Positions 1-64,000 of a stretch of DNA of 64,000 nt are shown here, in pieces. The position numbers and the translations under genes were made by a program. The number at the start of each line of letters is the position of its first letter. The stretch's first letter is position 1. The notes below the pieces were generated by a model. The model was not told the origin of the DNA. It ran no database searches and saw only the letters and a program-made list of their open reading frames with translations. The stretch is from Bacteroidota bacterium (GTDB lineage: Bacteria > Bacteroidota > Ignavibacteria > Kryptoniales > JAKASW01). The stretch is taken from assembly GCA_023381615.1 (NCBI GenBank), contig JAMCQL010000065.1:15424-79423 (forward strand). Reading direction: 5' to 3'.

Positions 1-655
1 CTCCGACTCTTTTATGATCCTGAGCCGCCGGCAGAACGACAAAGTCCTTCCCGTCCGTTATCGCAAAGACAGAAGCCTCGACTCCCGACATAAATTCTTC
101 GACAACTATTCTCTCGCCTGACTCACCAAATATCTTCTTGACGAAAAATTTCTCGATCTCTATTTCTGCTTCCGAAAAAGATTGGACAATAGATACACCT
201 TTGCCAGCCGCCAATCCATCGGCTTTCAACACTGACGGATATTTTGCTTTGCTCAAATAATTCTTGAGTTCGTTCCGCTGTTGAACTGAAAACACTGCGA
301 ACTCGGCAGTCGGTATCTTCCACCTTTGCATGAACTCTTTCGCGAACACTTTGCTCGTTTCAAGACGAGCCGCAAGTTTCCTCGGACCAAAAATTTTCTT
401 GCCGCGATTTTCGAAGGCGTCTACCATCCCAGCCGCAAGAGGCTGCTCCGGACCGACTATCGTAAGATCAATCTTGTTGTCATCTACAAATCTCAGGATC
501 GGATACACATCATGCGATTTTAGATTGACCAACTCCGCTTGTTCGGAGATTCCAGCGTTCCCCGGCGCGCAATAGATTTTTGCGTCCTTCTCCCTGAAGA
601 TGGCGTCAACAATTGCATGCTCGCGGCCGCCGCCGCCAACGACGAGCACTCTCAA
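1..655 (-). CDS. purD: Phosphoribosylamine--glycine ligase, N-terminal part (runs off window start)
   Basis: Not in the ORF track. Manual translation from TTG at 655 (overlapping the upstream TGA) gives LRVLVVGGGGREHAI...CAPGNAGI...VGPEQPL...LETSKVFAKEFM...VLKADGLAAGKGV, all canonical PurD motifs. Confidence 0.95.
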   Translation of the reverse strand, partial: MRVLVVGGGGREHAIVDAIFREKDAKIYCAPGNAGISEQAELVNLKSHDVYPILRFVDDNKIDLTIVGPEQPLAAGMVDAFENRGKKIFGPRKLAARLETSKVFAKEFMQRWKIPTAEFAVFSVQQRNELKNYLSKAKYPSVLKADGLAAGKGVSIVQSFSEAEIEIEKFFVKKIFGESGERIVVEEFMSGVEASVFAITDGKDFVVLPAAQDHKRVG

Positions 656-1968
656 TTTTCATCTCCGACTTTAGCATACGAGCCTTTATAATCAAGCTGG
701 AATGCGAGCTCGCGAGCAAGTTCGCCGGTTAATTTTGAGCGATCATAGTTTTGGGCAAAACTTATCGGAATCTCAGGAAGCTGATTCTTCTCCCACAACT
801 CATAATACTCCGCCAACGCCTTCTTAATTCCGGAAACATCGTCCGGATTTACAACTCTACCGGCTCCCGATTCAAGTATTGTATTTTTCGCAATTCCATC
901 CGGGACGAGTCCCATGATCGGTTTGCGGCTTCCGATATATTCAAAAAGTTTTCCGGTGGAAATCATGTCCTCGCCTTTGCCGCTGCCGACAGTCAGCCAA
1001 AGCACGTCGCTTGTTATCAAATACCTCACGGTAGATTTATGATCCAAATAACCAAAGACCTTGACCACGTCGTGCAATCCGAGCGAGTCAATCAACGCAA
1101 GATTTTCTTTCCTAAAAGTTCCGATGAAGACAGCTTCGATTCTGTTTTTTAACTTCGGCTGTCCTTTGATCAGCTCTGACAACGCACGCAGAAAATATTT
1201 AGGAGTTCTATTGCGATAAAAAGTCCCGGCATATGTGAATCTCATTCTATCAGAAAAAGGCAGCTTCAACGTATTTTCGACATGAAAGTCTTCCGGGTCA
1301 TATCCCTGCGGAATTATGGCTATGTCGTTGTACCCGAGAAAACGGTAGCGGCTAAGCATCAACTCTTTTATTCTGCGATTGATCGTGATGATTCGATTGG
1401 AAGCCCGAAGAACTTTCTTCTCAAGATTTTGGTGGAGCATCTTGTGAAATGGAGTGAGGTAAAAATGCAGCGGGTTATCCACCCATGCATCACGATAATC
1501 CAAGACGAGCGGCACACCAAATTCCTTTGACAGCGCAATACCTATGAGATGACAGGTATATGGCGGCACCGTCGAAAAAATAACATCGAATTGCTCCCCC
1601 TGAAATAGTTTTCTCCCGGCTTTAATCGCCTCATGCCTCCAGCCTATTTTGTTATCCGGGACAAAAATCGCCTGGCTTATTCCGCTGAGAAAATTCCTCA
1701 GCTTTTCGTGAGGCATCTTCAATGGCTTGCCGCTGTCGAACAGCCGAGTCGGATCAAGTGAGTTAGTGCGGACTGTCTTGATGTTATTCTCCGTTACTTC
1801 ACGCAGCATACTGTAATCGAGAGCGAAATACGCCGTCGGAGTGATTGTCAAAACCGTAGGCTCCCAGCCATAGTCCGGGAGGTATTTCACGAACTTGAGA
1901 GTTCTCTGGACCCCGCTCAGACCCATCGGCGGGAAATAGTAAGCTATAACGAGTACTTTATTTCCCAT
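652..1968 (-). CDS. Glycosyltransferase family 4 (GT-B)
   Basis: VLVIAYYFPP..SGVQRTLKFVKYL N-terminus, DYRDAW, C-terminal GKLFEYIG motif. Confidence 0.85.
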   Translation of the reverse strand: MGNKVLVIAYYFPPMGLSGVQRTLKFVKYLPDYGWEPTVLTITPTAYFALDYSMLREVTENNIKTVRTNSLDPTRLFDSGKPLKMPHEKLRNFLSGISQAIFVPDNKIGWRHEAIKAGRKLFQGEQFDVIFSTVPPYTCHLIGIALSKEFGVPLVLDYRDAWVDNPLHFYLTPFHKMLHQNLEKKVLRASNRIITINRRIKELMLSRYRFLGYNDIAIIPQGYDPEDFHVENTLKLPFSDRMRFTYAGTFYRNRTPKYFLRALSELIKGQPKLKNRIEAVFIGTFRKENLALIDSLGLHDVVKVFGYLDHKSTVRYLITSDVLWLTVGSGKGEDMISTGKLFEYIGSRKPIMGLVPDGIAKNTILESGAGRVVNPDDVSGIKKALAEYYELWEKNQLPEIPISFAQNYDRSKLTGELARELAFQLDYKGSYAKVGDEN

Positions 1969-3079
1969 AAGTTGATATATAGTAATCCATTTCTCTTGAA
2001 AAATGCGAAAGCTGCTCTACGCCGTCTTTCGTTACGAGAAAATCGTCTTCAATTCTTACTCCGCCAAGTCTTGGTATGTAAATCCCGGGCTCAATCGTAA
2101 TCACATTCCCTTCTTCTAACACGTCGTCGCTGATTCTCGAAACTCTCGGCAGTTCATGAATACGCAGTCCAACGCCGTGTCCTGTGCCATGACCAAAGAA
2201 TTTGCCGTAGCCTTTTTTCTCGATATAATCTCTCGCGGCTTTGTCAACTTTCTTTGCTTTAACACCTGCGTGTGCCGCTTCGATTCCCTTTCTTTGCGCA
2301 TCAAGAACAATCCGATAAATTTTTGAAAGTTCCGGTTTAATTTTTTGCCCGGTCTGAAAGGTCCTCGTGATATCAGATGCGTAGCCTTCATAGAAACAGC
2401 CAAAGTCTATAGTGATAAATTCGTTTTCTTCGACAACTTTCTCAGACGCAACACCGTGCGGCATTGCGCCGCGCCAGCCGCTGGCAGCAATCGTGTCGAA
2501 AGATTCTTTCGAGGCGCCTAAGATTTTCTGGTTAAATTCAAGCGCAGCAGATAAATCGACTTCACGCTTGCCGACCCAATTTTCTCGTGCAAGTACATCG
2601 AGGGCGCTGCCGCTTATTGAACAGGCGCTCTTTATTCTCTCAACTTCTGCATTTGATTTCACAGCTGCAAGTTTTTCTATTACCTGAGAAGTCTTGGCAA
2701 ATTTGCAGTGGAAAATTTTCGCGCTTGCTTCGTCCAGCGAACCAACGGACAAACTATCCTCAACGCCGACAGAGATCGGTCTTCCGGAAGATTTCTTGAA
2801 GAACTTTTTGCTCAAATACTCGAAGACGTTTCCGCTGTAAATGACAGTCTCACAGCTCGCCACTTCCTTGCTCGCCTGTGTTTTGTAGCGAAAATCGGTC
2901 AGAAAATAAGCTGCATCGGCAAATATCAAACAAAATCCGGAGGTTCCACTGAACGTCGTAAGATACCGAACATTAGAAAGATCGGCCACAAAGAAGGCGT
3001 CCAGCGAATTCTTGCGCAAGTATTTCTGAATGCCTTTTACAGATTTTAGCGAGTGCTTCTGTAGATCCGTAAGTATCAT
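1958..3079 (-). CDS. Xaa-Pro aminopeptidase (M24 family)
   Basis: Creatinase-N-like start; metal ligands in [31 protein letters not shown]. Confidence 0.92.
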
Positions 3080-4542
3080 AAATGATAATTCGGAGCTTCT
3101 TTAACTATATCGACATCATGCGGATGGCTTTCATTCAAACCGGCTGAGGTTATCCTCATGAACTTCGCATTCTTTTTTAATTCGCCAATATTTTTGCAGC
3201 CAAGATAACCCATCGCAGCTCTGAGTCCGCCAACCATTTGGTAAACCGTGTCGCTGAGAGGTCCGCGATATGGTACGCGTCCTTCAATTCCTTCCGGCAC
3301 AAGTTTCTTTATATCGTCTTCGACGTCCTGAAAATATCTGTCGCTGCTTCCAGCTTTCATCGCTTCGAGCGAACCCATCCCGCGATAAGTCTTGTAAGCT
3401 CTCCCTTCATAAAGAACTTTTTCACCGGGACTTTCTTCGACACCTGCGAACAAGTTTCCGATCATAACACTGTCTGCGCCTGCGGCGAGCGCTTTTGCAA
3501 TGTCGCCTGTTTGCTTTATCCCTCCGTCGGCTATTACCGGAATTTTGTACTTCGCTGCCGCCGAAGCACATTCCATTACGGCAGTAATTTGTGGTATTCC
3601 TATTCCGGCAATAATTCGAGTCGTACAAATACTGCCGGGACCAATTCCCACTTTAACTGCGTCGACGCCCGCTTTTATTAATTCGAGAGTTCCTTCCTTC
3701 GTTCCGACGTTGCCGGCGATCAATTGAAGGTGAGGATGCTTTCTCTTGAGAATCTTAACCATCTCAATTACACCGTGCGAATGTCCATGCGCAGTGTCAA
3801 CTATAACCACATCAACACCGGCTTTTACAAGCGCATCGACGCGATCTACAGTTTCGGCCTTCACTCCGACCGCCGCGCCCACACGCAATCTTCCGCGTTC
3901 ATCTTTGCACGCGTAAGGATAACGCTTCTTCTTTTGAATATCTTTAAAGGTTATCAGCCCTCGCAGCTTGCCGGCGGAATCAACGACCGGGAGCTTTTCA
4001 ATTTTGTACTTTTGCAAAATCTTTTCCGCATCTTCTAATGTTGTTCCAAGTTTTGCGGTTACTAAGTTTTCTTTTGTCATGAAATCGGTAACCTTGCGGT
4101 CATGATCATCGACAAATCGCAGATCCCTGTTGGTGAGTATCCCGACGAGAGTCTCTCCGCTCACTATTGGAATACCGGAGATATGATATTTATTCATCAG
4201 AGAAATGGCTTCGCGAACGGTGTGGTCTGGCCCCAATGTTATAGGATCGGAAATCATCCCGCTCTCCGAACGTTTGACACGGTCGACTTCCTCAGCATGT
4301 TTCTCAATCGAGAAGTTTTTGTGAATAATTCCGATTCCGCCTTCACGCGCAAGCGCGATAGCAAGTTCGCTTTCTGTAACCGTGTCCATAGCTGCGCTGA
4401 CGAGCGGTATATTGAGTTTAATGCCTCTTGTAAATTTTGTGCGAACATCTGTTTCGCGAGGCAGCACAGTTGAGTAATTGGGTACCAGCAAAATGTCATC
4501 AAATGTCAACGCATCGCCAATTATTTTATCACTCTGTCTCAT
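3076..4542 (-). CDS. guaB: IMP dehydrogenase
   Basis: [17 protein letters not shown] pair, catalytic [23 protein letters not shown]. Confidence 0.98.
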
Positions 4543-4556
4543 TTACATTATCTCCG

Positions 4557-5726
4557 TCAATTGAAGGCTTGAAAACCGGTAATGTCACTGCCGATTATCA
4601 AAGTATGAATGTCGTGAGTGCCTTCGTATGTGTAGACGCTTTCCAAATTTGCCATATGACGCATGATCGGATATTCGTCGAGAATTCCATTTGCGCCAAG
4701 GATTGTGCGGGCAAGTCGCGCGATCTCAAGCGCAAAGTGGACGTTGTTCCGTTTCGCCAATGAAACCTGAGTGAACTTTTGCTTATTCTGATCTTTCAGT
4801 CTTCCCAACTGAAGATTGAGAAGCTGGCCCTTTGTTATCTCGTTCAACATGAAAACCAATTTCTCTTGCGTAATCTGGAACGCGGCTATCGGTTTGTCAA
4901 ATTGGATTCTTGATTTGGCATAATTCAGCGCGGCATTGTAGCAAGCCATCGCCGAACCTATGGCTCCCCAGGCAATTCCGTACCGCGCTTGATCAAGACA
5001 CATCAGCGGAGATTTCAATCCTCCGGATTTCGGCAAAATATTTTCTTCTGGAGTTTCGCAATCTTGAAAAACAAGTTCGCTCGTAACTGAAGCGCGTAAA
5101 GAATGTTTCCCTTTCATCTCAGGCGCTGTGAAACCCGGAGTTCCCTTCTCGACAAGGAAGCCTTTAATTTCTCCATCTAACTTTGCCCACACGACCGCAA
5201 CGTCTGCAATTGTCCCGTTCGTAATCCACATCTTCGCGCCATTCAGAACGTACTTGTTTCCTTTCTTCTCAGCCCGTGTAATCATTCCGCCGGGGTTGGA
5301 ACCGTAATCAGGCTCGGTCAAACCGAAACAGCCGATCGCCTCGCCTTTCGCAAGGCGCGGAAGCCAGTAATCTTTCTGCTTATCCGAACCAAATGTGTAA
5401 ATCGGGTACATAACAAGACCGCTCTGAACCGATGCAAAACTTCTGATGCTCGAATCTCCGCGCTCAAGTTCCTGCATAATGAGTCCATAGGCGACATTGT
5501 TCAGTTCTGCACAACCGTATTTAGCAGGAAGCGTCGGCCCAAGAAATCCGAGTTCACCCATTTTCTTTACGAGATGGCTCGGAAAGGTTCCTTCGCGATA
5601 ATGTTTTTCAATAATTGGGATAACTTCATCTGATACGAAGTCGCGGACGGTGTCTCTGACAAGTCTTTCTTCCGCGGAAAGCAAACTTTCTGTGTTAAAA
5701 TAGTCAACGCCGCTAAACTGTACCAT
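4557..5726 (-). CDS. Acyl-CoA dehydrogenase (glutaryl-CoA dehydrogenase-like)
   Basis: GCFGLTEPDYGS, KMWITNG, YTYEGTHDIH motifs typical of the GCDH subfamily. Confidence 0.9.
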   Translation of the reverse strand: MVQFSGVDYFNTESLLSAEERLVRDTVRDFVSDEVIPIIEKHYREGTFPSHLVKKMGELGFLGPTLPAKYGCAELNNVAYGLIMQELERGDSSIRSFASVQSGLVMYPIYTFGSDKQKDYWLPRLAKGEAIGCFGLTEPDYGSNPGGMITRAEKKGNKYVLNGAKMWITNGTIADVAVVWAKLDGEIKGFLVEKGTPGFTAPEMKGKHSLRASVTSELVFQDCETPEENILPKSGGLKSPLMCLDQARYGIAWGAIGSAMACYNAALNYAKSRIQFDKPIAAFQITQEKLVFMLNEITKGQLLNLQLGRLKDQNKQKFTQVSLAKRNNVHFALEIARLARTILGANGILDEYPIMRHMANLESVYTYEGTHDIHTLIIGSDITGFQAFN

Positions 5727-5883
5727 TGCAACCTCAGGATTTGGGTAGGAACATTTGTTTAACTATTTAAAAGTCCGCCTTTGAGCGGACTTACCTAACT
5801 GAAATATTAGCCAAGAAGTGTCTGAAAATCAAGGAAACGCAAACCGCTGAACGTAATGCCTTACTGACGGGGTTAGAATTATT

Positions 5884-6066
5884 GCCACGAGCTTTCCTGT
5901 CCGCCATCTTCCTGGCGGAAGCTCGTGGAACAGTGGGACGCCCCCTGCTGAGCCGGAGGCTCATGCGCCTCTGGCGCAGGGTTTTTACCCTGAAACGCAT
6001 TGGGTTCGGGGCTAAAGCCCAATTGTTTCTTGTGCGCTGCCACGACCTAAAGGTCGTGGCTATTGA
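5884..6066. repeat. REP-like palindrome cluster with nested insertions
   Basis: GCCACGAGCTTT[24 bp]AGCTCGTGG (5884-5928), GGGCTAAAGCCC, GCCACGACCTAAAGGTCGTGGC (6039-6060), and a 30-bp double hairpin at 5949-5978. Confidence 0.8.
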
Positions 6067-6324
6067 TTCAACCGCTTGAGTAAGCCATTACCTGCTGAAC
6101 TACTATCAAACGAGGATGAGTCGCATTCGCTGGAAATTTCCGCAGGAAATCTTCAAAAGTCTGTCTGACCTGCCACCGGTTATCGTATAAGCGAGCACGT
6201 CTGAATAATTGCAAGTTTGAAATTGACTCTCTATTTCTTTAGCTTTCTGAACAAACTTTATCTCGTATGAGGAGTTTGAATTATTTCACAACTTTGACCG
6301 TATCACAAAATAGCAGAAACTCTT

Positions 6325-7095
6325 ATGGAAAATTTTGAAGGAACAACAGCAATTGTAACCGGTGCTTCAAGCGGCATCGGCAGAGCAACTGCTAAGGAAT
6401 TTGTGAAGTCGGGAGCCAGCGTCGTTGCGTTCGCACGGAACCTGTCTCATCTCCAGTCATTGCGCGATGAATGCGCGACCGAAAAAGGAAAGTTTCTCCT
6501 TCTACAGGGAGACGCGACAAAAGAAGCTGATCGCAAGAAGTGCGTGGACACTGCCGTCAACGAATTCGGTGGCATCGATGTGCTTGTTCAGGCGGCCGGG
6601 ATAATCGGCAGCGGCACAATTGAGAACACCACGGAATCGCAGTGGAACGAGATGATGGATGTAAACCTCACATCGGTCTACAGAATGATGCAGCTCGCAT
6701 TGCCGTCTATCATCAACAGAAAAGGAAACATTGTAAACGTTTCGAGTGTTACGGGAACGAGAGCATTTCCAAACGTTCTTGCTTACTGCGTCAGCAAAGC
6801 CGGCGTCGATCAGCTTACAAGATGTTCTGCGCTCGAGCTCGCGCCCAAAGGAGTGCGTGTAAATGCGGTGAACCCCGGAGTTGTTGTAACAAACTTGCAC
6901 CGCAACAGCGGTATGAATGAAGAGAGCTATTCCAGGTTTCTTGAACATTCAAAGACAACTCATCCGCTCGGGAGAGTCGGGACGCCGGAGGAAATTGCAG
7001 ACCTAATTATTTTTCTCGCTTCTGAAAAAGCAGCTTGGATTACCGGAGTAACTTACAGCATTGACGGCGGACGCTCGCAAACTTGTTTCAGATGA
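6325..7095 (+). CDS. Classical SDR oxidoreductase
   Basis: TGASSGIG, NVSS, YCVSK catalytic motif, VRVNAVNPG. Confidence 0.93.
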   Translation: MENFEGTTAIVTGASSGIGRATAKEFVKSGASVVAFARNLSHLQSLRDECATEKGKFLLLQGDATKEADRKKCVDTAVNEFGGIDVLVQAAGIIGSGTIENTTESQWNEMMDVNLTSVYRMMQLALPSIINRKGNIVNVSSVTGTRAFPNVLAYCVSKAGVDQLTRCSALELAPKGVRVNAVNPGVVVTNLHRNSGMNEESYSRFLEHSKTTHPLGRVGTPEEIADLIIFLASEKAAWITGVTYSIDGGRSQTCFR

Positions 7096-7116
7096 AACTA
7101 AAATGAGAGGTACAAT

Positions 7117-7680
7117 ATGCCAGACGAAGAATTAGAAGATGAACTTAAAGAGATGTACGAAGAGCCGAAGCGCCGCGAAAAGGCGCTCTCGAACGACGTA
7201 CTGAGACTTTCCCTGAAAGCATTAAAATTGCAGAACGCGATCTCGGTTTCTCCTGCCGCTACAGTTCAAGAGGCTGTGGAGCAAATGCAGAAAAGCAAAA
7301 TTGGATGCTTGCTTTTGGTGGAATCTCCGACGGGCGCGGATGAGCCTTCGGCTCAAAAAAAGCTTGAAGGCATTTTCACGGAAAGAGACTTCCTTCTTAA
7401 AGTTGCTGGTTTATTCAAAGATTTGTCGAGCGTGCCGGTTTCGAAATTCTCGACGCCGGATCCGGAAACTCTGCGAATGGACGACCCCATAGGATTTGCA
7501 CTGCATCTCATGCACGTTGGCGGTTACAGACATGTACCGGTCGTGAACGAAAAGAATGAACCGGTGGCTGTTCTCTCGATCAAGGATGTGGTTTCGTTTC
7601 TGTCGGAATATTTCCCCGAGGATGTGCTTAACCAACCGCCGAAACCTCTGAGAAGTACGAGTGAACGGGAAGGCGCGTAG
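7117..7680 (+). CDS. CBS-domain pair protein (carries an apparent 10-aa insert)
   Basis: GIFTERD and GGYRHVPVV CBS motifs. Confidence 0.88.
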   Translation: MPDEELEDELKEMYEEPKRREKALSNDVLRLSLKALKLQNAISVSPAATVQEAVEQMQKSKIGCLLLVESPTGADEPSAQKKLEGIFTERDFLLKVAGLFKDLSSVPVSKFSTPDPETLRMDDPIGFALHLMHVGGYRHVPVVNEKNEPVAVLSIKDVVSFLSEYFPEDVLNQPPKPLRSTSEREGA

Positions 7681-7712
7681 GCGAAAACAAATAGCACACT
7701 GACTATGCTGGA

Positions 7713-7778
7713 AGGTGACCGTCACTTATGTCAATATTGCAATACACTGACAATATGACATAGAAGTGACGGTCATCT
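7713..7778. repeat. Inverted REP-like doublet between convergent genes (possible terminator)
   Basis: AGGTGACCGTCACTT-ATGTCA ... TGACAT-AG-AAGTGACGGTCATCT; each unit is itself near-palindromic. Confidence 0.65.
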
Positions 7779-7812
7779 ACGGCATTTTCGTGTTATCGGC
7801 GGTTCATTTAAG

Positions 7813-8949
7813 CTAACGCAGCGAGCGTCTGAAGGTGTAGATACTGAGCGAGAGAACCACCGTCCCAATTGCCAGCAAGGCAAGCGTCTGTGGAATGAGA
7901 TTGCTGAAGCTGTCGCCTTTCAGGAATATGCCGCGAACGATTTCCAAGGCATACCTGATTGGTATCAGGTAAGTAATGTACTGAAATCCTTTCGGCATAT
8001 TTTGGATGGGGAAAACAAAGCCTGACAAGATCATCATGGGAAATATGATTATGAACTGAGCAGTCATCGTTGCCTGCTGCTGCGTCTTCGAAACTGAAGA
8101 CACAAATATACCGAGTCCGAGTCCGACGATTATAAACAAAAGACTCAGAATCAGCAATGCCGGGAGGCTTCCTCTCAGCGGCACTTGGAAAAAGTACACA
8201 GCCACTACGAGCACTAAGAACATTTCAATGAATCCGATAATTGTAAACGGAATCATCTTACCCAATATGAATTCAGAATCGCGCAAGGGTGTAACCACTA
8301 TCTGCTCTATTGTGCCGGCTTCCTTTTCTTTCACTATCGCCAATGAAGTCAACATTGTTGTAATTATCATTAACACCATCACGAGAACCGCCGGTACCAT
8401 GAAATTTACACTCTTCAAGTCCTGATTGAACCATGCCCTGGATTGCGCAATGACCTGAGGCAAATCGTTAGAACTTTTGATCAACCCGTACTTCTCCGCG
8501 CGCTGCACAACGATATTACGCGCATAACTTAACGCAATGACGCTCGCGTAACTCAATCCTATTCCGCCCGTATTCGAATCAGAACCATCGGCTATCACTG
8601 CCAGCTGCGGATTTCTTCCGGCCAGCAAGTCTCGGCCGAAATGGACAGGAATAATTACGGCAATACCAGCTTTGCCGCTCCTGAAATAATAATCGATGTC
8701 ATTAATGTCATCCAGATAATCGACGAGCTTGAAATAGCCGGAACTAACGTAATGCTCTGTCAGCTCTCTGCTTTGCTTGGTATTATCCAGGTCGCAAACG
8801 ACCATCGGGATATTCTTTATGTCTAATGTGGCAGCATACCCGAGAAGAAGTAATTGAAGGATCGGTGCAACGAAGAGCATTCCGACCATTCTTTTATCCC
8901 TGCGCAACTGCAGGAATTCTTTTTTCACAACGTGCAAAACCCTCTTCAT
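7813..8949 (-). CDS. ABC-2 type permease (YbhR/YhhJ-like)
   Basis: KEFLQLRRD start, IVKEKEAGTIEQIVVTP, multiple TM segments. Confidence 0.9.
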   Translation of the reverse strand: MKRVLHVVKKEFLQLRRDKRMVGMLFVAPILQLLLLGYAATLDIKNIPMVVCDLDNTKQSRELTEHYVSSGYFKLVDYLDDINDIDYYFRSGKAGIAVIIPVHFGRDLLAGRNPQLAVIADGSDSNTGGIGLSYASVIALSYARNIVVQRAEKYGLIKSSNDLPQVIAQSRAWFNQDLKSVNFMVPAVLVMVLMIITTMLTSLAIVKEKEAGTIEQIVVTPLRDSEFILGKMIPFTIIGFIEMFLVLVVAVYFFQVPLRGSLPALLILSLLFIIVGLGLGIFVSSVSKTQQQATMTAQFIIIFPMMILSGFVFPIQNMPKGFQYITYLIPIRYALEIVRGIFLKGDSFSNLIPQTLALLAIGTVVLSLSIYTFRRSLR

Positions 8950-8950
8950 A

Positions 8951-10081
8951 TCAAATACCTTTCCTACTCAATCTCCATGATGCAAGAGCGGGAATAGCAA
9001 TGGCAAAAAACAGTAATGGCAAAATCTGATCGTAAATATCCGTGAAACCCGCACCTTTCAACAGGATCCCCCTTAATGCCGCAATGAAAAACCTACCGGG
9101 GAAAAAATAAGTTAGGCCTTGCAGCCAAATCGGCATACTGCTTATGGGATAAATGAACCCGGACAAAATCATATTCGGCAGGTTTGATAATGTACTTGCA
9201 AAGAGATAGCCCTGCTGCTGTGTACTCACGAGCGTAGAAATTAGTATCCCTATCCCCAGGCCCGCTATTAAGAAGAGAATGATGGTAAATGCGAGCAATA
9301 GGATATTCCCCCGGACCGGCACGTTGAACAAAACAACGCTGGTCACCAAAACCATAACGGTAGCACCCAAAGACAATATGAAATAAAGTAGTGCCTTCCC
9401 AATGATAACCTGGAAGGGGTTTACTGGAGCAAGCATTATATGTTCGATCGTACCGCGTTCTTTCTCGCGCACAATTGAAATCGTAGGAACAATCGTGGTG
9501 AGTATCATCAAAATGAAGGCTACTAAACCCGGAACAAGATACATCATGCTTTTCAATCCAGGGTTGTAATAGACCCTCGGTCTGAAGTCAATCGCACCTC
9601 CTAAAATTGGAAAACCTTTTTGGTTCATGTATTTGACTGTCAAGTCGGCGGAATAATTCTGGAGAATCCCGTCAACATATCCCATGATGATGGTTGCAGT
9701 ATTGGAATTGGAGCCGTCGAGAAGCACCTGAACGTTCTCGCTCTTGTCGAGCAGTATCTTCTTTACATAATTACGCGGAATAACCAGGACCGCGGCTCCC
9801 TTCCCGTCTTGGATGAATTTGTTAATCGCGGATTCCTTCGGAACCACTCCGGCAAAGTCGAAGTATTCGGTGCTGAAAAACTTTTGTGTCAGCTCCCTGC
9901 TTTGCTTCGTGTTCGATTCATCGAGAACTCCCAGCTTCACGTGCTTGACATCGAAATTCAATGCATACCCGTAAAGCAGAAGCATCATTGTCGGAACGAG
10001 GATAATAGCGGTCAACGACAGCTTGTCCCGCTTTAGCTGGCGGTACTCCTTCTGGTAGATCGTAAGAATATTCTCAAACAT
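8951..10081 (-). CDS. ABC-2 type permease (YbhS-like)
   Basis: KEYRQLKRD start, IVREKERGTIE, multiple TM segments. Confidence 0.9.
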   Translation of the reverse strand: MFENILTIYQKEYRQLKRDKLSLTAIILVPTMMLLLYGYALNFDVKHVKLGVLDESNTKQSRELTQKFFSTEYFDFAGVVPKESAINKFIQDGKGAAVLVIPRNYVKKILLDKSENVQVLLDGSNSNTATIIMGYVDGILQNYSADLTVKYMNQKGFPILGGAIDFRPRVYYNPGLKSMMYLVPGLVAFILMILTTIVPTISIVREKERGTIEHIMLAPVNPFQVIIGKALLYFILSLGATVMVLVTSVVLFNVPVRGNILLLAFTIILFLIAGLGIGILISTLVSTQQQGYLFASTLSNLPNMILSGFIYPISSMPIWLQGLTYFFPGRFFIAALRGILLKGAGFTDIYDQILPLLFFAIAIPALASWRLSRKGI

Positions 10082-10994
10082 TTCTGGTTACATTTATGAA
10101 AATGTCCTCAAGTGTCGGTGCAGCCTTAGTAATTGTGTATTTAGCAATTCCGTTCTTGTTCAATACCTGTTCGATGACAGAAGCAGGATCACCCGTCTCA
10201 GCGTAGACGTGAACATTGCCTCCGAAAATAGCCGCATCGGAAATCCACGGTTCAGATTCCAGCAAATTGAAGACTTCTACAGGCTTTGAGGTCTCTATCT
10301 CGAACAGCGGAAGGTCGGCAAACTGTTTTCGGATTCCTTCAGGCGAGCCGCTCACTACTATTCTCCCCAAATGCATCATGATAATACTTTCGCAGAACTC
10401 GGCCTCCTCGAGGTGATGTGTCGTGACGACAATTGTTGCACCTTCTTGAGAAAGCCGGCCGATAAGATTCCAAAACTTGTCGCGGACCACAGGATCAACA
10501 CCGCTGGTCGGTTCGTCCAGGAACACTATCTTTGGGTGGTGCAATACAGCACAGCCAAGTGCAAGTCGCTGGCGCCAACCGAGCGGCAGATCGCGCGTCA
10601 AAAGATTCTCTCTACCCTTTAAATCTGCGACTTCCACTACCCATTCAAACCTCTGTCTCAACTCGCTGTTGCCGAGTCCGTAGACACCGCCGTAGAACTC
10701 TATGTTTTCTTTCACCGTCAGGTCGCCGTACAAGGAAAACCTCTGAGACATATAACCAATATTCTGACGTACTTGCTCAGGATGATTCGCGACATCGAAT
10801 CCCGCTACCAAGGCTTCACCGGAGGTTGGCTTCGTTAATCCGCACAGCATTTTGATGGTCGTTGACTTGCCTGCTCCGTTGGCGCCTATGAATCCGATCA
10901 CTCTTCCTTCTTCAATCTCGAATGAGATTGAGTCCACGGCAGTGAAACTTCCAAACTTCTTCGTAAGGTTTACGGCTTTGATTGCGAGTGCCAT
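10074..10994 (-). CDS. ABC transporter ATP-binding protein
   Basis: Walker A GANGAGKST, LPLGWRQR signature variant, LDEPT. Confidence 0.92.
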   Translation of the reverse strand: MALAIKAVNLTKKFGSFTAVDSISFEIEEGRVIGFIGANGAGKSTTIKMLCGLTKPTSGEALVAGFDVANHPEQVRQNIGYMSQRFSLYGDLTVKENIEFYGGVYGLGNSELRQRFEWVVEVADLKGRENLLTRDLPLGWRQRLALGCAVLHHPKIVFLDEPTSGVDPVVRDKFWNLIGRLSQEGATIVVTTHHLEEAEFCESIIMMHLGRIVVSGSPEGIRKQFADLPLFEIETSKPVEVFNLLESEPWISDAAIFGGNVHVYAETGDPASVIEQVLNKNGIAKYTITKAAPTLEDIFINVTRNV

Positions 10995-11081
10995 GACTAT
11001 CTCGGATCCCTTGCTATCATGTTAGTCCGTGTTAAGAGAAATCTCTTTGTGAAATTTGCAGCTCTTATCGCTAACGGCATC

Positions 11082-12440
11082 TTATAATTGCCCGGTTGCC
11101 TTTTCTAAATTCACTCGAGCAATCTCTAGTTCCGTCAACGCCTGAGAGTAATTCAGTTTAGCCTGCAGCAATGCAACCTCTGCATCCATGAGGTCAGTGT
11201 TCGTAACAAGTCCGACTTTGAATTTCTGATCGGAAATCCTGTAGCTCTCCTCTGCATCTTTGACTGCGGTTTCGGCAACTGCAATTTTGTCCTTCGACTG
11301 TTTGAAATTCAGATAACTCTGTGTTACATCAAGATAGACCGCATCAGCCGTTTGCTGCTCGGCGAGTTCGGCTTGCTGACGTTGTGCGCGTGCTTGGTCA
11401 ACCTTCGATGCCGTCTGTCCCCAATTCCAGATGGGCAGGCTTACCACGACACTTGCATCCCACGTCTGCCTGAACGCATCGAGGGTGGGAAGGATTCTTT
11501 GGTTAGGTCGTTGGTAATAGTAATTCCCAACAACGGAAACTTGAGGTAGATATGCTCCCCACGCAGCTGCAACGGCTGCTCCAGCAGCTTTAACCTTCAG
11601 TTCCAAAGAATGCAGCTCGCTGCGATTATCGAGCGCTTCCTGCAAGAGTTTCCCAATGTCCGGCAGAGTCGTGTCACCGGCTTGCGGAACGGAAGTAATT
11701 GTGTATTCTGTATTGAGCGGAACGCCGAGGATGTTGTTCAACGCCACGGCTGCCAATCTCAGCCTATTCTGTGCATCGAGAAGCAGCAGCCGGCTGTTGG
11801 ACACTTGTACTTTTGCACTGAGAACGTCACTCTGAGTCAGCATACCCTGGGCAAGCAGGTCCTGAGCTTGTTTGTAATGCGCTTCTGTTCTATCCAAATT
11901 CTCCTGCATGAACTCATTTGCCTGCAGTGCATTGTAGACAGTCCAGTATGCCGTCGCGATTTGCACTTTGAGATCGGATTTGTTCGCTTTCGTGTCGTAG
12001 GTCGCGGCCTGCACATTGTCCCGTGCAGCCTTAGAAGCATTCTCGAGCTGAAAGCCTGTGAAGATAGGCTGTTGGACTGATAACTGGAGATCATAATTAT
12101 TATAGACATTCTGAGAGATCGGGAATGACTGGCCGCCAAAAACGGGGATGCTGGGTGGAAGAGTGAGCATAAATGTCGGGACGGGAGACAGCCGTGTGTA
12201 CCTTCCTTGAAAAGCCAGACTTGCCCATCTGGTTGAATTGACCTCATGATATTTTTCTTGAGCTACGACGGCATTTAACTCGGAAATCTTCAGGTACTTC
12301 GAATTATCCAGCCCCACTTTCATTGCCTCTTGAAGAGTGAGCGGTGTCTGTGCATACACCGAGATAGCGAAAATCATAATTCCAATAATTCCCAGTGAAA
12401 CTATTCCAATAATTTTATGCACTTTACTTTCCTCCTTCAC
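11082..12440 (-). CDS. TolC-family outer membrane efflux protein
   Basis: Signal peptide ...VYA-Q, LTLQEAM, duplicated OEP coiled-coil/beta pattern, ends LEKATG. Confidence 0.9.
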   Translation of the reverse strand: MKEESKVHKIIGIVSLGIIGIMIFAISVYAQTPLTLQEAMKVGLDNSKYLKISELNAVVAQEKYHEVNSTRWASLAFQGRYTRLSPVPTFMLTLPPSIPVFGGQSFPISQNVYNNYDLQLSVQQPIFTGFQLENASKAARDNVQAATYDTKANKSDLKVQIATAYWTVYNALQANEFMQENLDRTEAHYKQAQDLLAQGMLTQSDVLSAKVQVSNSRLLLLDAQNRLRLAAVALNNILGVPLNTEYTITSVPQAGDTTLPDIGKLLQEALDNRSELHSLELKVKAAGAAVAAAWGAYLPQVSVVGNYYYQRPNQRILPTLDAFRQTWDASVVVSLPIWNWGQTASKVDQARAQRQQAELAEQQTADAVYLDVTQSYLNFKQSKDKIAVAETAVKDAEESYRISDQKFKVGLVTNTDLMDAEVALLQAKLNYSQALTELEIARVNLEKATGQL

Positions 12441-13345
12441 GACTTTATCAGAGTTGAAAAAATATTATCTAGTGTGGCGCCTATTTCCTTCAGTGTGGCT
12501 CCACTATCGACTTCCTTTCGAACAGCATTGAAAACCGATTCCACTTTGTCCTGCGAGAATTCGGCCGTAACAAAACTTATTCTATCTCCGAGAACCACCA
12601 AATTTTCAGCAACATTAAATCGAGAGACGACAGCAAAAGCTTCTTTGAGATTTCTCGAATGTATTTCATAAACCCGCAACGCCATTTCCGACGTCAAAGC
12701 TGGAACAGTATTGTATCGCAGCAGTTTTCCTTGGTCGAACAAAGCGACCTTGTTGCAGCGCTCTGCTTCGGTTAGATACGGGGTGGCGACAAGAATAGTC
12801 ATAGAATTCCTCAAGAAAGAAGCCAAGATTAGCCAGAGTTCTCTTCTCGATACGGGATCGACGCCAGTTGTTGGCTCGTCGAGTATGAGAATTTTTGGCT
12901 GGTGGAGGACGGCGCAGCAAATACCCAACTTCTGTCTCATGCCGCCGGAAAGCTGATCGGCAAGGCGATCTTTGAAATCACTCAATCGCGCGAACTCGAG
13001 AAGTCTCTCTCCACGTTCACGCCAATCTCTGACCTTCCGAATTTTTCCAAAGAATTCAATATTCTCCCAAACCGTCAAATCGCCGTACGCTTGACTAACC
13101 TGCGACAAATAGCCTATGTCTCCTTTCAGTTCCTGTCGATTTTTTGTGAATGTCTTGTCATTGACCACAATAGTTCCGCTCGTCGGCTGCAAGGCACCTG
13201 CAAGCATCCGCAAGAAGGTTGTCTTGCCCGCGCCGTCAGGACCAATCATTCCAACCAATTCTCCCCGTTCGACGGACAACGAGACGTCATCAACCGCCGT
13301 GAGATCGCCATATTTCTTTACAAGATTTTCTACTTGGATAATCAT
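12437..13345 (-). CDS. ABC transporter ATP-binding protein
   Basis: GPDGAGKTT, LSGGMRQK, LDEPTTGVD. Confidence 0.92.
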   Translation of the reverse strand: MIIQVENLVKKYGDLTAVDDVSLSVERGELVGMIGPDGAGKTTFLRMLAGALQPTSGTIVVNDKTFTKNRQELKGDIGYLSQVSQAYGDLTVWENIEFFGKIRKVRDWRERGERLLEFARLSDFKDRLADQLSGGMRQKLGICCAVLHQPKILILDEPTTGVDPVSRRELWLILASFLRNSMTILVATPYLTEAERCNKVALFDQGKLLRYNTVPALTSEMALRVYEIHSRNLKEAFAVVSRFNVAENLVVLGDRISFVTAEFSQDKVESVFNAVRKEVDSGATLKEIGATLDNIFSTLIKS

Positions 13346-13346
13346 G

Positions 13347-13409
13347 TTAGCTTTCAGTGGTCAGCTATCAGCAATCGGCCATTGGCTAACTGCTGAATGC
13401 TGATTGCTA
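13347..13409. repeat. Degenerate heptamer repeat (TCAGCTA-type) with inverted halves
   Basis: TCAGTGG TCAGCTA TCAGCAA TCGGCCA followed by opposite-orientation TGCTGAA TGCTGAT TGCTA. Confidence 0.7.
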
Positions 13410-14372
13410 TTTTGTATAAATTGTTGCGTCAGCGGGCAGGCCGGCCTTCAGATAATTCTCAGGATTTGCGATGGCAATTTTCACCGCAAAGACCAGTTTG
13501 ATACGCTCTTGTTTCGTTTGCACATTCTTGGGAGTAAATTCTGCTGTGGGTGAAATGTAGATCACCTTCCCATCAAAGGGATGATTCGGCATTCCATCCA
13601 AGACCACTTTAGCCTTGTCGCCGAGTCTTATCCTGGCGAGCTCTACCTCACTGACGTAGACGGTCATTTTCATCGTCCGAAGATTGGAAACAGTGTAGAG
13701 TGGAGTCCCGATGCCTGCGTAATCACCCATTTCCATGAGTTTATCAAGCACAGTTGCATTGTCAAACGGACATCTTACGTAGGAATGATCGAGAGCAATT
13801 CTTGCATAATCCAAAGCTGCTTCCGCCTGTTTCACTCGAGCGGCACTTGCCCGGATTTCTTCCGGTCTTGCGTATTGACGAAGTTTTGCCAGTGTTTCCT
13901 GAGCAGACTTTAATTGTGCAGATGCGACATCGTACTGTGCTCGCGCAGCATCCATCTGCGACTGCGAGACGCTGTGCTCACCAAAAAGCTTTTTCGTCCT
14001 GTCAAATGCAAGTCTTGTAAGGTTGAAATTTGCCTCCGCCTGTTTGATACCTTCCTCGGCAACTTTCAAGTCTTCGCTTCTCGCACCTTTGACCAGCAAA
14101 TCATATTGCTGCTGAGCTATTTCGAGAGCAGCCTTCGCCTGGTTGACTTGCTGGACGAGCGACTCATGATCGATCTCGGCTAATGTGTCACCTTTCCCGG
14201 CAACCGAACCCTCTTCGTAGTTCATCTTGATGATGCGTCCTGGGACTTGCGCCGCAATAGAACTCTCAGTCGCTTCGATCGTGCCAGTGGCGGTCACGGA
14301 GGTTTTTTCTGAATTCGACCCGCAGCCAACCAAAACGACTGCAATAAGTGGAATAATAGCTAATCTCTTCAT
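13407..14372 (-). CDS. HlyD-family periplasmic adaptor lipoprotein (YbhG-like)
   Basis: Lipobox LVGC, coiled coil, AEFTPKNVQT motif. Confidence 0.9.
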   Translation of the reverse strand: MKRLAIIPLIAVVLVGCGSNSEKTSVTATGTIEATESSIAAQVPGRIIKMNYEEGSVAGKGDTLAEIDHESLVQQVNQAKAALEIAQQQYDLLVKGARSEDLKVAEEGIKQAEANFNLTRLAFDRTKKLFGEHSVSQSQMDAARAQYDVASAQLKSAQETLAKLRQYARPEEIRASAARVKQAEAALDYARIALDHSYVRCPFDNATVLDKLMEMGDYAGIGTPLYTVSNLRTMKMTVYVSEVELARIRLGDKAKVVLDGMPNHPFDGKVIYISPTAEFTPKNVQTKQERIKLVFAVKIAIANPENYLKAGLPADATIYTK

Positions 14373-14373
14373 T

Positions 14374-14970
14374 TTACTTTTTTCTTCCTTTCTCAGTGAG
14401 GATGCCCTCCGTGAAAATCCTGAAAATTTGCTTGGGAATTACTTCTTCTGTGACAGGATGCTTTGCAAGGAAATCTGAATTTAAAAGTTCTTTGGCTGCC
14501 CCCAAGTAAGCCATTGTAAATACATCGACATCAATGTCTTTTCTAATCACGCCGTTCTTCTGCCCATCCTTTAGGACGCTTGAGGCAACCTTGGTGATAA
14601 AATAGGTTACCATCGCCTGGATTTTCTTTGACACTGAAGGGACGCTGTGTATGACGTCTGCTATAAGCCTTTGCCATTTTGCATCAACAAATCCTGGAAA
14701 CATTTCCGCGACCATGCGAATCCTCTCATCCGCCGGCCCAGTATGAGACAGCAGAGCTTTAAAAACTTCCTCCGCGCGTTTAAGGCGTTGATTCACAATT
14801 TCTTCAAGGATGATCTCTTTGCTTGCAAAATATTTGTATACAGTCTTTTTGCTTATAGCGAGTTCGGAGGCAATCTCATTCATAGTCACCTTCTTGAAGC
14901 CATGCTCGGCGAATTTCTCATACGCGAGATCAAGAATCGCTTGGCGGATATCATTACCATTCGGTACCAT
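14374..14970 (-). CDS. TetR/AcrR transcriptional regulator (start re-assigned to ATG 14970)
   Basis: HTH GFKKVTMNEIASELAISKKTVYKYF; the longer track start at 15006 coincides with a -35 TTGACA box. Confidence 0.9.
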   Translation of the reverse strand: MVPNGNDIRQAILDLAYEKFAEHGFKKVTMNEIASELAISKKTVYKYFASKEIILEEIVNQRLKRAEEVFKALLSHTGPADERIRMVAEMFPGFVDAKWQRLIADVIHSVPSVSKKIQAMVTYFITKVASSVLKDGQKNGVIRKDIDVDVFTMAYLGAAKELLNSDFLAKHPVTEEVIPKQIFRIFTEGILTEKGRKK

Positions 14971-15006
14971 GGAAACTAATTTAGTATTATCAGTTTCCAT
15001 TGTCAA
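14969..15006 (-). promoter_or_regulatory. sigma70 promoter with overlapping TetR operator palindrome
   Basis: TTGACA-17 nt-TAAATT-7 nt-ATG; inverted repeat ATGGAAACT-N14-AGTTTCCAT (14969-15000). Confidence 0.75.
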
Positions 15007-15058
15007 GAGACGTCAAACTTTTTTCATAAAAGCAGCACAGGTTCTAAAGAAGGAGAGG

Positions 15059-17041
15059 TTAACTAAGTGAGAGAGGCCGCTTGATCAATTGCAAGAAGCT
15101 CTTGGCAATTATTTCAATGTCCAGCCAAATGGACTGGTTTCTTGCGTAATAGATATACAGCTTATCCACCTCTTCCGGTGAAAGCGACTGCCCGCGATTG
15201 AGCTGTACCACCCCGGTTATGCCCATCTTTCCGAAAATCTCATCACTTCCCTGCGGATAGTATTCTGAGCGGCCAACTGCCGACCATTTGCCGTCCAAGA
15301 CATCGGGTAATTTTCTAAACACTCTGCGCACTGCGCTGTCTTTTCTCAAGAGCACGACCGGAGAAAGGACAATCATCCCTATGAGCGCAAACAAAACATC
15401 AAAGAACCTCTTCACGACTCTGCTGCGGGTTCTGTTTATATTGTAGTCAATATCCACGAAAGGAACATCAGCCAATCCGTCAACATACGTTTTGCCAATA
15501 ATGACGTCCATCGTGTCAGGCACAAGTTTGAAATTGACTGCAGGGCTCTTCACGCTTGCGACTGCCTGCAGCACCTGAGAATAAGAAATCTTTCCGGAAG
15601 CAAACACGACATCATCGATCTTGCGTTCGCGCACAACTTTCGGAAGATCAGCCAAAGTTCCTAACACTTTTATTCCCAGCACGCGTGTTTCGCCCGGCGC
15701 ATCCTCAGAAATAATTCCAACGATATCGTAGCCCATCGAAATCTTTCCGCGGATTTTTTTGATCAGTTCCACTGCCTTCTCGTCCATTCCTACTACGATA
15801 GTTCTCCTTCCAAAAACCGGATGCCGGGGCGTTCCGACAGAATTCTTCAATTGATAGATCAGCCGCCAGCCCGGAATTACCAGTATCATTATCAAACTTG
15901 CGATGAGAACTATAAATCGCGAAAATGCAAACTGCTTGAAGAAATAGGTCAGCGATGAAAATAAAAGAAAAGTCAAGAGGGTTGTAAGGAACGAGAGCCT
16001 GAAAGAAAACTTGTTCTCGCCATAAATTCCGAGACCGATGCCAAACAAAACCAGCACTAATCCCGGAGCCATGTAAAAATATGGACGGCCGTAACTCGGT
16101 ATCGCATAAATCTTATGCGTCCTCAGGAATTCTCCAATGAACATCGCCGCGACACTCACCGCAAAGTCCACTATCACCGGAGAAATATTTTTGAGCAATG
16201 CAAAGAAAGCCTGTGACTGTCGGTTCAAAAGTATCGCCAATCTCAGTAATCGGGAGAGAAACGAATTCGCGCCATATCGCTTCCCAACAAAAATGCTCAT
16301 CGCGCGATAGAACTCGAAAGTCCGGTTTATATTGCTTCTTCTGGTACTTTCTCCTTTGAAATGAATCACACTGGTCTTGGGATTATAGTAGACTTTATAC
16401 CCCGCTTGTTTGATCCTGAAACATAAATCGATGTCTTCCCCATACATGAAATAATCTTCATCAAATCCGCCAGCTTCTTGAAAATTTTTTCGCGGGATAA
16501 ACATGAAGCTTCCGCTGATCGCGTCGACCTCATGCACTTCCTCGGGATTGAGATAAGTCAGATTGTAACGACCGAATAATTTGCTCTTCGGAAACAACGC
16601 GCTCAATCCGAGAATTTTCGTGAGCGCAACCCAAGGCGTCGGAAAGCTTCTTCGACAAGCTTTCTGCAGTGTTCCGTCCGCATTCAGTATTTTACAGCCG
16701 GCGGCTCCGGCATCGGGATACTGCGAATAAAACGCAAGCATCTCTTTCACTGTGCTTTCCTCAACGATCGAATCAGGATTAATTAGCAGCAAATACTCGC
16801 CTGTGGCTGCCTTTACTGCCTGGTTATTCGCTTTGCCAAAACCTACGTTAGTTCGGTTCTCAATTAAATTTACTTCAGGAAAATCTCTCCTTACGAAATC
16901 GATCGTGTCATCATCGGATGAATTGTCGACGATAATAATTTCAGAAGTTATTCCTTCAAGCGCACGACGCAGCGATGCTAACAAGTTTTCGAGAAAACCG
17001 CGAACATTATAGCTCACGATTATTACGGAAACTTTAGGCAT
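15059..17041 (-). CDS. GT2 glycosyltransferase fused to TM, CoA-binding-like and degenerate phosphoglycosyl-transferase domains
   Basis: VSVIIVSYN, LINPD, FDEDYFMYGEDIDL; C-terminal KRFFD...WLDIEII resembles Bac_transf. Confidence 0.85.
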   Translation of the reverse strand: MPKVSVIIVSYNVRGFLENLLASLRRALEGITSEIIIVDNSSDDDTIDFVRRDFPEVNLIENRTNVGFGKANNQAVKAATGEYLLLINPDSIVEESTVKEMLAFYSQYPDAGAAGCKILNADGTLQKACRRSFPTPWVALTKILGLSALFPKSKLFGRYNLTYLNPEEVHEVDAISGSFMFIPRKNFQEAGGFDEDYFMYGEDIDLCFRIKQAGYKVYYNPKTSVIHFKGESTRRSNINRTFEFYRAMSIFVGKRYGANSFLSRLLRLAILLNRQSQAFFALLKNISPVIVDFAVSVAAMFIGEFLRTHKIYAIPSYGRPYFYMAPGLVLVLFGIGLGIYGENKFSFRLSFLTTLLTFLLFSSLTYFFKQFAFSRFIVLIASLIMILVIPGWRLIYQLKNSVGTPRHPVFGRRTIVVGMDEKAVELIKKIRGKISMGYDIVGIISEDAPGETRVLGIKVLGTLADLPKVVRERKIDDVVFASGKISYSQVLQAVASVKSPAVNFKLVPDTMDVIIGKTYVDGLADVPFVDIDYNINRTRSRVVKRFFDVLFALIGMIVLSPVVLLRKDSAVRRVFRKLPDVLDGKWSAVGRSEYYPQGSDEIFGKMGITGVVQLNRGQSLSPEEVDKLYIYYARNQSIWLDIEIIAKSFLQLIKRPLSLS

Positions 17042-17046
17042 CAAAT

Positions 17047-17769
17047 TTACCTCAGTCTCAAAAATCTTAAGATTCTTCCGACACCAAGTATCAAGACAAT
17101 TTTCACGGCTTCGAAGACTATCTTCTTCGACATCTTGCTAACACCCACTCGCCGTTCCGTAAACACGATAGGCACTTCCACAATCTTGAAACCTCGACGG
17201 TAAGCCCGCACGTTCATCTCTACCTGAAAGGCATATCCGTTCGAGCGAATACCCTCCAAGCTTATGGACTTTAATACTTCGATCCTAAATGCTTTGAAAC
17301 CGCTCGTCATGTCGTTCACCGGCACACCGGTTACAACGCGTGCAAAGATGTTACCACCGTAGCTTAGCAAAAGCCGCTTCATTGGCCAATTCAGCACAGA
17401 AACGCCGAAAGCGTACCGGGAACCGATTGCGACATCTGCTTGAGATAAAGCCTGCTTAAATTTTGGAATTTCTTCCGGCTCGTGCGAAAGGTCTGCATCC
17501 ATTTCCACGACACAATCATAACCGTTTTCTATAGCATACTTGAATCCGGCGACGTATGCTGTCCCAAGCCCGGCTTTGTTCTGGCGTGTCAAGAGGTGTA
17601 CACGAGTGTCGGTCTTGGCAATACCCTCAACAATTTTCGACGTACCGTCAGGAGAATTGTCATCTACGATTAGAATCTCGGTTTCGGTATTTGAGTTTAA
17701 TACCTTCAATATGACCGAATTAATATTCTCTGCTTCGTTGAAGGTCGGAATGATAACGAGTGTTCGCAT
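17047..17769 (-). CDS. Polyprenol monophosphomannose synthase-like GT2
   Basis: IIPTFNEAENI, VDDNSPDGT, MDADLSH, GYAFQVEM; start taken at MRTLVII. Confidence 0.88.
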   Translation of the reverse strand: MRTLVIIPTFNEAENINSVILKVLNSNTETEILIVDDNSPDGTSKIVEGIAKTDTRVHLLTRQNKAGLGTAYVAGFKYAIENGYDCVVEMDADLSHEPEEIPKFKQALSQADVAIGSRYAFGVSVLNWPMKRLLLSYGGNIFARVVTGVPVNDMTSGFKAFRIEVLKSISLEGIRSNGYAFQVEMNVRAYRRGFKIVEVPIVFTERRVGVSKMSKKIVFEAVKIVLILGVGRILRFLRLR

Positions 17770-17770
17770 G

Positions 17771-18871
17771 CTACTTACCAAAATAGTTTTTGATGCTCGT
17801 CGTGATGAATTCAACCTCCTCCTCTTTCAGGTGTGGATGCATTGGAAGAGAAAGGACTTCTTGCGACAATTTTTCTGACACAGGAAAATCGCCTTTCTTA
17901 TATCCGGCATATTGATACGCCTTTTGGAGATGCAATGGAACAGGATAATAAATCGCGGAAGGTATGCCAAGTTCTTTCAGGTAATCAAAAAGTTTGTCGC
18001 GCTGACCGGTTCGAATTGTATACTGATGAAAGATGTGCTTCCTGTCCGGAAATGTACCTGGCGTAATGACATCGCCGCACAACCTTTCTGTGTACATCCC
18101 GCCAAATTTTGAACGCAATTCATTATATCTGTCAAGATGTTTGAGCTTCACACGAAGAATGGCGGCCTGGATCGAATCGAGCCGGCTGTTCACGCCGATG
18201 TAGTCGTGATAGTATTTCTTTTCGGAACCGTGAGAAGCAATCGCGCGAATCTTTGAGGCAAGCGCGTCGTCGTTTGTGAAAACCATTCCGCCATCGCCGT
18301 AAGCCCCCAAGTTTTTGCTTGGGAAGAAACTCACGCACCCGATTTTTCCGAAACTGCAAACTTTCCTGCCCCTATATTCTGCGCCAAACGCCTGAGCAGC
18401 ATCCTCAACTATCGGAATTCCTTTTGATTCAGATATCTTGAGCAGTTCTTCCATATCTGCCGGTAAACCATACAGGTGGACAGGAACAATTGCTTTGGTA
18501 CTCTTCGTGATTTTTCTCTCAACATCTTTTGGATCGATATTGAAACTTTCCTCGCGAATGTCGGCAAACACCGTCTTCGCACCGAGGAGCGCCGCGACTT
18601 CGGCGGTTGCAACAAATGTGAATGGTGTTGTAACAACTTCATCGCCAGGGCCGACGCCAAGCGCCATGAGAGAAATTTGCAGCGCGTCGGTTCCGTTCCC
18701 GCAGGCGATCGCATGCTTTACGCCGACATAACTTGCCAACTCCTTTTCCAGCTCTTTTACATCCGGTCCAAGAATAAATTGACCCAAATCGAGAACCTTG
18801 TGAATTGAATCGTCAATTTCGTTTTTCAATTCTTGGTATTGTCTTAATAAATCAACCATTTGAATTTTCAT
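17771..18871 (-). CDS. DegT/DnrJ/EryC1/StrS aminotransferase
   Basis: EDAAQAFGA, SFFPSKNLGAYGDGG PLP-lysine motif. Confidence 0.93.
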   Translation of the reverse strand: MKIQMVDLLRQYQELKNEIDDSIHKVLDLGQFILGPDVKELEKELASYVGVKHAIACGNGTDALQISLMALGVGPGDEVVTTPFTFVATAEVAALLGAKTVFADIREESFNIDPKDVERKITKSTKAIVPVHLYGLPADMEELLKISESKGIPIVEDAAQAFGAEYRGRKVCSFGKIGCVSFFPSKNLGAYGDGGMVFTNDDALASKIRAIASHGSEKKYYHDYIGVNSRLDSIQAAILRVKLKHLDRYNELRSKFGGMYTERLCGDVITPGTFPDRKHIFHQYTIRTGQRDKLFDYLKELGIPSAIYYPVPLHLQKAYQYAGYKKGDFPVSEKLSQEVLSLPMHPHLKEEEVEFITTSIKNYFGK

Positions 18872-20286
18872 TACGCATGTCCCTTTCCAGATAGCATATG
18901 TATAACCGTGTTCAAAGCAATTTTAAAATCCATTCGAAGCGACATATTCTCAATGTAGAACAAGTCATATTGCAGCTTTATCTTCACGTCATCAATACTC
19001 TGATCATAAGAGTGTTTGATCTGTGCCCAGCCTGTGATGCCCGGCTTTACCTTCAATCTCCTTTTGTAGAGCGGAATTTCTTTTGCAAGTTGTTCGACAA
19101 AAAAGGGACGCTCCGGCCTTGGACCCACTAAACTCATGTCGCCTTTTAGCACATTGATGAATTGGGGGACTTCATCAAGATGAAGTTTTCTCAAGATTCT
19201 TCCAAGTCGAGTTATGCGCGAATCATTTTTGTCTGCCCATGTCGGACCGGTGATTTTCTCGGCATTCTGGTACATCGATCGAAATTTATAAAGTGTGAAA
19301 GTCTTCCCGTCTTTGCCTACCCTGTCCTGTTTGTAAATTGCAGACCCTCTCGATTCAAGTTTCAGGACTAAAGCAATGATAAACCATAATGGCAAACCGA
19401 CCACAAGCACCGCCAGCGAAAATAGAACATCAATAGTGCGTTTCGTCGCCTCTTCCCACGGCTGCATAATCTGAGGCATGACCTCGATAAGCGGAAAGCC
19501 GTAAAGCTGGGAAACACGTGCTTGACCGCTTACGGCGTCATAGAGATCGGGAACCATTTTAACGGAAACATTCTCACCATTCATTCTCGATAAAATATCA
19601 AAAAGCCCCTCTCTCTCATTTTCCTCAAGTGCAATAATAATTTCTTGCGCATCTGAATTCTTGATGGCTGTTTCCAACTGATTCACTTCTGCCACTATCG
19701 GCGCCGGCAGGATATCACCAGAGACTTCTTTTATCCGCACAAATCCAACAGGTCTATATCCAAGAGCTTTATATTTGAGAGTCAAATTATATACATCAAC
19801 AGCTCTCTTACCTGCTCCTACGATGAGCGCATTTTGCAGGCCAAAACCTTTGATCAAGAGATTACGCTGTACCGTCCTAAGAACGACTCGCATACCCCCA
19901 GCAAACAAAACGATGAGTGCCCAATAGATAACAATGAGCAGTCTGAAGTGAGGAATTCTACCGTTGGTTGCGTCATCGAAGAAGATTGCGAAGAAAAGGA
20001 TTATGATCGCAACAGTCGAAGCCTTGGCGATCGTGGCAAACTCGTCGAACCGTGAGTGCAGCCGGGAATATCTGTAAAGTCCCCAGAACCAGAAAACAAA
20101 CATTACGAATATCGAGAGAGTGATCAGAGGGCCCCAAAAGTCTGGAACAGCGATTACACGGAAAAGACCGCTATGGACACGGATATAGTAATAAATGGAG
20201 TTGGCAAGTGCCAAGGAAAGAAAATCCGCAAACAACAGCAAAACTGGTTCGCCGTGTTTCGTCTTTAGTCTCTCGAAACTTCCCAC
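18871..20286 (-). CDS. Undecaprenyl-phosphate sugar phosphotransferase (WcaJ/WbaP-like)
   Basis: TM N-terminus, CoA-binding-like domain, KFRSM, LDEVPQ, GDMSLVGPRPE, KPGITGWAQ. Confidence 0.93.
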   Translation of the reverse strand: MGSFERLKTKHGEPVLLLFADFLSLALANSIYYYIRVHSGLFRVIAVPDFWGPLITLSIFVMFVFWFWGLYRYSRLHSRFDEFATIAKASTVAIIILFFAIFFDDATNGRIPHFRLLIVIYWALIVLFAGGMRVVLRTVQRNLLIKGFGLQNALIVGAGKRAVDVYNLTLKYKALGYRPVGFVRIKEVSGDILPAPIVAEVNQLETAIKNSDAQEIIIALEENEREGLFDILSRMNGENVSVKMVPDLYDAVSGQARVSQLYGFPLIEVMPQIMQPWEEATKRTIDVLFSLAVLVVGLPLWFIIALVLKLESRGSAIYKQDRVGKDGKTFTLYKFRSMYQNAEKITGPTWADKNDSRITRLGRILRKLHLDEVPQFINVLKGDMSLVGPRPERPFFVEQLAKEIPLYKRRLKVKPGITGWAQIKHSYDQSIDDVKIKLQYDLFYIENMSLRMDFKIALNTVIHMLSGKGHA

Positions 20287-21422
20287 TTTGTCCCTTGTAT
20301 CTTAAAGATTGCCTTGATGAACCCAACGAATAGTGCAGCGTTAGCTGAAACGAAATATCCAATGTGTGCAAAAATTGGGATATTCTTATTTAACAATAAC
20401 CCGATGGTGCCAATTAATGCCGCCAAATAGAAGCTTATTTGCATCAACATCGTAAAATATAAAAACCCACCGTGAGAAACGAGAAACAAGTTTGAGAAGA
20501 ATGCCAGAAGAAGAAAATGTGGGACAAACCATCTAAATATTTTGTGAGACCACATGGCATAAGCAACGAAACCACGGGAAGGATTTAGCAACGGCTTTAC
20601 TATCCTTAACGCATTAAAATCTTGAGCACCTATCCTGACCTTCCTCTTGAATTCACTCACGAAGTTTCCCGATTCTTCAAACGCCAATGCGCTTGGCTCA
20701 TAAATGAACTCATATCCTTTTTCAATTATCTTCAAAGGCAACACGAAATCATCGGCGATCGGAAATTTAGTTTCAAAGGGAACGAAGCAACTCTTGCGGA
20801 CTGCATATATACCGCCATTCGCGCCCAAAGCTGCTCCCCTGTTTCCTTCCAGTTCTTTAAGCAAGCTCTCGAACCTCCAGTACAATGACTCCACAGCCGA
20901 GCCCACAGCTATCTTGCTTGACCTAAGCACCAGTCTTCCACAGACTCCACCGACAGATCTGCTCTCGAAATGTTTGACGAGGTTGTTAAGAGCATTATTA
21001 TCAAGCTCCGTGTTAGCATCCGTGAAGAGGAGTATCTCTCCTCCAGCAAGTTCAGCAAGTTCGTTCAACACAGCAACCTTTCCTCGTCTCTCAGGGAAAT
21101 CGTACAACTTGAGTCGTGGAATATTACGACACCTGACTATCTCCGCAGTTCTGTCTTGTGCTCCGTCAACGCCAATCAAGAACTCAATCAAGGTGGTAGG
21201 ATAATTAATTTGTGCAATGTTTGAAATTTTCGCATCGATCTCTTTTTCTTCATTGTAGGCAGATACGAGTATCGAGACTTTTGGCAAATTACCCGCCCAA
21301 ATGGCTTCATCCTGCCTCGCGTTATTTTTGCTCAATAGAATAAGAGACAATGGATAGATCACGTAACTATGAAGAAGCATGAAAAAGCAAATCCAGAAAA
21401 CGGCTTGAAGGACCATTATCAT
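20265..21422 (-). CDS. GT2 glycosyltransferase (membrane-anchored)
   Basis: AYNEE, FTDAN, DDF, RKVRI motifs. Confidence 0.87.
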   Translation of the reverse strand: MIMVLQAVFWICFFMLLHSYVIYPLSLILLSKNNARQDEAIWAGNLPKVSILVSAYNEEKEIDAKISNIAQINYPTTLIEFLIGVDGAQDRTAEIVRCRNIPRLKLYDFPERRGKVAVLNELAELAGGEILLFTDANTELDNNALNNLVKHFESRSVGGVCGRLVLRSSKIAVGSAVESLYWRFESLLKELEGNRGAALGANGGIYAVRKSCFVPFETKFPIADDFVLPLKIIEKGYEFIYEPSALAFEESGNFVSEFKRKVRIGAQDFNALRIVKPLLNPSRGFVAYAMWSHKIFRWFVPHFLLLAFFSNLFLVSHGGFLYFTMLMQISFYLAALIGTIGLLLNKNIPIFAHIGYFVSANAALFVGFIKAIFKIQGTKWEVSRD

Positions 21423-22603
21423 GCAGCACCGATCAATTCTGCATAGAGATCATAGAACTCTTGCCCGATTGCGTCCCATGAATATTTCTCCCCAATCAAA
21501 TTGCGTGCGTTCATCCCGATTCGTGAACATTCGCGGGGAGAATTTAGAAGCCTAACCAGAGCCGCTGCTATGTCATGCGGAGTCTCCGCCAAAACGGCAT
21601 GCTCACCGTCGGCCAAGTCAATTCCTTCAGCTCCTAGCGAAGTAGCAACAACCGTGAATCCTAACGCCATCAATTCAAGCATCTTAATCCGAACCCCGGA
21701 TCCGATTCGGAGTGGGACAACCGCAACTGATGAAAGCTTTCGTAGATCTGTCAAGTCAGGCACGAACCCCACCACGCTAAACCCATCATCAAGGTTACTC
21801 TGCGGGATTCTCTCTGTTTCTTTTCCCGCGACTATAGTCAGAGTTTCAGGCATCATTCTACGAACTTCGGGAAAAATTTCTTCGTGATAGAAACGGAAGC
21901 TGTCCTTATTAGGAGCCCAGGAGTAGTTCGTGAAAAAAAGAATTCGTTTCGGCCGAAATTGAAAATCATAGGTTCCTGAATCCACTTTCACCCCAGCAGG
22001 AATGATTCTAGAACGCATGCGGGGACTGATTCCTCGGAGTTTACTATCATCTTCCCTCGAAATTGGAATCACTATGTCAAAACCCTGAACCGCCCAAGCC
22101 TCATATCGAAGAACTCGTCTGTACTGGATTCCCGCATAGAGGGCGAGCAATGGGTTCTTCGTGAGCAGGGCATACCGATGAATTATCTCGGATTCGAAAT
22201 TGTGTTCTCGGAGAACAGTAGGAATTCCGAAATGCCTCTTGAGTTCAATAGCGTAACGAGCAAGATGAAGATGATCCACATGTATTGCATCGAACCATTC
22301 CTTTTTTACAAGGTCGGATAGCCTCTCAAGCATTTCATTGGAGAAATACTTGGATATGTTGTAAGGTTCCGGACTGAAAAGATTTTTGGCGGCACTCCAA
22401 ATCGTGTTTTCAGTTCGAATGGGCAGTGGGTGGATTGAGACATTTGACGGAAAACCATCAAGATTACCAATATTAAGGCACGGCGCCGCGAGATGCAGTT
22501 TCACTCCACGTTTACTGAGTCCATCAGTTATGGCAAATATGCCCAACTTACTTCCATCATCAAGAGGCCAGGGTATCTTCGGCGCTATCTGGAGAATTTT
22601 CAC
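21419..22603 (-). CDS. GT4 glycosyltransferase
   Basis: Probable GTG start VKILQIAP; PLRIGSGVRIKMLE motif. Confidence 0.85.
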   Translation of the reverse strand: MKILQIAPKIPWPLDDGSKLGIFAITDGLSKRGVKLHLAAPCLNIGNLDGFPSNVSIHPLPIRTENTIWSAAKNLFSPEPYNISKYFSNEMLERLSDLVKKEWFDAIHVDHLHLARYAIELKRHFGIPTVLREHNFESEIIHRYALLTKNPLLALYAGIQYRRVLRYEAWAVQGFDIVIPISREDDSKLRGISPRMRSRIIPAGVKVDSGTYDFQFRPKRILFFTNYSWAPNKDSFRFYHEEIFPEVRRMMPETLTIVAGKETERIPQSNLDDGFSVVGFVPDLTDLRKLSSVAVVPLRIGSGVRIKMLELMALGFTVVATSLGAEGIDLADGEHAVLAETPHDIAAALVRLLNSPRECSRIGMNARNLIGEKYSWDAIGQEFYDLYAELIGAA

Positions 22604-22622
22604 AAATAACCCACAGTTTCTG

Positions 22623-23798
22623 TCATAGAAGATCCCAGTTCGTTTCGAAAATCTTCTGTAGTCCAACATAGAACATACGCGCTTTGAATCTCGACAGTCC
22701 CGCTTGCAGCTCATTCAGAACCTTTGTTCTGCTTTCGTCATCTCGCGAGAGCTGAACTACCTTTCTAACAAGGTCTTCATTCGTAATATACCGAAGCATC
22801 GAAGGAGAGACAATTTCTCTGGCTCCCCCTGAATCATGTACGAAAGTCAGGCAGCCAGATCCTGCCGCTTCAAGTATAGATATTCCAAAGTGTTCGTACA
22901 TCTTCGAGTGAATGTAAAATTTGCTTGTGCGAAGTATCTGGAAAAGTAATGCTTCGTTGGCATCACTTAAGATCTCAAGCTGCAAATCGTGTGACATCGC
23001 TCGTTTCCAGAGATCTCTCAGCAACTCGGGGTCGCCGCTCTTTCCTATTATGGTGAATTTCGCTTCAGGAAATACTCGCGCCAGCATCCCGAAGGTATCA
23101 ATCAAATTGAAGTAGTTCTTATCCCTTGCGATTCTGCCGATGGATACGAAGCGAAGGCTTCTTTGTTCCCAGGTCTCGCCCGTGTCATTTTCTCCGTCCG
23201 GTATGAACCCAGGATAAAGTACAATACCTTCGATTCCGTATGCCTCCTGCACGACGTTCCTCATAAAGATGGAGTTGACGGCTGTAACATTGAGTGCAAA
23301 TCCTTCCTGTCGCTCATTTGCCACAGTGAACCGAACCTTTTCGTAAATCCTCCTGGCAACTCCCAGATAATCCACAATACTACGTTTACCAACCATGCCA
23401 AATCGGTTCAGCAACTTTCGATCTGCAAAAGACGGATGGTGAATGTACTGAAAACCCTTTCTCCCAAAGTCGAGTTCATTGTATGTGCTCACACATATAT
23501 CGAATTCAGATGAGATCCTCTTTGCCTCCCTGTGTAGGTATGCAAGTTTGAGCAATTCTAACTTCCCCCCTTGCTTCAAAACAAAAGTCGGACAAAACGC
23601 AGTTCGATTATGAACTCGATCGGTGCATATCGGAATATTGGTATCTCGAGCAATCTTTTTCCAATCGACCGGCAGTAGCGTAAGAAGAAAAATCTCCACA
23701 TTTATCCTGTGCGACAAGAAGTTAAGAATATGAAGAGCAACCATTTCGGCACCTCCTATCACATCGAACCGGGGATGTACAAGAAGAATTCTCTTCAT
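22623..23798 (-). CDS. GT4 glycosyltransferase
   Basis: GGAE N-terminal motif, EHFGISILEA, HDSGG. Confidence 0.85.
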   Translation of the reverse strand: MKRILLVHPRFDVIGGAEMVALHILNFLSHRINVEIFLLTLLPVDWKKIARDTNIPICTDRVHNRTAFCPTFVLKQGGKLELLKLAYLHREAKRISSEFDICVSTYNELDFGRKGFQYIHHPSFADRKLLNRFGMVGKRSIVDYLGVARRIYEKVRFTVANERQEGFALNVTAVNSIFMRNVVQEAYGIEGIVLYPGFIPDGENDTGETWEQRSLRFVSIGRIARDKNYFNLIDTFGMLARVFPEAKFTIIGKSGDPELLRDLWKRAMSHDLQLEILSDANEALLFQILRTSKFYIHSKMYEHFGISILEAAGSGCLTFVHDSGGAREIVSPSMLRYITNEDLVRKVVQLSRDDESRTKVLNELQAGLSRFKARMFYVGLQKIFETNWDLL

Positions 23799-24526
23799 TT
23801 CTTACAGACAAAGATAAGATTCTCGCCAAGCAACCACGGCAAGCCGCCAAAGATGTAGGAAACACTTATGTTAAAGGGAACCAAAATCGACTTCTGCAGA
23901 ATGACAGGTAATCTGCTTGAGTAAGGAATATCCCAAAGAGTATCAGTTGCAACCCTCGAGATCTCGAAGCCACGCCCCCTGAACAGTCTTTCCCATTCTT
24001 CCCGATCAAGTAGGCTCACGTGGGTGGGATCTTTATACATTGAAGGCACCGACTTTCCAGTGGGTGATTTTAACCTGTTTCCCAATGACTTCACATTTGG
24101 AGTGGTAGCTATAAGCCGCCCATTGTTACGCAAGACTCGGTAAATCTCTGATATTGAAGACCCCGGATCTGAGATATGCTCCAGCAGATCGAAGGCAACA
24201 ACAGTGTCAACGCTTTGTGACTGGAATGGCAACTTCAGAGCATTCCCCTGTATAAGATTTATAGCAGGATCCTTCGAACGAGCAACTTGAAGCGGAAATA
24301 GGGCAATATCGATCCCGATGTAGTGGTGCGCCCGTGATGCAACTTTCGCGAAGTAGCCGAGGCCGCAGCCAAGCTCGAGAACACAGCAATTGCCGGGATA
24401 ATGACGATTTATATAACGCAACCAATAACCGTATTGATGCCAGCGTTCTCCTCGTTCTCGTTTCAGAAAGTGCCCCTTTGATCTATAGTCATTGTAATAG
24501 TCTCCCGAGTATAACCCTTTGTTCAA
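23795..24526 (-). CDS. Class I SAM-dependent methyltransferase
   Basis: VLELGCGLG, LPF...D, LLEHI, TPN. Confidence 0.88.
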   Translation of the reverse strand: MNKGLYSGDYYNDYRSKGHFLKRERGERWHQYGYWLRYINRHYPGNCCVLELGCGLGYFAKVASRAHHYIGIDIALFPLQVARSKDPAINLIQGNALKLPFQSQSVDTVVAFDLLEHISDPGSSISEIYRVLRNNGRLIATTPNVKSLGNRLKSPTGKSVPSMYKDPTHVSLLDREEWERLFRGRGFEISRVATDTLWDIPYSSRLPVILQKSILVPFNISVSYIFGGLPWLLGENLIFVCKK

Positions 24527-25662
24527 CGAATCAACTCCATCAGCAGTCCATACATCACTTCAGCAAATTTTTCTGCTGAGAATTCTTTCGAACGCGTAAA
24601 CCCTTTTTCTGATAAGTGATCCCTCAAAGTCAGATCACACCTGAGCTTCTCTATTGCCTTGGCAAGAGATTTCTCATCCCCTTCGTGGAATACAAGCCCA
24701 CTGTCTCCAATAATTTCTGGAATCGCCCCCGAATCAGAGCCTATCACCGGAACACCACATGACATTCCTTCGATCAAGACTCTGCCATATTGCTCTTTCC
24801 ATTGCGGGGCCGTGCGCGAAGGAAGTACAAGCGCGTTCATAACCGCCAAGTAGGCTGGTATTTGTGCCGTTGGGACTGATGGTACGAATTCTACCCGTTC
24901 TGCAAGATCAAGTTCGTGTGCCATGTTCTTCAATAACTTTTCTTCCGGACCACTCCCCACTACGAGCAACTTAACCGACTCTTGCAATCCGCAAAGCGCT
25001 CGCAGAAGTGTATCAACGCCCTTCATTTTTAACAAACGACCAACGTATCCGACAATGAAGTCCTTTCCAAAAGAAAATTTCACGCTCGGGTGGGACTGTG
25101 ATGGAGATCTCCTGAACGTCTCTAGGTCAATCCCAAAATAGACCTTCCTAACAGGTGTTGCAAATGATTTTTCCATGAAATCTCGGGCTTCTTCGTTCGC
25201 AGCAAGGACTAAACTTGCCCTTGGAACGGTAAATTTCAATATTGAGGAGTACAATTTTCTGGGTCGATAAGCATAACGGGTACCTTTGCTTAAATTATCC
25301 CACGTGTAAAAAACTATATGTGTTTTGAGAGAGTAAAATCTTGCAAGAATTGTCGTCTGCAGACCAAACAGGCTGAATGGTTCTTCAAAAGCCACTACAA
25401 CATCCGGCCTGAAAAGTCGCAGCTCCTTTCCGAGCCCTTCCAAATAAAAAGCCCGGTTTTCGAAGCCTGGCCAGAATGTTCGCAACGGAGCTATCGAAAA
25501 CTTTGCGACACGGCTTGGGTGAAACTCCAAGATCCTGAAGTTCTCCACCCACTTGGATGGTGTCACCGCCTTAAGCTCTATCCCATCTTTCATTGCCAAG
25601 AGATTCCACTTCTTAAGATTAACCGGATCGACCAGATTCTTGTCTATCAATAGAACTCTCAT
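24523..25662 (-). CDS. GT4 glycosyltransferase
   Basis: GYVGRL..KG, WKEQYGRVLIEGM, SDSGAIPE. Confidence 0.88.
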   Translation of the reverse strand: MRVLLIDKNLVDPVNLKKWNLLAMKDGIELKAVTPSKWVENFRILEFHPSRVAKFSIAPLRTFWPGFENRAFYLEGLGKELRLFRPDVVVAFEEPFSLFGLQTTILARFYSLKTHIVFYTWDNLSKGTRYAYRPRKLYSSILKFTVPRASLVLAANEEARDFMEKSFATPVRKVYFGIDLETFRRSPSQSHPSVKFSFGKDFIVGYVGRLLKMKGVDTLLRALCGLQESVKLLVVGSGPEEKLLKNMAHELDLAERVEFVPSVPTAQIPAYLAVMNALVLPSRTAPQWKEQYGRVLIEGMSCGVPVIGSDSGAIPEIIGDSGLVFHEGDEKSLAKAIEKLRCDLTLRDHLSEKGFTRSKEFSAEKFAEVMYGLLMELIR

Positions 25663-27083
25663 CTTGTGTGTGCTAACCTCTTCAAATCATCAAACGTTAC
25701 TAGCCTGAGTAAAAAATACCCTGTCAGCATCATAACTAACACGGCGACAATCTGTACCGTAAAACTTAGTTTTCCAACTGAAGTAAGCAACAGAGCCCAT
25801 CCTAGCAAAGCAGGAACAAACGCTCGATAAAGCACTCTTATAAGACTCCTCCAAGGAATATAGTCACGAACGATGCCAAGGTTAAAAATTACCAACAGGG
25901 CCTCAGTTAATAGCGTCGTTACCGCTGCTCCTTCCCCACCCCACGCCTTGATCAAGACATAATTCAACAAAAGGTTCATGAGTGTGACAACGAGGACAAA
26001 TATGTTGGATTTGGCCTGGCGTCCTAACGCGGCAACCAGAGTGCCCGCTACGAAATTCAGACTTATCGGAATCATCGTCAGCGCTAACACGCCGACAAAA
26101 GTAGTCGCTAGTTTGTACCCAGTTCCAAACAGAAGCAATGTAAGCTGATCTCTGAAGAGATAAATGGGGAATGAAATTGACACAGATATAACCAAAAGCG
26201 CACGCGCCGCATCGAGCAAAACAGACCTGACCGCATCGACATCCTCCCTATTTCTAGAAATCACTGGATAGAGTGGGGCAATAATTATCGTCGGGAAAAG
26301 CATGAATGATTCTACCAATCTGTAGCCTGCATTGTAATAGCCGACAATTTCCTCGCGGCCGGTTAGCGCGCCTATCATAAGAGTGCCGGATCTGAAGTAA
26401 ATAATTGTGAATATGTTCAAAACAGCAAAGGGGAGCGCAGGCTTGAGCACTCTCGACCACATGTATGACACGCTCGGCCGAAGGCTAGGGATACCAACTT
26501 TTGAAAGTACCAGCATGAATGTTATCAAACCCGTCAAGCAATAAGCGAGCAAATAACCAGCCATGAAAGCCCTAACTCCCATGTGTGCCAAAAGAACAGC
26601 TCCGCAAAGAACTATGACGGATAGCTTCTCCATGACTATTGAAATAGCTTCGTACTTCATCACTTCGAACGCTCTAAACACAGATCTGAAGTGGAGCAAT
26701 AGTGTATTGAAGACACTGTAAGCAGAAGCTAGAATTACTAACACTATCATTTCCCATTGCATCCGAAGGATGAAAGAAACCACGATTGCAGCCGATCCCG
26801 CAAGAACTCCTGCGGCCAGCTTCAAGACAGCCGTGTGTCCGAAGAATGTCTCGTATTTCTCCGGCTCACTAGACAATTCTCTGATTGTGAGAATATCTAC
26901 TCCCCCCTCAAAGATCACGGAAGCAACCGATGCAAATGAAATTGCCAGCATGTATTTCCCAAAATCGTCTGCCCCTAAAACACGAACAGTGAGCAACAAG
27001 AAGAGAAACCATATCGGCTTCACCAAAATGTTTCCCAGAGCAAGCCACCCAATGTTTTTTGTAATGTTTTGACGTTCCGGCAT
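25659..27083 (-). CDS. Wzx-type polysaccharide flippase
   Basis: Many TM segments, LGADDFGKY and VGYYNAGYRL repeats. Confidence 0.87.
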   Translation of the reverse strand: MPERQNITKNIGWLALGNILVKPIWFLFLLLTVRVLGADDFGKYMLAISFASVASVIFEGGVDILTIRELSSEPEKYETFFGHTAVLKLAAGVLAGSAAIVVSFILRMQWEMIVLVILASAYSVFNTLLLHFRSVFRAFEVMKYEAISIVMEKLSVIVLCGAVLLAHMGVRAFMAGYLLAYCLTGLITFMLVLSKVGIPSLRPSVSYMWSRVLKPALPFAVLNIFTIIYFRSGTLMIGALTGREEIVGYYNAGYRLVESFMLFPTIIIAPLYPVISRNREDVDAVRSVLLDAARALLVISVSISFPIYLFRDQLTLLLFGTGYKLATTFVGVLALTMIPISLNFVAGTLVAALGRQAKSNIFVLVVTLMNLLLNYVLIKAWGGEGAAVTTLLTEALLVIFNLGIVRDYIPWRSLIRVLYRAFVPALLGWALLLTSVGKLSFTVQIVAVLVMMLTGYFLLRLVTFDDLKRLAHTR

Positions 27084-28372
27084 CAGCTAATCTTTTTCGA
27101 CAACAACGAATCGCCTATCCCCCAAGTAATAGAGAGAATCAGAAGAGACCCTCTGTCATAGAACTGCGGGGAGGTGACGCTAATGAAAAGCATCATAAGC
27201 GAGATCAAGAGAATTGCTGAAACGAATGGATTTTTATCAGTGAACGAGGTACCTCGCCACAACCTGGCGAGTGTCACAACTCTTTTCATGTACATAGAAA
27301 TGAAAAGGACAAACCCTACTATTCCGAACTTGAACAGCAAGAAGAGGTAGCCGTTATGTATGTACCAAGTTCGGATATCAAGATGGGTTATAACGTCAAA
27401 ATAGGAAAACAACGACCCTAGTCCATAGCCGATAACGGGACTTAATGAAACCTTCTGCAAAACGGCTTCCGACTCCACAAGTCTGGAGTGCAATGTGAGT
27501 GCATTTGTTGATATTGAAGTCAACCGCTCAGCCAAACCGGTGAGAAAAGAACCAAGAATCTGCGGCAGAACAACGACGTCAACTACCGCAGCAAAGAGCA
27601 CCCCCACTGCGGTCAATCTCATCATGCGTCGGCGAGCCTGGCCTTTCAAAAAAAATAGAAGTCCAAGCAGTCCAAGGGCGGTTGTTATCCAGTAACCTCT
27701 GGAGAAGGTAATTGCTAGGGCAAGCATCTCAAGTGCGAGAAGAGGTAAGAGAATAGTCTTCGAGTAACGGTTTCCAACTACGAACGCAAACAAGATGATG
27801 ATAGAGCTCATATACAGGCTCTCTTCCTTACCTTGTCTATTCTCCACGACTTGCCAGAGGTATTTTGCTGCCAATAGGTCAAGTCGATAGCGCGTTATTA
27901 TTACCAGTCCAACAGCCGCAGACATCAGAAGCAGTGCCCATATCATTAGAGCTCTGCCGTTTTTTTTCTCAGCTTCCTTTCTTACCGGAAATATTAAAAG
28001 CAACGGGACGAAAAGAAGGAATTCTCTGATCCCCTTCTCAAGAGAAAACCCCTGAGATGCAGAGACAAAAATCCCTAATAAAGCGTAGACTAGAAACGCT
28101 ATCAGTATTATATCCTCCCAACCCTTTACAAAAATTTCGTGTGCATAGAGTCTCTTGGCAAACCAAAGAAGCAACCCGGGAAAAAATATCGCAGAGAAAA
28201 TTATCTCGGTAATTCCTATCGGAGGATTTTCTCCGGAGCCAGCACTCACACGAAGAAAAAGTAGAAGGTGGCTCACTATCGACACTAGCAGCCACCTCTC
28301 ATCATCCGCCAGGATATAGATATACAGCGCTAACCCTAAAACAGCACCTGCGATTATAGGGATGAGATACAT
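27083..28372 (-). CDS. O-antigen ligase / Wzy-like polymerase
   Basis: Multi-TM, TFSRG, GYGLG, HNGYL. Confidence 0.82.
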   Translation of the reverse strand: MYLIPIIAGAVLGLALYIYILADDERWLLVSIVSHLLLFLRVSAGSGENPPIGITEIIFSAIFFPGLLLWFAKRLYAHEIFVKGWEDIILIAFLVYALLGIFVSASQGFSLEKGIREFLLFVPLLLIFPVRKEAEKKNGRALMIWALLLMSAAVGLVIITRYRLDLLAAKYLWQVVENRQGKEESLYMSSIIILFAFVVGNRYSKTILLPLLALEMLALAITFSRGYWITTALGLLGLLFFLKGQARRRMMRLTAVGVLFAAVVDVVVLPQILGSFLTGLAERLTSISTNALTLHSRLVESEAVLQKVSLSPVIGYGLGSLFSYFDVITHLDIRTWYIHNGYLFLLFKFGIVGFVLFISMYMKRVVTLARLWRGTSFTDKNPFVSAILLISLMMLFISVTSPQFYDRGSLLILSITWGIGDSLLSKKIS

Positions 28373-28402
28373 CGGAGACGAAATGATGACAATAGCATTT
28401 CC

Positions 28403-29629
28403 TTACTGCCGAGGCCCAAAGTGACGTCTAACTCCTGCAGCTAGCTTTTGGTATTTATCTCGAATTGTACCTTCTACATTTGGCTGAGTCAATCCAGCAT
28501 TGACGAATGTGACAAAAAAGATAGATAAAGCTACACCAAGCACAAGCGACGAAAGGATTATCAAAGCCCGCAGTGGACGAGTTTTCTTCTCCGGTGGCAC
28601 AGCACGATCTAGAACGAGTACAGTCGGAGTCTCCTTGGCTTCCTCCAGCTTAGCCTGTTCATACAGAGGATAGACGATTTCCAGTAGCTTTGATTGTATC
28701 TCAATATCCCTATATAGGTCAAGATACTCCATTGCTCTGCCCGGCACTTCCTTGAAGGGCAACAACACACCAGAATTGTCCCCTCCGAGCATATCCTTTC
28801 CTGATCTCAAATCATTTATCTTTTGCCTGAGAGCCTCAATCTGCTGGTTCAATGTTTGTATCTCTGGGGAAGCGGCGCCGAGCTGTTTCTCAAGCACCGA
28901 AAGCTTGACTTGCGCAAGAATCATCTGTGACTCAAGTTCAGCGCCCGCGGCAACGGAGGCTTTAGCCTGCTCGGGCAGCGAGAAAACACCGTACCTCTGC
29001 TGGAATATCTTCATACTATCCTCAGCAACTTCCAAATCGCTCACATTTTTCAAATAGCGATTCTCGATGACAATCCTAAGATTTCTGGCATCTTCGGATG
29101 ACAAGTTGCCGTTAATTCCATTTAGGATATCGACAAAGTAGTTCGCCATTGCAGCTGCCCGGACCGGACTTCTATCGTAGACTTTCACGACGACTTCACT
29201 ATACTTGTCTATTTCAAAATCCGAGTTCTCACGGAGGCGTGCTATCGCTTTATCCACCGAAGAATCACTTATTGAGTATACCTTCAATAAATCGAACTTC
29301 CTTACAACTCTCTCCATTGCATCGCGGCTATTTAGTATTGCCAGATAATTGAAGCCAGTTCCAATCTGACCTTCGGTCCCACCCACCAGTGGAGCAAATT
29401 GTTTAGCCAAGCTCGAAACAGTCGACCCCACACCCAAACCTGCCAGCAAGCCGCTCTTTTGGGACGGTAATACGGATGCCCTTCCTTCATATTCTTTTGG
29501 CAGGATAAATGCCAGAACGATTCCGAGAACTACAAAGACGGCTGTGACTATCGCTATGAATTTTCTCCAAGAGTAACACAATTCTAGGAACTCCCAGGCA
29601 ATAGAGGTTTTCGGTTGAACTTCACTCAC
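28403..29629 (-). CDS. Wzz/GumC-type chain-length determinant
   Basis: Two TM segments flanking a coiled coil; VLDRAVPPEKK..P motif. Confidence 0.85.
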   Translation of the reverse strand: MSEVQPKTSIAWEFLELCYSWRKFIAIVTAVFVVLGIVLAFILPKEYEGRASVLPSQKSGLLAGLGVGSTVSSLAKQFAPLVGGTEGQIGTGFNYLAILNSRDAMERVVRKFDLLKVYSISDSSVDKAIARLRENSDFEIDKYSEVVVKVYDRSPVRAAAMANYFVDILNGINGNLSSEDARNLRIVIENRYLKNVSDLEVAEDSMKIFQQRYGVFSLPEQAKASVAAGAELESQMILAQVKLSVLEKQLGAASPEIQTLNQQIEALRQKINDLRSGKDMLGGDNSGVLLPFKEVPGRAMEYLDLYRDIEIQSKLLEIVYPLYEQAKLEEAKETPTVLVLDRAVPPEKKTRPLRALIILSSLVLGVALSIFFVTFVNAGLTQPNVEGTIRDKYQKLAAGVRRHFGPRQ

Positions 29630-30825
29630 GGATTAAGCTCCTCAGTATTTTTCTGACTAACCACAAACGGATGCTCTTCAAAAGAATTATGCAGCACTTC
29701 CGCTATTCTTTCCGCCGCCTTCCCATCCCACAGCTCAGGCACGGAACTCTTCTTCCACTTCCCTGCGTAACATTCTTCGGCAAGCGACACGACTTTGTTT
29801 ACCGACAAACCAGCTAAGACGTTTGTCCCAACTTCGATCGTCACCGGACGCTCGGTATTCTCACGCATTGTTATACACGGCACATTCAAAAAAGTGCTTT
29901 CCTCCTGTATACCGCCGGAATCTGTCAGGATAATTCGCGCGTCCATCATCAAGTTTAAGAAATCTAAATAGCCAAGCGGATCTACCAGCACAAGGTTTTT
30001 CACTCCGGCAAATTGTGATGAAAGTCCGAATTCTTCAATGCGCTTCCTCGTCCGCGGATGAATTGGGAAAACTATTTTCCCGAGCCCCTCAATGCCTTTG
30101 AAAATCTTCAGAATTGTCTCCATGTTTTTCTTTTCATCGACATTGCTCGGCCTGTGTAAAGTAACAAGAGTATAACTGCGAGGAGAAACCTCCGATTGCT
30201 GACCGCTGATAGCTGTCGAAGATCCCGTTTGCGGGAATAGCTGATAGCTGATAGCCGATTTCTTCGCTTTCTCGCGATACATCATAAGCGAATCGATCAT
30301 CACATCGCCAACGAGGAAGATTTTCTTTTCGCTTATTCCTTCATGCTTCAGATTTACGACGCCGCTCTCTTCTGTGACAAACAGAAAGTCACTCAGAACA
30401 TCCGTGACCATTCTGTTGATCTCTTCCGGCATCGTTCTGTCAAAGCTACGAAGCCCGGCTTCCACATGCGCAACAGGAATCAATAGCTTGGAGGCGGTTA
30501 AGCTGCAAGCAACCGTCGAGTTGACGTCACCGACGACTATAATCAGATCTGGTCTTTCTTTCGCCAAAACCTTTTCAAACTCAACCATTACTTTGGCAGT
30601 CTGTTCGGCATGTGTGCCAGAACCGACACCAAGATAAACGTCCGGCTTGGGAAGCTCCAAGTCGTCGAAGAAGACTTTCGACATGTTATTGTCGTAATGC
30701 TGTCCGGTGTGAACAATCAGATGCTCTATTGATTCAATTTTTGAGAACGCTCGATGAAGAGGAGCGACTTTCATGAAGTTTGGACGTGCGCCGACAACAC
30801 TGATGAATTTGAGTTTTCGATTCAC
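29626..30825 (-). CDS. wecB: UDP-N-acetylglucosamine 2-epimerase (non-hydrolysing)
   Basis: GARPNFMK, HVEAGLRS, TLHRPSNVD, TDSGGIQEE. Confidence 0.95.
   Translation of the reverse strand: MNRKLKFISVVGARPNFMKVAPLHRAFSKIESIEHLIVHTGQHYDNNMSKVFFDDLELPKPDVYLGVGSGTHAEQTAKVMVEFEKVLAKERPDLIIVVGDVNSTVACSLTASKLLIPVAHVEAGLRSFDRTMPEEINRMVTDVLSDFLFVTEESGVVNLKHEGISEKKIFLVGDVMIDSLMMYREKAKKSAISYQLFPQTGSSTAISGQQSEVSPRSYTLVTLHRPSNVDEKKNMETILKIFKGIEGLGKIVFPIHPRTRKRIEEFGLSSQFAGVKNLVLVDPLGYLDFLNLMMDARIILTDSGGIQEESTFLNVPCITMRENTERPVTIEVGTNVLAGLSVNKVVSLAEECYAGKWKKSSVPELWDGKAAERIAEVLHNSFEEHPFVVSQKNTEELNP
30192..30259. repeat. GCTGATA heptamer tract inside wecB, interrupted by a 21-bp hairpin element
   Basis: GCTGACC GCTGATA GCTG[TCGAAGATCCCGTTTGCGGGA]ATA GCTGATA GCTGATA GCCGAT. 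Confidence 0.8.
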
Positions 30826-32162
30826 TTCCCGTCTCCGAGCAAGACCACTTTTTCTTTCCCGTTTTTGACATTCTTCGTGGCATTTCGAGCATCAATGACG
30901 CAATTAGAATTCTTCACAACGAAGTCATAATCGTAAGAAGAATGGTCGGTAGTAATCAGCACACAATCCATGGATTTCAGAAGTTTTGCCGTAAGCTCTA
31001 CCGACTTAAAACTTTTCCCATCCAGATGAACTTCCGGGACATAAGGATCATTGTAGGAAATATTTGTCGCGCCGTCAAGGAGAAGAAGTTCCATCACTTT
31101 GAGCGCAGGGGAATGCCTTATATCGTCGACATCTTTTTTGAACGCCACACCGAGAATTAAAATCTTTGCCTTCCTGAAACTAATCGGCATGAAACTCAAT
31201 TCCCGCTGTACCATATTCTTCACGTAGAACGGCATGTTCTCGTTCACTTCCGCCGCAAGTGAAATGAAGTTGGTCTGAAAATCGTATGCCTTTGCGAGCC
31301 ATGCAAGATAGTACGGATCGATCAGGATGCAGTGCCCGCCGATGCCCGGTCCCGGAAAGAACGGCATAAAGCCGAACGGTTTTGTCGCCGCCGCTTCCAC
31401 CACTTCCCAAATATTTATTCCGCCAATCCTGTCGCAGAGCTGAGCCAACTCGTTCACCAGCGCAATATTAACGCTTCGAAAAATATTCTCCAGGAGTTTT
31501 TCCATCTCGGCTACTTTGGGGCTCGATACTTTCACGACTTCACTTACACTTACACTCTGCTGAACCACCAATGCCGCCAACTCGGTGCTGATTTCGTTAA
31601 CTCCTCCCACTACTGTTGGGATATTGTTCGTTTTATACTTATTGTTGCCCGGATCGATGCGCTCGGGCGAAAAAGCGAGAAAGAAATCCACCCCGGCTTT
31701 CAACCCACTCTTTTCTAGAATTGGCTGAACGTAACCTTCAGTGGTATTCGGGAAGGTGGTGCTCCTCAAAACTATTATCTGATTTTTCCTCAAGCCTCTT
31801 GCAATATTCTCCGTAGCATCAACGATGAACGATATATCGGGTTCCTTGTTCGGAGTAAATGGAGTTGGAACGCAAATGAAGATGGCGTCACAAGAATTAA
31901 CGGAATTATAATTATTCTCTGCCTTCAACTTTCCAGAAGCAACAGTCTTCTTAAATTGTTCGTCGGCAATATCTCCAATATAGTTCATGCCTTTATTGAC
32001 GCTGTCCACTTTCCGCTTATCAACGTCTATTCCAACTGTCTCATAACCCTTCGATGCAAATTCCACCGCAAGCGGCAATCCAACATAACCAAGTCCTACC
32101 ACACCAACTTTGATTTCCTTTTCGATAATTTTTTTCTTAAGCTGTTCCATGATGGTGTTCAT
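30822..32162 (-). CDS. UDP-N-acetylhexosamine 6-dehydrogenase (WbpA/WecC family)
   Basis: GLGYVGLP, ICVPTP, SPERIDPG, GPGIGGHCI. Confidence 0.93.
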   Translation of the reverse strand: MNTIMEQLKKKIIEKEIKVGVVGLGYVGLPLAVEFASKGYETVGIDVDKRKVDSVNKGMNYIGDIADEQFKKTVASGKLKAENNYNSVNSCDAIFICVPTPFTPNKEPDISFIVDATENIARGLRKNQIIVLRSTTFPNTTEGYVQPILEKSGLKAGVDFFLAFSPERIDPGNNKYKTNNIPTVVGGVNEISTELAALVVQQSVSVSEVVKVSSPKVAEMEKLLENIFRSVNIALVNELAQLCDRIGGINIWEVVEAAATKPFGFMPFFPGPGIGGHCILIDPYYLAWLAKAYDFQTNFISLAAEVNENMPFYVKNMVQRELSFMPISFRKAKILILGVAFKKDVDDIRHSPALKVMELLLLDGATNISYNDPYVPEVHLDGKSFKSVELTAKLLKSMDCVLITTDHSSYDYDFVVKNSNCVIDARNATKNVKNGKEKVVLLGDGK

Positions 32163-33184
32163 CTCTCCTCATACTGAAGTTTGTAATAATTCTGATATTC
32201 ACCGGAAATAATTCGTCGCCACCACTTCTCATTCTCAACATACCATTTTATTGTCTCGTTGATTCCCTGTTCAAATGAATGCCGCGGTTTCCAACCGAGT
32301 TCAACTTCAATTTTAGTGGAATCCATTGCATAACGCCGGTCGTGTCCCGGACGGTCCTTCACATATTTCAAGAGCGATTCGGTCTTACCAAGCTTGTTCA
32401 AAATCAGTTTAGCCATGTGAATGTTTTGAACTTCGTTTCCGCCGCCGATATTGTAAACTTCACCGATCTTTCCTTTGTAAAGCACATCATCAATTGCCTC
32501 ACAGTGGTCTTCCACATAAATCCAGTCGCGCACATTTAGTCCGTCGCCGTAGATCGGCAATTCCTTGTTCTGAAGCGCATTTATGACCATCAAAGGAATA
32601 AACTTTTCCGGGAATTGATACGGTCCGTAGTTGTTCGAACAGCGAGTAATCATAGTTGGAAGGTTGAAAGTCTTTTCCCATCCTCTCACAAGCAAATCTG
32701 CACTCGCCTTACTTGCTGAGTAAGGACTGTTCGGGGAAATGTGAGTTGTCTCTGTGAACTTCCCTGCCGGGCCAAGCGAGCCATAAACTTCGTCTGTGGA
32801 AACTTGCAAAAATCTTTCCAGTCCAAATTCCCGCGCGGCTTCCAGAAGAGTCATCGTGCCGCGGACGTTCGTATCAATGAAGACCTGAGGACCAAGGATG
32901 CTTCGATCGACATGTGATTCGGCTGCAAAATTTATCACCGCATCAAAATGCCACTCGTTGAAAAGTCGGCGCACAAACGCTGCATCTGTGATATCTCCAC
33001 GATAGAAATGATAATGCGGATCCGATTCCACGTCCCGCAAGCTCTCGAGGTTTCCTGCATAAGTCAGCTTATCAAGGTTTATTAGATCGACGTCCCTATG
33101 CTTCTCCAGAAACAATCTGATGAAATTGCTGCCGATGAAACCAGCCCCACCGGTCACGAGTATGTTTTTTAGATTTAGTAACAT
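32159..33184 (-). CDS. rfbB: dTDP-glucose 4,6-dehydratase
   Basis: GGAGFIGSN, AAESHVDRSI, STDEVYG, YSASK, DRPGHDRRY. Confidence 0.96.
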   Translation of the reverse strand: MLLNLKNILVTGGAGFIGSNFIRLFLEKHRDVDLINLDKLTYAGNLESLRDVESDPHYHFYRGDITDAAFVRRLFNEWHFDAVINFAAESHVDRSILGPQVFIDTNVRGTMTLLEAAREFGLERFLQVSTDEVYGSLGPAGKFTETTHISPNSPYSASKASADLLVRGWEKTFNLPTMITRCSNNYGPYQFPEKFIPLMVINALQNKELPIYGDGLNVRDWIYVEDHCEAIDDVLYKGKIGEVYNIGGGNEVQNIHMAKLILNKLGKTESLLKYVKDRPGHDRRYAMDSTKIEVELGWKPRHSFEQGINETIKWYVENEKWWRRIISGEYQNYYKLQYEER

Positions 33185-33380
33185 GAATTCTTCGATTGGA
33201 TTAAGACACAGCTCTCTGAGTTTGATAACGCAAGGATTTTATAAGTTCTCAATTTGTGTAGACAGAATATATCAACGCATTCCTCGATTTTCAACGTTAA
33301 ATTTGAAGTTGGGTGTGCGACATAAAAATAACGCCTGTTTTCCGAAGAAGCTGACAAGCAGGCTGCCTATCTGAGATTTT

Positions 33381-33545
33381 ACATGTCGCTCCTACGGAGC
33401 TTACAATTGAATCTTATGAACTTACTACAAATATGTCGCCACTACGTGGATAGAAGCTCCGTCAGGAGCCACATGTTTGTCCGAAGGATCCTTTGGATAG
33501 GGAAAAGACTAAGGTCAAATTATAGCTCCGTATAGGAGCGATATG
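33381..33545. repeat. Cluster of four REP-like units (ATGTCGCTCCTACGGAGCT type), two in each orientation
   Basis: Units at ~33381-33401, 33425-33451, 33455-33500 (interrupted) and 33524-33545. Confidence 0.8.
33480..33497. repeat. 18-bp palindromic element, copy 1 (inside a REP-like unit)
   Basis: TCCGAAGGATCCTTTGGA. Confidence 0.85.
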
Positions 33546-33555
33546 TGAAAAGTTC

Positions 33556-33573
33556 TCCGAAGGATCCTACGGA
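33556..33573. repeat. 18-bp palindromic element, copy 2 (intergenic)
   Basis: TCCGAAGGATCCTACGGA. Confidence 0.85.
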
Positions 33574-33792
33574 AAGGAAAATTGGAGACAATATTTTGCT
33601 TGGCTCTGGTTCTGAATAATGATTTGCATTCAGAATGTGTAAAGCCCGACCTCATCGGCAATATCATCAATAAATTTGTCGCAGACCCTTTGAAGTTCAC
33701 TGCTGCCTGTGTTCTAAATCGCAAGAAGTGTTTACGAAATACGTTCGCCAATGAAAGCCCATTCCAAATAAATCTCAACGAGAATTTTAACT

Positions 33793-33821
33793 TTGGAAAA
33801 TTGCGTCTTGGCTGTTAAATT
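33793..33821 (+). promoter_or_regulatory. Putative sigma70 promoter of rpmB
   Basis: TTGGAA-17 nt-TAAATT, with a GGAG SD upstream of ATG 33844. Confidence 0.5.
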
Positions 33822-33843
33822 AGTGAAAATTCTGGAGATGTAA

Positions 33844-34035
33844 ATGGCAAAAGTTTGTGATGTCTGCGGTAAGAAACCCATTTTTGGACATAACATCAGT
33901 CACGCACATAATATCACTAATCGCAGATGGGATCCGAATCTGCAAAGCGTTCGCGCAATTGTAGACGGCAAAGTAAAACGAATAAAGGCTTGCGCTTCCT
34001 GCATTAAACAGGGACGCGTTCGGAAAGCTGCGTAA
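33844..34035 (+). CDS. rpmB: 50S ribosomal protein L28
   Basis: MAKVCDVCGKKP..GHNISHAH..T.RRW.PNLQ. Confidence 0.97.
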   Translation: MAKVCDVCGKKPIFGHNISHAHNITNRRWDPNLQSVRAIVDGKVKRIKACASCIKQGRVRKAA

Positions 34036-34083
34036 TAGAAAACTTCACTTTGAATATTTTTTTCATTTCCAAAGAGAACCAAT

Positions 34084-35157
34084 TCACTCAGCCTGTAACG
34101 TCCCCTTCTTCGATTCCTTCTTTGTAATACGGTAGGATTCAAGCCCCCAGTAAGTTTCTTTCGCAATTACTCTAAACACGGTGTAGAGCGGCATTGCCAG
34201 CACCATGCCCAAAACTCCCTCCAGGTCGGCGGCAACAAGAATCAAAAGGACGATAGTCAATGGATGCATTGAAGCTCCACGCGAATAAACTGTCGGGACT
34301 ATAACTGTATCGTCAAGTATTCTTATCGCCGCAAAGAGTATCACTATCGGCAAAAGCATGCCGAAATTTCCTGTTTGCACAAATGAGACTATTATTGCCG
34401 GCACTGCTCCTACAATTGGACCAAGGTAAGGGATAAGGTTTGCGACTCCAGCCACTGCGCCAATCACCAAGGCATACTTCACACCCATAAACAGCAAACC
34501 TAATATAGACAGGACACCGACGACAGCCGCTTCAGTTAACCAAGCACGAATGTACCGTCCGAGCTGGATTCTAATCTTATGTACGACATTCAACGTCATT
34601 TCAAAATACCTGTTGGGAACAAGCGCAATGAAACCGCGCATTATTGAATCTCCGTCTTTCAGAAAGAAAAAAGTCACAAACGGAACGATCACAAGTATCA
34701 TAAGCACGGAACCGGCGCTCGTCAGGATCGACAACCATTCGCTCGCTAATTGAACGGTAATTTCATTTACTCTCCCGGAAACGTTTCCGAAGTTAATGAA
34801 AGGGAATTTAGTCTGCAGTTCCGACTGGATAGCTTGAAGCCGTTCACTGAAGCCGGGCGCTTTCACAGCCTCTTCGATGCTTACGACTTGAGCAATCAAA
34901 GGCGGTAAAAATGTTCCAACCAATCCGAAAATAACTAACGCTATCAAGAGATAGATAATTAAAATACCGTAAACACGTTTTACACCCTTCATCTCGAATG
35001 TATCCACTACGGGCGATAACAGGAAAGTAAGTAGTATTGCGATAAGGAGAAGTATAAAAACACTTCCGAGCAGAGACAAAAACCAAAGAACAAATAAGAG
35101 AAAGGCGACCAGCAAAGAAACTTTGAAACTGTTCTTTTTAAATATCGACAGCATCAT
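34084..35157 (-). CDS. AI-2E family transporter
   Basis: LLSPVV, FFFLKDG, NLIPYLGP, HPL, GMVLAMP; start placed after a GGAG SD. Confidence 0.88.
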   Translation of the reverse strand: MMLSIFKKNSFKVSLLVAFLLFVLWFLSLLGSVFILLLIAILLTFLLSPVVDTFEMKGVKRVYGILIIYLLIALVIFGLVGTFLPPLIAQVVSIEEAVKAPGFSERLQAIQSELQTKFPFINFGNVSGRVNEITVQLASEWLSILTSAGSVLMILVIVPFVTFFFLKDGDSIMRGFIALVPNRYFEMTLNVVHKIRIQLGRYIRAWLTEAAVVGVLSILGLLFMGVKYALVIGAVAGVANLIPYLGPIVGAVPAIIVSFVQTGNFGMLLPIVILFAAIRILDDTVIVPTVYSRGASMHPLTIVLLILVAADLEGVLGMVLAMPLYTVFRVIAKETYWGLESYRITKKESKKGTLQAE

Positions 35158-35782
35158 AATCTCCATCGAACATTTTCCGAACGACTTTTCTGATCACATC
35201 CCAATCGAATCCCCGTCTCGCAAGAAATGCAACAAGTTTTTCACGTCTCTTCTTCAGTTCATATCGTTTCAGCGAACGAATCTTGATTTCAGCGGCTTGC
35301 AAGGCGAACTCAATCTGCGTTTCGTCATTGCTGACGTCGGAGAGCGCTTGTGATGCGGTTTCTTTTGACACGCCTTTCTCGCGCAATTTTCTTTCTAACT
35401 CTCTCTTCCCTATCGGTTTCGATGCAACTTTACTGGCAATGAATGCTTCCGCGAAACGCACATCGTCGACAAGTCCAAGGTTCGTCAGCTTATCGAGAAC
35501 ACGATTGATAGCTCCCGGCGGAAATTCTTTCATGTGCAGCCGCTGGCGAAGTTCCGCTGTAGTTCTCATTTGATAGTTCAGGAGCCGCATCGCTGCGATG
35601 TAAGTGTCTTGATACGATTGGGCATCTTGAATTTGCTGCATCCTTTCGCTTGATATTTCATCGTTGCGCCGGAGACCGAAGTCAACAATTACTTCCTTAC
35701 TCAAAAGAAGTTCGCCTTCCTCCTCGAAGCATACCTTAAACTTCCCGCCGCGATGTGCTTTTTCAATTGACACGATACGCAT
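35138..35782 (-). CDS. recX: Regulatory protein RecX
   Basis: Directly downstream of recA; ELRQRL, DD.RFA, L.EKGV, FLARRGF. Confidence 0.9.
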   Translation of the reverse strand: MRIVSIEKAHRGGKFKVCFEEEGELLLSKEVIVDFGLRRNDEISSERMQQIQDAQSYQDTYIAAMRLLNYQMRTTAELRQRLHMKEFPPGAINRVLDKLTNLGLVDDVRFAEAFIASKVASKPIGKRELERKLREKGVSKETASQALSDVSNDETQIEFALQAAEIKIRSLKRYELKKRREKLVAFLARRGFDWDVIRKVVRKMFDGDYDAVDI

Positions 35783-35811
35783 ATTTCAGCGTATTCCAAG
35801 GAAGCTCAATT

Positions 35812-36909
35812 TCATTCTTTTTGTTTCTTTGTTTCCTTTCCACGTGATCCTTCGGACGCCTTCTCCGCTTTCTCGGTTGGCGCGGAGTTCCCGTTGTTAT
35901 TACCCTTTCCTAAACTTAGACCAAGCTTCGTGCGGACTTCAGTTTCGAGTTCTTTGAAAGCATCCGGATTTTCCTGAAAATATTTTTTAGCCGCGTCTCT
36001 TCCCTGACCAAGCCGTTCGTTCTTATAGGAAAACCACGTCCCGCTTTTTTGAACCACATTATGCTCGACGCCGACATCTAACATGTCACCAACTCTGGAA
36101 ATTCCTTCATTATATTGGATATCGAACTCAACTTCTTTGAACGGCGGCGCCACTTTGTTTTTTACAACTTTCACCCGGACTCTGTTCCCAACTATATCTG
36201 CTCCATCCTTGATATGATCGCGCTTTCGAATATCCAAACGCAATGCGGCATAAAACTTCAGCGCGTTTCCACCGGTTGTCGTCTCCGGATTTCCGTAGAC
36301 AATTCCGATTTTGCTGCGCAGTTGATTCGTGAAAATTACAGAAGTATTGCTCTTGTTGATTGCCGCAGTAAGTTTCCTCAGCGCCTGCGACATCAAACGA
36401 GCCTGAGCGCCCATCTGCGCATCTCCCATTTCTCCTTCGATCTCCGAGCGCGGCGTCAGAGCAGCGACCGAGTCAATCACGACAACATCGATTGCGCCGC
36501 TACGGACAAGCGTCTCAACGATATCAAGCGCCTGCTCGCCAAATTCCGGTTGAGACAAAAGCAGGTTATTCGTGTCGACGCCGATCCGCTTTGCGTAATT
36601 CAAATCAAGCGCGTGCTCAGCATCAATGAACGCGGCAATCCCGCCAAGTCTCTGCGCCTCCGCAATGACGCTCAAGCATAATGTCGTCTTGCCGGAAGAT
36701 TCCGGGCCGAAAATTTCAGTGATCCTTCCGCGTGGAATACCGCCGATTCCCAAAGCCCAATCGAGAGATATCGAGCCGGTCGAAATGAAATCGATTTTTG
36801 CAATCGGGCCTTCCCCCATTTTCATGACCGCGCCCTTGCCGTAATCTTTCTCGATCTGGTTGAGCGCAATGTCCAATGCTTTCAGCTTCGCCTCTTTTTC
36901 CTCACCCAT
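35812..36909 (-). CDS. recA: Recombinase RecA (start at MGEEKE, after an AAAGGAG SD)
   Basis: [36 protein letters not shown]. Confidence 0.99.
35839..35856. repeat. 18-bp element, copy 3 (diverged, in the recA tail)
   Basis: Coding strand TCCGAAGGATCACGTGGA, 2 mismatches to consensus. Confidence 0.6.
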
Positions 36910-36937
36910 TTTCAAAACTCCTTTCCCGACGTCCGCC

Positions 36938-37552
36938 TTAGGCGGATTCGGACTGTTGTAGTGGATATTCAAATAAGATTTTGTATTCAGATCCCGACCT
37001 GTCGGGATTCAATGTGCTTTCGAATAGTGCAACACTCTTTGGGAAAAATGGCTCCAGAAACAATTTACCTTGACCTGCGAATTTCTGCAAGTCTCCGAAG
37101 GATCCTGGGGAGAAGTAATTTCCCCCGCCTCTTTGCCTTTCGCCCCCTTTGAGCCGCGCAATCGTGATATGGGACTTAAAAGCCCGCGATTCGGGAATAA
37201 TTCCAAATTCCTTGGTGACCGACTTGATGGAGTCGGCAATTGAAGCGAGCGTTCCATCATCCTCGCAGTCCAGCCAAATTCCTCTTCTCACCTTCTCGCT
37301 TGGGAAATAATTCATTCCAACAATTTCGACCTGAGAAGATTTGAAAGATGACTTCTCTAATTCGCCAACGACGGATGAATAAAGCCTTTCGACATTCTTG
37401 GATTCGAAGTCGCCGATAAATTGGAGAGTGATGTGGAGTTTGTCTTTGCCTTCGATTCTCGCTTCCGTGATTGAAGAGCGAAGCTCTTTTTGGAGCTTTG
37501 TGATCCCTGCTTTTGTGGCTTCAGGTAAGGTTGCACCAAAGAATATTCTCAT
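36938..37552 (-). CDS. thpR: RNA 2',3'-cyclic phosphodiesterase (2H family)
   Basis: Two HxT motifs ([16 protein letters not shown]); located between cinA and recA. Confidence 0.92.
37094..37111. repeat. 18-bp element, copy 4 (in thpR)
   Basis: TCCGAAGGATCCTGGGGA. Confidence 0.85.
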
Positions 37553-38824
37553 TCACTCCAAACCTAAGATTCGTTTCCTCACAAGTTCGAGCGCCGCCTG
37601 AGACGCGCGGTCTTTGAATCGAATGCGTTCATCCGGAAAGATGTGCTTCTTCACGACTGTACCGGCTGAATCGGCAACACCGATGTAAACCAAACCGACG
37701 GGCTTATCCGGAGTTCCCCCTGTTGGTCCCGCGATTCCTGTAACGGATACGCTGATATCCGTTCCGGAAATTTTTCTGATTCCTTCCGCCATCGCAAGCG
37801 CGACTTCTTCGCTGACTGCGCCAAATTTTACAAGAAGCTCCTCCGGTACGTGCAATATTTCCATCTTAGCTTTGTTGCTGTAGCTGACAACTCCGCGCTC
37901 GAAGTAAGCAGAACTTCCGGAGATGTTTGTGATCCGATGGGAAATGTATCCGCCGGTACAGCTCTCCGCAGCTGAGATTGTAAGTTTCCGTTCTCTCAAG
38001 AGTTTGCCGACAGCTTCTTCCAAGTCGACTTCTCCTTCTCCGAAGGATCCTGTGGACGAGTAAATGTATTTCTCCGCTTTGCTTCGAATCTTTCTTTCTA
38101 CCTCGGCGACGATCGAATCCGCTTCCTCCGTTGTGGCTGCTTTCACCGTGATGCGCAGCCGTACACCAAACTGGCTCGGAAGAAATGCTAACTTCGCGCG
38201 TCCGCCAAGTATTTCGTCCACATCGCCAAGAAGTTGAAACAAAGCCGATTCGGCAATCCCGGTTGTCTTCAGCACCCTGTGTTTAATAACCTGTCCGGCC
38301 GCCTTCGCCTTCAATCGCGGAACGACATATTCGGTCAGGATATTCTGCATCTCGTAAGGGACACCGGGCATTACGGCAAAGAATTTATTCCCCTTCTCGA
38401 AAAGCATTCCGGGCGCCGTGCCCCAATGGTTCATCAGCGCTTCGCAGCCTTCGGGAACAAGCGCCTGTTCTTCATTCACTTTTATCACAGGAATGTTCCG
38501 CTTCGAAAGCCTATCTCGAACATTCTCCAACACTGAATTATTCATCACCAATTTCACGTTAAAAAAATCGGCAACAACTTTCTTCGTGATGTCGTCATGA
38601 GTTGGGCCAAGACCGCCGGTAACCAATACCGCATCGAAGTTTTCGTAATACTCTTTGAACGCGCTCATGATCTCGTCGTATTCATCACCCACCACAACCA
38701 TGCGCGTAATTTCCATTCCGATTTCCGACAGTTTCTGCCCAATAAAAGCCGCGTTCGTATTTGTTACCTGACCGATCAGGATTTCGTCGCCAATCGTTAT
38801 TACTGCCGCAGTTTTCATTTTCAC
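37553..38824 (-). CDS. cinA: Competence/damage-inducible protein A (MocF domain + NMN deamidase)
   Basis: IGDEILIG, GGLGPTHDDIT, AESCTGG, GAVSEEVA, TGIAGP. Confidence 0.95.
   Translation of the reverse strand: MKMKTAAVITIGDEILIGQVTNTNAAFIGQKLSEIGMEITRMVVVGDEYDEIMSAFKEYYENFDAVLVTGGLGPTHDDITKKVVADFFNVKLVMNNSVLENVRDRLSKRNIPVIKVNEEQALVPEGCEALMNHWGTAPGMLFEKGNKFFAVMPGVPYEMQNILTEYVVPRLKAKAAGQVIKHRVLKTTGIAESALFQLLGDVDEILGGRAKLAFLPSQFGVRLRITVKAATTEEADSIVAEVERKIRSKAEKYIYSSTGSFGEGEVDLEEAVGKLLRERKLTISAAESCTGGYISHRITNISGSSAYFERGVVSYSNKAKMEILHVPEELLVKFGAVSEEVALAMAEGIRKISGTDISVSVTGIAGPTGGTPDKPVGLVYIGVADSAGTVVKKHIFPDERIRFKDRASQAALELVRKRILGLE
38039..38056. repeat. 18-bp element, copy 5 (in cinA)
   Basis: TCCGAAGGATCCTGTGGA. 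Confidence 0.85.
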
Positions 38825-39294
38825 TTGAAGTGCAAATAAAGTTGAAGGATTACGTTTGTGTAGACTCCGCAGACGACGTCGTCGAGCATTATATAAATGC
38901 CGCCGTTCTTCTTATCGAAATAACTTGCGGGGTACGGCTTGAAAATGTCGAGCATTCTGAAAATAAAAAATCCAATCGCCGCGAGGATAAGTTGCTTTGG
39001 CAAGAAAACCAATGAAATCCACATTGCAACTATTTCATCTATTACAACCCGCGATGGGTCGTGCCCATATACTTTTTCCATTCTGCCCGCCGCGTAAGTT
39101 CCCCAGACGAAGAATACGAGAATCGCCGGAACAATCACATAAAATTTTTCGAATCCATGAATGAAATAGATGAGTAAACCGACGACCGTGCCCGCAGTGC
39201 CGGGAGCAACCGGCGAGAGACCGCTTCCTAATCCGGTTGAAACTAACTTATCGAGAAAAGTAGCCTTAATGTCACTCAGATTCTGTTCTTCCAC
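38821..39294 (-). CDS. pgpA: Phosphatidylglycerophosphatase A
   Basis: APGTAGT, DPSRVVIDE, FRMLDIFKP, MLDD. Confidence 0.93.
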   Translation of the reverse strand: MEEQNLSDIKATFLDKLVSTGLGSGLSPVAPGTAGTVVGLLIYFIHGFEKFYVIVPAILVFFVWGTYAAGRMEKVYGHDPSRVVIDEIVAMWISLVFLPKQLILAAIGFFIFRMLDIFKPYPASYFDKKNGGIYIMLDDVVCGVYTNVILQLYLHFK

Positions 39295-39877
39295 TAACAG
39301 ACCGAAAGAAAGAATGAACTATTTTGAAATTCTCAATCAGGTACTGCAATCCCGTTCCAAGCGTGAGGATAGTAACCACAAACATGGAGTAATAAAGCAC
39401 ATTCTTATTGAGAATCACGTTGATAATCGGTGAAAACTCTGCGACGGAATTTTTAAAAACAACCGCGAGCAATACCCCGTAAATAAATACCATCTGCGCA
39501 AATGTCTTCACTTTCGCGCTGTAATTTGTATGAAGTGTACACCCGCGCAGCTCAGAAAACGAACGGAGCAAAGTAATAGAAATGTCGCGGGCGACGATCA
39601 CCCAGACCATCCACCATTCAACCATGCCTAACCATGCAAAGGCTATGAATGCCGCCGAAGTCAAAATCTTGTCCGCAAGCGGATCGAGGAAGACTCCCCA
39701 TTTAGTGACATTCCCGGTTTTACGCGCGACCCAGCCGTCATACCAATCTGTCAGAGCCGCGACAGCGAAAACAAGAACAGAGACCTGTTTCAAGACCAAA
39801 CGCTCACCAATGAACAACAAAACGAATACTGGGGTCAGTAAAATTCTGAGAATTGTAAGTTGGTTTGGTAACGTCAT
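39272..39877 (-). CDS. pgsA: CDP-diacylglycerol--glycerol-3-phosphate 3-phosphatidyltransferase
   Basis: LPNQLTILR, TDWYDGWVAR, FLDPLADK. Confidence 0.93.
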   Translation of the reverse strand: MTLPNQLTILRILLTPVFVLLFIGERLVLKQVSVLVFAVAALTDWYDGWVARKTGNVTKWGVFLDPLADKILTSAAFIAFAWLGMVEWWMVWVIVARDISITLLRSFSELRGCTLHTNYSAKVKTFAQMVFIYGVLLAVVFKNSVAEFSPIINVILNKNVLYYSMFVVTILTLGTGLQYLIENFKIVHSFFRSVSGRTESE

Positions 39878-39914
39878 CCTGACACAATTTAAGTTTGAAT
39901 AGAATGGAGGTCAA
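39878..39914 (-). promoter_or_regulatory. Putative promoter for a leaderless pgsA transcript
   Basis: TTGACC-17-TAAATT-8 nt-ATG. Confidence 0.6.
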
Positions 39915-39977
39915 GTCGGTCGGAGCGATTTAAGATTCGGGTGCTATGACCCAAATGCTCGAATATTCGCACGTCAA

Positions 39978-40012
39978 TTGAATTTGAGTCATTAACGGAA
40001 TATTTTTAACTA
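39978..40012 (+). promoter_or_regulatory. Putative promoter for a leaderless amidohydrolase transcript
   Basis: TTGAAT-17-TATTTT-6 nt-ATG. Confidence 0.5.
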
Positions 40013-41263
40013 ATGACAGATAGAATCCTTCGGTCGCCAGAGGCTTTGCTGAAGGCGTGCCTTTCGCTTTCAAGAAAAGTCTTCCCGGAAATTGTAAAAC
40101 TAAGACGCCAACTCCATCAGTATCCCGAGCTGGCTTTTCAGGAAATCAATACGGGAAAACTTATTGCACAAGAGCTTAGTAAACTCGACATCCGCGTGAA
40201 AAAGGGAGTCGGAAAAACCGGGCTTGTCGGAATTCTTAAAGGCAACGGAAATGCGGGAGTAGTCGCGCTGCGCGCCGACATGGACGCTTTGCCAATCATT
40301 GAAGAAAGCGGCGTTCCCTTCACAAGTAAAAACACCGGCAAGATGCACGCCTGCGGACACGATGCTCACATGGCTATGCTCATCGGAGCGGCAAAGATTT
40401 TGTCTCAACTCAAGAATGAAATCCGCGGCACCGTGAAATTCATTTTCCAACCGAGCGAGGAAAAAAATCCGGGCGGCGCACCATCAATGATAAAAGACGG
40501 CGCTCTCTCCGATCCGGATGTGGATGTTATTTTCGGACAGCACATTACCGCTGATATTCCTGCCGGCAAGTTCGGATTCAGAGCAGGTCCACTGTTGGCG
40601 TCGGCAGACGAGATTTATTTTACTGTCATCGGAAAAGGCGGGCACGGCGCAAAGCCTCATGAAACCATTGATCCCGTTTTAATTGCCGCGCAGATTATCA
40701 CTTCACTGCAAAGCGTCATAAGCCGCATGAGAGATCCGCTCGAGCCATCGGTTCTTACAATTGGCTCGATCCACGGCGGAACTGCCCCGAACGTTATCCC
40801 GGACTCCGTAAAACTCTCCGGAACTTTGAGAACGATGAACGAAGTGTGGCGGAAGAAGGCACTCGGACTCATAAAACGAACGGCTGAAGATTGCGCAAAA
40901 AGCTTCGGAGGAAAATGCAAAGTGGAAATCAGCCACGGCTATCCTGTTCTCGTGAATTCGGAGAAGGAAACCGAACAAGCCCGAAGCTCCGCCGAATCGC
41001 TTTTCGGTAGAAGTTCTGTTTTGCCGGTGCCGCCGGTAATGGGCGCAGAAGATTTTGCTTACTTCCTGCAAAAAATACCGGGGACATTTTGGTGGATAGG
41101 AGCCGGCAACAAGAAGAGTGGCGCAGCCGCGTCAATTCATAACTCGAAGTTTAAGATCGACGAAACCGCGATGATGCACGGTTCAGCTTTCCTTGCTTAT
41201 CTCACCATCGAATACTTGTCCCAAAGGGATCCATTCGGAAAGCAGCGTGAACGCAGCCGCTAA
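40013..41263 (+). CDS. M20D family amidohydrolase
   Basis: LHQYPEL, RADMDALP, MHACGHD, FQPSEE, GAEDF. Confidence 0.93.
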   Translation: MTDRILRSPEALLKACLSLSRKVFPEIVKLRRQLHQYPELAFQEINTGKLIAQELSKLDIRVKKGVGKTGLVGILKGNGNAGVVALRADMDALPIIEESGVPFTSKNTGKMHACGHDAHMAMLIGAAKILSQLKNEIRGTVKFIFQPSEEKNPGGAPSMIKDGALSDPDVDVIFGQHITADIPAGKFGFRAGPLLASADEIYFTVIGKGGHGAKPHETIDPVLIAAQIITSLQSVISRMRDPLEPSVLTIGSIHGGTAPNVIPDSVKLSGTLRTMNEVWRKKALGLIKRTAEDCAKSFGGKCKVEISHGYPVLVNSEKETEQARSSAESLFGRSSVLPVPPVMGAEDFAYFLQKIPGTFWWIGAGNKKSGAAASIHNSKFKIDETAMMHGSAFLAYLTIEYLSQRDPFGKQRERSR

Positions 41264-44114
41264 AGAAAACATCTCCAAGCTTCTCCAGAAAGTCTTTGAA
41301 TTAGTTGTCAATTCCGGCGCGGACGTCAACCCGACGGAGTATATTGGAAAAATCGAGCAGCGGAGCGCAGCGCTGCCGGATCAATTCATGGCGCTGAATA
41401 ATCTCGAACGATTTCTTGCCGCAACACCCAATTCGGCCTCCATTTTATCGGACTTCTCGAAGAACGAAAAACTTCTTGGCGATTTCATGAATATCGTTTC
41501 AACGAGCCAGTACCTCGCAGATATTTTCGTGCAGCACCCTTCGTATTTTCGTTACCTGTTTTCTCCGTTAGGAATAGAATCCCAGCTCAATCCCGACTTC
41601 CTGCTTTCTGAACTTTCGAGGCAAGCTGAGATATACAAAGATGTCTCTCATAAAAGCGATTACATCAGAAGAATTTACAAACGCGAAATACTTAGAATCG
41701 GCGGGCGCGACATTTGCGGCCGGGATAATATCATAGACACCACGCTGCAAATTTCACAATTGGCTGAATCGATTCTGAGAGTCTCTTTCGAAATAACTGC
41801 TGATGAGTTCAAAGAAAAACGTGGGATTTCTCCGCCACAGATAAGTTGTATTGCGCTCGGAAAATTTGGCGGCAGCGAACTCAATTACAGTTCCGACATC
41901 GATTTACTTTTTCTTTATTCCGTGGCACAGGACAAAAGCGACCACGATGCTTCGGAACAGGCGAACTATTTCGTGAGCCGGTTGATAAAACATCTAACGT
42001 CGGAATCTGTCGAGGGACATCTCTACAGGATTGATTTGCGGCTTCGCCCTGACGGCGCCGCCGGTGCAGTGGCGCAAAGTCTCGAGAGCGCAATTGCTTA
42101 TTATGAATCTCGCGGCGAACTCTGGGAAAGACAGATGCTGATCAAAGCGCGGCATGCTGCGGGAGACGAAACAGTCAGCCAGACATTCTTGAATCATCTT
42201 AGGCCGTTTATTTACCCGCGAACTTGGCTGGAAAATCCTCTCGACGAAATCCCGCGGATGAAGATCCGAATCGAGACCGCCAATCAGAGTGAACTGAACA
42301 TTAAACTTCGCCGCGGCGGAATTCGCGACATTGAGTTTATCGTGCAGGCGCTGCAATTACTCAATGGCGGCTCGCGTCCGAATATTCAAACCGGCAGCAC
42401 ACTAAACGCGATCACGCTCCTCGAGAAAAGCAAGATCATAAACAAGCAAGAGGCTTCCCTGCTTTCCAACGCTTACAAATTTTTCAGGCTGGTGGAACAC
42501 AGGCTTCAGCTTTTCAAAAACCTTCAGACGCACACTTTGCCATCAGACGCGGCGGAATTCAGAAATTTGTCGAAACGGTGCGGTTACAAGAACGAACGAA
42601 AGTTTAGGAATGAACTGTTCGGGTACTTCGACGCTGTCGCAAATTTATTCAACAACGTCTTTCATATCGAGCAGTCCATTGAGAGAACAGAGATCGAACA
42701 ATTTCTGGAAGGCTCGATCAATGACCGGAGAACTCGCCGCGTTATGGAAAACTATGGTCTCGTGAACACGGAAGAGAGTTACAAAAATGCTCAATTTCTT
42801 TCGCGCGGCATCACGCGGGCGGGAGACGTTGAGTTCCCCGCTGGAGTAACCAAGGCGTTTCGGGAAATCGCGCCGCAGCTTTTCGAAGACATAAAGCTGA
42901 CAGTGGATCAGGACATGACGCTGAAGAATCTCTCGCGGTTGGCGCCGTCGGTAAAAAGCTTGGAGGTCTTTTATAAATCTCTCGCCGACGAGCATTTCAG
43001 AAAGTTGATCCTGACACTTTGCTCGAAGGGAACGCGGTTTGTCGATTATTTGACGGTCGAGCCCTTGCTTCTCGACCTGATCATTTCCCCGGAGAGGCTT
43101 CTTGATACAGAAATCTTCTTCACAGATTTCTTACCCGTGCCGCTCCTGAAGGAATTCAACGAGATCAAGTTGGGCATGTTGTATTTGCTTGGCGAAATTT
43201 CACTTTCCGAAATGCACAGCAAGTGGACTAACGTAGCCGAAAGATTTTTCGTGCATGCAATCGAAAAGATTTTTCCCAAGAGCCGGCCTGCAGTTATTGC
43301 AGGCGGGAAATTTGGATCGAGAGAAATGTCCTTCATGTCGGATCTCGATGCCATTTTCATTCTTCCGGACAAACTTGCACGAAACAAGCCATCGTTCGAA
43401 AAGAAAATTCCAAAAATTCAGGAATCGCTCCTCGACGAAAATGGCAATCCGGTGTTTTCGGTCGACTTGAAACTACGTCCGGAAGGAAAAAGTGCGCCGC
43501 TTCTGATGACCGAATCCGAATACGCGCAGTATTTGGAGAAGCGTTTGTCCGTTTGGGAAGTAATGTCAATGACGAGGTTCAGAAATCTTTCTACTTCAGA
43601 AAATATCTTTTCAATGATCACGAGAACCGTCGGGAGCTTCAAGCTGACTCAGTCATCTCTGAAAGAAATTGCCTCGCTCTACAATAAAGTCATTCAGAGC
43701 AAGAGTTACTTCGATGAGATTGACGTAAAGTTTGGAGACGGCGGCATGTTTGCAGTTGAGTTTCTGGTCCAGACGCTCGCGCTTAATAGTGCTGAAGCGT
43801 TGATGGAATCTTTTCCGACTGCGATAGTCAATATGATAGAAAAGCTGAAGGATATTGATGCGATATCTGAAGAAATTGCCGACGAAGTGAAAGAAAGCTA
43901 CGAGTTTTACAGAATGATAGAGTTTTCAAATTACGTCTCATTGTCGAAGACGAACCACAAGATTCCGCATGATGAGCGTGAACTTACTTCACTTGCGGCG
44001 CATCTCGATTTCAAAAACCCGGATGAGTTCATGGACAGTCTCAAATCACGGATGAGACGAATGAGTTCCCTGTTCAAGAAAGTAACCGCAGATCTCATTG
44101 CGGCAGCAGGCTGA
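41247..44114 (+). CDS. glnE: Glutamine synthetase adenylyltransferase/adenylyl-removing enzyme-like
   Basis: Two nucleotidyltransferase repeats (GKFGGSELNYSSDIDL...DLRLRPDG; GKFGSREMSFMSDLD...DLKLRPEG); probable GTG start at 41247. Confidence 0.85.
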   Translation: MNAAAKENISKLLQKVFELVVNSGADVNPTEYIGKIEQRSAALPDQFMALNNLERFLAATPNSASILSDFSKNEKLLGDFMNIVSTSQYLADIFVQHPSYFRYLFSPLGIESQLNPDFLLSELSRQAEIYKDVSHKSDYIRRIYKREILRIGGRDICGRDNIIDTTLQISQLAESILRVSFEITADEFKEKRGISPPQISCIALGKFGGSELNYSSDIDLLFLYSVAQDKSDHDASEQANYFVSRLIKHLTSESVEGHLYRIDLRLRPDGAAGAVAQSLESAIAYYESRGELWERQMLIKARHAAGDETVSQTFLNHLRPFIYPRTWLENPLDEIPRMKIRIETANQSELNIKLRRGGIRDIEFIVQALQLLNGGSRPNIQTGSTLNAITLLEKSKIINKQEASLLSNAYKFFRLVEHRLQLFKNLQTHTLPSDAAEFRNLSKRCGYKNERKFRNELFGYFDAVANLFNNVFHIEQSIERTEIEQFLEGSINDRRTRRVMENYGLVNTEESYKNAQFLSRGITRAGDVEFPAGVTKAFREIAPQLFEDIKLTVDQDMTLKNLSRLAPSVKSLEVFYKSLADEHFRKLILTLCSKGTRFVDYLTVEPLLLDLIISPERLLDTEIFFTDFLPVPLLKEFNEIKLGMLYLLGEISLSEMHSKWTNVAERFFVHAIEKIFPKSRPAVIAGGKFGSREMSFMSDLDAIFILPDKLARNKPSFEKKIPKIQESLLDENGNPVFSVDLKLRPEGKSAPLLMTESEYAQYLEKRLSVWEVMSMTRFRNLSTSENIFSMITRTVGSFKLTQSSLKEIASLYNKVIQSKSYFDEIDVKFGDGGMFAVEFLVQTLALNSAEALMESFPTAIVNMIEKLKDIDAISEEIADEVKESYEFYRMIEFSNYVSLSKTNHKIPHDERELTSLAAHLDFKNPDEFMDSLKSRMRRMSSLFKKVTADLIAAAG

Positions 44115-44125
44115 GGGAAAAGTAT

Positions 44126-46120
44126 TTGGAAAGCACGCAAAGGACTTTCCCGACAAAAGGGACTCCTAAACAAAAAGTATCCTCGAAGCTAATCGATTCG
44201 GGCAGACTAAAATTTGAGAGAACCGATTTTCTTATTGCCGGTTCGCTGGCGGCGTTCTCTTTCTTCGTTTATTTGCTCACGATGTCGAGAAGCATTCCAC
44301 CCATCGACGGCGGAGAGCTAACAACCGTCCTCTGGACACTCGGCATCGCTCACCCAACAGGCTACCCACTTTTTACGCTTCTCGGATATGCATTTGTCCA
44401 CATTCCAATCTTTCGTGAAGTTGCAATGCGGGCAAACTTGTTCGCCGCGGCATGCACAGCGCTTGCCGGCGGAATTTTCTATTTTGTGTTCCAGCGGGCG
44501 CAGTTGTTGCTTGCGCTAGGTGAGCCTACTCTAAACAAAAAGTCGATGAGTTCGAATCAAGAACAATCGAAGAATTTTAAGAGCCCCACGGATGACGTCT
44601 CTCCTTTTCGTTTAGCTTCGACGATTGGTGCACTTGTGCTCATCTTTTCGAGGACGTTCTGGGACCAGAGCACGTCGGTGGAAGTCTATCCGCTCCAGCT
44701 TTTACTTTTTGCATCTATTCTGACGGTGTGGCTCGGATTTTATGCGCGCCAGACGAAATCACGCGGGTTTTTTGCAGGCTTGTTCTTGGGGTTAGGCTTC
44801 ACCAACCACATGACAACGGTTCTGACCGTTCCTGCGCTTCTATTTCTGTTGTTCTCGAGCTACAGACAGAGAAAATTCGAATGGCGAATTCTCTATTTCG
44901 TAATATTCGGTGGAGCTTTAGCTTCCCTGCTGTACATTTATCTTCCTCTGCGCGCTTCGCAGAATCCGATTCTCGATTGGGGAAATCCGGATACTCTCCA
45001 AAGATTTTTCTGGCACGTTACCGGCAGACAATTCAGGACGTGGATGTTCAGCTCGTGGGATGTGTTTCAACACCAATTGGGAGTTTTCTTTTCAAGTCTT
45101 TATCCGGAATTTAGGATTACTCTTGTTGTGGCAATTATAGGAATTGTCATTTCAATTTTCTCATATAGAAAATATTTCTGGTGGACGATCCTTCTTCTTA
45201 TCGGCGACCTGATCTACGCGGCAAATTACAACATCCATGACATCGCCAGTTATTTCCTGCTTGCTTATATTGCGCTGACACTTTTCGCGGTAATCGGATT
45301 TCGATTTGCGGTTAACATTTTGCTTAAGTTTTTCCACGGGAATGTTGCGGTCGCCGCTCTGCTGGTTTTGTTCCCTGCGTTCTCAGTGATTGCAAACTTC
45401 AGCGAAGTCGACGAAAGCAAAGATTATTCGGTGGAAATGTACACACGAGATATCTTGACGAGTCTCCCGCAAAATTCTGTCGTGATCTCATACCAGTGGG
45501 ACACTTTTGTTTCGGCATCTCTGTATTATCAAAACGTAGACAAACTCCGCAAGGACATAATTGTCGTTGATAAAGAATTGCTGAGACGATCGTGGTACGC
45601 AGCAGAAGTGCACAATCGTTACGCTTTTCTTTTTCCGAAAGATGATCCTGTTTATAAGGCTTATCAGGATAACCTGCGGCTTTTTGAAAACGATCTGCCA
45701 TACGATCCCAATTCTATCGAGCATAGTTACTCCAATTTTATTCGCGAGATAATTTTAGGCTCGCTGCAGAATGAAAGAGAGGTCTTTGTTGGACCTGAGA
45801 TCGAGGATCAATATCTCTATGGCCTGAACAAAGTCCCTTACGGCTTACTGTTCGAAGTCAAAACAGATACGGACTATGTTCCATATAACGCGGCTGGATT
45901 GGACGGCTTCCGGGCAGCGGAGAAAATACACAGTGACTATTCAAAGCAAATCTTAGGTTTCTATACAAGAATGTCCCTTGCGAGGGCGGCGTACGAATAC
46001 AATCATAAATATCTTAATCTTACTTTATCGTGGCTCGATAGGGCGCTTCAAGTCGATCCAACCTTGCAAGCCGCACAGACAGCGAAACTCCAAATATTGC
46101 AGGATCTTAAATCGAAATGA
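44126..46120 (+). CDS. DUF2723 / TMEM260-like multi-TM GT-C protein
   Basis: D.GEL, GIAHPTGYPLF, EVY, NH, YLPLRA..NP..DWGNP, TPR-like tail. Confidence 0.8.
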   Translation: MESTQRTFPTKGTPKQKVSSKLIDSGRLKFERTDFLIAGSLAAFSFFVYLLTMSRSIPPIDGGELTTVLWTLGIAHPTGYPLFTLLGYAFVHIPIFREVAMRANLFAAACTALAGGIFYFVFQRAQLLLALGEPTLNKKSMSSNQEQSKNFKSPTDDVSPFRLASTIGALVLIFSRTFWDQSTSVEVYPLQLLLFASILTVWLGFYARQTKSRGFFAGLFLGLGFTNHMTTVLTVPALLFLLFSSYRQRKFEWRILYFVIFGGALASLLYIYLPLRASQNPILDWGNPDTLQRFFWHVTGRQFRTWMFSSWDVFQHQLGVFFSSLYPEFRITLVVAIIGIVISIFSYRKYFWWTILLLIGDLIYAANYNIHDIASYFLLAYIALTLFAVIGFRFAVNILLKFFHGNVAVAALLVLFPAFSVIANFSEVDESKDYSVEMYTRDILTSLPQNSVVISYQWDTFVSASLYYQNVDKLRKDIIVVDKELLRRSWYAAEVHNRYAFLFPKDDPVYKAYQDNLRLFENDLPYDPNSIEHSYSNFIREIILGSLQNEREVFVGPEIEDQYLYGLNKVPYGLLFEVKTDTDYVPYNAAGLDGFRAAEKIHSDYSKQILGFYTRMSLARAAYEYNHKYLNLTLSWLDRALQVDPTLQAAQTAKLQILQDLKSK

Positions 46121-47223
46121 TATTCCTCAGTTTACTCAAAGTCTTCGCCATTCTATATCTCGCTGAACTCGCTTTATATTCCTACGCTGCTTATCGTTCC
46201 CGCAGACAAAGTAAGCGAGCGAATAAACTCACCCCGCTCCCAAAAGTGTCGGTCGTTGTCGCCGCGAAAGATGAAGAGAAAAATCTGCCTTCATGCCTTG
46301 ACTCGCTTGTGAAGCTCGATTATCCAAAAGACCTTCTTGAGATAATTGTAATCAACGACCTCTCTTCCGATTCAACTCCGACCATCATCGACGATGTTGC
46401 ACGCAAATTTAATTTCGTGAAACGAGTTGACGCTGTTGAAAACAATTTGATGCGCGGCAAAGCCAATGCGCTTTCTCAGGGAATAGACAAAGCGAACGGC
46501 GAGTTCGTCTTCTTGACAGATGCAGATTGCACTGTTCCTTCCACCTGGATCACAGAGACATTAAAGTATTTCGACGATGCGACCGGCATCGTAGGCGGCG
46601 TTACTCTAATTTCAGATACCGGCAAGCCGGTCTACAGCGTTCAGGCGCTCGATTGGGATTTTCTGCTCAGCGTCGGCGCAGGCGCCGCAACTCTCGGAAA
46701 ACCCATCGCCTGTCTCGGAAACAATCTCGTTTTCAGAAAAAGTGCCTACAAAGAAGTCGGGGGTTACAGAAAAATCAAGTTTAGCGTAACGGAGGATTAC
46801 GCGCTCTTCAAAGCTGTCGCCGAGTCTCGCAAATGGAAATACCGTTTCCCGATGGACAAGCTTACACTTGTCCAAACTCTTCCGGTGGAGACTCTACGGG
46901 AAGTGTTTTCACAGAGAAAACGATGGGCTACTGGAGGCAAAGACACGGGACTCTTCGGATTCCTGACACTTGTGCCCGGTTTTTTCTTCCATTGGCTGAT
47001 TTTATTATCTGTTTTCTCTTCGGTAGGTCTCTTCGCGAAACTTTTTCTGCTGAAGCTGCTGCTGGACGCTTTTTTTGTTTTTCCGACCCTCATGCACTAT
47101 GGAAAAATTGCTCACTTGAAATTCATACTTTATTTTGAGATTTATTACTTAGTTTATGTCGCAATTCTTCCGTTTACTGTCTATTTCGGAAAGGGAATAA
47201 CCTGGAAAGGGCGAAAATACTAA
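46117..47223 (+). CDS. GT2 glycosyltransferase (membrane)
   Basis: TDADC, TED, QRKRW motifs. Confidence 0.88.
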   Translation: MIFLSLLKVFAILYLAELALYSYAAYRSRRQSKRANKLTPLPKVSVVVAAKDEEKNLPSCLDSLVKLDYPKDLLEIIVINDLSSDSTPTIIDDVARKFNFVKRVDAVENNLMRGKANALSQGIDKANGEFVFLTDADCTVPSTWITETLKYFDDATGIVGGVTLISDTGKPVYSVQALDWDFLLSVGAGAATLGKPIACLGNNLVFRKSAYKEVGGYRKIKFSVTEDYALFKAVAESRKWKYRFPMDKLTLVQTLPVETLREVFSQRKRWATGGKDTGLFGFLTLVPGFFFHWLILLSVFSSVGLFAKLFLLKLLLDAFFVFPTLMHYGKIAHLKFILYFEIYYLVYVAILPFTVYFGKGITWKGRKY

Positions 47224-48225
47224 ATGTCTGAATCGTTTGAACGATTCGAGTACATAGAAGATTTTTCAATTTCATGGCGTGAGCTGAGGATACCCCTGCA
47301 CCTGACGCTGTTCCTCATCACTTTATTTACAACCACGCTCGCGGGAGTAGAATGGATCGGAAGAGATCCGTTCAATCTTTTGAATTTTAAATTTGGATTG
47401 GCTTACAGCTTTTCTCTCCTCCTTGTTCTCGGCACGCACGAGTTCGGACATTTCTTTTATTCCCTCAAGCATCGTGTCAGGGCGACTCTGCCTTACTTCA
47501 TACCGTTCCCCATTTTTCCCGGCATGTTAAACTTCGGGACACTCGGCGCCGTCATACGCACGAAAACAGTAATTCCTTCGCGCAAGGCGATATTCGATAT
47601 CGGAGTTTCAGGACCAATAGCGGGCTTCATCGTGAGCGTAGCAATTTTGATTTTTGGTTTCACGCACTTGCCGTCAAGAGAGTTTCTGGTTCATATTCAT
47701 CCAAATTATAATTTCGCGACGAATACGGTTCCCGATTCCGAAGGCATTCCTCTTGCTTTCGGCAACACCATACTCTTTAAATTATTGGAAGTCCTTTTCA
47801 CCAATCCGCATAAAGAATTCGTTCCCCCGATGACTGAGATTTATCACTACCCTTTTCTATGTGTCGGATGGTTCGGACTATTCGTTACCGCGATGAATCT
47901 GCTCCCGATCGGACAGCTTGACGGCGGACACATGATCTACGCAATGTTTGGCAAAGCCCACAGAAAAATCGCGAGAGTGTTTTTCTTTATAATACTTATC
48001 GTCGGTCTGCTGGGACTTCTTCCGCTTGCCGGAGTCGACGCGAACCTTGGCTGGACCGGATGGCTGTTCTGGTGCTTGATCTTATTCTTCGTCATAAAGC
48101 TCGACCACCCGCCGGCGTTAGATTCGAGTCCGCTCGATACTAAAAGAAAAATAGTCGGCTGGTTAACAATTCTTATTTTCATCGTTTCGTTTTCGCCAAC
48201 TCCTTTTACAATCTCACTGAGGTAA
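47224..48225 (+). CDS. Site-2 protease (M50)
   Basis: HEFGH, GPIAG, NLLPIGQLDGGH. Confidence 0.92.
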   Translation: MSESFERFEYIEDFSISWRELRIPLHLTLFLITLFTTTLAGVEWIGRDPFNLLNFKFGLAYSFSLLLVLGTHEFGHFFYSLKHRVRATLPYFIPFPIFPGMLNFGTLGAVIRTKTVIPSRKAIFDIGVSGPIAGFIVSVAILIFGFTHLPSREFLVHIHPNYNFATNTVPDSEGIPLAFGNTILFKLLEVLFTNPHKEFVPPMTEIYHYPFLCVGWFGLFVTAMNLLPIGQLDGGHMIYAMFGKAHRKIARVFFFIILIVGLLGLLPLAGVDANLGWTGWLFWCLILFFVIKLDHPPALDSSPLDTKRKIVGWLTILIFIVSFSPTPFTISLR

Positions 48226-48227
48226 TT

Positions 48228-49031
48228 TTGAAGAAAACACTTTTCGTACTATCACTCAGTTTACTGATCGCTGCATGTCAAAAGGCTGATAATGTCATAA
48301 TCGACAGCTCGCAGCCAATCAACGTGCAACTGACATACTTTGACAAAGACAGCATCGACATTGCCCGGTATATCAGCAATACTTCAACAAAACCAACGAT
48401 TAGCGACAGCTTTCAAGTGGTCTTAAGCTCAACACAGAATTTTGCATATCTTGATGTGAAAGTAGAAAACGATTCCGGCATGACCTTGAATGATGTTTCG
48501 TATTCTACTGCCGCGGGGCGCTTAGTATCAGGAACGATTACGACAGCCTTTTCAAATGTTTACGTCGGCGATATTACCTATACCTTTACTGCATACAACA
48601 AACAGGCTTCACCGGGAGACTTCGCGATAAAGTTGGTGCGGCTTTTCAATTCAAAGAACCAGGCACCCGTTATAGACAGCGTATCGGTGCCTGACTCCGT
48701 ACAGATAGATCCAACATCCAATGTTGTCTTTAATCTTTATGCGTTCGTCCACGATGCGGCGGGCCTGAGCAATATTGCAAAAGTATATTTTAACACGACC
48801 AAGCCTGATGGGACCCCATCTTCCGGAAATCCCTTCATGATGTATGATGATGGTGGTGCAAGCGGCGCCCCCGGTGATGACGACGCGGTCGCAAATAACG
48901 GTACCTACACTCTGGCAATCCAACTTCCGCCAGGCACAGCGATTGGAACCTATGGGTTCACATTCTATGCAGTTGACCGCAGCGGCCTCTCAAGCACACC
49001 GATCTCACGCAATATTAAGGTATATAAATGA
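48228..49031 (+). CDS. Lipoprotein with an Ig-like C-terminal domain
   Basis: Lipobox IAAC; MYDDG...DAVANNGTYT acidic loop (choice-of-anchor-X-like). Confidence 0.7.
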   Translation: MKKTLFVLSLSLLIAACQKADNVIIDSSQPINVQLTYFDKDSIDIARYISNTSTKPTISDSFQVVLSSTQNFAYLDVKVENDSGMTLNDVSYSTAAGRLVSGTITTAFSNVYVGDITYTFTAYNKQASPGDFAIKLVRLFNSKNQAPVIDSVSVPDSVQIDPTSNVVFNLYAFVHDAAGLSNIAKVYFNTTKPDGTPSSGNPFMMYDDGGASGAPGDDDAVANNGTYTLAIQLPPGTAIGTYGFTFYAVDRSGLSSTPISRNIKVYK

Positions 49032-50557
49032 AATCAACTCTCGCTCTTGCAATTGCCTTTCTCGTCACCAGCGCCAATGCGCAATTTCTCAAACAGACTT
49101 ACAAACTGGATGGACTGCCCTCACAGCCTTCAAGTAATTCAATCAGTCAAATATTGATAGTGAACGGAGAAGTCTATATCGGAACTGACAAGGGATTGAA
49201 CATGACCAACGGCGGCGGACTCGCTCTTCAAACGAACATCGGGACCAATGGCCCAACAGGTGTAAGTGTAAATGCAATCGCCGTCAAAGGAGATACAATA
49301 GTTGCGGCAGTTTCGACCACAATGCAGCAAAGTGGAACAACCTACCCTGTGGGCAAAGGGCTCTATGCTTCAACTGATGACGGAACAACGTGGACTCAGG
49401 AGCCGCAAAGCCTTGACTCACTCGCTGATTCAACTGTCACTTTCGGAAATAACGTCCTGACTGCACTTCCCGTTACGACAGACGTTAACAACATTTCGTA
49501 CTCGCTTGCTTTTTATAAAGGTTATCTCTACGCCGCCAATTTTGCAGGCGGATTGAGAAGAAGCGCCGATCTCGGCAAAACATGGCAAAGAGTTGTTCTG
49601 CCACCTGACTATCTCAACTACATAACCGAAGACAGCAGCTATACTTTCCAATTGTCTCCTGTCGCCGGCGCCCTCACCTCGGAAAGCAATCTGAATCACA
49701 GAGTCTTCTCCGTCTATTCGGATGGCGACAGTGCATTGTACGTCGGCACAGCGGACGGAATAAACAAGACCACCGACAATGGCTATTCCTGGTATAAGTT
49801 CACTCACCAAAATCAGTCAAGTCCAATATCGGGAAATTTCGTCGTCTCGATAACTGCTCAAGACTATGGCACTGAACACAACATCTGGGCGGCGACAGTG
49901 AATGCAAACGATCCAACCGAAATGCCGGCTTTGAGTTACACGACTGACGGCGGTGCAAGCTGGCATTACATCCTTGCAGGGCACTTCTTTCACAGTGTCG
50001 CATTTCAGGGAAACATCGTGTATGGTGCGTCTGATGACGGGCTTTTCAGAACTTCAGACCTGGGACGCTCTGCCCAAGTGATTACCAACATCTTTGACCC
50101 AACAACAAGACAGTCGATTTTATCCCAAGCTTTTTATGCGGTTGCAACGAACGGAGATTCGATATGGGTCGGATCAGGCGATGGCCTCGCTATGGGAATC
50201 GATAACGGGACAGGATTTGATTTGAGTCAGTGGCATGTTTTCAGAGCATTCGCCAGCGTTGCCGCCACAAATTCGACGTACTTTTATCCGAATCCATTTT
50301 CCCCGCAGCTCGATGTTGGTAGAATACATTATAATGTCAAGACTCCGAACAGCACGGTAACGGTCAGGATCTACGACTTTGCAATGCACATCATTTACAC
50401 TTTGACGCAGAACGCGGCGCGCAGCGCAGGCGAACAGGATGAAGTTTGGAACGGCATGGACTCAACCGGAAAGACGGTCGACAACGGAGTCTATTTCTAC
50501 AGTGTAGTCATAAATAACCAAGGCCCGATCTGGGGAAAAATACTGGTGGTGAGATGA
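49028..50557 (+). CDS. Secreted beta-propeller (BNR repeats) with a FlgD/T9SS-like C-terminal domain
   Basis: S.D.G.TW repeats; YPNPFSP...IYD...WNG.D..G..V.NGVYFY. Confidence 0.78.
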   Translation: MKSTLALAIAFLVTSANAQFLKQTYKLDGLPSQPSSNSISQILIVNGEVYIGTDKGLNMTNGGGLALQTNIGTNGPTGVSVNAIAVKGDTIVAAVSTTMQQSGTTYPVGKGLYASTDDGTTWTQEPQSLDSLADSTVTFGNNVLTALPVTTDVNNISYSLAFYKGYLYAANFAGGLRRSADLGKTWQRVVLPPDYLNYITEDSSYTFQLSPVAGALTSESNLNHRVFSVYSDGDSALYVGTADGINKTTDNGYSWYKFTHQNQSSPISGNFVVSITAQDYGTEHNIWAATVNANDPTEMPALSYTTDGGASWHYILAGHFFHSVAFQGNIVYGASDDGLFRTSDLGRSAQVITNIFDPTTRQSILSQAFYAVATNGDSIWVGSGDGLAMGIDNGTGFDLSQWHVFRAFASVAATNSTYFYPNPFSPQLDVGRIHYNVKTPNSTVTVRIYDFAMHIIYTLTQNAARSAGEQDEVWNGMDSTGKTVDNGVYFYSVVINNQGPIWGKILVVR

Positions 50558-51483
50558 AAACTTTCTCTTTATTGCTGATGCTCTGCTCTGTCTCTTTTGC
50601 TCAGAGTTATCCCGGCAGCTTTGCACGGATCGGACTGAATGCAAAAGGAATGTCACTCGGAAATTCGTTGTCGGCGGTGACAACAGGCAATGTCTACAGT
50701 TTTTATAATCCTGCACTTGCGTCGTTCCAGGACGGCGGGAGTGTTTCCGCATCTGTCGCCCTTTTATCATTGGACAGGCAGTTGAACGTTTTGACATACA
50801 CCCAAGGCGTTAAACCAACTGCCGGTATATCTTTGGGAATAATAAACGCCACAGTCTCCAACATCGACGGCAGAGACAACGACGGCGTGCACACGACAAA
50901 TCTCTCGACAAGCGAAAACTTGTTCTACTTCAGTTTCTCAAACAGGTTCATGGAAAAGCTATCTCTTGGCGTGAGTCTAAAAATGTACTACTACAAACTT
51001 TATTCAAGCCTGACTTCCACTTCCATCGGTTTTGATTTTGGCGGGGTCTATCAACTCTCAAATTCTTTTTCTATTGGTGTTGCAGCAACTGACATTGGTG
51101 AAAGCTACCATTGGGATTCTTCAAAGCTATATGGAACCGACGGGTCGAATTTCTCAACTCCATTCCCGCATGTTTTCCGAATTGGCGCCGCTTATAATTT
51201 GCCGCAGTACGATCTGTCTGTTTCAGCTCAGTACGATATTGCACCGGCGCCTCTCAGCGCGCTCAGGGCTGGCATCGAGTTCACTCCGCTCGACGTCCTT
51301 GCGCTCCGGGCAGGACTCTCCGCCGGAAATGAGCAATATGTCGGGACCAAAGTTACTCCATCGTTCGGTTTCGGAGCAAAACTTGCCTTCCTCGACTTCA
51401 CGCCCGAAATCAACTATGCTTATGTCTTCGAACCGTTCACCCCTTACGGCATACAAACTTTGACATTAATTTTTGGGTTTTGA
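50554..51483 (+). CDS. PorV/PorQ-like outer membrane beta-barrel
   Basis: Signal peptide, AKGMSLGN, FYNPA, terminal F. Confidence 0.72.
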   Translation: MKTFSLLLMLCSVSFAQSYPGSFARIGLNAKGMSLGNSLSAVTTGNVYSFYNPALASFQDGGSVSASVALLSLDRQLNVLTYTQGVKPTAGISLGIINATVSNIDGRDNDGVHTTNLSTSENLFYFSFSNRFMEKLSLGVSLKMYYYKLYSSLTSTSIGFDFGGVYQLSNSFSIGVAATDIGESYHWDSSKLYGTDGSNFSTPFPHVFRIGAAYNLPQYDLSVSAQYDIAPAPLSALRAGIEFTPLDVLALRAGLSAGNEQYVGTKVTPSFGFGAKLAFLDFTPEINYAYVFEPFTPYGIQTLTLIFGF

Positions 51484-52394
51484 CTTCCATGAAATATCTA
51501 AATTCGATTTTCGCTTTTCTGATACTTGCGTCTTCGACGGCTTTCTCCCAAGCTGGCAGTGCAGGTTTTCAGATTCTGAGACTTGGTTATTCCGCACGCG
51601 ATCTTTCGCTCGCTAACTCCGCCGATGCAATCACAAAAGAGCCAATAGCGGTGTTCATTAATCCAGCTGGACTTGCTTCGGATGAAAGCGAGAATGGCAT
51701 CGGCTTAGACTTCATGCTGACACACAGAACTTACATTGCAGGAACGACCATCGATTTATTTGGAACGCGTTTCGAGAGCGGGGGCATTTCTTTCGGCACA
51801 AGTCTGCTTCTTTCAAGTGTTCCGGATATTGAAGTCAGGACTGTCCCCGGCGACCCACAAGCGACATTTTCCGCCAAAGATTTCGTGTTTGCCGCTGGAG
51901 TCGCGCGCAAATTCGACAAAATGGACATCGGCGTTTCAGCAACGTATCTGTATGAGAAACTTTTCGTCTACGAATCGCAGGGATTTGCTTTCAATGGCGG
52001 AGTAAAGTATTCACCTGCGCAGAATATTGAGTTGGGACTTTCCGCAGGAAATTTCGGATCAACGACGGCAATGCTCTCGCAGACTATCGCTCTTCCAATC
52101 TTCCTGCGCGTCGGAGGAAGCTACACTAAGACTTTAGACGATAACTTCTCTGTAACCGGTTTCCTCGGCGCTGCAACGTACAAGTCCGGCGGCATCACAC
52201 CGAGCGTTGGAGCGGAATTCAACTATCAGAATATACTCAAACTCAGAGCGGGCTACGCTTCGGGCAGCGACATAACAGGATTTTCTTTTGGAGCCGGCGT
52301 GAACTACAATTTCTTAAGATTCGATTACTCTTACGTCCCGATGAAACTCGATTTCGGCAATAGCCAAACGTTTACATTGTCATTCATTCTCTAA
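51480..52394 (+). CDS. PorV/PorQ-like outer membrane beta-barrel
   Basis: AGFQILRLGYSAR, FINPAGL, LRAGY, FDYSY; start may be ATG 51489. Confidence 0.78.
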   Translation: MTSMKYLNSIFAFLILASSTAFSQAGSAGFQILRLGYSARDLSLANSADAITKEPIAVFINPAGLASDESENGIGLDFMLTHRTYIAGTTIDLFGTRFESGGISFGTSLLLSSVPDIEVRTVPGDPQATFSAKDFVFAAGVARKFDKMDIGVSATYLYEKLFVYESQGFAFNGGVKYSPAQNIELGLSAGNFGSTTAMLSQTIALPIFLRVGGSYTKTLDDNFSVTGFLGAATYKSGGITPSVGAEFNYQNILKLRAGYASGSDITGFSFGAGVNYNFLRFDYSYVPMKLDFGNSQTFTLSFIL

Positions 52395-52395
52395 G

Positions 52396-53520
52396 ATGTC
52401 CAAAGGATCCTTCGGACTTGATGTTCTCATCGTCGTCAGCTCAGATCCTCGATACGACACGCGGAGCACAAAGTATCTAAGCGCTCTCCTCGAAGCCGGA
52501 TTTAAAGCAAAGGTTGTAGGAATCTCCTCGGACGGAACGGCAGAGAAAAAAGAAGAGTTGGTCAGAGCGCCCGTCAGCGCGAAGGGCGGAAAGAGCTTCT
52601 TTCTCGAGTTCTACCAGAAAGTAATACCGGAAATGTATAGATCGCCTGCAAAGATCGTAATTGCAGGTGATTTGTTTTCCCTGCCCCCTGCAATCATAAA
52701 CAAACACCGATACTCTAAAGGCGCAAAACCCGTTAAGCTGATCTACGACTCGAAAGAACTTTACGAAGAGCTTCCCAGTCTTAAAGCAAAGCGCACCAGC
52801 TTCCTCTTTTGGAATCTCGTAGAGAAAAGCTCCATAAGATATGTCGATGCAGTACTAACGGTAAATCAATCTATCGCCGATATTCTTGAAGCGAGATGGC
52901 ATTTGCCGACAAGCGTGGTAATGAACGTGCCTGATCTGAGCAATCCGCCAATACCGAAGGATAAGTCTTTTGATAAAATCTTTCTGGCATTCTCAGGAGG
53001 GTTGCAGCGTGGGCGTGGTCTGCACAATCTGATAAATTTATTGACAGTTTTGCCGGAGAAATATGAACTGCGTTTCGTGGGCGATGGTGTTTTGCGCAAA
53101 GAATTGGAACGGCAGGCTCTCTCGCTGGAACTCGAGAAGAGAGTTCATTTCGTCGGAAGAGTGAATAACTCCGAAGTAGTGAACGAACTTTCCAAATCGC
53201 ACATCGGCATTTACTTAATGGAAAACACAGGACTCTGCCACTATCTCGCTCTGCCGAACAAGTTTTTTCAATTCATTTCGGCAAGACTTCCTGTTATCGT
53301 GTCGAACTTTCCGGAGATGGAAAAGATTGTGAATCAATTCCAGATAGGGTTCGTTGTTGATCCATCAAATATCGAGGAAATTGCCAAAGCTGTGCTTGAG
53401 TTGACAAAAGATGAAGGAACCTATCACAAACTTGCTGTAAACTGCGAGAAAGCGGCAAAAGTATTGAATTGGCAGGTCGAGAAAGAGAAATTTCTAAAAG
53501 CGGTACGTAACTTAGTTTAG
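52396..53520 (+). CDS. GT4 glycosyltransferase
   Basis: YDSKELY, GGLQRGRGL, LPNKFFQFI..RLPVI. Confidence 0.85.
   Translation: MSKGSFGLDVLIVVSSDPRYDTRSTKYLSALLEAGFKAKVVGISSDGTAEKKEELVRAPVSAKGGKSFFLEFYQKVIPEMYRSPAKIVIAGDLFSLPPAIINKHRYSKGAKPVKLIYDSKELYEELPSLKAKRTSFLFWNLVEKSSIRYVDAVLTVNQSIADILEARWHLPTSVVMNVPDLSNPPIPKDKSFDKIFLAFSGGLQRGRGLHNLINLLTVLPEKYELRFVGDGVLRKELERQALSLELEKRVHFVGRVNNSEVVNELSKSHIGIYLMENTGLCHYLALPNKFFQFISARLPVIVSNFPEMEKIVNQFQIGFVVDPSNIEEIAKAVLELTKDEGTYHKLAVNCEKAAKVLNWQVEKEKFLKAVRNLV
52399..52416. repeat. 18-bp element, copy 6 (immediately after the ATG of the GT4 gene)
   Basis: TCCAAAGGATCCTTCGGA, the exact reverse complement of copy 1. Confidence 0.85.
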
Positions 53521-54876
53521 AAGGCCGAACTTCTTTCGCTTTTCCCAAAGCGTTTTTCTTGTTACTCCTAATTGCTTTGCCGTTGCCTCAAGGTTGAAGT
53601 TGTTCCACTCCAAAACTTTTTTCAGATATTCCCCTTCTACCTGATCTAACGACAATCCCTTCGGCAGATGCAGTCCGTTGTCATAATTCTGAACTTGCGA
53701 CGCAATATTCGAAAGCGTGATTTCATCTCCGTCGATATGTTCCTTCTCCGCAAATATCATCGCACGCTCAACAACATTGCGCAACTCGCGGACATTGCCG
53801 GGCCAATCATGCGACAGCAGTTTCCGCTCCGCGGAGCTGGTGAAACCCTTCACATGCTTTTTGAATTTTGAATTGAAGTCCTCAATGAATTTCCGTCCAA
53901 TCAAAATTACATCTTTGTCGCGATCGCGCAACGGCGGCACGGTCAATGAGACCACGTTGATGCGGTAGAACAGATCGCTGCGGAATTTTCCCGTACTCAC
54001 TTCATTTTCCAGATCAGAATTTGTTGCAGAGACGACTCTCAAGTCGACAGGGATTTCCTCAAGTCCGCCGACTCTTCTGATCCTTCTGTTCTCGATGAAC
54101 GACAAAAACTTTGCCTGCAAACCGAGGTCCATGCTTGTTATTTCGTCGAGGAGCACAGTTCCGCTGCTTGCTACTTCGAGCAAGCCCTTTTTTGAAGTCT
54201 TCGCGTCCGTAAATGCACCCTTTTCATATCCGAATAGCTCGGCTTCGAGCAAGTTCGACGGAAGCGATGCGCAGTTAATTTCCATGTAACGCTTGTCCGA
54301 AATTGGACTCGTGTAGTGAATAACACGCGCGACAAGATTCTTGCCGACTCCGCTCTCACCGCGCAAAAGAATAACAGCCTCAGTTACATAAGAGACACGC
54401 TTGATGAACTCACGCATAGCCACTATCGGTTCGCTCTCGCCGATGAGATTGTCGAATGAATAGCGTGACTTGAAACCGGACTTTATTTCATCAACCTCGG
54501 TACGCAAGCGGCCCACTTCCACAGCGCGCGCGATCGCCAGCTTGAGCTCGTCAAAGTTGATCGGCTTTGTCAGGTACTCGAAGGCGCCGGCTTTCATTGC
54601 TCGAACTGCGGTATCCACAGCGGCCTTTGCGGTAACCAAAATTATCGGCATGAACCGCGACAACCCCCGGAGCTTGTCGATCATTTCAATGCCGTCCATT
54701 CCCGGCATCATTACGTCGCTGATAACGACATCGGGATATTCGTTCTTGATCGCCTCGATGAGACTTGCGGGATGGTTGAAGAACTTCATGCTGAATTGCT
54801 CGTTCCGCAAACCATACTTGACTAGTTTGATGATGTTTTCATCGTCGTCGAGAAAATAGATAACTGCTACCGCCAT
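53512..54876 (-). CDS. NtrC-type sigma54-interacting response regulator
   Basis: Receiver (DDD, D..MP), GESGVGK, GAFTDA, WPGNVREL, Fis-type HTH. Confidence 0.93.
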   Translation of the reverse strand: MAVAVIYFLDDDENIIKLVKYGLRNEQFSMKFFNHPASLIEAIKNEYPDVVISDVMMPGMDGIEMIDKLRGLSRFMPIILVTAKAAVDTAVRAMKAGAFEYLTKPINFDELKLAIARAVEVGRLRTEVDEIKSGFKSRYSFDNLIGESEPIVAMREFIKRVSYVTEAVILLRGESGVGKNLVARVIHYTSPISDKRYMEINCASLPSNLLEAELFGYEKGAFTDAKTSKKGLLEVASSGTVLLDEITSMDLGLQAKFLSFIENRRIRRVGGLEEIPVDLRVVSATNSDLENEVSTGKFRSDLFYRINVVSLTVPPLRDRDKDVILIGRKFIEDFNSKFKKHVKGFTSSAERKLLSHDWPGNVRELRNVVERAMIFAEKEHIDGDEITLSNIASQVQNYDNGLHLPKGLSLDQVEGEYLKKVLEWNNFNLEATAKQLGVTRKTLWEKRKKFGLLN

Positions 54877-54913
54877 GATGTCTAAATATAGTTTATGGCG
54901 CTTAGATGCACAA
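54877..54913 (-). promoter_or_regulatory. Putative promoter for a leaderless regulator transcript
   Basis: TTGTGC-17-TATATT-8 nt-ATG. Confidence 0.5.
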
Positions 54914-54984
54914 CAAAATTTATGACAGACTCAGAACTCAACCGTTAAAGTTAAATCAAGCCTGCGTACAACGCATCCTCAGAC

Positions 54985-56061
54985 TCAACTCCTTCTCAGA
55001 CACTCCCGCACTGAATCAACAAAATAATCGCTCTCCTCTTTGGAACCCGCGTTTACCCGCAGGTAATTTCCCAGCATAGGATAAGATGACACGTCTCGCA
55101 CTAGCACACTTTGTCTTTCCAGCAACTCCTCAAACATTTTGCTTGCCGGCAAAGGAGTCGAGAACAAGAAAAAGTTGGAATCCGAATCAATAATCTTTAC
55201 GCCATCCAATTTAGACAACTTATCCATCATCATGGATCTTTGCTGTTTCAGAAACTTTATCCGTTCTTCGAACAGATCGCGGTGCTCGAGAAGTTTCAAC
55301 GCAGTGAATTCCGAAAGAGGGTTGACCGTGAACGGAATTTTAACTTTCAATATTTCAAAAGTCGTTTCTGGATGCGCGACAAGATAGCCGATTCTCAGTC
55401 CGGCAAGACTGAAAGCTTTAGAAAAAGTCTTCAGGATCACAAGATTCTTGTGAGTTTCCACCAAGTCAATTGCGCTCGGCTTTTCAGAAAATTCGATGTA
55501 CGCCTCGTCGAGAAGCACAATCGCGCCTGTGGATTTCAACAATTCGACGATGAACTCCCTCGAAACCGATTTCCCTGTCGGATTATTTGGAGATCCAATT
55601 ATGATAAGCCCTCGTTCCATGGTACGGGCTATCTCCAGTATTTTGCTGACGTCAAAATTCAGATCAGCATCAGCATAAACCTTTATTACATTGCCGCCGA
55701 GTATTCTCGAAATCTTTTCAAACAAGTAGAACGTCGGCTGCGGTATCAGAACATCTGTTCCATCTTGCACAATTGAGATCGCCGCAGTGTAGATAAGTTC
55801 GTTCGAACCGTTAGCACCTATGAACGACTCCTGAGGTAAATCAAATATTTCGGAGAGGCGCTTCGGCAGCGCGGTCGAGAACACTTCCGGATATCTGTTC
55901 CAGCTTATCCGAGAAAATTCTTCAATAATTTCTTTCTTGAGTTCGGCTGGAATATCAAACGGACTTTCGTTTTGATTCAATTTTATTTTGGCTGGGTGAC
56001 CTGAAACCGCATAAGGCGAGAGGTCGAGCACACTCTTTCTAAAATTACTTTTTACGTCCAC
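54985..56061 (-). CDS. hisC: Histidinol-phosphate aminotransferase
   Basis: LNQNESP, NRYP, SPNNPTG, DEAY, TFSKAFSLAGLRIG. Confidence 0.95.
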   Translation of the reverse strand: MDVKSNFRKSVLDLSPYAVSGHPAKIKLNQNESPFDIPAELKKEIIEEFSRISWNRYPEVFSTALPKRLSEIFDLPQESFIGANGSNELIYTAAISIVQDGTDVLIPQPTFYLFEKISRILGGNVIKVYADADLNFDVSKILEIARTMERGLIIIGSPNNPTGKSVSREFIVELLKSTGAIVLLDEAYIEFSEKPSAIDLVETHKNLVILKTFSKAFSLAGLRIGYLVAHPETTFEILKVKIPFTVNPLSEFTALKLLEHRDLFEERIKFLKQQRSMMMDKLSKLDGVKIIDSDSNFFLFSTPLPASKMFEELLERQSVLVRDVSSYPMLGNYLRVNAGSKEESDYFVDSVRECLRRS

Positions 56062-57361
56062 CTTTATCTCTTACTCTAATGGAAAGTGCGTGAGCAATTA
56101 AGCCTTCGTTCTCGGCAAAGATTTGAATTTTCTTTGAATCTCTTTCGAATGCTTTTTGTGAATACTGAATCAAGCTCGAGCGTTTTACGAAATCGTCAAC
56201 GTTGAGCACCGAAGAAAATCTCGCGGTCCCGCCTGTTGGAAGGACGTGGCTTGGTCCGGCGAAATAATCGCCAACCGGTTCCGGAGAATACCTTCCCATG
56301 AAAACTGCGCCTGCATTTCTGATTTGGCTTAGAACTTCCCAATCGTTTACGGCAACAATTTCAAGATGCTCGGGAGCTATCTCGTTCACCAGCGCAATTG
56401 CGTCAGGCATTTTGTCAACTACAAAAGCCGCGCCGTTGCGACGCATAGACTCAACAGCAATTTCTCGCCGGGACAAATCTTCAAGAAGCTTTTCAATTTT
56501 CTTTTGAACTTTCTGTGCCAAATTCTTCTCGGTTGTAACCAACACAGCGGCGGCGTTTGGGTCATGCTCTGCTTGTGCAAGAAGATCGGCGGCAACCTCA
56601 GACGGCTCGGCAGTTGAATCCGCCAATACCACGACCTCGCTTGGTCCGGCTATCATGTCGATATCCACATCTCCGTAGACAATTTTTTTCGCTGCCGCGA
56701 CGTAAACATTCCCCGGGCCGACAATTTTATCGACCTTCTGAACGGATTCGGTGCCATAAGCGGCGGCGGCTATTGCCTGCGCTCCACCGACCGAATACAC
56801 GTTCTCGATTCTAAGAACGCTGCACGTTGCAAGGACAATTTGGTTGACCGTGCCATCTTTATTGGGCGGCGTAAGAACATAAATTTCTTTCACGCCAGCA
56901 ACCAAGGCGGGAACAGCATTCATGATTACCGTCGATGGATAAGCGGCTGTTCCACCCGGCACGTAGAGCGCCACTTTTTCCAGCGGAATAATTCGCTGAC
57001 CGAGCACCGTCCCGTCGTCTTGCTGAACAATCCATGAATTTTGTCTCTGCTTCTCGTGAAATTTTCTGACATTGTCTGCGGCTTCCGAGATTATGCTCAA
57101 GATCCTTTCGCTGACGTTGGTTCTCGCCCGCTCGATTTCTCCTTTCGGAATTTTAACTCGCGTCAATGATACACCATCGAACTCTTTCGTAAATCGAATC
57201 AATGCGGCGTCGCCTTCCGAGCGAACTGCATTAACGATCTCTGTCACTTTTGAAATGAGTTGACCATCCAGAGCTAAATTCCTGCTTTTTATTTTTCGCA
57301 GGCGTTCCTCTGCTTCTTTACTGCCCAAGCTGAGAATCGGAAATAGATTCAATTTTTTCAT
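56045..57361 (-). CDS. hisD: Histidinol dehydrogenase
   Basis: YVPGGTAAYPS, GGAQAIAA, AGPSE, QAEHD, APEHL, HVLPT. Confidence 0.97.
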   Translation of the reverse strand: MKKLNLFPILSLGSKEAEERLRKIKSRNLALDGQLISKVTEIVNAVRSEGDAALIRFTKEFDGVSLTRVKIPKGEIERARTNVSERILSIISEAADNVRKFHEKQRQNSWIVQQDDGTVLGQRIIPLEKVALYVPGGTAAYPSTVIMNAVPALVAGVKEIYVLTPPNKDGTVNQIVLATCSVLRIENVYSVGGAQAIAAAAYGTESVQKVDKIVGPGNVYVAAAKKIVYGDVDIDMIAGPSEVVVLADSTAEPSEVAADLLAQAEHDPNAAAVLVTTEKNLAQKVQKKIEKLLEDLSRREIAVESMRRNGAAFVVDKMPDAIALVNEIAPEHLEIVAVNDWEVLSQIRNAGAVFMGRYSPEPVGDYFAGPSHVLPTGGTARFSSVLNVDDFVKRSSLIQYSQKAFERDSKKIQIFAENEGLIAHALSIRVRDKGGRKK

Positions 57362-57398
57362 CTGATATAAATTTAGGCGAGGCTACCGTTCTTTCCAA
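57362..57398 (-). promoter_or_regulatory. Putative promoter for a leaderless hisD transcript
   Basis: TTGGAA-17-TAAATT-8 nt-ATG. Confidence 0.5.
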
Positions 57399-57471
57399 TT
57401 TTGTGATTCAAATTACGAAGTGAATATCGGTGGAGTTCTGACTAAATCCGAAGTCTTACATTTCTGCACGA

Positions 57472-57655
57472 GTGAACTACCACCGCCAGAGGTGGTGGCT
57501 TCGTAGAAAACGATAAGCTGGATTTCCTTCATGTAGTCCTGCATCCTAACTCACCCCCCATCCCCTCTCTTTCGCAAAGAGAGGGGGAGTGAAGGGGTGA
57601 GTTCGACCGGCAAAGCCATTCGTCCATACCCACTGCCATAGGCAGTGGGTTTTCA
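57472..57655. mobile_element. Possible non-autonomous IS200/IS605-like remnant with an internal palindromic repeat
   Basis: Terminal hairpins CCACCGCC-AGA-GGTGGTGG and ACCCACTGCC-ATA-GGCAGTGGGT flank a CCCCTCTCT...AGAGAGGGG nested palindrome (57548-57603); no ORF. Confidence 0.5.
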
Positions 57656-57662
57656 CGTCGGA

Positions 57663-58775
57663 CTAAAACTGCATCTCACAGACGACTCCGAACAAATCAT
57701 GATAAATGCCCGAGTTCCACTCCGGATTTTTTGCGTACGAAAGTTCAAGCGACATTATCGGCAAGTTGGGCAAAACAAGTTTAGTCGGGAATCGTAACGA
57801 GAATCCGTAAGAAAAACCCGTCCCCATCTGTGAGACCTGAAGATTATTGGACTGGTCAACGACTGTAACCTTTGGAGTTTTCAGGGTGTAACCAACACGC
57901 ACTGCAAGCACACCCAGCGCAGTTGTCTCCAGGCCAAGTCTGTATTGATCTTTTTGTGCGATAAAACTATCAAGTGGATTTGAGTTACTTAACAAATGAG
58001 AGTAATCAGCAACAGCAGTCAATTTAAATAATTCGAAATTGGCAATCTGGTAATTAGAAGCAAAAGTGTATGCGACCCCAACACTAAAGAGCTGAGGAAT
58101 TTTTACGTCCGGATTTGAAGAAACTAATGGATATACACCACTCATCGTGGTACTTGAAAGCACATTGGAAAACGACGTCCCGGCGGAGAAGATGGCTCTA
58201 AAGAACATGTTATCGGCAAGCACCGTCCTGTTCGCGACACCCACATCAAAAGTAAATTTGTTCATTCTTGACTGGGTTAGGTAATTAGCAAATGGAACCG
58301 GTGATATGACCACCACTAACCTTTCGAAAGTCAAATACTTGCCAGTTATGCCAAATGAAAAACCAAACGGCAACTGCACCCCAAATCCGAGGGCTGAAAT
58401 TGTCGTTCGCCATCCTCCTAATTGAAAATTATTGTAACTGACTCCAACTCCGAGCGGTCCGGCAGGAAATGCGGCTGACAAATCCCACGTCTGCAAAATT
58501 CCGTTTGCCAAGAACCGCGATGAAGAATCCGGGGAGAGGGGTTGGCTGATATTGCGGGAAAAATACTCAAAGTCAGATCCTACGTAGACGTTTTGCACAA
58601 AAGCAAGTCGAGCAGGATTCAACAAAACAGCGTGTGCATAATCTGGATCAGCAACATAAGCAGACATTCCCGCCGCTCTATTCGGCAGGATATATTCGCC
58701 GTCGAGAAACAGACTCTGCGATAATGCCGACTTTGCAGCGACGAAGATCAACAAGAATGCTATTTTATTTCTCAG
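57663..58775 (-). CDS. Outer membrane beta-barrel (PorV-like), probable CTG start
   Basis: RAAGMS, LNPARL, VRVGY, terminal F; extending to CTG gives the signal peptide MRNKIAFLLIFVAAKSALS-Q. Confidence 0.7.
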   Translation of the reverse strand: MRNKIAFLLIFVAAKSALSQSLFLDGEYILPNRAAGMSAYVADPDYAHAVLLNPARLAFVQNVYVGSDFEYFSRNISQPLSPDSSSRFLANGILQTWDLSAAFPAGPLGVGVSYNNFQLGGWRTTISALGFGVQLPFGFSFGITGKYLTFERLVVVISPVPFANYLTQSRMNKFTFDVGVANRTVLADNMFFRAIFSAGTSFSNVLSSTTMSGVYPLVSSNPDVKIPQLFSVGVAYTFASNYQIANFELFKLTAVADYSHLLSNSNPLDSFIAQKDQYRLGLETTALGVLAVRVGYTLKTPKVTVVDQSNNLQVSQMGTGFSYGFSLRFPTKLVLPNLPIMSLELSYAKNPEWNSGIYHDLFGVVCEMQF

Positions 58776-61700
58776 AAGTCGCCTCCGAGCGAGAAGTAGA
58801 ATTTCGGATAATGAAAGCCCTCGATATTATACTGCCACGCATAATCAAGCCTCAGTACAAAATACAAAAATGGGACCCTCGCTCCAAAGCCGGAACCGAC
58901 CAGTAAATCCTGTGTTACTGTCTGGCCAGAAGCGTCTCTTCTGAAAGGCTTGTACTGAGAAACTGAAGTAAACGCACTTCCCGCATCGACAAAAATTACT
59001 CCTTCAATATTAGAAAGCAAAATCGGAATCAATCCGGGCACGAAGTACCTCACGAGCGGGAATCTCACTTCCATGTTTGTCAGGAAATATTTTGTCCCGA
59101 GCTGAGCGTTGAAGTCGTAACCACGGAGTGGAAACACGGGTGTGAGAAAAGCATAGTCCGCCACAGAGCTTATCGGAATATTTACAGTCGAATAATTCGT
59201 GTTTATCCAGTTGCTCATGCCGCCGATAAAGAATTTCTGCGGATTAGCGCCGACACTCGCCGCGCCTGCCGCCCGGAACGCAAACGTGTTCACGTCAAAG
59301 AAAGGAAGATAAGTCCTGTAATCAAACTGACCCGTCACAAATCCAAGAAAACTAGATGCGATTTTTGGCACATAAGTCAGCGTCAAATTGTATCGTGTGC
59401 CGTTCACGGGAGCAAAATAACCTGCGAGAGTATTATCGCTCACGTAACTCATAGAACTCAAAAGAGCATTTGCAGAGGAGCCGAGATCGGCTGGGTTGTC
59501 AATATTCTGTCGCGAAATCCCTAGGTATGCAAAATTGAAATCGAGGCGATTGAATCTGTCAAAAGGTCGTGACATGGAAAGCTCGCCTATCAACGACTGG
59601 AAACGGTTGATTTCGTAATTCCCTGTCAAGTCATCGTAGAGATAGAGAAAAGCCGCCGTGTGGAGGAAACTGACTCCGTAGTTGATTTTTGATGCCAGAT
59701 TCTGGTACGAAAGCGCATAGTCGCTGTTCTTCAGGTCTATTACAAAATCGGTGTAGATGGCGATCTGATTATTCCCGAGCATGTCGCTGAAAGCCAGCTC
59801 AGTGGCACCCTGAAAACCGTAGAGCGTGTTGAAGCCGGCTCCTCCCGCAATTATGTCAGGAGTAAAATCAATTTTGTACGGAAAAGGTATGAAATTACCA
59901 AGCGAGTCCACATTCCCTTTCAACAAGAAAGGAGAAACTTTCGGTTTGTTGTTCTCGCTTCCATATTCCGGAGCGAATACAAGATGACTGAAGTCTGAAG
60001 CAGTTGAAGCTCCATAAAGGGAAGTCAGATTTTTTGTGTTGTTAGTGCTGGTCTTCGAAGCCACTTCCCGCTTCGCGAAGAAATCTTTCACATAAGTCGT
60101 TGGGACAAGCGGCCCATTCATTTTGTGGTCGAGCGGCAAATCAATTGTGAATACGTCGTAGCCGCCGTAGTTCAAAGCAGCAAAGGCTAACTTCTGGCCG
60201 TCGCGCGAGAGAGACGGGTCTTCAATTCCATAAAGGGAATTTGTAAGCGGTACTTCTTTGTCGGTCTCAAAATTTTTGTAATAGAGATTGGAGATTCCAT
60301 TCCTTGATGAAACAAATATCAAGCCTTTGCCGTCGGGCGTCGGAAGCGGATATGAATTATCTCCGCCGTGCGGAACTGTGTTGGGAATATTCGGGAAATT
60401 AGTCCGTGTAATTCGCTCTATCTTCCCTGTCGCCACATCTATTGAAAAGATGTCAAGCGGATTTCCCGCTGCCCAGTGCGCCACATCTAGCGGATTTCCC
60501 TTCTGATATAAACTGTCTCCACGGTCAGAATCAAAAAATATCTTCTTCCCGTCGACAGACCAATGAGGCGCCTGGTCTGTGAAAATATCATTCGTGAGAT
60601 TTCTAACTTCATGCGTCCCTAAATTGTAAATATAGATATCGGACTGCAATGGCTTATACGCCGAGAAGGCAATTTCCTTTCCGTCCGGAGAAAAATCTAT
60701 TCCGTTAATTCCGTCAAACTGCAGATCGGGAAGTTCTTTTGTCTCGCCCGTATTAACATTTATCATGAAGATTTTATCATATTCGCCGGTTTTTGAGGCG
60801 ACGGCGACCTCCTTCCCATCCGGAGACCAGGCAATACCGGGCGTAAGCAGATGGAGTTCCTCGAAATTTGCCGTCCGGTTTCCCTTGACAAGTACGCGAA
60901 TGAGTCTGCCTGTTACCGTCGACATCAAGTCGATATCAAAATACCCGGAGCGATTCGTTATGAAAGCGATCTTGTCGCCATGCGGGGAAATGACCGGAGT
61001 CGAATTGTAAAAACTGCCGTCCTTTTGATGGTCGGTCACTCTTCTCGCAAACTTGTCCAGTGACTCTCTCTCTCCAACCTCCGGGAAATAGACTTTGCGA
61101 TTGTATTTCAGCCACTTCTCGGAAAGTTGATCGACGTTCAGCCCGATTGCTCGTTGAAAACCTCGGTTAACGCTGCGAGTCGCAAGAACCGCATGTACGA
61201 TCTCGCCAATTTTTTCACCGCCATATCTTTCGTCAATGTAATGCCATACAGATTCGCCGCCGCGATAATCAAGATAACCATTAAGATATTCTATCGGCGG
61301 CATGTAACCGTTCACCGTCGCATCAATTAGGAACTCATCTGAGGCCACTTCCCAGTGAGAAAGCGACTGATATTCGGCCATGCCTTCATTGAACCATGTC
61401 GGAAGCTGGAAGGTAATGTTGCGCTCGATGATAGACTGGATCGAACCGCCGTAAAACATTTCATCAAAGACAGCGTGGACGAGTTCATGGTGAGTTACAT
61501 GGCGCATCAGGCTCAGGCTTCCTTCCCACGGAAGCACAACCCTGTTCTTGTACAATTCCGTAACACCGCCCGTGCCTTCCTCTAAATATTCTTGGACAAT
61601 GTTGTTCTGCTGGAAATCATTGTGGGAATTGAAGATCGCAATATTGATGCGCTTGTTAATCTGATAATGGAAGCTTGCGCTGATCGACGCAAGGGAACTT

Positions 61701-61885
61701 TCCGCTTCGACTGCGACAAACTGCGCCAGATCATATCCTCTATGTGTAAAATACACATTGAAGTGACGCGACTGGATGTATCTCCACTTAAAATCTTTGT
61801 AATGGACTTTATTCTGGCCGAATTCCTGGGCAGAGACTGTGGAAGCAAGAACAAAAATTGTCACGAGAAACAAAAGCCTCTTCAT
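58772..61885 (-). CDS. Omp85/BamA-like barrel fused to peptidase-MA-like and PD40 propeller domains
   Basis: FGQNKV, HELVH...WFNEGMAEY, SP.G..IAF PD40 repeats, PLRGY, E.RFP, terminal GGDF. Confidence 0.82.
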   Translation of the reverse strand: MKRLLFLVTIFVLASTVSAQEFGQNKVHYKDFKWRYIQSRHFNVYFTHRGYDLAQFVAVEAESSLASISASFHYQINKRINIAIFNSHNDFQQNNIVQEYLEEGTGGVTELYKNRVVLPWEGSLSLMRHVTHHELVHAVFDEMFYGGSIQSIIERNITFQLPTWFNEGMAEYQSLSHWEVASDEFLIDATVNGYMPPIEYLNGYLDYRGGESVWHYIDERYGGEKIGEIVHAVLATRSVNRGFQRAIGLNVDQLSEKWLKYNRKVYFPEVGERESLDKFARRVTDHQKDGSFYNSTPVISPHGDKIAFITNRSGYFDIDLMSTVTGRLIRVLVKGNRTANFEELHLLTPGIAWSPDGKEVAVASKTGEYDKIFMINVNTGETKELPDLQFDGINGIDFSPDGKEIAFSAYKPLQSDIYIYNLGTHEVRNLTNDIFTDQAPHWSVDGKKIFFDSDRGDSLYQKGNPLDVAHWAAGNPLDIFSIDVATGKIERITRTNFPNIPNTVPHGGDNSYPLPTPDGKGLIFVSSRNGISNLYYKNFETDKEVPLTNSLYGIEDPSLSRDGQKLAFAALNYGGYDVFTIDLPLDHKMNGPLVPTTYVKDFFAKREVASKTSTNNTKNLTSLYGASTASDFSHLVFAPEYGSENNKPKVSPFLLKGNVDSLGNFIPFPYKIDFTPDIIAGGAGFNTLYGFQGATELAFSDMLGNNQIAIYTDFVIDLKNSDYALSYQNLASKINYGVSFLHTAAFLYLYDDLTGNYEINRFQSLIGELSMSRPFDRFNRLDFNFAYLGISRQNIDNPADLGSSANALLSSMSYVSDNTLAGYFAPVNGTRYNLTLTYVPKIASSFLGFVTGQFDYRTYLPFFDVNTFAFRAAGAASVGANPQKFFIGGMSNWINTNYSTVNIPISSVADYAFLTPVFPLRGYDFNAQLGTKYFLTNMEVRFPLVRYFVPGLIPILLSNIEGVIFVDAGSAFTSVSQYKPFRRDASGQTVTQDLLVGSGFGARVPFLYFVLRLDYAWQYNIEGFHYPKFYFSLGGDF

Positions 61886-62018
61886 ATCTTTTCCTCAAAC
61901 TGAATAAAGTAATGTTAGAATTTTTTTCACGATAGTGCCACTTCTAAAAAGTAATACTGTGCTTTCAGGATAAAACAATTAATTCAACCAACTTGCCGCA
62001 TCCACACAACGGAATGCG

Positions 62019-62156
62019 CTCCCTTGTCAAGGGGGACAAAAAGCGTTCACGAACAGGTAGGTGATCCGCGCTCAATATTTCCCCTTCTTACCAAGGAGAG
62101 CTTCCCCGACTTATCAGGGGGATGAAGCCGACGGCTCGGCTCGTCGAGGGGAGGTC
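62019..62156. repeat. Composite of degenerate palindromic repeats
   Basis: CTCCCTTGTCAAGGGGG, CCCCTTCTTACCAAGGAGAG, TCCCCGACTTATCAGGGGGA, AGCCGACGGCT, AGGGGAGGT. Confidence 0.45.
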
Positions 62157-62232
62157 AATCCTATTCATAAAATACCCTCACTTCAAAACACAACCTTGGT
62201 TAATTGAAATGGTTCTAAGAAACGCATTCGAA

Positions 62233-62967
62233 TCACGGGGCAAGCGTCATATGATTCACAACGTCCCTGACTCCAGTAGCAAGCGATGCATCTTCAAGCG
62301 CAGAATCCATCTCGCCAAAATCTTTTACCTGCCCCGTCAAAGTCACCACACCATCTTTCACGTCAATCATTATATTGCTATGAACAAGCCTGTCAAGCTT
62401 GAAAAAGTGCTCAATATCTGCCTTTATCTGACTATCGGAGCGCGGCTTAGCAGGAACAACCGTCAAGTCATTCTCGACGTTGCGTGCTCCGTACGTATTT
62501 TCCGCCACACCTTGAGCGAGCTGCTTTTGAAGATAAGATGAAACCTTCCCAGTCAGAGTCACTTCTCCATTTTTCACTTTTACGACAACTGCGGCGTTTT
62601 GAAGTTCAGCATTCCGCTTGATCGCATTTCGCACATCATCCAGGATCAAGTCGTCTCCTCTTACGCCGGGAACGACTTTCAAATTATTCACTATATCCTT
62701 AACACCTGCCACTTTTTTAACATCGGCAACGACACGATGCAGTTCACGAAAATTAGTGACGGTTCCATTGAGCTTTACCGATCCGCCATTTACGTCGGCG
62801 GTTATAGCTACATCCGGTAGTTGTGAATCCAGAAGCAAGAAGCTTTCCACTTGTGATTTAATTCTGTCGTCTGGAATGTGTTTCTCGAAAACGGCGCTTT
62901 CTTTAGCGCATCCGATCAATAAAATTGGAAAAAGCAAAAGGATCGATTTGATTATTAAAGAACGCAT
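62233..62967 (-). CDS. BON-domain lipoprotein (three BON domains)
   Basis: Lipobox LIGC; three D..I...G.V.L.G.V...GV..V.N.L repeats; start at MRSLIIK after GGAGG. Confidence 0.88.
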   Translation of the reverse strand: MRSLIIKSILLLFPILLIGCAKESAVFEKHIPDDRIKSQVESFLLLDSQLPDVAITADVNGGSVKLNGTVTNFRELHRVVADVKKVAGVKDIVNNLKVVPGVRGDDLILDDVRNAIKRNAELQNAAVVVKVKNGEVTLTGKVSSYLQKQLAQGVAENTYGARNVENDLTVVPAKPRSDSQIKADIEHFFKLDRLVHSNIMIDVKDGVVTLTGQVKDFGEMDSALEDASLATGVRDVVNHMTLAP

Positions 62968-63135
62968 AATTTCCTCCATCTTTTTTTAGATCCGCTTCCC
63001 TTTGGAAGACCAATGAAACAATTCAGATACTTTAACAGAAGATAAATCAATTCAGTTTCTGCAAAATTCAATTAAGTTAGACGCACACGGCAATGAAAAG
63101 TAACCGTGAAATTACACCACAATATTAATTTTCTT

Positions 63136-64000
63136 TCACTTCAGGGTAATCTTCAGCGCGTCCAATTTCCTTCCATCGGACTTCAAGACTTCAAACTCAA
63201 GGTTATTGATATAGATTTTTTCACCCTGAAATGGGATTCTTCCTACCTGAGAAGTTATCAACCCGGCAATTGTGGTGAACTCGCCTTTCGGAAGTCTGAT
63301 TTTGAAGGCTCTCTCGATCTCTGTGATTTCAGTGTTTCCCTGCAAAATAGATTGCTTCATGCCTATGCGCTTTATCCTCTCTTCATTTTCCCAAATAGCT
63401 ACATCGCCAAGGAACAGCTCCATAACATCCGAGGAAGTAACGAGACCGGCGGTTCCGCCAAATTCATCTATCAAAATCGCCACGTAAACTTTCTCAGCCC
63501 TGAACTCTTCGAGTAAATCGATTACCGTTACGTTCTCCGGCACAAAAAGAACATCGCTGACGATCTGGTCAGCAAACTCAACTTCTCGAAAGAGATCTTT
63601 TGCGTGAACAACGCCGACAATGTTGTCGATCGAAGAGTCGTAGATTATTACTTTCGTCTTCCGTGCTTTCTCGAAAATGTTCCTGAGCTTATCAATGGTG
63701 GTACCGAGTTCAGCTGCGATGATCTGTGTTCTCGGAATCGCAATACTGCGGACAGAAAGGTTAGCATTTGCAATCAGCTTGCGAATTATATCTGACTCGA
63801 TTTTGTCCAAATACCCGCTGCCGACCGTGCTGCTGAGGAAACGATAAACGTCGCGCTTCTGAAAAATCAAAGATTCCGACGGAGTGTGCAATACCTTATC
63901 GGCGATAAATGCCGATGCCCTTGCCGTGAATTTCACGACGGGCTTTGCTACAATGTAGAACGACCTTACGAACGGCAGGAGAAGTCGCGCCGAAGGTTCG
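63136..64000 (-). CDS. Hemolysin/CorC-CNNM family protein, C-terminal part (start outside window)
   Basis: CBS pair, IDEFGGTAGLVT, TIAG CorC_HlyC domain; frame stays open to the window edge. Confidence 0.88.
   Translation of the reverse strand, partial: EPSARLLLPFVRSFYIVAKPVVKFTARASAFIADKVLHTPSESLIFQKRDVYRFLSSTVGSGYLDKIESDIIRKLIANANLSVRSIAIPRTQIIAAELGTTIDKLRNIFEKARKTKVIIYDSSIDNIVGVVHAKDLFREVEFADQIVSDVLFVPENVTVIDLLEEFRAEKVYVAILIDEFGGTAGLVTSSDVMELFLGDVAIWENEERIKRIGMKQSILQGNTEITEIERAFKIRLPKGEFTTIAGLITSQVGRIPFQGEKIYINNLEFEVLKSDGRKLDALKITLK

Follow-up and report, generated by a model that had tools for sequence, protein, structure and literature searches.

Palindromic elements in the window and their absence from relatives

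The window, by which we mean the whole 64,000-nt stretch of DNA analyzed here, comes from an Ignavibacteria-class MAG of 3.37 Mb that is about 89% coding (G000), and it carries short palindromic elements in and between its genes. Every element listed in a preliminary description of this DNA was present at its position, and the 18-mer pattern, TCC-RNA-GGA joined directly to TCC-TNY-GGA, gave eight strand matches at five places, against 0.00 expected from 100 shuffles. The features are as follows.

5896..5919, intergenic: 24-mer, CCTG + TCCGCC-N8-GGCGGA hairpin (a candidate insertion, read from the sequence)
5949..5978: 30-mer of the 15-mer family, TGAGCC-GGA-GGCTCA + TGCGCC-TCT-GGCGCA, two abutting 15-nt hairpins (sequence reading and folding)
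30216..30236, inside the UDP-GlcNAc 2-epimerase gene (29626-30825, minus strand): 21-mer, TC-GAA-GA + TCCCG-TTTG-CGGGA
33480..33497, in a stretch without an ORF of at least 100 aa: 18-mer TCCGAAGGATCCTTTGGA
33556..33573, in a stretch without an ORF of at least 100 aa: 18-mer TCCGAAGGATCCTACGGA
35839..35856, recA 3' tail: degenerate 18-mer TCCACGTGATCCTTCGGA, a 14-nt window-only insertion relative to three relatives
36927..36955, thpR/recA interval: 29-nt window-only insertion containing the 15-mer TCCGCC-TTA-GGCGGA (36932-36946)
36992..37007, in thpR: TCCCGAC-CT-GTCGGGA hairpin, a net 6-nt insertion relative to 3 of 3 relatives
37094..37111, 3' part of thpR (36938-37552, minus strand): 18-mer TCCGAAGGATCCTGGGGA, an 18-nt gap in G010
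38039..38056, in cinA (37553-38824, minus strand): 18-mer reading Ser-Thr-Gly-Ser-Phe-Gly
40027..40059, 5' end of the M20 peptidase gene: 33-nt hairpin-rich insertion, a 33-nt gap in G001 and G012
41219..41239, 3' end of the M20 peptidase gene: 21-mer, TCCC-AAA-GGGA + TCC-ATTC-GGA, a 13-nt gap in G001 and G012
Behind 44101, 44184 and 44216: three sites empty in G000 and filled by 18-mers in a contig of strain X10
52399..52416, just 3' of the ATG of a glycosyltransferase gene (52396-53520, plus strand): 18-mer

These palindromic elements are insertions into otherwise conserved sequence, and the orthologous sites in relatives are empty and lack target duplication. The cinA 18-mer faces an exact 18-nt gap in G001, G010, G012, L057, L058, and L060, and among seven CinA proteins the 6-aa insertion is found in the window protein only. 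Across a 1.30-Mb alignment of G000 with G012 (one complete contig, 97% complete), insertion lengths peak at 18 nt; G000 has 25 insertions of this length, 18 of which are the GGATCC 18-mer. Viewed from the elements, 15 of the 41 18-mers in G012-aligned regions are cleanly missing from G012 and 10 are partly gapped, with no flank duplication in the clean insertion cases of this comparison. G012 has its own lineage-specific insertions of 15, 21, 30, and 33 nt, and lineage-specific insertions of the same family as the 21-mer at 30216..30236 occur there as well.

The elements also differ between closely related strains. X10, a roughly 95%-identical strain from another metagenome, has three additional 18-mers and one additional 21-mer in the window relative to G000. 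The 18-mers at the sites behind 44101, 44184, and 44216 are CGCAGGATCCTTCGGAGA, TCCGAAGGATCCTACGGA, and TCCGAAGGATCCTGCGGA (one contig of 1554 nt, depth 5.84, about 5% differing letters), and the additional 21 nt are inserted behind position 41226, in the 21-mer at 41219..41239. The 18-mer at 52399..52416 is an old copy, identical at the orthologous site of G012 and 17/18 in G001; the G010 site has 18 unlike bases. On a wider scale, the strict 18-mer pattern has 93 copies in G000, 0 to 7 in the 24 sampled genus relatives, and none in 16 out-of-genus genomes, and the 15-mer family, T(SM)GCC-N3-GGC(KS)A, is class-wide but patchy.

Could these motifs instead have arisen in place by point mutation, never having moved, and been kept by selection or molecular drive? 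Uptake sequences, a protein-binding palindrome, or a favored Ser-x-Gly-Ser-x-Gly linker are possible drives, and the strong frame bias described below, the conservation of the copy at 52399 in G012 and G001, and a cinA target that in G012 and G001 already reads TCCGAAGGA would all fit such an origin. However, it is largely refuted because the orthologous sites are empty, with clean 18-nt gaps. Insertion polymorphism between strains, copies of identical sequence outside ORFs, and covarying stems, which a sequence-specific binding site would not permit, also speak against it, and we consider an origin in place highly improbable.

Module grammar, target, and folding

The basic units are hairpin modules bounded by T and A, namely TCC-N3-GGA (9 nt), TCCC-N3-GGGA (11 nt), the 15-mer given above, and TCCCGAC-N3-4-GTCGGGA (17-18 nt). 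Most often two modules travel together, abutting, as a doublet of 18, 21, 24, 27, or 30 nt. Further insertions can land at the GGATCC center of a doublet and build nested forms of 34, 39, or 72 nt and longer. Genome-wide, G000 contains 115 copies of the 18-mer and 99 of the 15-mer, along with 21-, 24-, 27-, 30-, and 39-nt composites of the same modules, some of them nested.

Hairpin chains, defined as at least two directly abutting perfect hairpins (stem of at least 3 bp, loop of 3-4), were scored by outer base pair against block shuffles. T..A chains number 792 against 453 and 449 in the shuffles, G..C chains 460 against 267 and 287, C..G chains 385 against 275 and 300, and A..T chains 358 against 438 and 423; at 1.75 times the shuffled level, chains that start with T and end with A bear out the grammar first proposed. 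The proposal that stems differ while pairing is kept is likewise upheld by covariation: in 833 NNNGCC-N3-GGCNNN sites, the outer triplets are fully complementary in 134, against 19.4 expected, with TCC/GGA (34), TGA/TCA (28), TCA/TGA (20), and TGC/GCA (10) as the main stem types. Lengths divisible by 3, claimed even for intergenic copies, hold as a strong bias both inside ORFs (121 of 168 TC..GA chains) and outside them (52 of 72; 173 of 240, or 72%, together), but not as a rule, as 17-nt hairpins and composites of 22, 28, and 34 nt occur. The claim of GNA loops applies to the 9-mers only (TCCNNNGGA sites, n = 1418: GAA plus TTC 265, AAA/TTT 121, GCA/TGC 117), whereas the loops of the 15-mers are diverse.

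The insertion target is a tetranucleotide, 5'-C-Y-T-S, directly ahead of the element. When copies are oriented, 59 of the 70 asymmetric ones have C at position -4, with Y, T, and S next, and the same T-rich left flank and A-rich right flank accompany the 15-, 21-, 24-, 27-, and 30-mers. No covariation was found between loop variants and flank bases or between the left and right flanks. Orientation is unbiased with respect to gene strand (22 against 34, p = 0.14) and to GC skew (34 against 42, p = 0.42), the latter giving no sign of the strand bias relative to replication that had been envisaged.

With nearest-neighbor DNA energies and z scores against shuffles, the 15-mer at 36932-36946 is predicted to fold at -5.9 kcal/mol (z -4.9) and the 30-mer at 5949..5978 to form two independent hairpins at -11.9 kcal/mol (z -3.8 and -4.1). 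The 18-mer, which has 3-bp stems only, gives -0.2 to -2.2 kcal/mol and is no more stable than shuffled sequence, and in the 21-mer at 30216..30236 only the second hairpin, not the TC-GAA-GA module, is predicted to fold.

The nested forms bear on whether the 18-mer itself moves. It might instead be immobile, the collapsed shell of longer nested mobile units, TCC-RNA-GGATC[...]C-TNY-GGA, after loss of their inner cargo; in 38 copies the 18-mer halves are indeed separated by inner sequence (16, 21, 54, and up to >120 nt), and the inner units are REP-like, with CTAC..GTAG and CGAC..GTCG hairpins. Yet the new X10 sites contain exactly 18 nt, the bare 18-mer dominates the 18-nt insertions relative to G012 (18 of 25), bare 18-mers outnumber loaded shells by 115 to 38, and cargo-free 21-, 24-, 27-, and 30-mers follow the same doublet logic. 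We regard a collapsed shell as unlikely.

Placement within genes

Copies of the 18-mer lie mostly in ORFs, in the Ser-x-Gly-Ser-x-Gly frame, and are concentrated at protein termini. ORFs were our own greedy calls of at least 90 aa from the first start codon, and the counts for ORFs and for their first decile are therefore upper bounds: 81 of the 115 copies lie in ORFs, 58 of these 81 in frame 0, with 26 in the first decile and 18 in the last. Fifteen of the 115 adjoin ATG/CAT, against 3.5 expected. In the list of G000-G012 differences, the composites of 22, 28, 37, and 47 nt are all intergenic, and for the few other hairpin-type non-3n gaps placed in ORFs, small gaps nearby may compensate. We infer that insertion itself is roughly frame-blind and that selection would purge frame-shifting copies and those that perturb folded segments; with about 89% of the genome coding, this would favor stop-free families whose length is a multiple of 3.

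What moves the elements?

G000 has 11 matches to PF01797 (Y1, IS200/RAYT-like), and three of these Y1 proteins score at or above the NCBIfam cut-off for IS200. Hairpins of 13 nt that match the elements in shape but have different stems (e.g., AGTCC-GAA-GGACT, ATCCC-TTC-GGGAT, and AGCCC-GAA-GGGCT) flank the IS200-like Y1 genes on C25 and C75 and their homologues in seven further genomes of the genus, and two RAYT-like genes (C7 and C23) are flanked by REPs of their own, AACCTT-GCG/GTC-AAGGTT. The C75 Y1 gene has an 18-mer about 80 nt away, and no arrays of the 18-mer itself flank a Y1 gene. The Y1-flanking stem types CCCC, ACCC, TCCC, GTCC, CCTC, and CCTT are amplified in G000 and not in the Y1-less G012. 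In the class, each of five genomes with a high 15-mer load has a strong, stop-free Y1 match (best E values 9e-19 to 2e-28) and none of five zero-load genomes does, a post hoc choice of genomes that are kin and not independent.

Our favored reading, which we hold at about even confidence, is that the elements are very small mobile palindromes akin to REPs and REPINs, with selection acting as a filter for in-frame sites, and that a putative Y1 HUH enzyme moves the TCC/CCC families. We posit that these families would be mobilized as single-stranded hairpins by the Y1 HUH transposases (IS200/RAYT-like) of the genome, a movement that would resemble that of IS200/IS605 and REP/REPIN-RAYT systems. 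For the xGCC 15-mers, which occur class-wide, the enzyme may be a different one or one lost since. Inserted palindromes of 15 to 39 bases would be among the smallest mobile DNA elements described.

The suggested link to HUH transposases stands as far as the Y1 matches and the same-shape flanking hairpins go, but the expected co-occurrence with HUH/RAYT genes across related genomes failed. G017 has a 79% homologue of the C25-type Y1 and no 18-mers, G020 and G008 have 7 and 6 18-mers and no such homologue, G012 has the most 15-mers in the genus (114) and no PF01797 match, and G001 has 58 15-mers and a best Y1 match of only E = 7e-9. A search for IS91-type Y2 genes gave no match in G000, G012, G021, or G024, nor in its control panel.

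Is the mover, then, something other than a Y1 enzyme? A conserved host activity, a recombinase, or an RNA intermediate, the last reportedly proposed for cyanobacterial small dispersed repeats, could mobilize the elements, and the Y1-flanking hairpins would then belong to a separate, ordinary IS200/REP system that shares their shape. The 114 15-mers and the lineage-specific insertions of the Y1-less G012, the class-wide though patchy 15-mers, the lack of any quantitative relation between copy number and Y1 count within the genus, the absent replication-strand bias, and the G.T pair left on one strand by R/Y variation at 18-mer positions 4 and 15 all favor such a mover. On the other hand, the analysis turned up no candidate for such an enzyme, amplification of Y1-type stems is confined to where Y1 genes exist (two genomes compared), and HUH elements such as IS608 and IS91 are known for just this pairing of no target duplication with a tetranucleotide target on the 5' side. 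We consider a non-Y1 mover possible but the less probable reading. The idea of one mechanism for several families keeps its support in the common grammar, the missing target duplication, and the common flanks, but class-wide xGCC 15-mers behave independently of the Y1-linked stems, and a single mechanism for all families is doubtful.

Relation to known systems

IS608 inserts on the 3' side of a specific four- or five-base sequence without duplicating its target, and its hairpin ends are recognized in single-stranded form. The elements here likewise lack duplication and have a CYTS target, in a genome where three IS200-like Y1 proteins exceed the NCBIfam cut-off, but they show no lagging-strand orientation bias. 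They are also far shorter than the miniature IS200/IS605 derivatives known to us, whose left and right ends differ and bear subterminal hairpins.

The small dispersed repeats (SDR) of Nostoc and its relatives (Elhai et al. 2008, Genome Res 18:1484) reportedly form families of 21-27 nt that resemble one another little in sequence but have a common predicted structure and compensatory changes, and they are said to insert into their own copies or a short palindrome, the mover being unknown. Nesting and compensatory stems recur here. The present elements differ in belonging to another phylum (class Ignavibacteria), in their smaller units (15 and 18 nt), and in lying in frame in coding sequence behind a defined 5'-CYTS target.

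Rickettsia palindromic elements (RPEs) are roughly 100-150 bp long, whereas those here are modular and of 15-39 nt; in-frame insertion of palindromes within ORFs is common to both. RPEs are described as in-frame palindromic repeats in ORFs whose proteins probably still work (PMC3733652).

With REPs and REPINs, the elements share short palindromes that are often inverted doublets, the 18-mer being REPIN-like in its two spacer-free inverted 9-mers, as well as several families per genome and Y1 genes with cognate hairpin flanks. They differ in that Y1 gene content is no guide to their copy number across genomes, in that their TCC...GGA families have no GTAG or CGTC tag, in being largely not extragenic (at most 81 of 115 18-mers inside ORFs), and in their smaller size (15-18 nt), REPs being given as 20-40 bp in one source (PMC3733652) and as 21-65 bp in another (PMC3184786). 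REPINs are described as nonautonomous elements replicated by RAYTs (10.1101/2022.05.22.493013), and REPs too are reported within genes and at protein termini (PMC3733652).

A shared grammar of short hairpins

The window is ordinary chromosome of its source genome (3.37 Mb in 86 contigs, 47% G+C), and it carries an exopolysaccharide/glycosyltransferase cluster, recX-recA-thpR-cinA-pgpA, glnE, and hisD/hisC. Its closest named database records are MAGs of Ignavibacteriae/Bacteroidota. When the sequence was reread, every short element listed in the preliminary description was recovered at its coordinates:

5896-5919, 24-mer
5949-5978, 30-mer
30216-30236, 21-mer
33480 and 33556 (starts), 18-mers
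36932-36946, 15-mer
37094 and 38039 (starts), 18-mers
41219-41239, 21-mer
52399 (start), 18-mer

Shuffling the window gives an expectation of 0.00 for the 18-mer pattern; the genome holds 115 copies of TCCNNNGGATCCNNNGGA, together with 119 copies of the 12-mer TCCGAAGGATCC and 99 of the 15-mer, a single hairpin of the form T(SM)GCC-N3-GGC(KS)A. Nearly all 18-mers read TCC-RNA-GGA|TCC-TNY-GGA, i.e., two abutting 9-nt hairpin modules, one with a loop that is almost always GAA or TTC and the other with two variable loop positions; none among the copies listed is permuted so that the TNY half comes first. The single module TCCNNNGGA is itself in excess (1,418 observed versus 971 expected), and this excess sits in the loops GAA/TTC (265), AAA/TTT (121), and GCA/TGC (117). 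Longer hairpins are abundant as well, and AACCTT-GCG/GAC-AAGGTT (20 and 18 copies) and the CTAC...GTAG hairpins form clearly separate families.

Abundant hairpins in the source genome, with copy numbers
TCCCGAC-GAAG-GTCGGGA, 25
TCCCGAC-AAA-GTCGGGA, 13
TGAGCC-TCA-GGCTCA, 13
TCCGCC-AAA-GGCGGA, 9

Do these micro-elements follow one set of rules, as had been proposed from the window? Genome-wide, there are 792 T..A-bounded chains of perfect hairpins that abut directly, versus 453 and 449 in two block shuffles, so the concatenated T...A grammar is upheld statistically. Chains bounded by A..T are not enriched (358 versus 438 and 423 in shuffles), and those bounded by C..G or G..C are enriched, but less than T..A; GGATCC stands at 189 of the 792 T..A junctions. 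The claim that stems differ while pairing is kept is likewise borne out: among 833 NNNGCC-N3-GGCNNN sites, 134 have complementary outer triplets versus 19.4 expected, and four T-initial types dominate (TCC, 34; TGA, 28; TCA, 20; TGC, 10), a compensatory variation with the T..A pair retained. The proposed restriction to lengths of 3n holds as a bias but not as a rule. Chains bounded by TC..GA have 3n length in 173 of 240 cases, and composites of 17, 22, 28, and 34 nt are also present; the most common combinations are 9+9 (112 copies), 9+18 or 18+9 (32 copies), and 10+11 or 11+10 (12 copies). Since the 3n share is alike inside ORF calls (121/168) and outside them (52/72), the bias belongs to the successful families and not to genic copies alone.

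In DNA folding, the 30-mer forms two independent hairpins (-11.9 kcal/mol) and the 15-mer a single one (-5.9 kcal/mol). We rejected the idea that the 18-mer is a stable structure, given that nearest-neighbor DNA folding puts it at just -0.2 to -2.2 kcal/mol and does not set it above shuffles. The 18-mer also occurs in a nested form, TCC-RNA-GGATC[...]C-TNY-GGA (38 copies), in which inserts of 16, 21, 54, or >120 nt occupy the GGATCC center; the inner units are hairpins themselves, CTAC..GTAG types included.

Insertion and continuing movement

Compared with six orthologues, the CinA encoded in the window carries six additional residues, STGSFG; in DNA alignment, six related loci lack precisely the 18 nt of the 18-mer at 38039-38056. 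Further insertions found only in the window include a degenerate 18-mer in the recA tail (35844) as well as 36927-36955, 36999-37004, 37095-37112, 40027-40059, and ~41232. As a side observation on cinA, the empty site in G012 (a relative complete as a single contig) and in the relative G001 reads TCC|GAAGGA, which is the 9-nt module itself; once the 18-mer is in place, its right half and the adjoining flank form TCCTTC-GGA-GAAGGA, a single case of a target that resembles the element.

A genome-wide comparison was made with G012 at ~72% nucleotide identity over 1.30 Mb of alignment, with empty-site counts covering 2.46 of its 3.15 Mb. Insertion lengths peak at 18 nt (25 in the source genome, 14 in G012) and 21 nt (16 and 20), with additional peaks at 24, 27, and 30 nt. 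The GGATCC 18-mer accounts for 18 of the 25 18-nt insertions in the source genome, two of them degenerate, and G012 has insertions of its own, 15-, 21-, 30-, and 33-mers built on the same grammar. The alignment covers 41 of the 115 18-mers: 15 have a clean gap in G012, 10 a partial one, and 16 stand opposite bases. Just one, the copy at 52399, is the same element in G012. That copy is identical in G012, matches at 17 of 18 positions in G001, and faces 18 unlike bases in the relative G010; some copies are therefore old. We rejected a special constraint on it, since at a local identity of 83% an 18/18 match is not extraordinary. One-base register shifts of some 18-nt gaps were also rejected as a mechanistic clue, since at 72% identity one flank substitution suffices to produce them.

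Contigs of four other public runs were aligned to window positions 33000-52900. In X10, a metagenome run with a ~95%-identical strain, one contig (1,554 nt, depth 5.84, ~5% other letters) carries three extra 18-mers, behind 44101, 44184, and 44216, and a second contig has a 21-mer behind 41226. The elements are still moving. Under a strict pattern, the source genome has 93 18-mers and its 24 genus relatives have 0 to 7, with at least one copy in 13 of them, and the pattern is absent from all 16 sampled genomes of other genera. In total, we conclude with high confidence that the elements are mobile.

Landing sites

Inside ORFs of ≥90 aa lie 81 of the 115 18-mers, 58 of these 81 in the frame that reads Ser-x-Gly-Ser-x-Gly. 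The first decile of the ORF holds 26 copies and the last decile 18, and 15 of the 115 abut ATG/CAT versus 3.5 expected; the N-terminal counts are upper bounds because ORFs were called greedily from the first start codon. No orientation bias relative to gene strand was seen. When the TTC half is placed on the 3' side, the 5' flank is C-Y-T-S, and 59 of 70 asymmetric copies have C at position -4. Relatives mostly have this C at their empty sites too, which makes it a target preference. Flanks that are T-rich to the left and A-rich to the right are shared by the other families. Base pairing of the left flank with the right was rejected, since complementary pairs follow the marginal expectation (40 versus 39 and 68 versus 63.4), and guide-like covariation of the variable loop with the 5' flank was not seen.

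The clean empty-site cases show no target site duplication, so the duplication flanking terminal inverted repeats that characterizes a DDE-type MITE is lacking.

What moves the elements?

HUH transposition of the kind known from IS608 and IS91 offers a likeness for the lack of duplication, a fixed 5' tetranucleotide, and hairpins. Based on these features and the compensatory stems of the hairpin modules, the elements point to single-strand HUH transposition. The CTTG-like target suggested an IS91-type (Y2) mover, but PF04986 has 0 matches in the source genome, G012, and two other relatives (G021 and G024); a control panel was also without a match, though the model found one gene in G009, a further relative. 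Y1 enzymes of the IS200/RAYT type are candidate movers. The source genome has 11 PF01797 matches; proteins on its contigs C75, C25, and C16 pass the NCBIfam IS200 cutoff, and those on C7 and C69 match a REP-associated model best, below its cutoff.

The surroundings of these genes speak for a link. The Y1 genes on C25 and C75 are flanked by the hairpins AGTCC-GAA-GGACT, ACCCC-ATC-GGGGT, and ATCCC-TTC-GGGAT, although for the TCC/CCC families these are only single 13-nt hairpins plus one 18-mer, ~80 nt from the C75 gene. Homologues in seven relatives (G017, G005, G021, G024, G011, G006, and G010) also have flanking hairpins, alike in shape but with different stems, and AACCTT-N3-AAGGTT REPs flank the Y1 genes on C7 and on C23, the contig of the window.

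Across genomes, the predicted co-occurrence of repeats with HUH/RAYT genes fails. G012 and G009 have no Y1 match, yet G012 has 114 15-mers, the genus maximum, and in 25 genomes of the genus, 18-mer counts show no relation to the C25-type Y1. The 15-mer family is patchy but class-wide, with top loads in G046 (132), G106 (94), G147 (89), and G110 (81). There is a partial counter-signal. In a post hoc sample of related genomes, a strong stop-free Y1 match was found in 5/5 with a high 15-mer load and in 0/5 with zero load. In addition, the stems CCCC, ACCC, TCCC, GTCC, CCTC, and CCTT are 1.8- to 5.3-fold enriched in the source genome, whereas AGCC and CGCC are the sole conspicuous stems in G012.

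Weighing the evidence for and against, we put it at roughly even odds that Y1 moves the TCC/CCC-stem families, with the 15-mers set apart as possibly moved by something else. The original observation is thus confirmed, and the suggestion that one structure-recognizing mechanism may spread several families is supported in part: the shared grammar holds and same-shape hairpins lie beside Y1 genes, but neither the co-occurrence nor an orientation bias was seen.

Relation to known systems and implications

Like IS200/IS605 elements, the 18-mers insert without duplication 3' of a fixed short target, here C-Y-T-S. The lagging-strand orientation bias of IS200/IS605, for which a check had also been proposed in these repeats, is not seen (34 versus 42 by local GC-skew sign), a weak test with near-palindromic elements on 86 contigs. 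The closest analogues are the SDR families of cyanobacteria (Elhai et al., 2008), which reportedly resemble the present elements in nested self-insertion and in a common structure over unlike sequences.

With REP/REPIN-RAYT systems the elements have in common high copy numbers of short imperfect palindromes (115 18-mers and 99 15-mers). They differ in lacking the extragenic preference, as the location of most 18-mers inside ORFs attests, and in lacking the GTAG/CGTC end tag, since CTAC..GTAG or GACG motifs occur only in nested inner units and not in the TCC...GGA modules. They are also smaller, at 15 to 18 nt versus the 20 to 40 bp given for REPs in PMC3733652, which also reports REPs within genes and at the ends of proteins, as well as REPs with a CGTC tag in Chlorobi and Bacteroidetes; PMC3116915 and the RAREFAN preprint describe REPIN doublets together with their RAYTs. 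What sets the present elements apart from REP/REPIN and SDR is their size, their mostly in-frame intragenic copies, their modular T|A doublets, the CYTS target, and demonstrated strain-level polymorphism. A nonexhaustive literature search found no description of such elements in Ignavibacteria.

We speculate, tentatively and with some doubt about the reading as a whole, that these are ultrasmall (15- to 18-nt) “dumbbell” transposable elements adapted to protein-coding sequence. Such an element would consist of two mini-hairpins placed end to end, with their T|A junctions stacked to give one short helix; it would have a total length of 3n, almost no internal stops, and TC.../...GA ends unable to make a junction stop codon in any frame; and it would insert behind CYTS without duplication, with transposition between strains ongoing today. 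Its mover would be a Y1 HUH enzyme guided by hairpin shape and not by sequence, or else an enzyme common to Ignavibacteria.

If this were true, no smaller autonomous-structure mobile DNA would be known, and the elements would be a natural source of Ser/Gly linker insertions in proteins; if units of 15 to 18 nt transpose as such, the known lower size limit of mobile DNA drops. They would represent a selfish element whose 3n length, lack of stop codons, and Ser-x-Gly-Ser-x-Gly readout tolerated at protein ends and in loops fit it to a gene-dense genome. Do HUH Y1 enzymes recognize hairpin shape or sequence? The elements make this question tractable; G012, with many elements and no Y1, could instead point to a new insertion activity. 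On the practical side, conserved genes (recA, cinA, and thpR among them) acquire in-frame indels that can mislead alignment, phylogeny, and strain typing of Ignavibacteria metagenome-assembled genomes, and the elements can also break short-read assemblies.

Other repeats and conserved blocks

Several further features were noticed. Within the window, a ~220-nt block at 33814-34035, in the ORF-poor stretch 33185-34083, is 77 to 80% identical in G001, G010, and G012, above its surroundings; an Rfam scan of 33100-34150 returned no family, and the block could be a small gene or a new RNA. Between the 18-mers at 33480 and 33556 lies a GCTCC-GTATA-GGAGC hairpin (33528-33542), and GCTCC-GTA-GGAGC hairpins with the same stem flank Y1 genes in the relatives G021, G024, and G019. 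A Y1_Tnp-like stretch (E = 5e-10) is embedded in a 1,287-aa ORF of the source genome (C41:18438-22298), with similar long ORFs in G005 (1,298 aa), G046 (1,276 aa), and G129 (1,525 aa).

Elsewhere in the source genome, three arrays with a period of 102 to 106 nt (C83:121055-121607, C40:31826-32144, and C34:20445-20649) consist of tRNA-like units with the T-arm GAAGGTTCGAATCCTTC and a CCCGAC-N3-GTCGGG hairpin in place of the anticodon arm; ARAGORN called a single tRNA per region. The genome also has 16 copies of a CRISPR-like 32-nt repeat, GTCGCGCCCCATGCGGGCGCGTGGATTGAAAC, and 8 to 9 copies of IS-like repeats of 127 and 161 nt. A ~190-nt repeat at C4:32681-32871, with at least 10 more copies at 97 to 98% identity, is highly structured (-95 kcal/mol) and contains TCCGAAGGA and a 27-mer; its copies on C29 and C41 are split beside TCCGAAGGA by a ~165-nt element with terminal inverted repeats GAGACTGTGTGAAAA.... 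Finally, in the genus relative G023 (C41:7432-7611), the 30-nt doublet TGCGCC-N3-GGCGCA + TCAGCC-N3-GGCTGA occurs three times, and its 75-nt period suggests a tandem repeat containing the doublet, possibly within a repeat protein.

Follow-up and report, generated by a model that had tools for sequence, protein, structure and literature searches.

An 18-bp near-palindromic, non-autonomous, and recently active mobile DNA element with copies inside conserved genes of an Ignavibacteria genome

The window analyzed here is a 64,000-nucleotide stretch of a Bacteroidota bacterium of the Ignavibacteria (GCA_023381615.1, contig JAMCQL010000065.1, positions 15,424 to 79,423). A pattern search allowing up to two mismatches identified an 18-bp near-palindrome at six sites in the window, exactly those listed in the initial annotation (33480, 33556, 35839, 37094, 38039, and 52399). 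Its pattern is TCCGAAGGATCC-TNY-GGA, which can also be written as TCCGAAGGA-TCC-TNY-GGA, with GGATCC in the center. The two halves are unequal: the TCCGAAGGA half is constant, and the other half carries a variable triplet, in place of which larger relatives of the element have a longer hairpin. In total, 11 strand matches were found in the window versus 0.05 expected from dinucleotide shuffles, and none of 100 shuffles reached 11.

Two of the copies are intergenic: copy 1 (33480 to 33497, + strand; TCCGAAGGATCCTTTGGA, no mismatches), which lies amid an array of other mini-hairpins, and copy 2 (33556 to 33573, + strand; TCCGAAGGATCCTACGGA). Hairpin modules are commonly nested or composite. The other four copies are located in genes whose names were checked with Pfam. 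Copy 3 (35839 to 35856, - strand; TCCGAAGGATCACGTGGA), which has two mismatches as annotated, encodes SEGSRG in the C-terminal tail of RecA, past the RecA_C domain. Copy 4 (37094 to 37111, + strand; TCCGAAGGATCCTGGGGA) is read from the - strand as SPGSFG in a LigT/ThpR-type phosphoesterase, at the edge of a length-variable loop that a structure model predicts with low confidence (pLDDT of <50 at residues 137 to 145; mean of 48 for block 141 to 150). Copy 5 (38039 to 38056, + strand; TCCGAAGGATCCTGTGGA) is read from the - strand as STGSFG in CinA, between the CinA_KH (182 to 255) and CinA (267 to 418) domains, and copy 6 (52399 to 52416, - strand; TCCGAAGGATCCTTTGGA) encodes SKGSFG right after the ATG (MSKGSFG) at the N terminus of a group-1 glycosyltransferase. 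Rereading these four copies gave the annotated S-x-G-S-x-G peptides and codon-boundary starts, and in the five good copies only the NN positions vary (TT, AC, GG, GT, and TT).

When the host genes were compared with orthologues, the six-residue gaps that the annotation had anticipated were clean in seven of the nine genes tested, rather than the proteins being of equal length, and the remaining two copies were in length-variable regions. For RecA, 10 of 11 congeners lack exactly the 18 bp gained here, and the remaining one (L012) has three bases (GCG) at the site, leaving a 15-bp (5-amino-acid) gap. The gains in ThpR and CinA are clean (18 bp, 6 amino acids) relative to all 11 congeners, as are those in four further genes, at C28:5896 (5/5), C4:38475 (5/5), C9:16206 (5/5), and C15:10527 (1/1). 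The ancestral empty sites resemble a half-element in both CinA (TCC/GAAGGA) and ThpR (TACTTC/GAC); a slash within our target sequences marks the insertion point. The glycosyltransferase copy is, judged from its orthologues, an old insertion: among 22 congeners, it is identical in 2, has one mismatch in 1, and is present as degenerate six-codon versions in 11, while the site is empty (M-LDVL) in 4 and the N termini are longer in 4. This copy is identical at 18 of 18 positions in three species in which the surrounding DNA is ~70% identical.

A related strain is represented in metagenome run X10 by one contig (~95% identical; depth of 5.8) that has three additional 18-bp copies inside a 120-bp stretch, at sites that are all empty in the window. 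Between positions 44101 and 44102, X10 has 18 extra bases, CGCAGGATCCTTCGGAGA, which add AGSFGE to the C-terminal tail of a GlnE-type protein (Pfam). At 44184 to 44185 (empty site TCCTC/GAAGC), it has TCCGAAGGATCCTACGGA, which reads PKDPTE there, within the N-terminal tail of a membrane protein resembling TMEM260 (Pfam), and at 44216 to 44217 (empty site TTTG/AGAGA), it has TCCGAAGGATCCTGCGGA, which reads VRRILR. The three copies are different variants (TGC, TAC, and TGC), and the one at 44101 is offset by 2 bases from the canonical ends, which counts against simple cut-and-paste movement of a fixed unit. Filled and empty alleles, for which a search had been proposed, are thus both present among metagenome contigs, and since X10 sites are filled where the window is empty, the element has been mobile recently. 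Together with the orthologue gaps and the genome counts given below, these alleles uphold the initial reading of the repeat as mobile DNA and show that the 18-bp sequence is a real, non-autonomous, and recently active mobile element.

The whole genome contains 78 exact copies, versus none in a backwards-read control, in line with the annotation's expectation of counts above chance, and about 200 recognizable ones. About 80 to 200 copies of the near-palindrome have been made in this genome, often inside conserved genes. The copies are clustered, with 13 neighbor gaps of <2 kb versus 4.6 expected. Among 18 congeners, 0 to 6 strand matches were found in each, most having no copies, so that copy number differs ~15-fold or more within the genus. 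No matches were found in 12 sister-family genomes, and when 400 further genomes from the phylum were examined, just 5 had copies (1 or 2 each). Element-rich genomes were found across several phyla, and the metagenome-assembled genomes (MAGs) with the element are labeled Bacteroidota/Ignavibacteria, Thermodesulfovibrionia, and Neomarinimicrobiota.

The preferred target is TTN/NARGA, used in either orientation and in both intergenic and intragenic DNA. The flank consensus is tTg/TCCGAAGGATCCTNYGGA/cArGa; across 83 oriented sites, T is found at -2 in 61, A at +19 in 60, and G at +21 in 68. Read on the opposite strand, with the constant half last, the 5' flank is tCYTG. The conservation covers both flanks, which combine into a short palindrome extended by the element. 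The consensus was the same at 32 coding and 25 noncoding sites and was found again in six further genomes, among which are one MAG each of Thermodesulfovibrionia and Neomarinimicrobiota. The flanks, described initially as unrelated, are therefore not wholly so, since they share this short consensus. The annotated presence of both orientations and lack of target duplication were borne out: no duplication was seen at three DNA-aligned orthologous sites, at the three new X10 sites, or at three sites in L041, where copies are inserted at TTA/CAAGA within an 8-bp tandem repeat.

With a crude ORF and codon-score model, used in place of a gene finder for ORF and phase calls, at least 34 of 90 copies were confidently placed in ORFs of at least 200 amino acids, and 15 more were within 20 codons of an ORF 5' end; many copies lie just 5' of start codons. 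The 34 coding copies are read as Ser/Gly in 23 cases, RRILR in 3, and PKDPx(D/E) in 8 (P = 7e-5). The codon-boundary start thus describes all four coding copies of the window but is no genome-wide rule, with 23 of 34 in that phase. The skew persists against the phase bias of the target itself (chi-square, 10.9; P = 0.004; phase-1 depletion, P = 0.001), whereas the three new X10 insertions hit all three codon phases. The Ser/Gly-frame excess in older copies is partly due to the codon-phased target motif and partly to selection, with loss of RRILR-frame copies. The suggestion that a Ser/Gly-rich reading helps the element to spread in proteins is supported, with the qualifications that insertion occurs in any phase and that the target bias contributes. 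The genes stay open because the element length is a multiple of three and its frames are nearly stop-free, and the six amino acids added to conserved proteins are harmless. Copies read as S-x-G-S-x-G or PKDPxE persist in tails, linkers, and loops, and those in the RRILR frame are lost.

The best overall explanation, which we put forward tentatively, is an active mobile element moved by an HUH-type enzyme. Specifically, the element might be moved in trans as single-stranded DNA (ssDNA) by a host-encoded HUH tyrosine (Y1; IS200/RAYT-like) transposase, an idea that is plausible but short of probable; such an enzyme would recognize the constant, small hairpin plus a short target next to it, like those of IS200/IS605 and IS91. 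HUH transposition would explain why no target is duplicated, why a short specific target adjoins one end (tCYTG/element), and why the unit length is precise. Elsewhere in the genome, there are 11 PF01797 matches, of which three score above the NCBIfam IS200/IS605 cutoff and two match best the REP-associated tyrosine transposase model, under its cutoff. Several Y1 genes are flanked by hairpin repeat families of their own, and the hairpins beside one IS200-like gene, (T)CCCGAAGGG(A), are similar to the element's constant half; this gene also has a copy of the element 77 bp downstream. Orthologues of the IS200-like gene are 81 to 87% identical in three other element-rich MAGs, in which RecA is only 64 to 67% identical.

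The RAYT/TnpA(Y1) gene flanked by the motif that had been sought was not found, none of the 11 Y1 matches being convincingly tied to the element. At the 10 Y1 loci inspected, only the IS200-like gene at C75 had the element within ~200 bp, and this copy looks like an ordinary insertion. None of 12 orthologous loci of Y1 genes from other genomes had an exact 12-mer, one had a 1-mismatch 12-mer, and none of seven Y1 loci in G040 and G042 had any. The presence of a Y1 homologue did not track copy number in the genus: G017 has an 82% identical homologue and no motifs, and motifs occur in G001, G008, and G012, which gave no match. The element-rich comparison genome G040 is without that Y1 clade. The orientation of the copies relative to local GC skew was 28:40 (P = 0.18, not significant, with replication direction guessed from skew in a fragmented assembly), whereas a lagging-strand ssDNA mechanism would predict a bias. 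Conservation of both flanks rather than one counts against the HUH step, as do the weak predicted DNA hairpins (-0.3 to -2.7 kcal/mol, no better than shuffles), and 18 nt is too short for an IS608-type architecture of guide and hairpin ends.

Some of these observations would suit another dedicated enzyme, be it an unrecognized nuclease or integrase, a recombinase, or a blunt-cutting DDE transposase, acting as a dimer that binds TTG/CAA(GA) and inserts a near-palindromic duplex. The palindrome formed by the two flanks and extended by the element, the near-palindromic element itself with its GGATCC center, the absence of orientation bias relative to genes (15:17) or GC skew, the weak Y1 links, and the element-rich genomes of several phyla, which suggest a transferable system, all point this way. 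No gene candidate was found, however; the assembly has no ORF family of at least 180 amino acids with at least three copies that might be a parent IS, although MAG assemblies tend to collapse IS copies; and a DDE transposase would normally produce target duplications, of which none were seen. We consider such an enzyme rather unlikely. Spread with no enzyme, by replication template switching or microhomology-mediated copying with the TT and ARGA flanks and the hairpins as switch points, is less likely still. The flank consensus could reflect microhomology between donor and target, and the local clustering with three new copies in 120 bp, the 2-base offset at one of them, the half-element-like empty sites in CinA and ThpR, and the nested or composite hairpin modules are all consistent with copying of this kind. 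But 2 to 4 bases of microhomology are very short for repeated exact transfer of 18 bp, the three clustered X10 copies carry differing variants and so are not duplicates of one neighbor, the same unit and target recur in distant phyla, and congeners sharing the replication machinery mostly have no copies.

Two readings without mobile DNA are far less probable. A convergent motif under selection, serving either as a linker rich in Ser and Gly or as a signal in DNA or RNA (an uptake or binding site, for example), is hinted at by the many copies close upstream of start codons and by the glycosyltransferase copy, whose identity in three species hints at some constraint or homogenization of at least that copy. 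This reading is very improbable, being contradicted by the clean indels, in which orthologues are without all 18 bases at once, by the reading of the element in three frames and its presence in noncoding DNA, and by the copy-number spread among congeners. A synthetic linker or adaptor with a BamHI site built into the contigs would likewise be palindromic with GGATCC, and the sequence matches cloning primers in papers, but the chance of such an artifact is negligible: in three studies, contigs of several runs overlie the window copies with 0 or 1 letters differing, the element shows the same preference for its flanks in MAGs of unrelated projects, and congeners have decayed, degenerate orthologous copies.

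The element lowers the size limit known for mobile DNA. It is possible, though doubtful, that it is the smallest sequence-specific mobile DNA in prokaryotes, an 18-nt unit based on a new use of HUH enzymes or on an unrecognized integrase, spreading between phyla (Bacteroidota/Ignavibacteria, Nitrospirota-type Thermodesulfovibrionia, and Marinimicrobia) and acting as a natural "linker-insertion mutagen" that continually seeds six-residue loops in conserved proteins such as RecA, CinA, aconitase, and sensor kinases. With its fixed 18-bp unit, defined 8-bp target, and fresh insertions in public metagenomes, the element is a tractable case for learning how REP-like micro-repeats move. Through it, conserved proteins continue to receive short in-frame insertions from a natural source, and the filter on these by frame and position (tails, linkers, and loops) is visible. 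Its copies are useful as strain markers and probably break up MAG assemblies. Should its enzyme be identified, inserting the same 18-bp cassette at a short target site with no duplication could be of technical interest.

The initial annotation recognized no described family, but the kind is not new, short palindromic repeats inside genes being known already from SDRs and, according to passages of PMC3733652, from intragenic REPs. The same passages describe REPs as imperfect palindromes of 20 to 40 bp, some of them within genes at termini or linkers, where they add amino acids (Di Nocera 2013, PMC3733652). The present element resembles REPs and REPINs in being a near-palindrome of high copy number in a genome where genes of RAYT-like and IS200-like type have hairpin repeats of their own on either side. 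It differs in its length, which is under the REP range quoted, in the lack of a GTAG or CGTC tag in the element and flank consensus, in not being mainly extragenic, in having no RAYT gene flanked by it (at the 10 Y1 loci here and at Y1 loci in other element-rich genomes), and in its defined TTN/NARGA target and direct filled and empty alleles between strains. The cyanobacterial SDRs (Elhai 2008) are reportedly hairpin-forming dispersed repeats of 21 to 27 nt, with mobility inferred from presence or absence at orthologous loci, and are said to be nested and to occur also inside tandem short repeats, like the L041 copies; we know of no transposase for them. Compared with SDRs, the element is shorter, has another sequence, and resides in noncyanobacterial lineages.

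Rickettsia palindromic elements (RPEs) are, like the present element, palindromic and in-frame within conserved protein genes, and they are translated; RPE-1 is about 100 to 150 bp, and the elements belong to one alphaproteobacterial genus. To our knowledge, no recent mobility has been described for RPEs, which are several-fold longer than the 18-bp element, whose host here is not Rickettsia. They are named in the passages of PMC3733652 as well. Unlike MITEs, the element has no target-site duplication at the sites examined. IS200/IS605 elements also insert with no target duplication, at a short specific target abutting one end, and have small palindromes at their ends. For IS91-family HUH elements, parts of PMC13181058 describe insertion with no target duplication beside 5'-CTTG/GTTC, comparable to the tCYTG that abuts one end here, where the other flank is conserved too; the IS91 ends used were 89 and 82 bp (PMC13181058). 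Known minimal HUH ends are tens of bases each, whereas the entire element is 18 bp, with no significant strand bias found and no linked transposase. The mitochondrial hairpin elements (double-hairpin elements, repetitive hairpin-forming elements, and yeast GC clusters) are similar as tiny mobile hairpins in genes: passages of PMC2800124 describe very short repeats that spread into intergenic DNA, sometimes enter rRNA or protein genes where insertion is tolerated, and stay in the transcripts. They differ in residing in organelle genomes, in sequence, and in usually not being a multiple of three in length, and those passages report no defined target for them (PMC2800124). We regard the element as a variant of REP/SDR-like micro-elements and as among the smallest mobile DNA elements known.

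Six copies of the 18-bp element TCCGAAGGATCCTNNGGA, at positions 33480, 33556, 35839, 37094, 38039, and 52399, were recovered by a window search allowing up to two mismatches, exactly where the initial annotation had placed them. As the sequence almost equals its reverse complement, these six sites gave 11 strand matches, compared to 0.05 expected by shuffling, and none of 100 shuffles reached 11; a three-mismatch threshold added only one weak site. The readings claimed for the four coding copies were borne out, and the host genes were confirmed by Pfam. The RecA copy (35839) occupies residues ~352 to 357, past the RecA_C domain (end at residue 330), and the CinA copy (38039) occupies residues 257 to 262, between the CinA_KH (182 to 255) and CinA (267 to 418) domains. 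The other two lie in a LigT/ThpR-type phosphoesterase (37094) and immediately after the ATG of a group-1 glycosyltransferase (52399). In the predicted structure of the phosphoesterase (mean pLDDT, 83.5), confidence is lowest at residues 137 to 145, just ahead of the insertion (148 to 153), in a stretch whose length differs among congeners; the prediction tells no more than that the insertion adjoins a low-confidence loop.

The first two copies lie in an intergenic region (33380 to 33560) that is an array of other mini-hairpins with 4- to 5-bp stems, such as GCTCC-GTCA-GGAGC, GCTCC-GTAT-AGGAGC, CTCC-TACG-GAG, and CCAC-TACG-TGG, which represent other repeat families. A related 21-base element, TCCCAAAGGGATCCATTCGGA, is located at 41219 to 41239, at the N terminus of a GlnE-type ORF, where it is read as CPKGIHSE.

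Synteny of the recA-thpR-cinA block is kept in the congeners at 69 to 74% DNA identity. The clean six-residue gap that the initial annotation had predicted in orthologues was seen in 11 of 11 ThpR, 11 of 11 CinA, and 10 of 11 RecA proteins; the eleventh RecA has one residue at the site and hence a five-residue gap. In the DNA alignments, the gain was exactly 18 bases (15 for recA against this last relative) between native flanks, and no target duplication was present at the recA, thpR, and cinA sites. Further sites in the assembly (contig:position) were compared with the five closest relatives, and clean gaps were found at four of them: C28:5896, C4:38475, and C9:16206 (5/5 each; the last copy reads PKDPAE) and C15:10527 (1/1). 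The copies at C28:4135 and C9:28735 are in length-variable regions and are ambiguous, the latter being clean in two of five relatives, and C43:27673 had no orthologue match among the five. In their ancestral, empty state, two of these sites look like one half of the element: the CinA site reads TCC|GAAGGA, with the exact constant 9-mer in four relatives, and the ThpR site reads TACTTC|GAC. This likeness may be due to chance in Glu/Lys-rich DNA or may be a clue to target choice.

At the glycosyltransferase site, two of 22 congeners have the identical 18 bases, one has a single mismatch, and 11 have a degenerate six-codon version (e.g., MSTGHFE-LDVL), while four show the empty form M-LDVL and four have longer N termini. 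This copy is an old insertion. It is also identical at 18 of 18 positions (52399 to 52416) in three species that share only ~70% identity in the surrounding DNA, which suggests constraint, homogenization by other copies, or more than one insertion at the same position.

Recent movement was seen in public metagenomes. The region is present in 13 runs, four of which were aligned over 20 kb. One contig (depth, 5.8) from run X10, which represents a related strain from another habitat and study, differs from the window by 75 letters over ~1.5 kb and carries three extra 18-base insertions at sites that are empty in the window: CGCAGGATCCTTCGGAGA behind 44101, TCCGAAGGATCCTACGGA behind 44184, and TCCGAAGGATCCTGCGGA behind 44216. 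They add AGSFGE, PKDPTE, and VRRILR, respectively, to the window ORFs, and thus the new insertions strike all three codon phases. Filled and empty alleles therefore exist in metagenomic contigs, where the initial annotation had suggested looking for empty sites. Although the evidence is a single contig, three exact family members cannot be assembly noise. Over recA-thpR, the X10 contig has just nine gap letters, and the recA and thpR copies are therefore common to both strains. A different 21-base hairpin is located in X10 behind 41226, nested in TCCCAAAGGGATCCATTCGGA. In the covered parts of runs X9, X7, and X11, no presence/absence difference was listed at element sites.

The 3.37-Mb assembly containing the window (86 contigs, 47% G+C) has 78 exact sites (85 strand matches), and the 12-mer TCCGAAGGATCC occurs in it 119 times. 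Counted on the best strand, the sites with zero, one, two, and three mismatches numbered 78, 41, 36, and 67, compared to 0, 0, 0, and 12 in a backwards-read control, so that the family comprises ~200 recognizable members and the expected genome-wide excess over chance is confirmed. The copies are clustered, with 13 neighbor gaps below 2 kb against 4.6 expected (simulation maximum, 13; n = 1,000). Among the congeners, 7 of 18 have one to six strand matches and 11 have none, and the sister family had no copy in 12 of 12 genomes. Of 400 additional genomes sampled evenly across the phylum, only five, all of the same class, had one or two copies each, and there was no other high-copy genome. For a 596-Gb scan of species genomes, ~280 chance matches were expected by our own arithmetic, and single matches are therefore uninformative. 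Several many-copy metagenome-assembled genomes (MAGs) were among the matches listed, and five counted in full had 135, 50, 25, 24, and 22 strand matches. One of these MAGs is labeled Thermodesulfovibrionia and another Neomarinimicrobiota. The RecA proteins of the five are only 61 to 67% identical to that of the window, and these genomes are thus distant from it.

In a MAG labeled Bacteroidetes bacterium OSL_B.mb.4, a single 846-aa sensor kinase ORF (locus L064, 656 to 3196) contains four copies, three read as SEGSFG and one as NPKDPLD; a fifth is located upstream, and the locus has further repeated mini-inserts, e.g., EGSPKESVTFG and GEAGGEAGG. In the element-rich genome G038, many copies are at most ~100 bases from the end of a contig; breaks in the assembly may be caused by the element or its carriers, possibly via presence/absence heterogeneity in the population.

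The element is asymmetric. Of the two triplets compared at 115 TCCnnnGGATCCnnnGGA sites, one is nearly always GAA, and the other, when read in the same way, is AAA (25), GCA (17), ACA (16), GTA (9), or GAA (7). Decay by CpG deamination was rejected as the origin of the TTT and TGT variants on the basis of this asymmetry (GAA/AAA, 25; AAA/AAA, 1) and of the predominance of the TTT form in other genomes. A strong single hairpin was also dropped as a defining feature, since the DNA folds of seven copies were weak and shuffles folded as well; the idea of two GNA mini-hairpins is compatible with only about half of the variants. In larger relatives, TCC-TNY-GGA is retained but the constant half is exchanged for TCCCGAC-nnnn-GTCGGGA, and others keep TCCGAAGGA followed by other hairpin modules, sometimes nested at the GGATC|C center.

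The flanks of 83 oriented copies have the consensus tTg|element|cArGa (T at -2, 61 copies; A at +19, 60; G at +21, 68), which is equal in 32 coding and 25 noncoding copies and is also found in other element-bearing genomes. At locus L041, three copies occupy every other unit of a tandem repeat of 8 bp, in each case at TTA|CAAGA, and the intact repeat register indicates target choice without duplication.

A dozen or more further short palindromic families, with 13 to 38 copies each, are present in the genome (e.g., GGATCTCGACGAGTC, TCCCGACnnnnGTCGGGA, and AGGTGACCGTCACCT), some of which form composite repeats of ~150 bp with the 18-mer. A scan for a hairpin followed by ATGATTATA returned mostly noise and ~10 real copies. 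In a MAG labeled Ignavibacteriales DeMMO6_2 (loci L059, L067, L072, and L089), the 18-mer is the center of a repeated imperfect palindrome of ~130 bp, ATGAGTCTT...AAGAC...CTCAT, a MITE-like carrier with at least four copies.

According to a crude model based on ORFs and codon scores, 34 of 90 copies are confidently inside ORFs of at least 200 aa, and 15 more are within 20 codons of an ORF 5' end. The S-x-G-S-x-G, RRILR, and PKDPxD/E phases occur at 23:3:8 (chi-square P = 7e-5). In long ORFs, the target motif has a codon phase of its own (expected, about 43, 35, and 23%), and the bias persists against that expectation (chi-square, 10.9; P = 0.004), chiefly as a deficit of the RRILR frame (3 versus 11 expected; P = 0.001). 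Orientation relative to the gene is unbiased (15:17), and termini are favored, the last tenth of the ORF holding 8 of the 34 copies. The 3n length thus leaves reading frames open, insertion is blind to phase, and the bland readings are retained by selection.

The mobile unit is exact, creates no duplication, uses a short target, and has been recently active. We infer that a trans-acting HUH (Y1) transposase would move it, a possibility that we put forward tentatively and somewhat short of even odds. The search for RAYT/TnpA(Y1) genes proposed in the initial annotation succeeded in part: PF01797 has 11 matches in the genome, but the motif does not consistently flank them. Three matches exceed the IS200/IS605 cutoff, for two the REP-associated tyrosine transposase is the best model, with scores under its cutoff, and several of the Y1 genes at 10 inspected loci are bordered by hairpin repeats of their own, all in favor of an HUH enzyme. 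Hairpins of the form (T)CCCGAAGGG(A)...ATGATTATA, which resemble the constant half of the element, flank one IS200-like gene in this genome and in three other element-rich MAGs, and that gene is 81 to 87% identical across genomes whose RecA proteins are 64 to 67% identical; both points also favor an HUH enzyme. Three RAYT-like or IS200-like genes (C23:111365-111952, C7:31872-32462, and C16:19436-19993) have their own palindromic families (CAACCTTGTCAAGGTT..., AACCTTGCGAAGGTT, and CCTCTACGAGG) and look like classical REP-RAYT arrangements, which are not known to have been described in this lineage.

Against an HUH enzyme, no consistent element-Y1 adjacency was found, also when orthologous Y1 loci of other genomes were compared; the presence of the IS200-like Y1 gene of contig C75 does not track copy number in the genus, and element-rich genome G040 is without that clade. 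Insertions show no significant strand bias relative to GC skew, which gives only a rough guide to replication direction in this fragmented assembly, both flanks are conserved, and the predicted hairpins are weak. Beside these points stand two other explanations: movement by some other dedicated enzyme, which we consider rather improbable, and enzyme-free template switching, which we consider more improbable still. No ORF family of at least 180 aa with three or more copies, such as a parent IS would form, was found in the assembly, although IS copies tend to be collapsed in MAGs. A RAYT-like homologue (33 to 47% identity) is present in five of five other element-rich genomes, but the PF01797 family is widespread (present in 6 of 14 control genomes), and its presence therefore does not discriminate. 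For the HUH reading, IS91-like elements offer a likeness, being described in PMC13181058 as inserting without duplication beside 5'-CTTG/GTTC, compared to the flank tCYTG on one strand of the element; the IS91-type Y2 profile (PF04986) was silent in this genome and in the controls alike.

A literature search with partial journal coverage, confined to main texts, returned no description of the element, and the motif was present only in cloning primers. Among known systems, published accounts describe intragenic REPs as GTAG/CGTC-tagged families of 20 to 40 bp (PMC3733652), REPIN/RAYT systems (PMC3116915), and mitochondrial hairpin elements in coding regions (PMC2800124). Both the observation made in the initial annotation and the main interpretation given there are upheld: the element has a defined target, is spread over distant lineages, and is, on direct evidence, currently mobile. 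Its nearest known analogue would be the cyanobacterial SDRs, reportedly of 21 to 27 nt and attributed to Elhai in 2008. The element is a new and unusually small micro-repeat of the REP/SDR kind.
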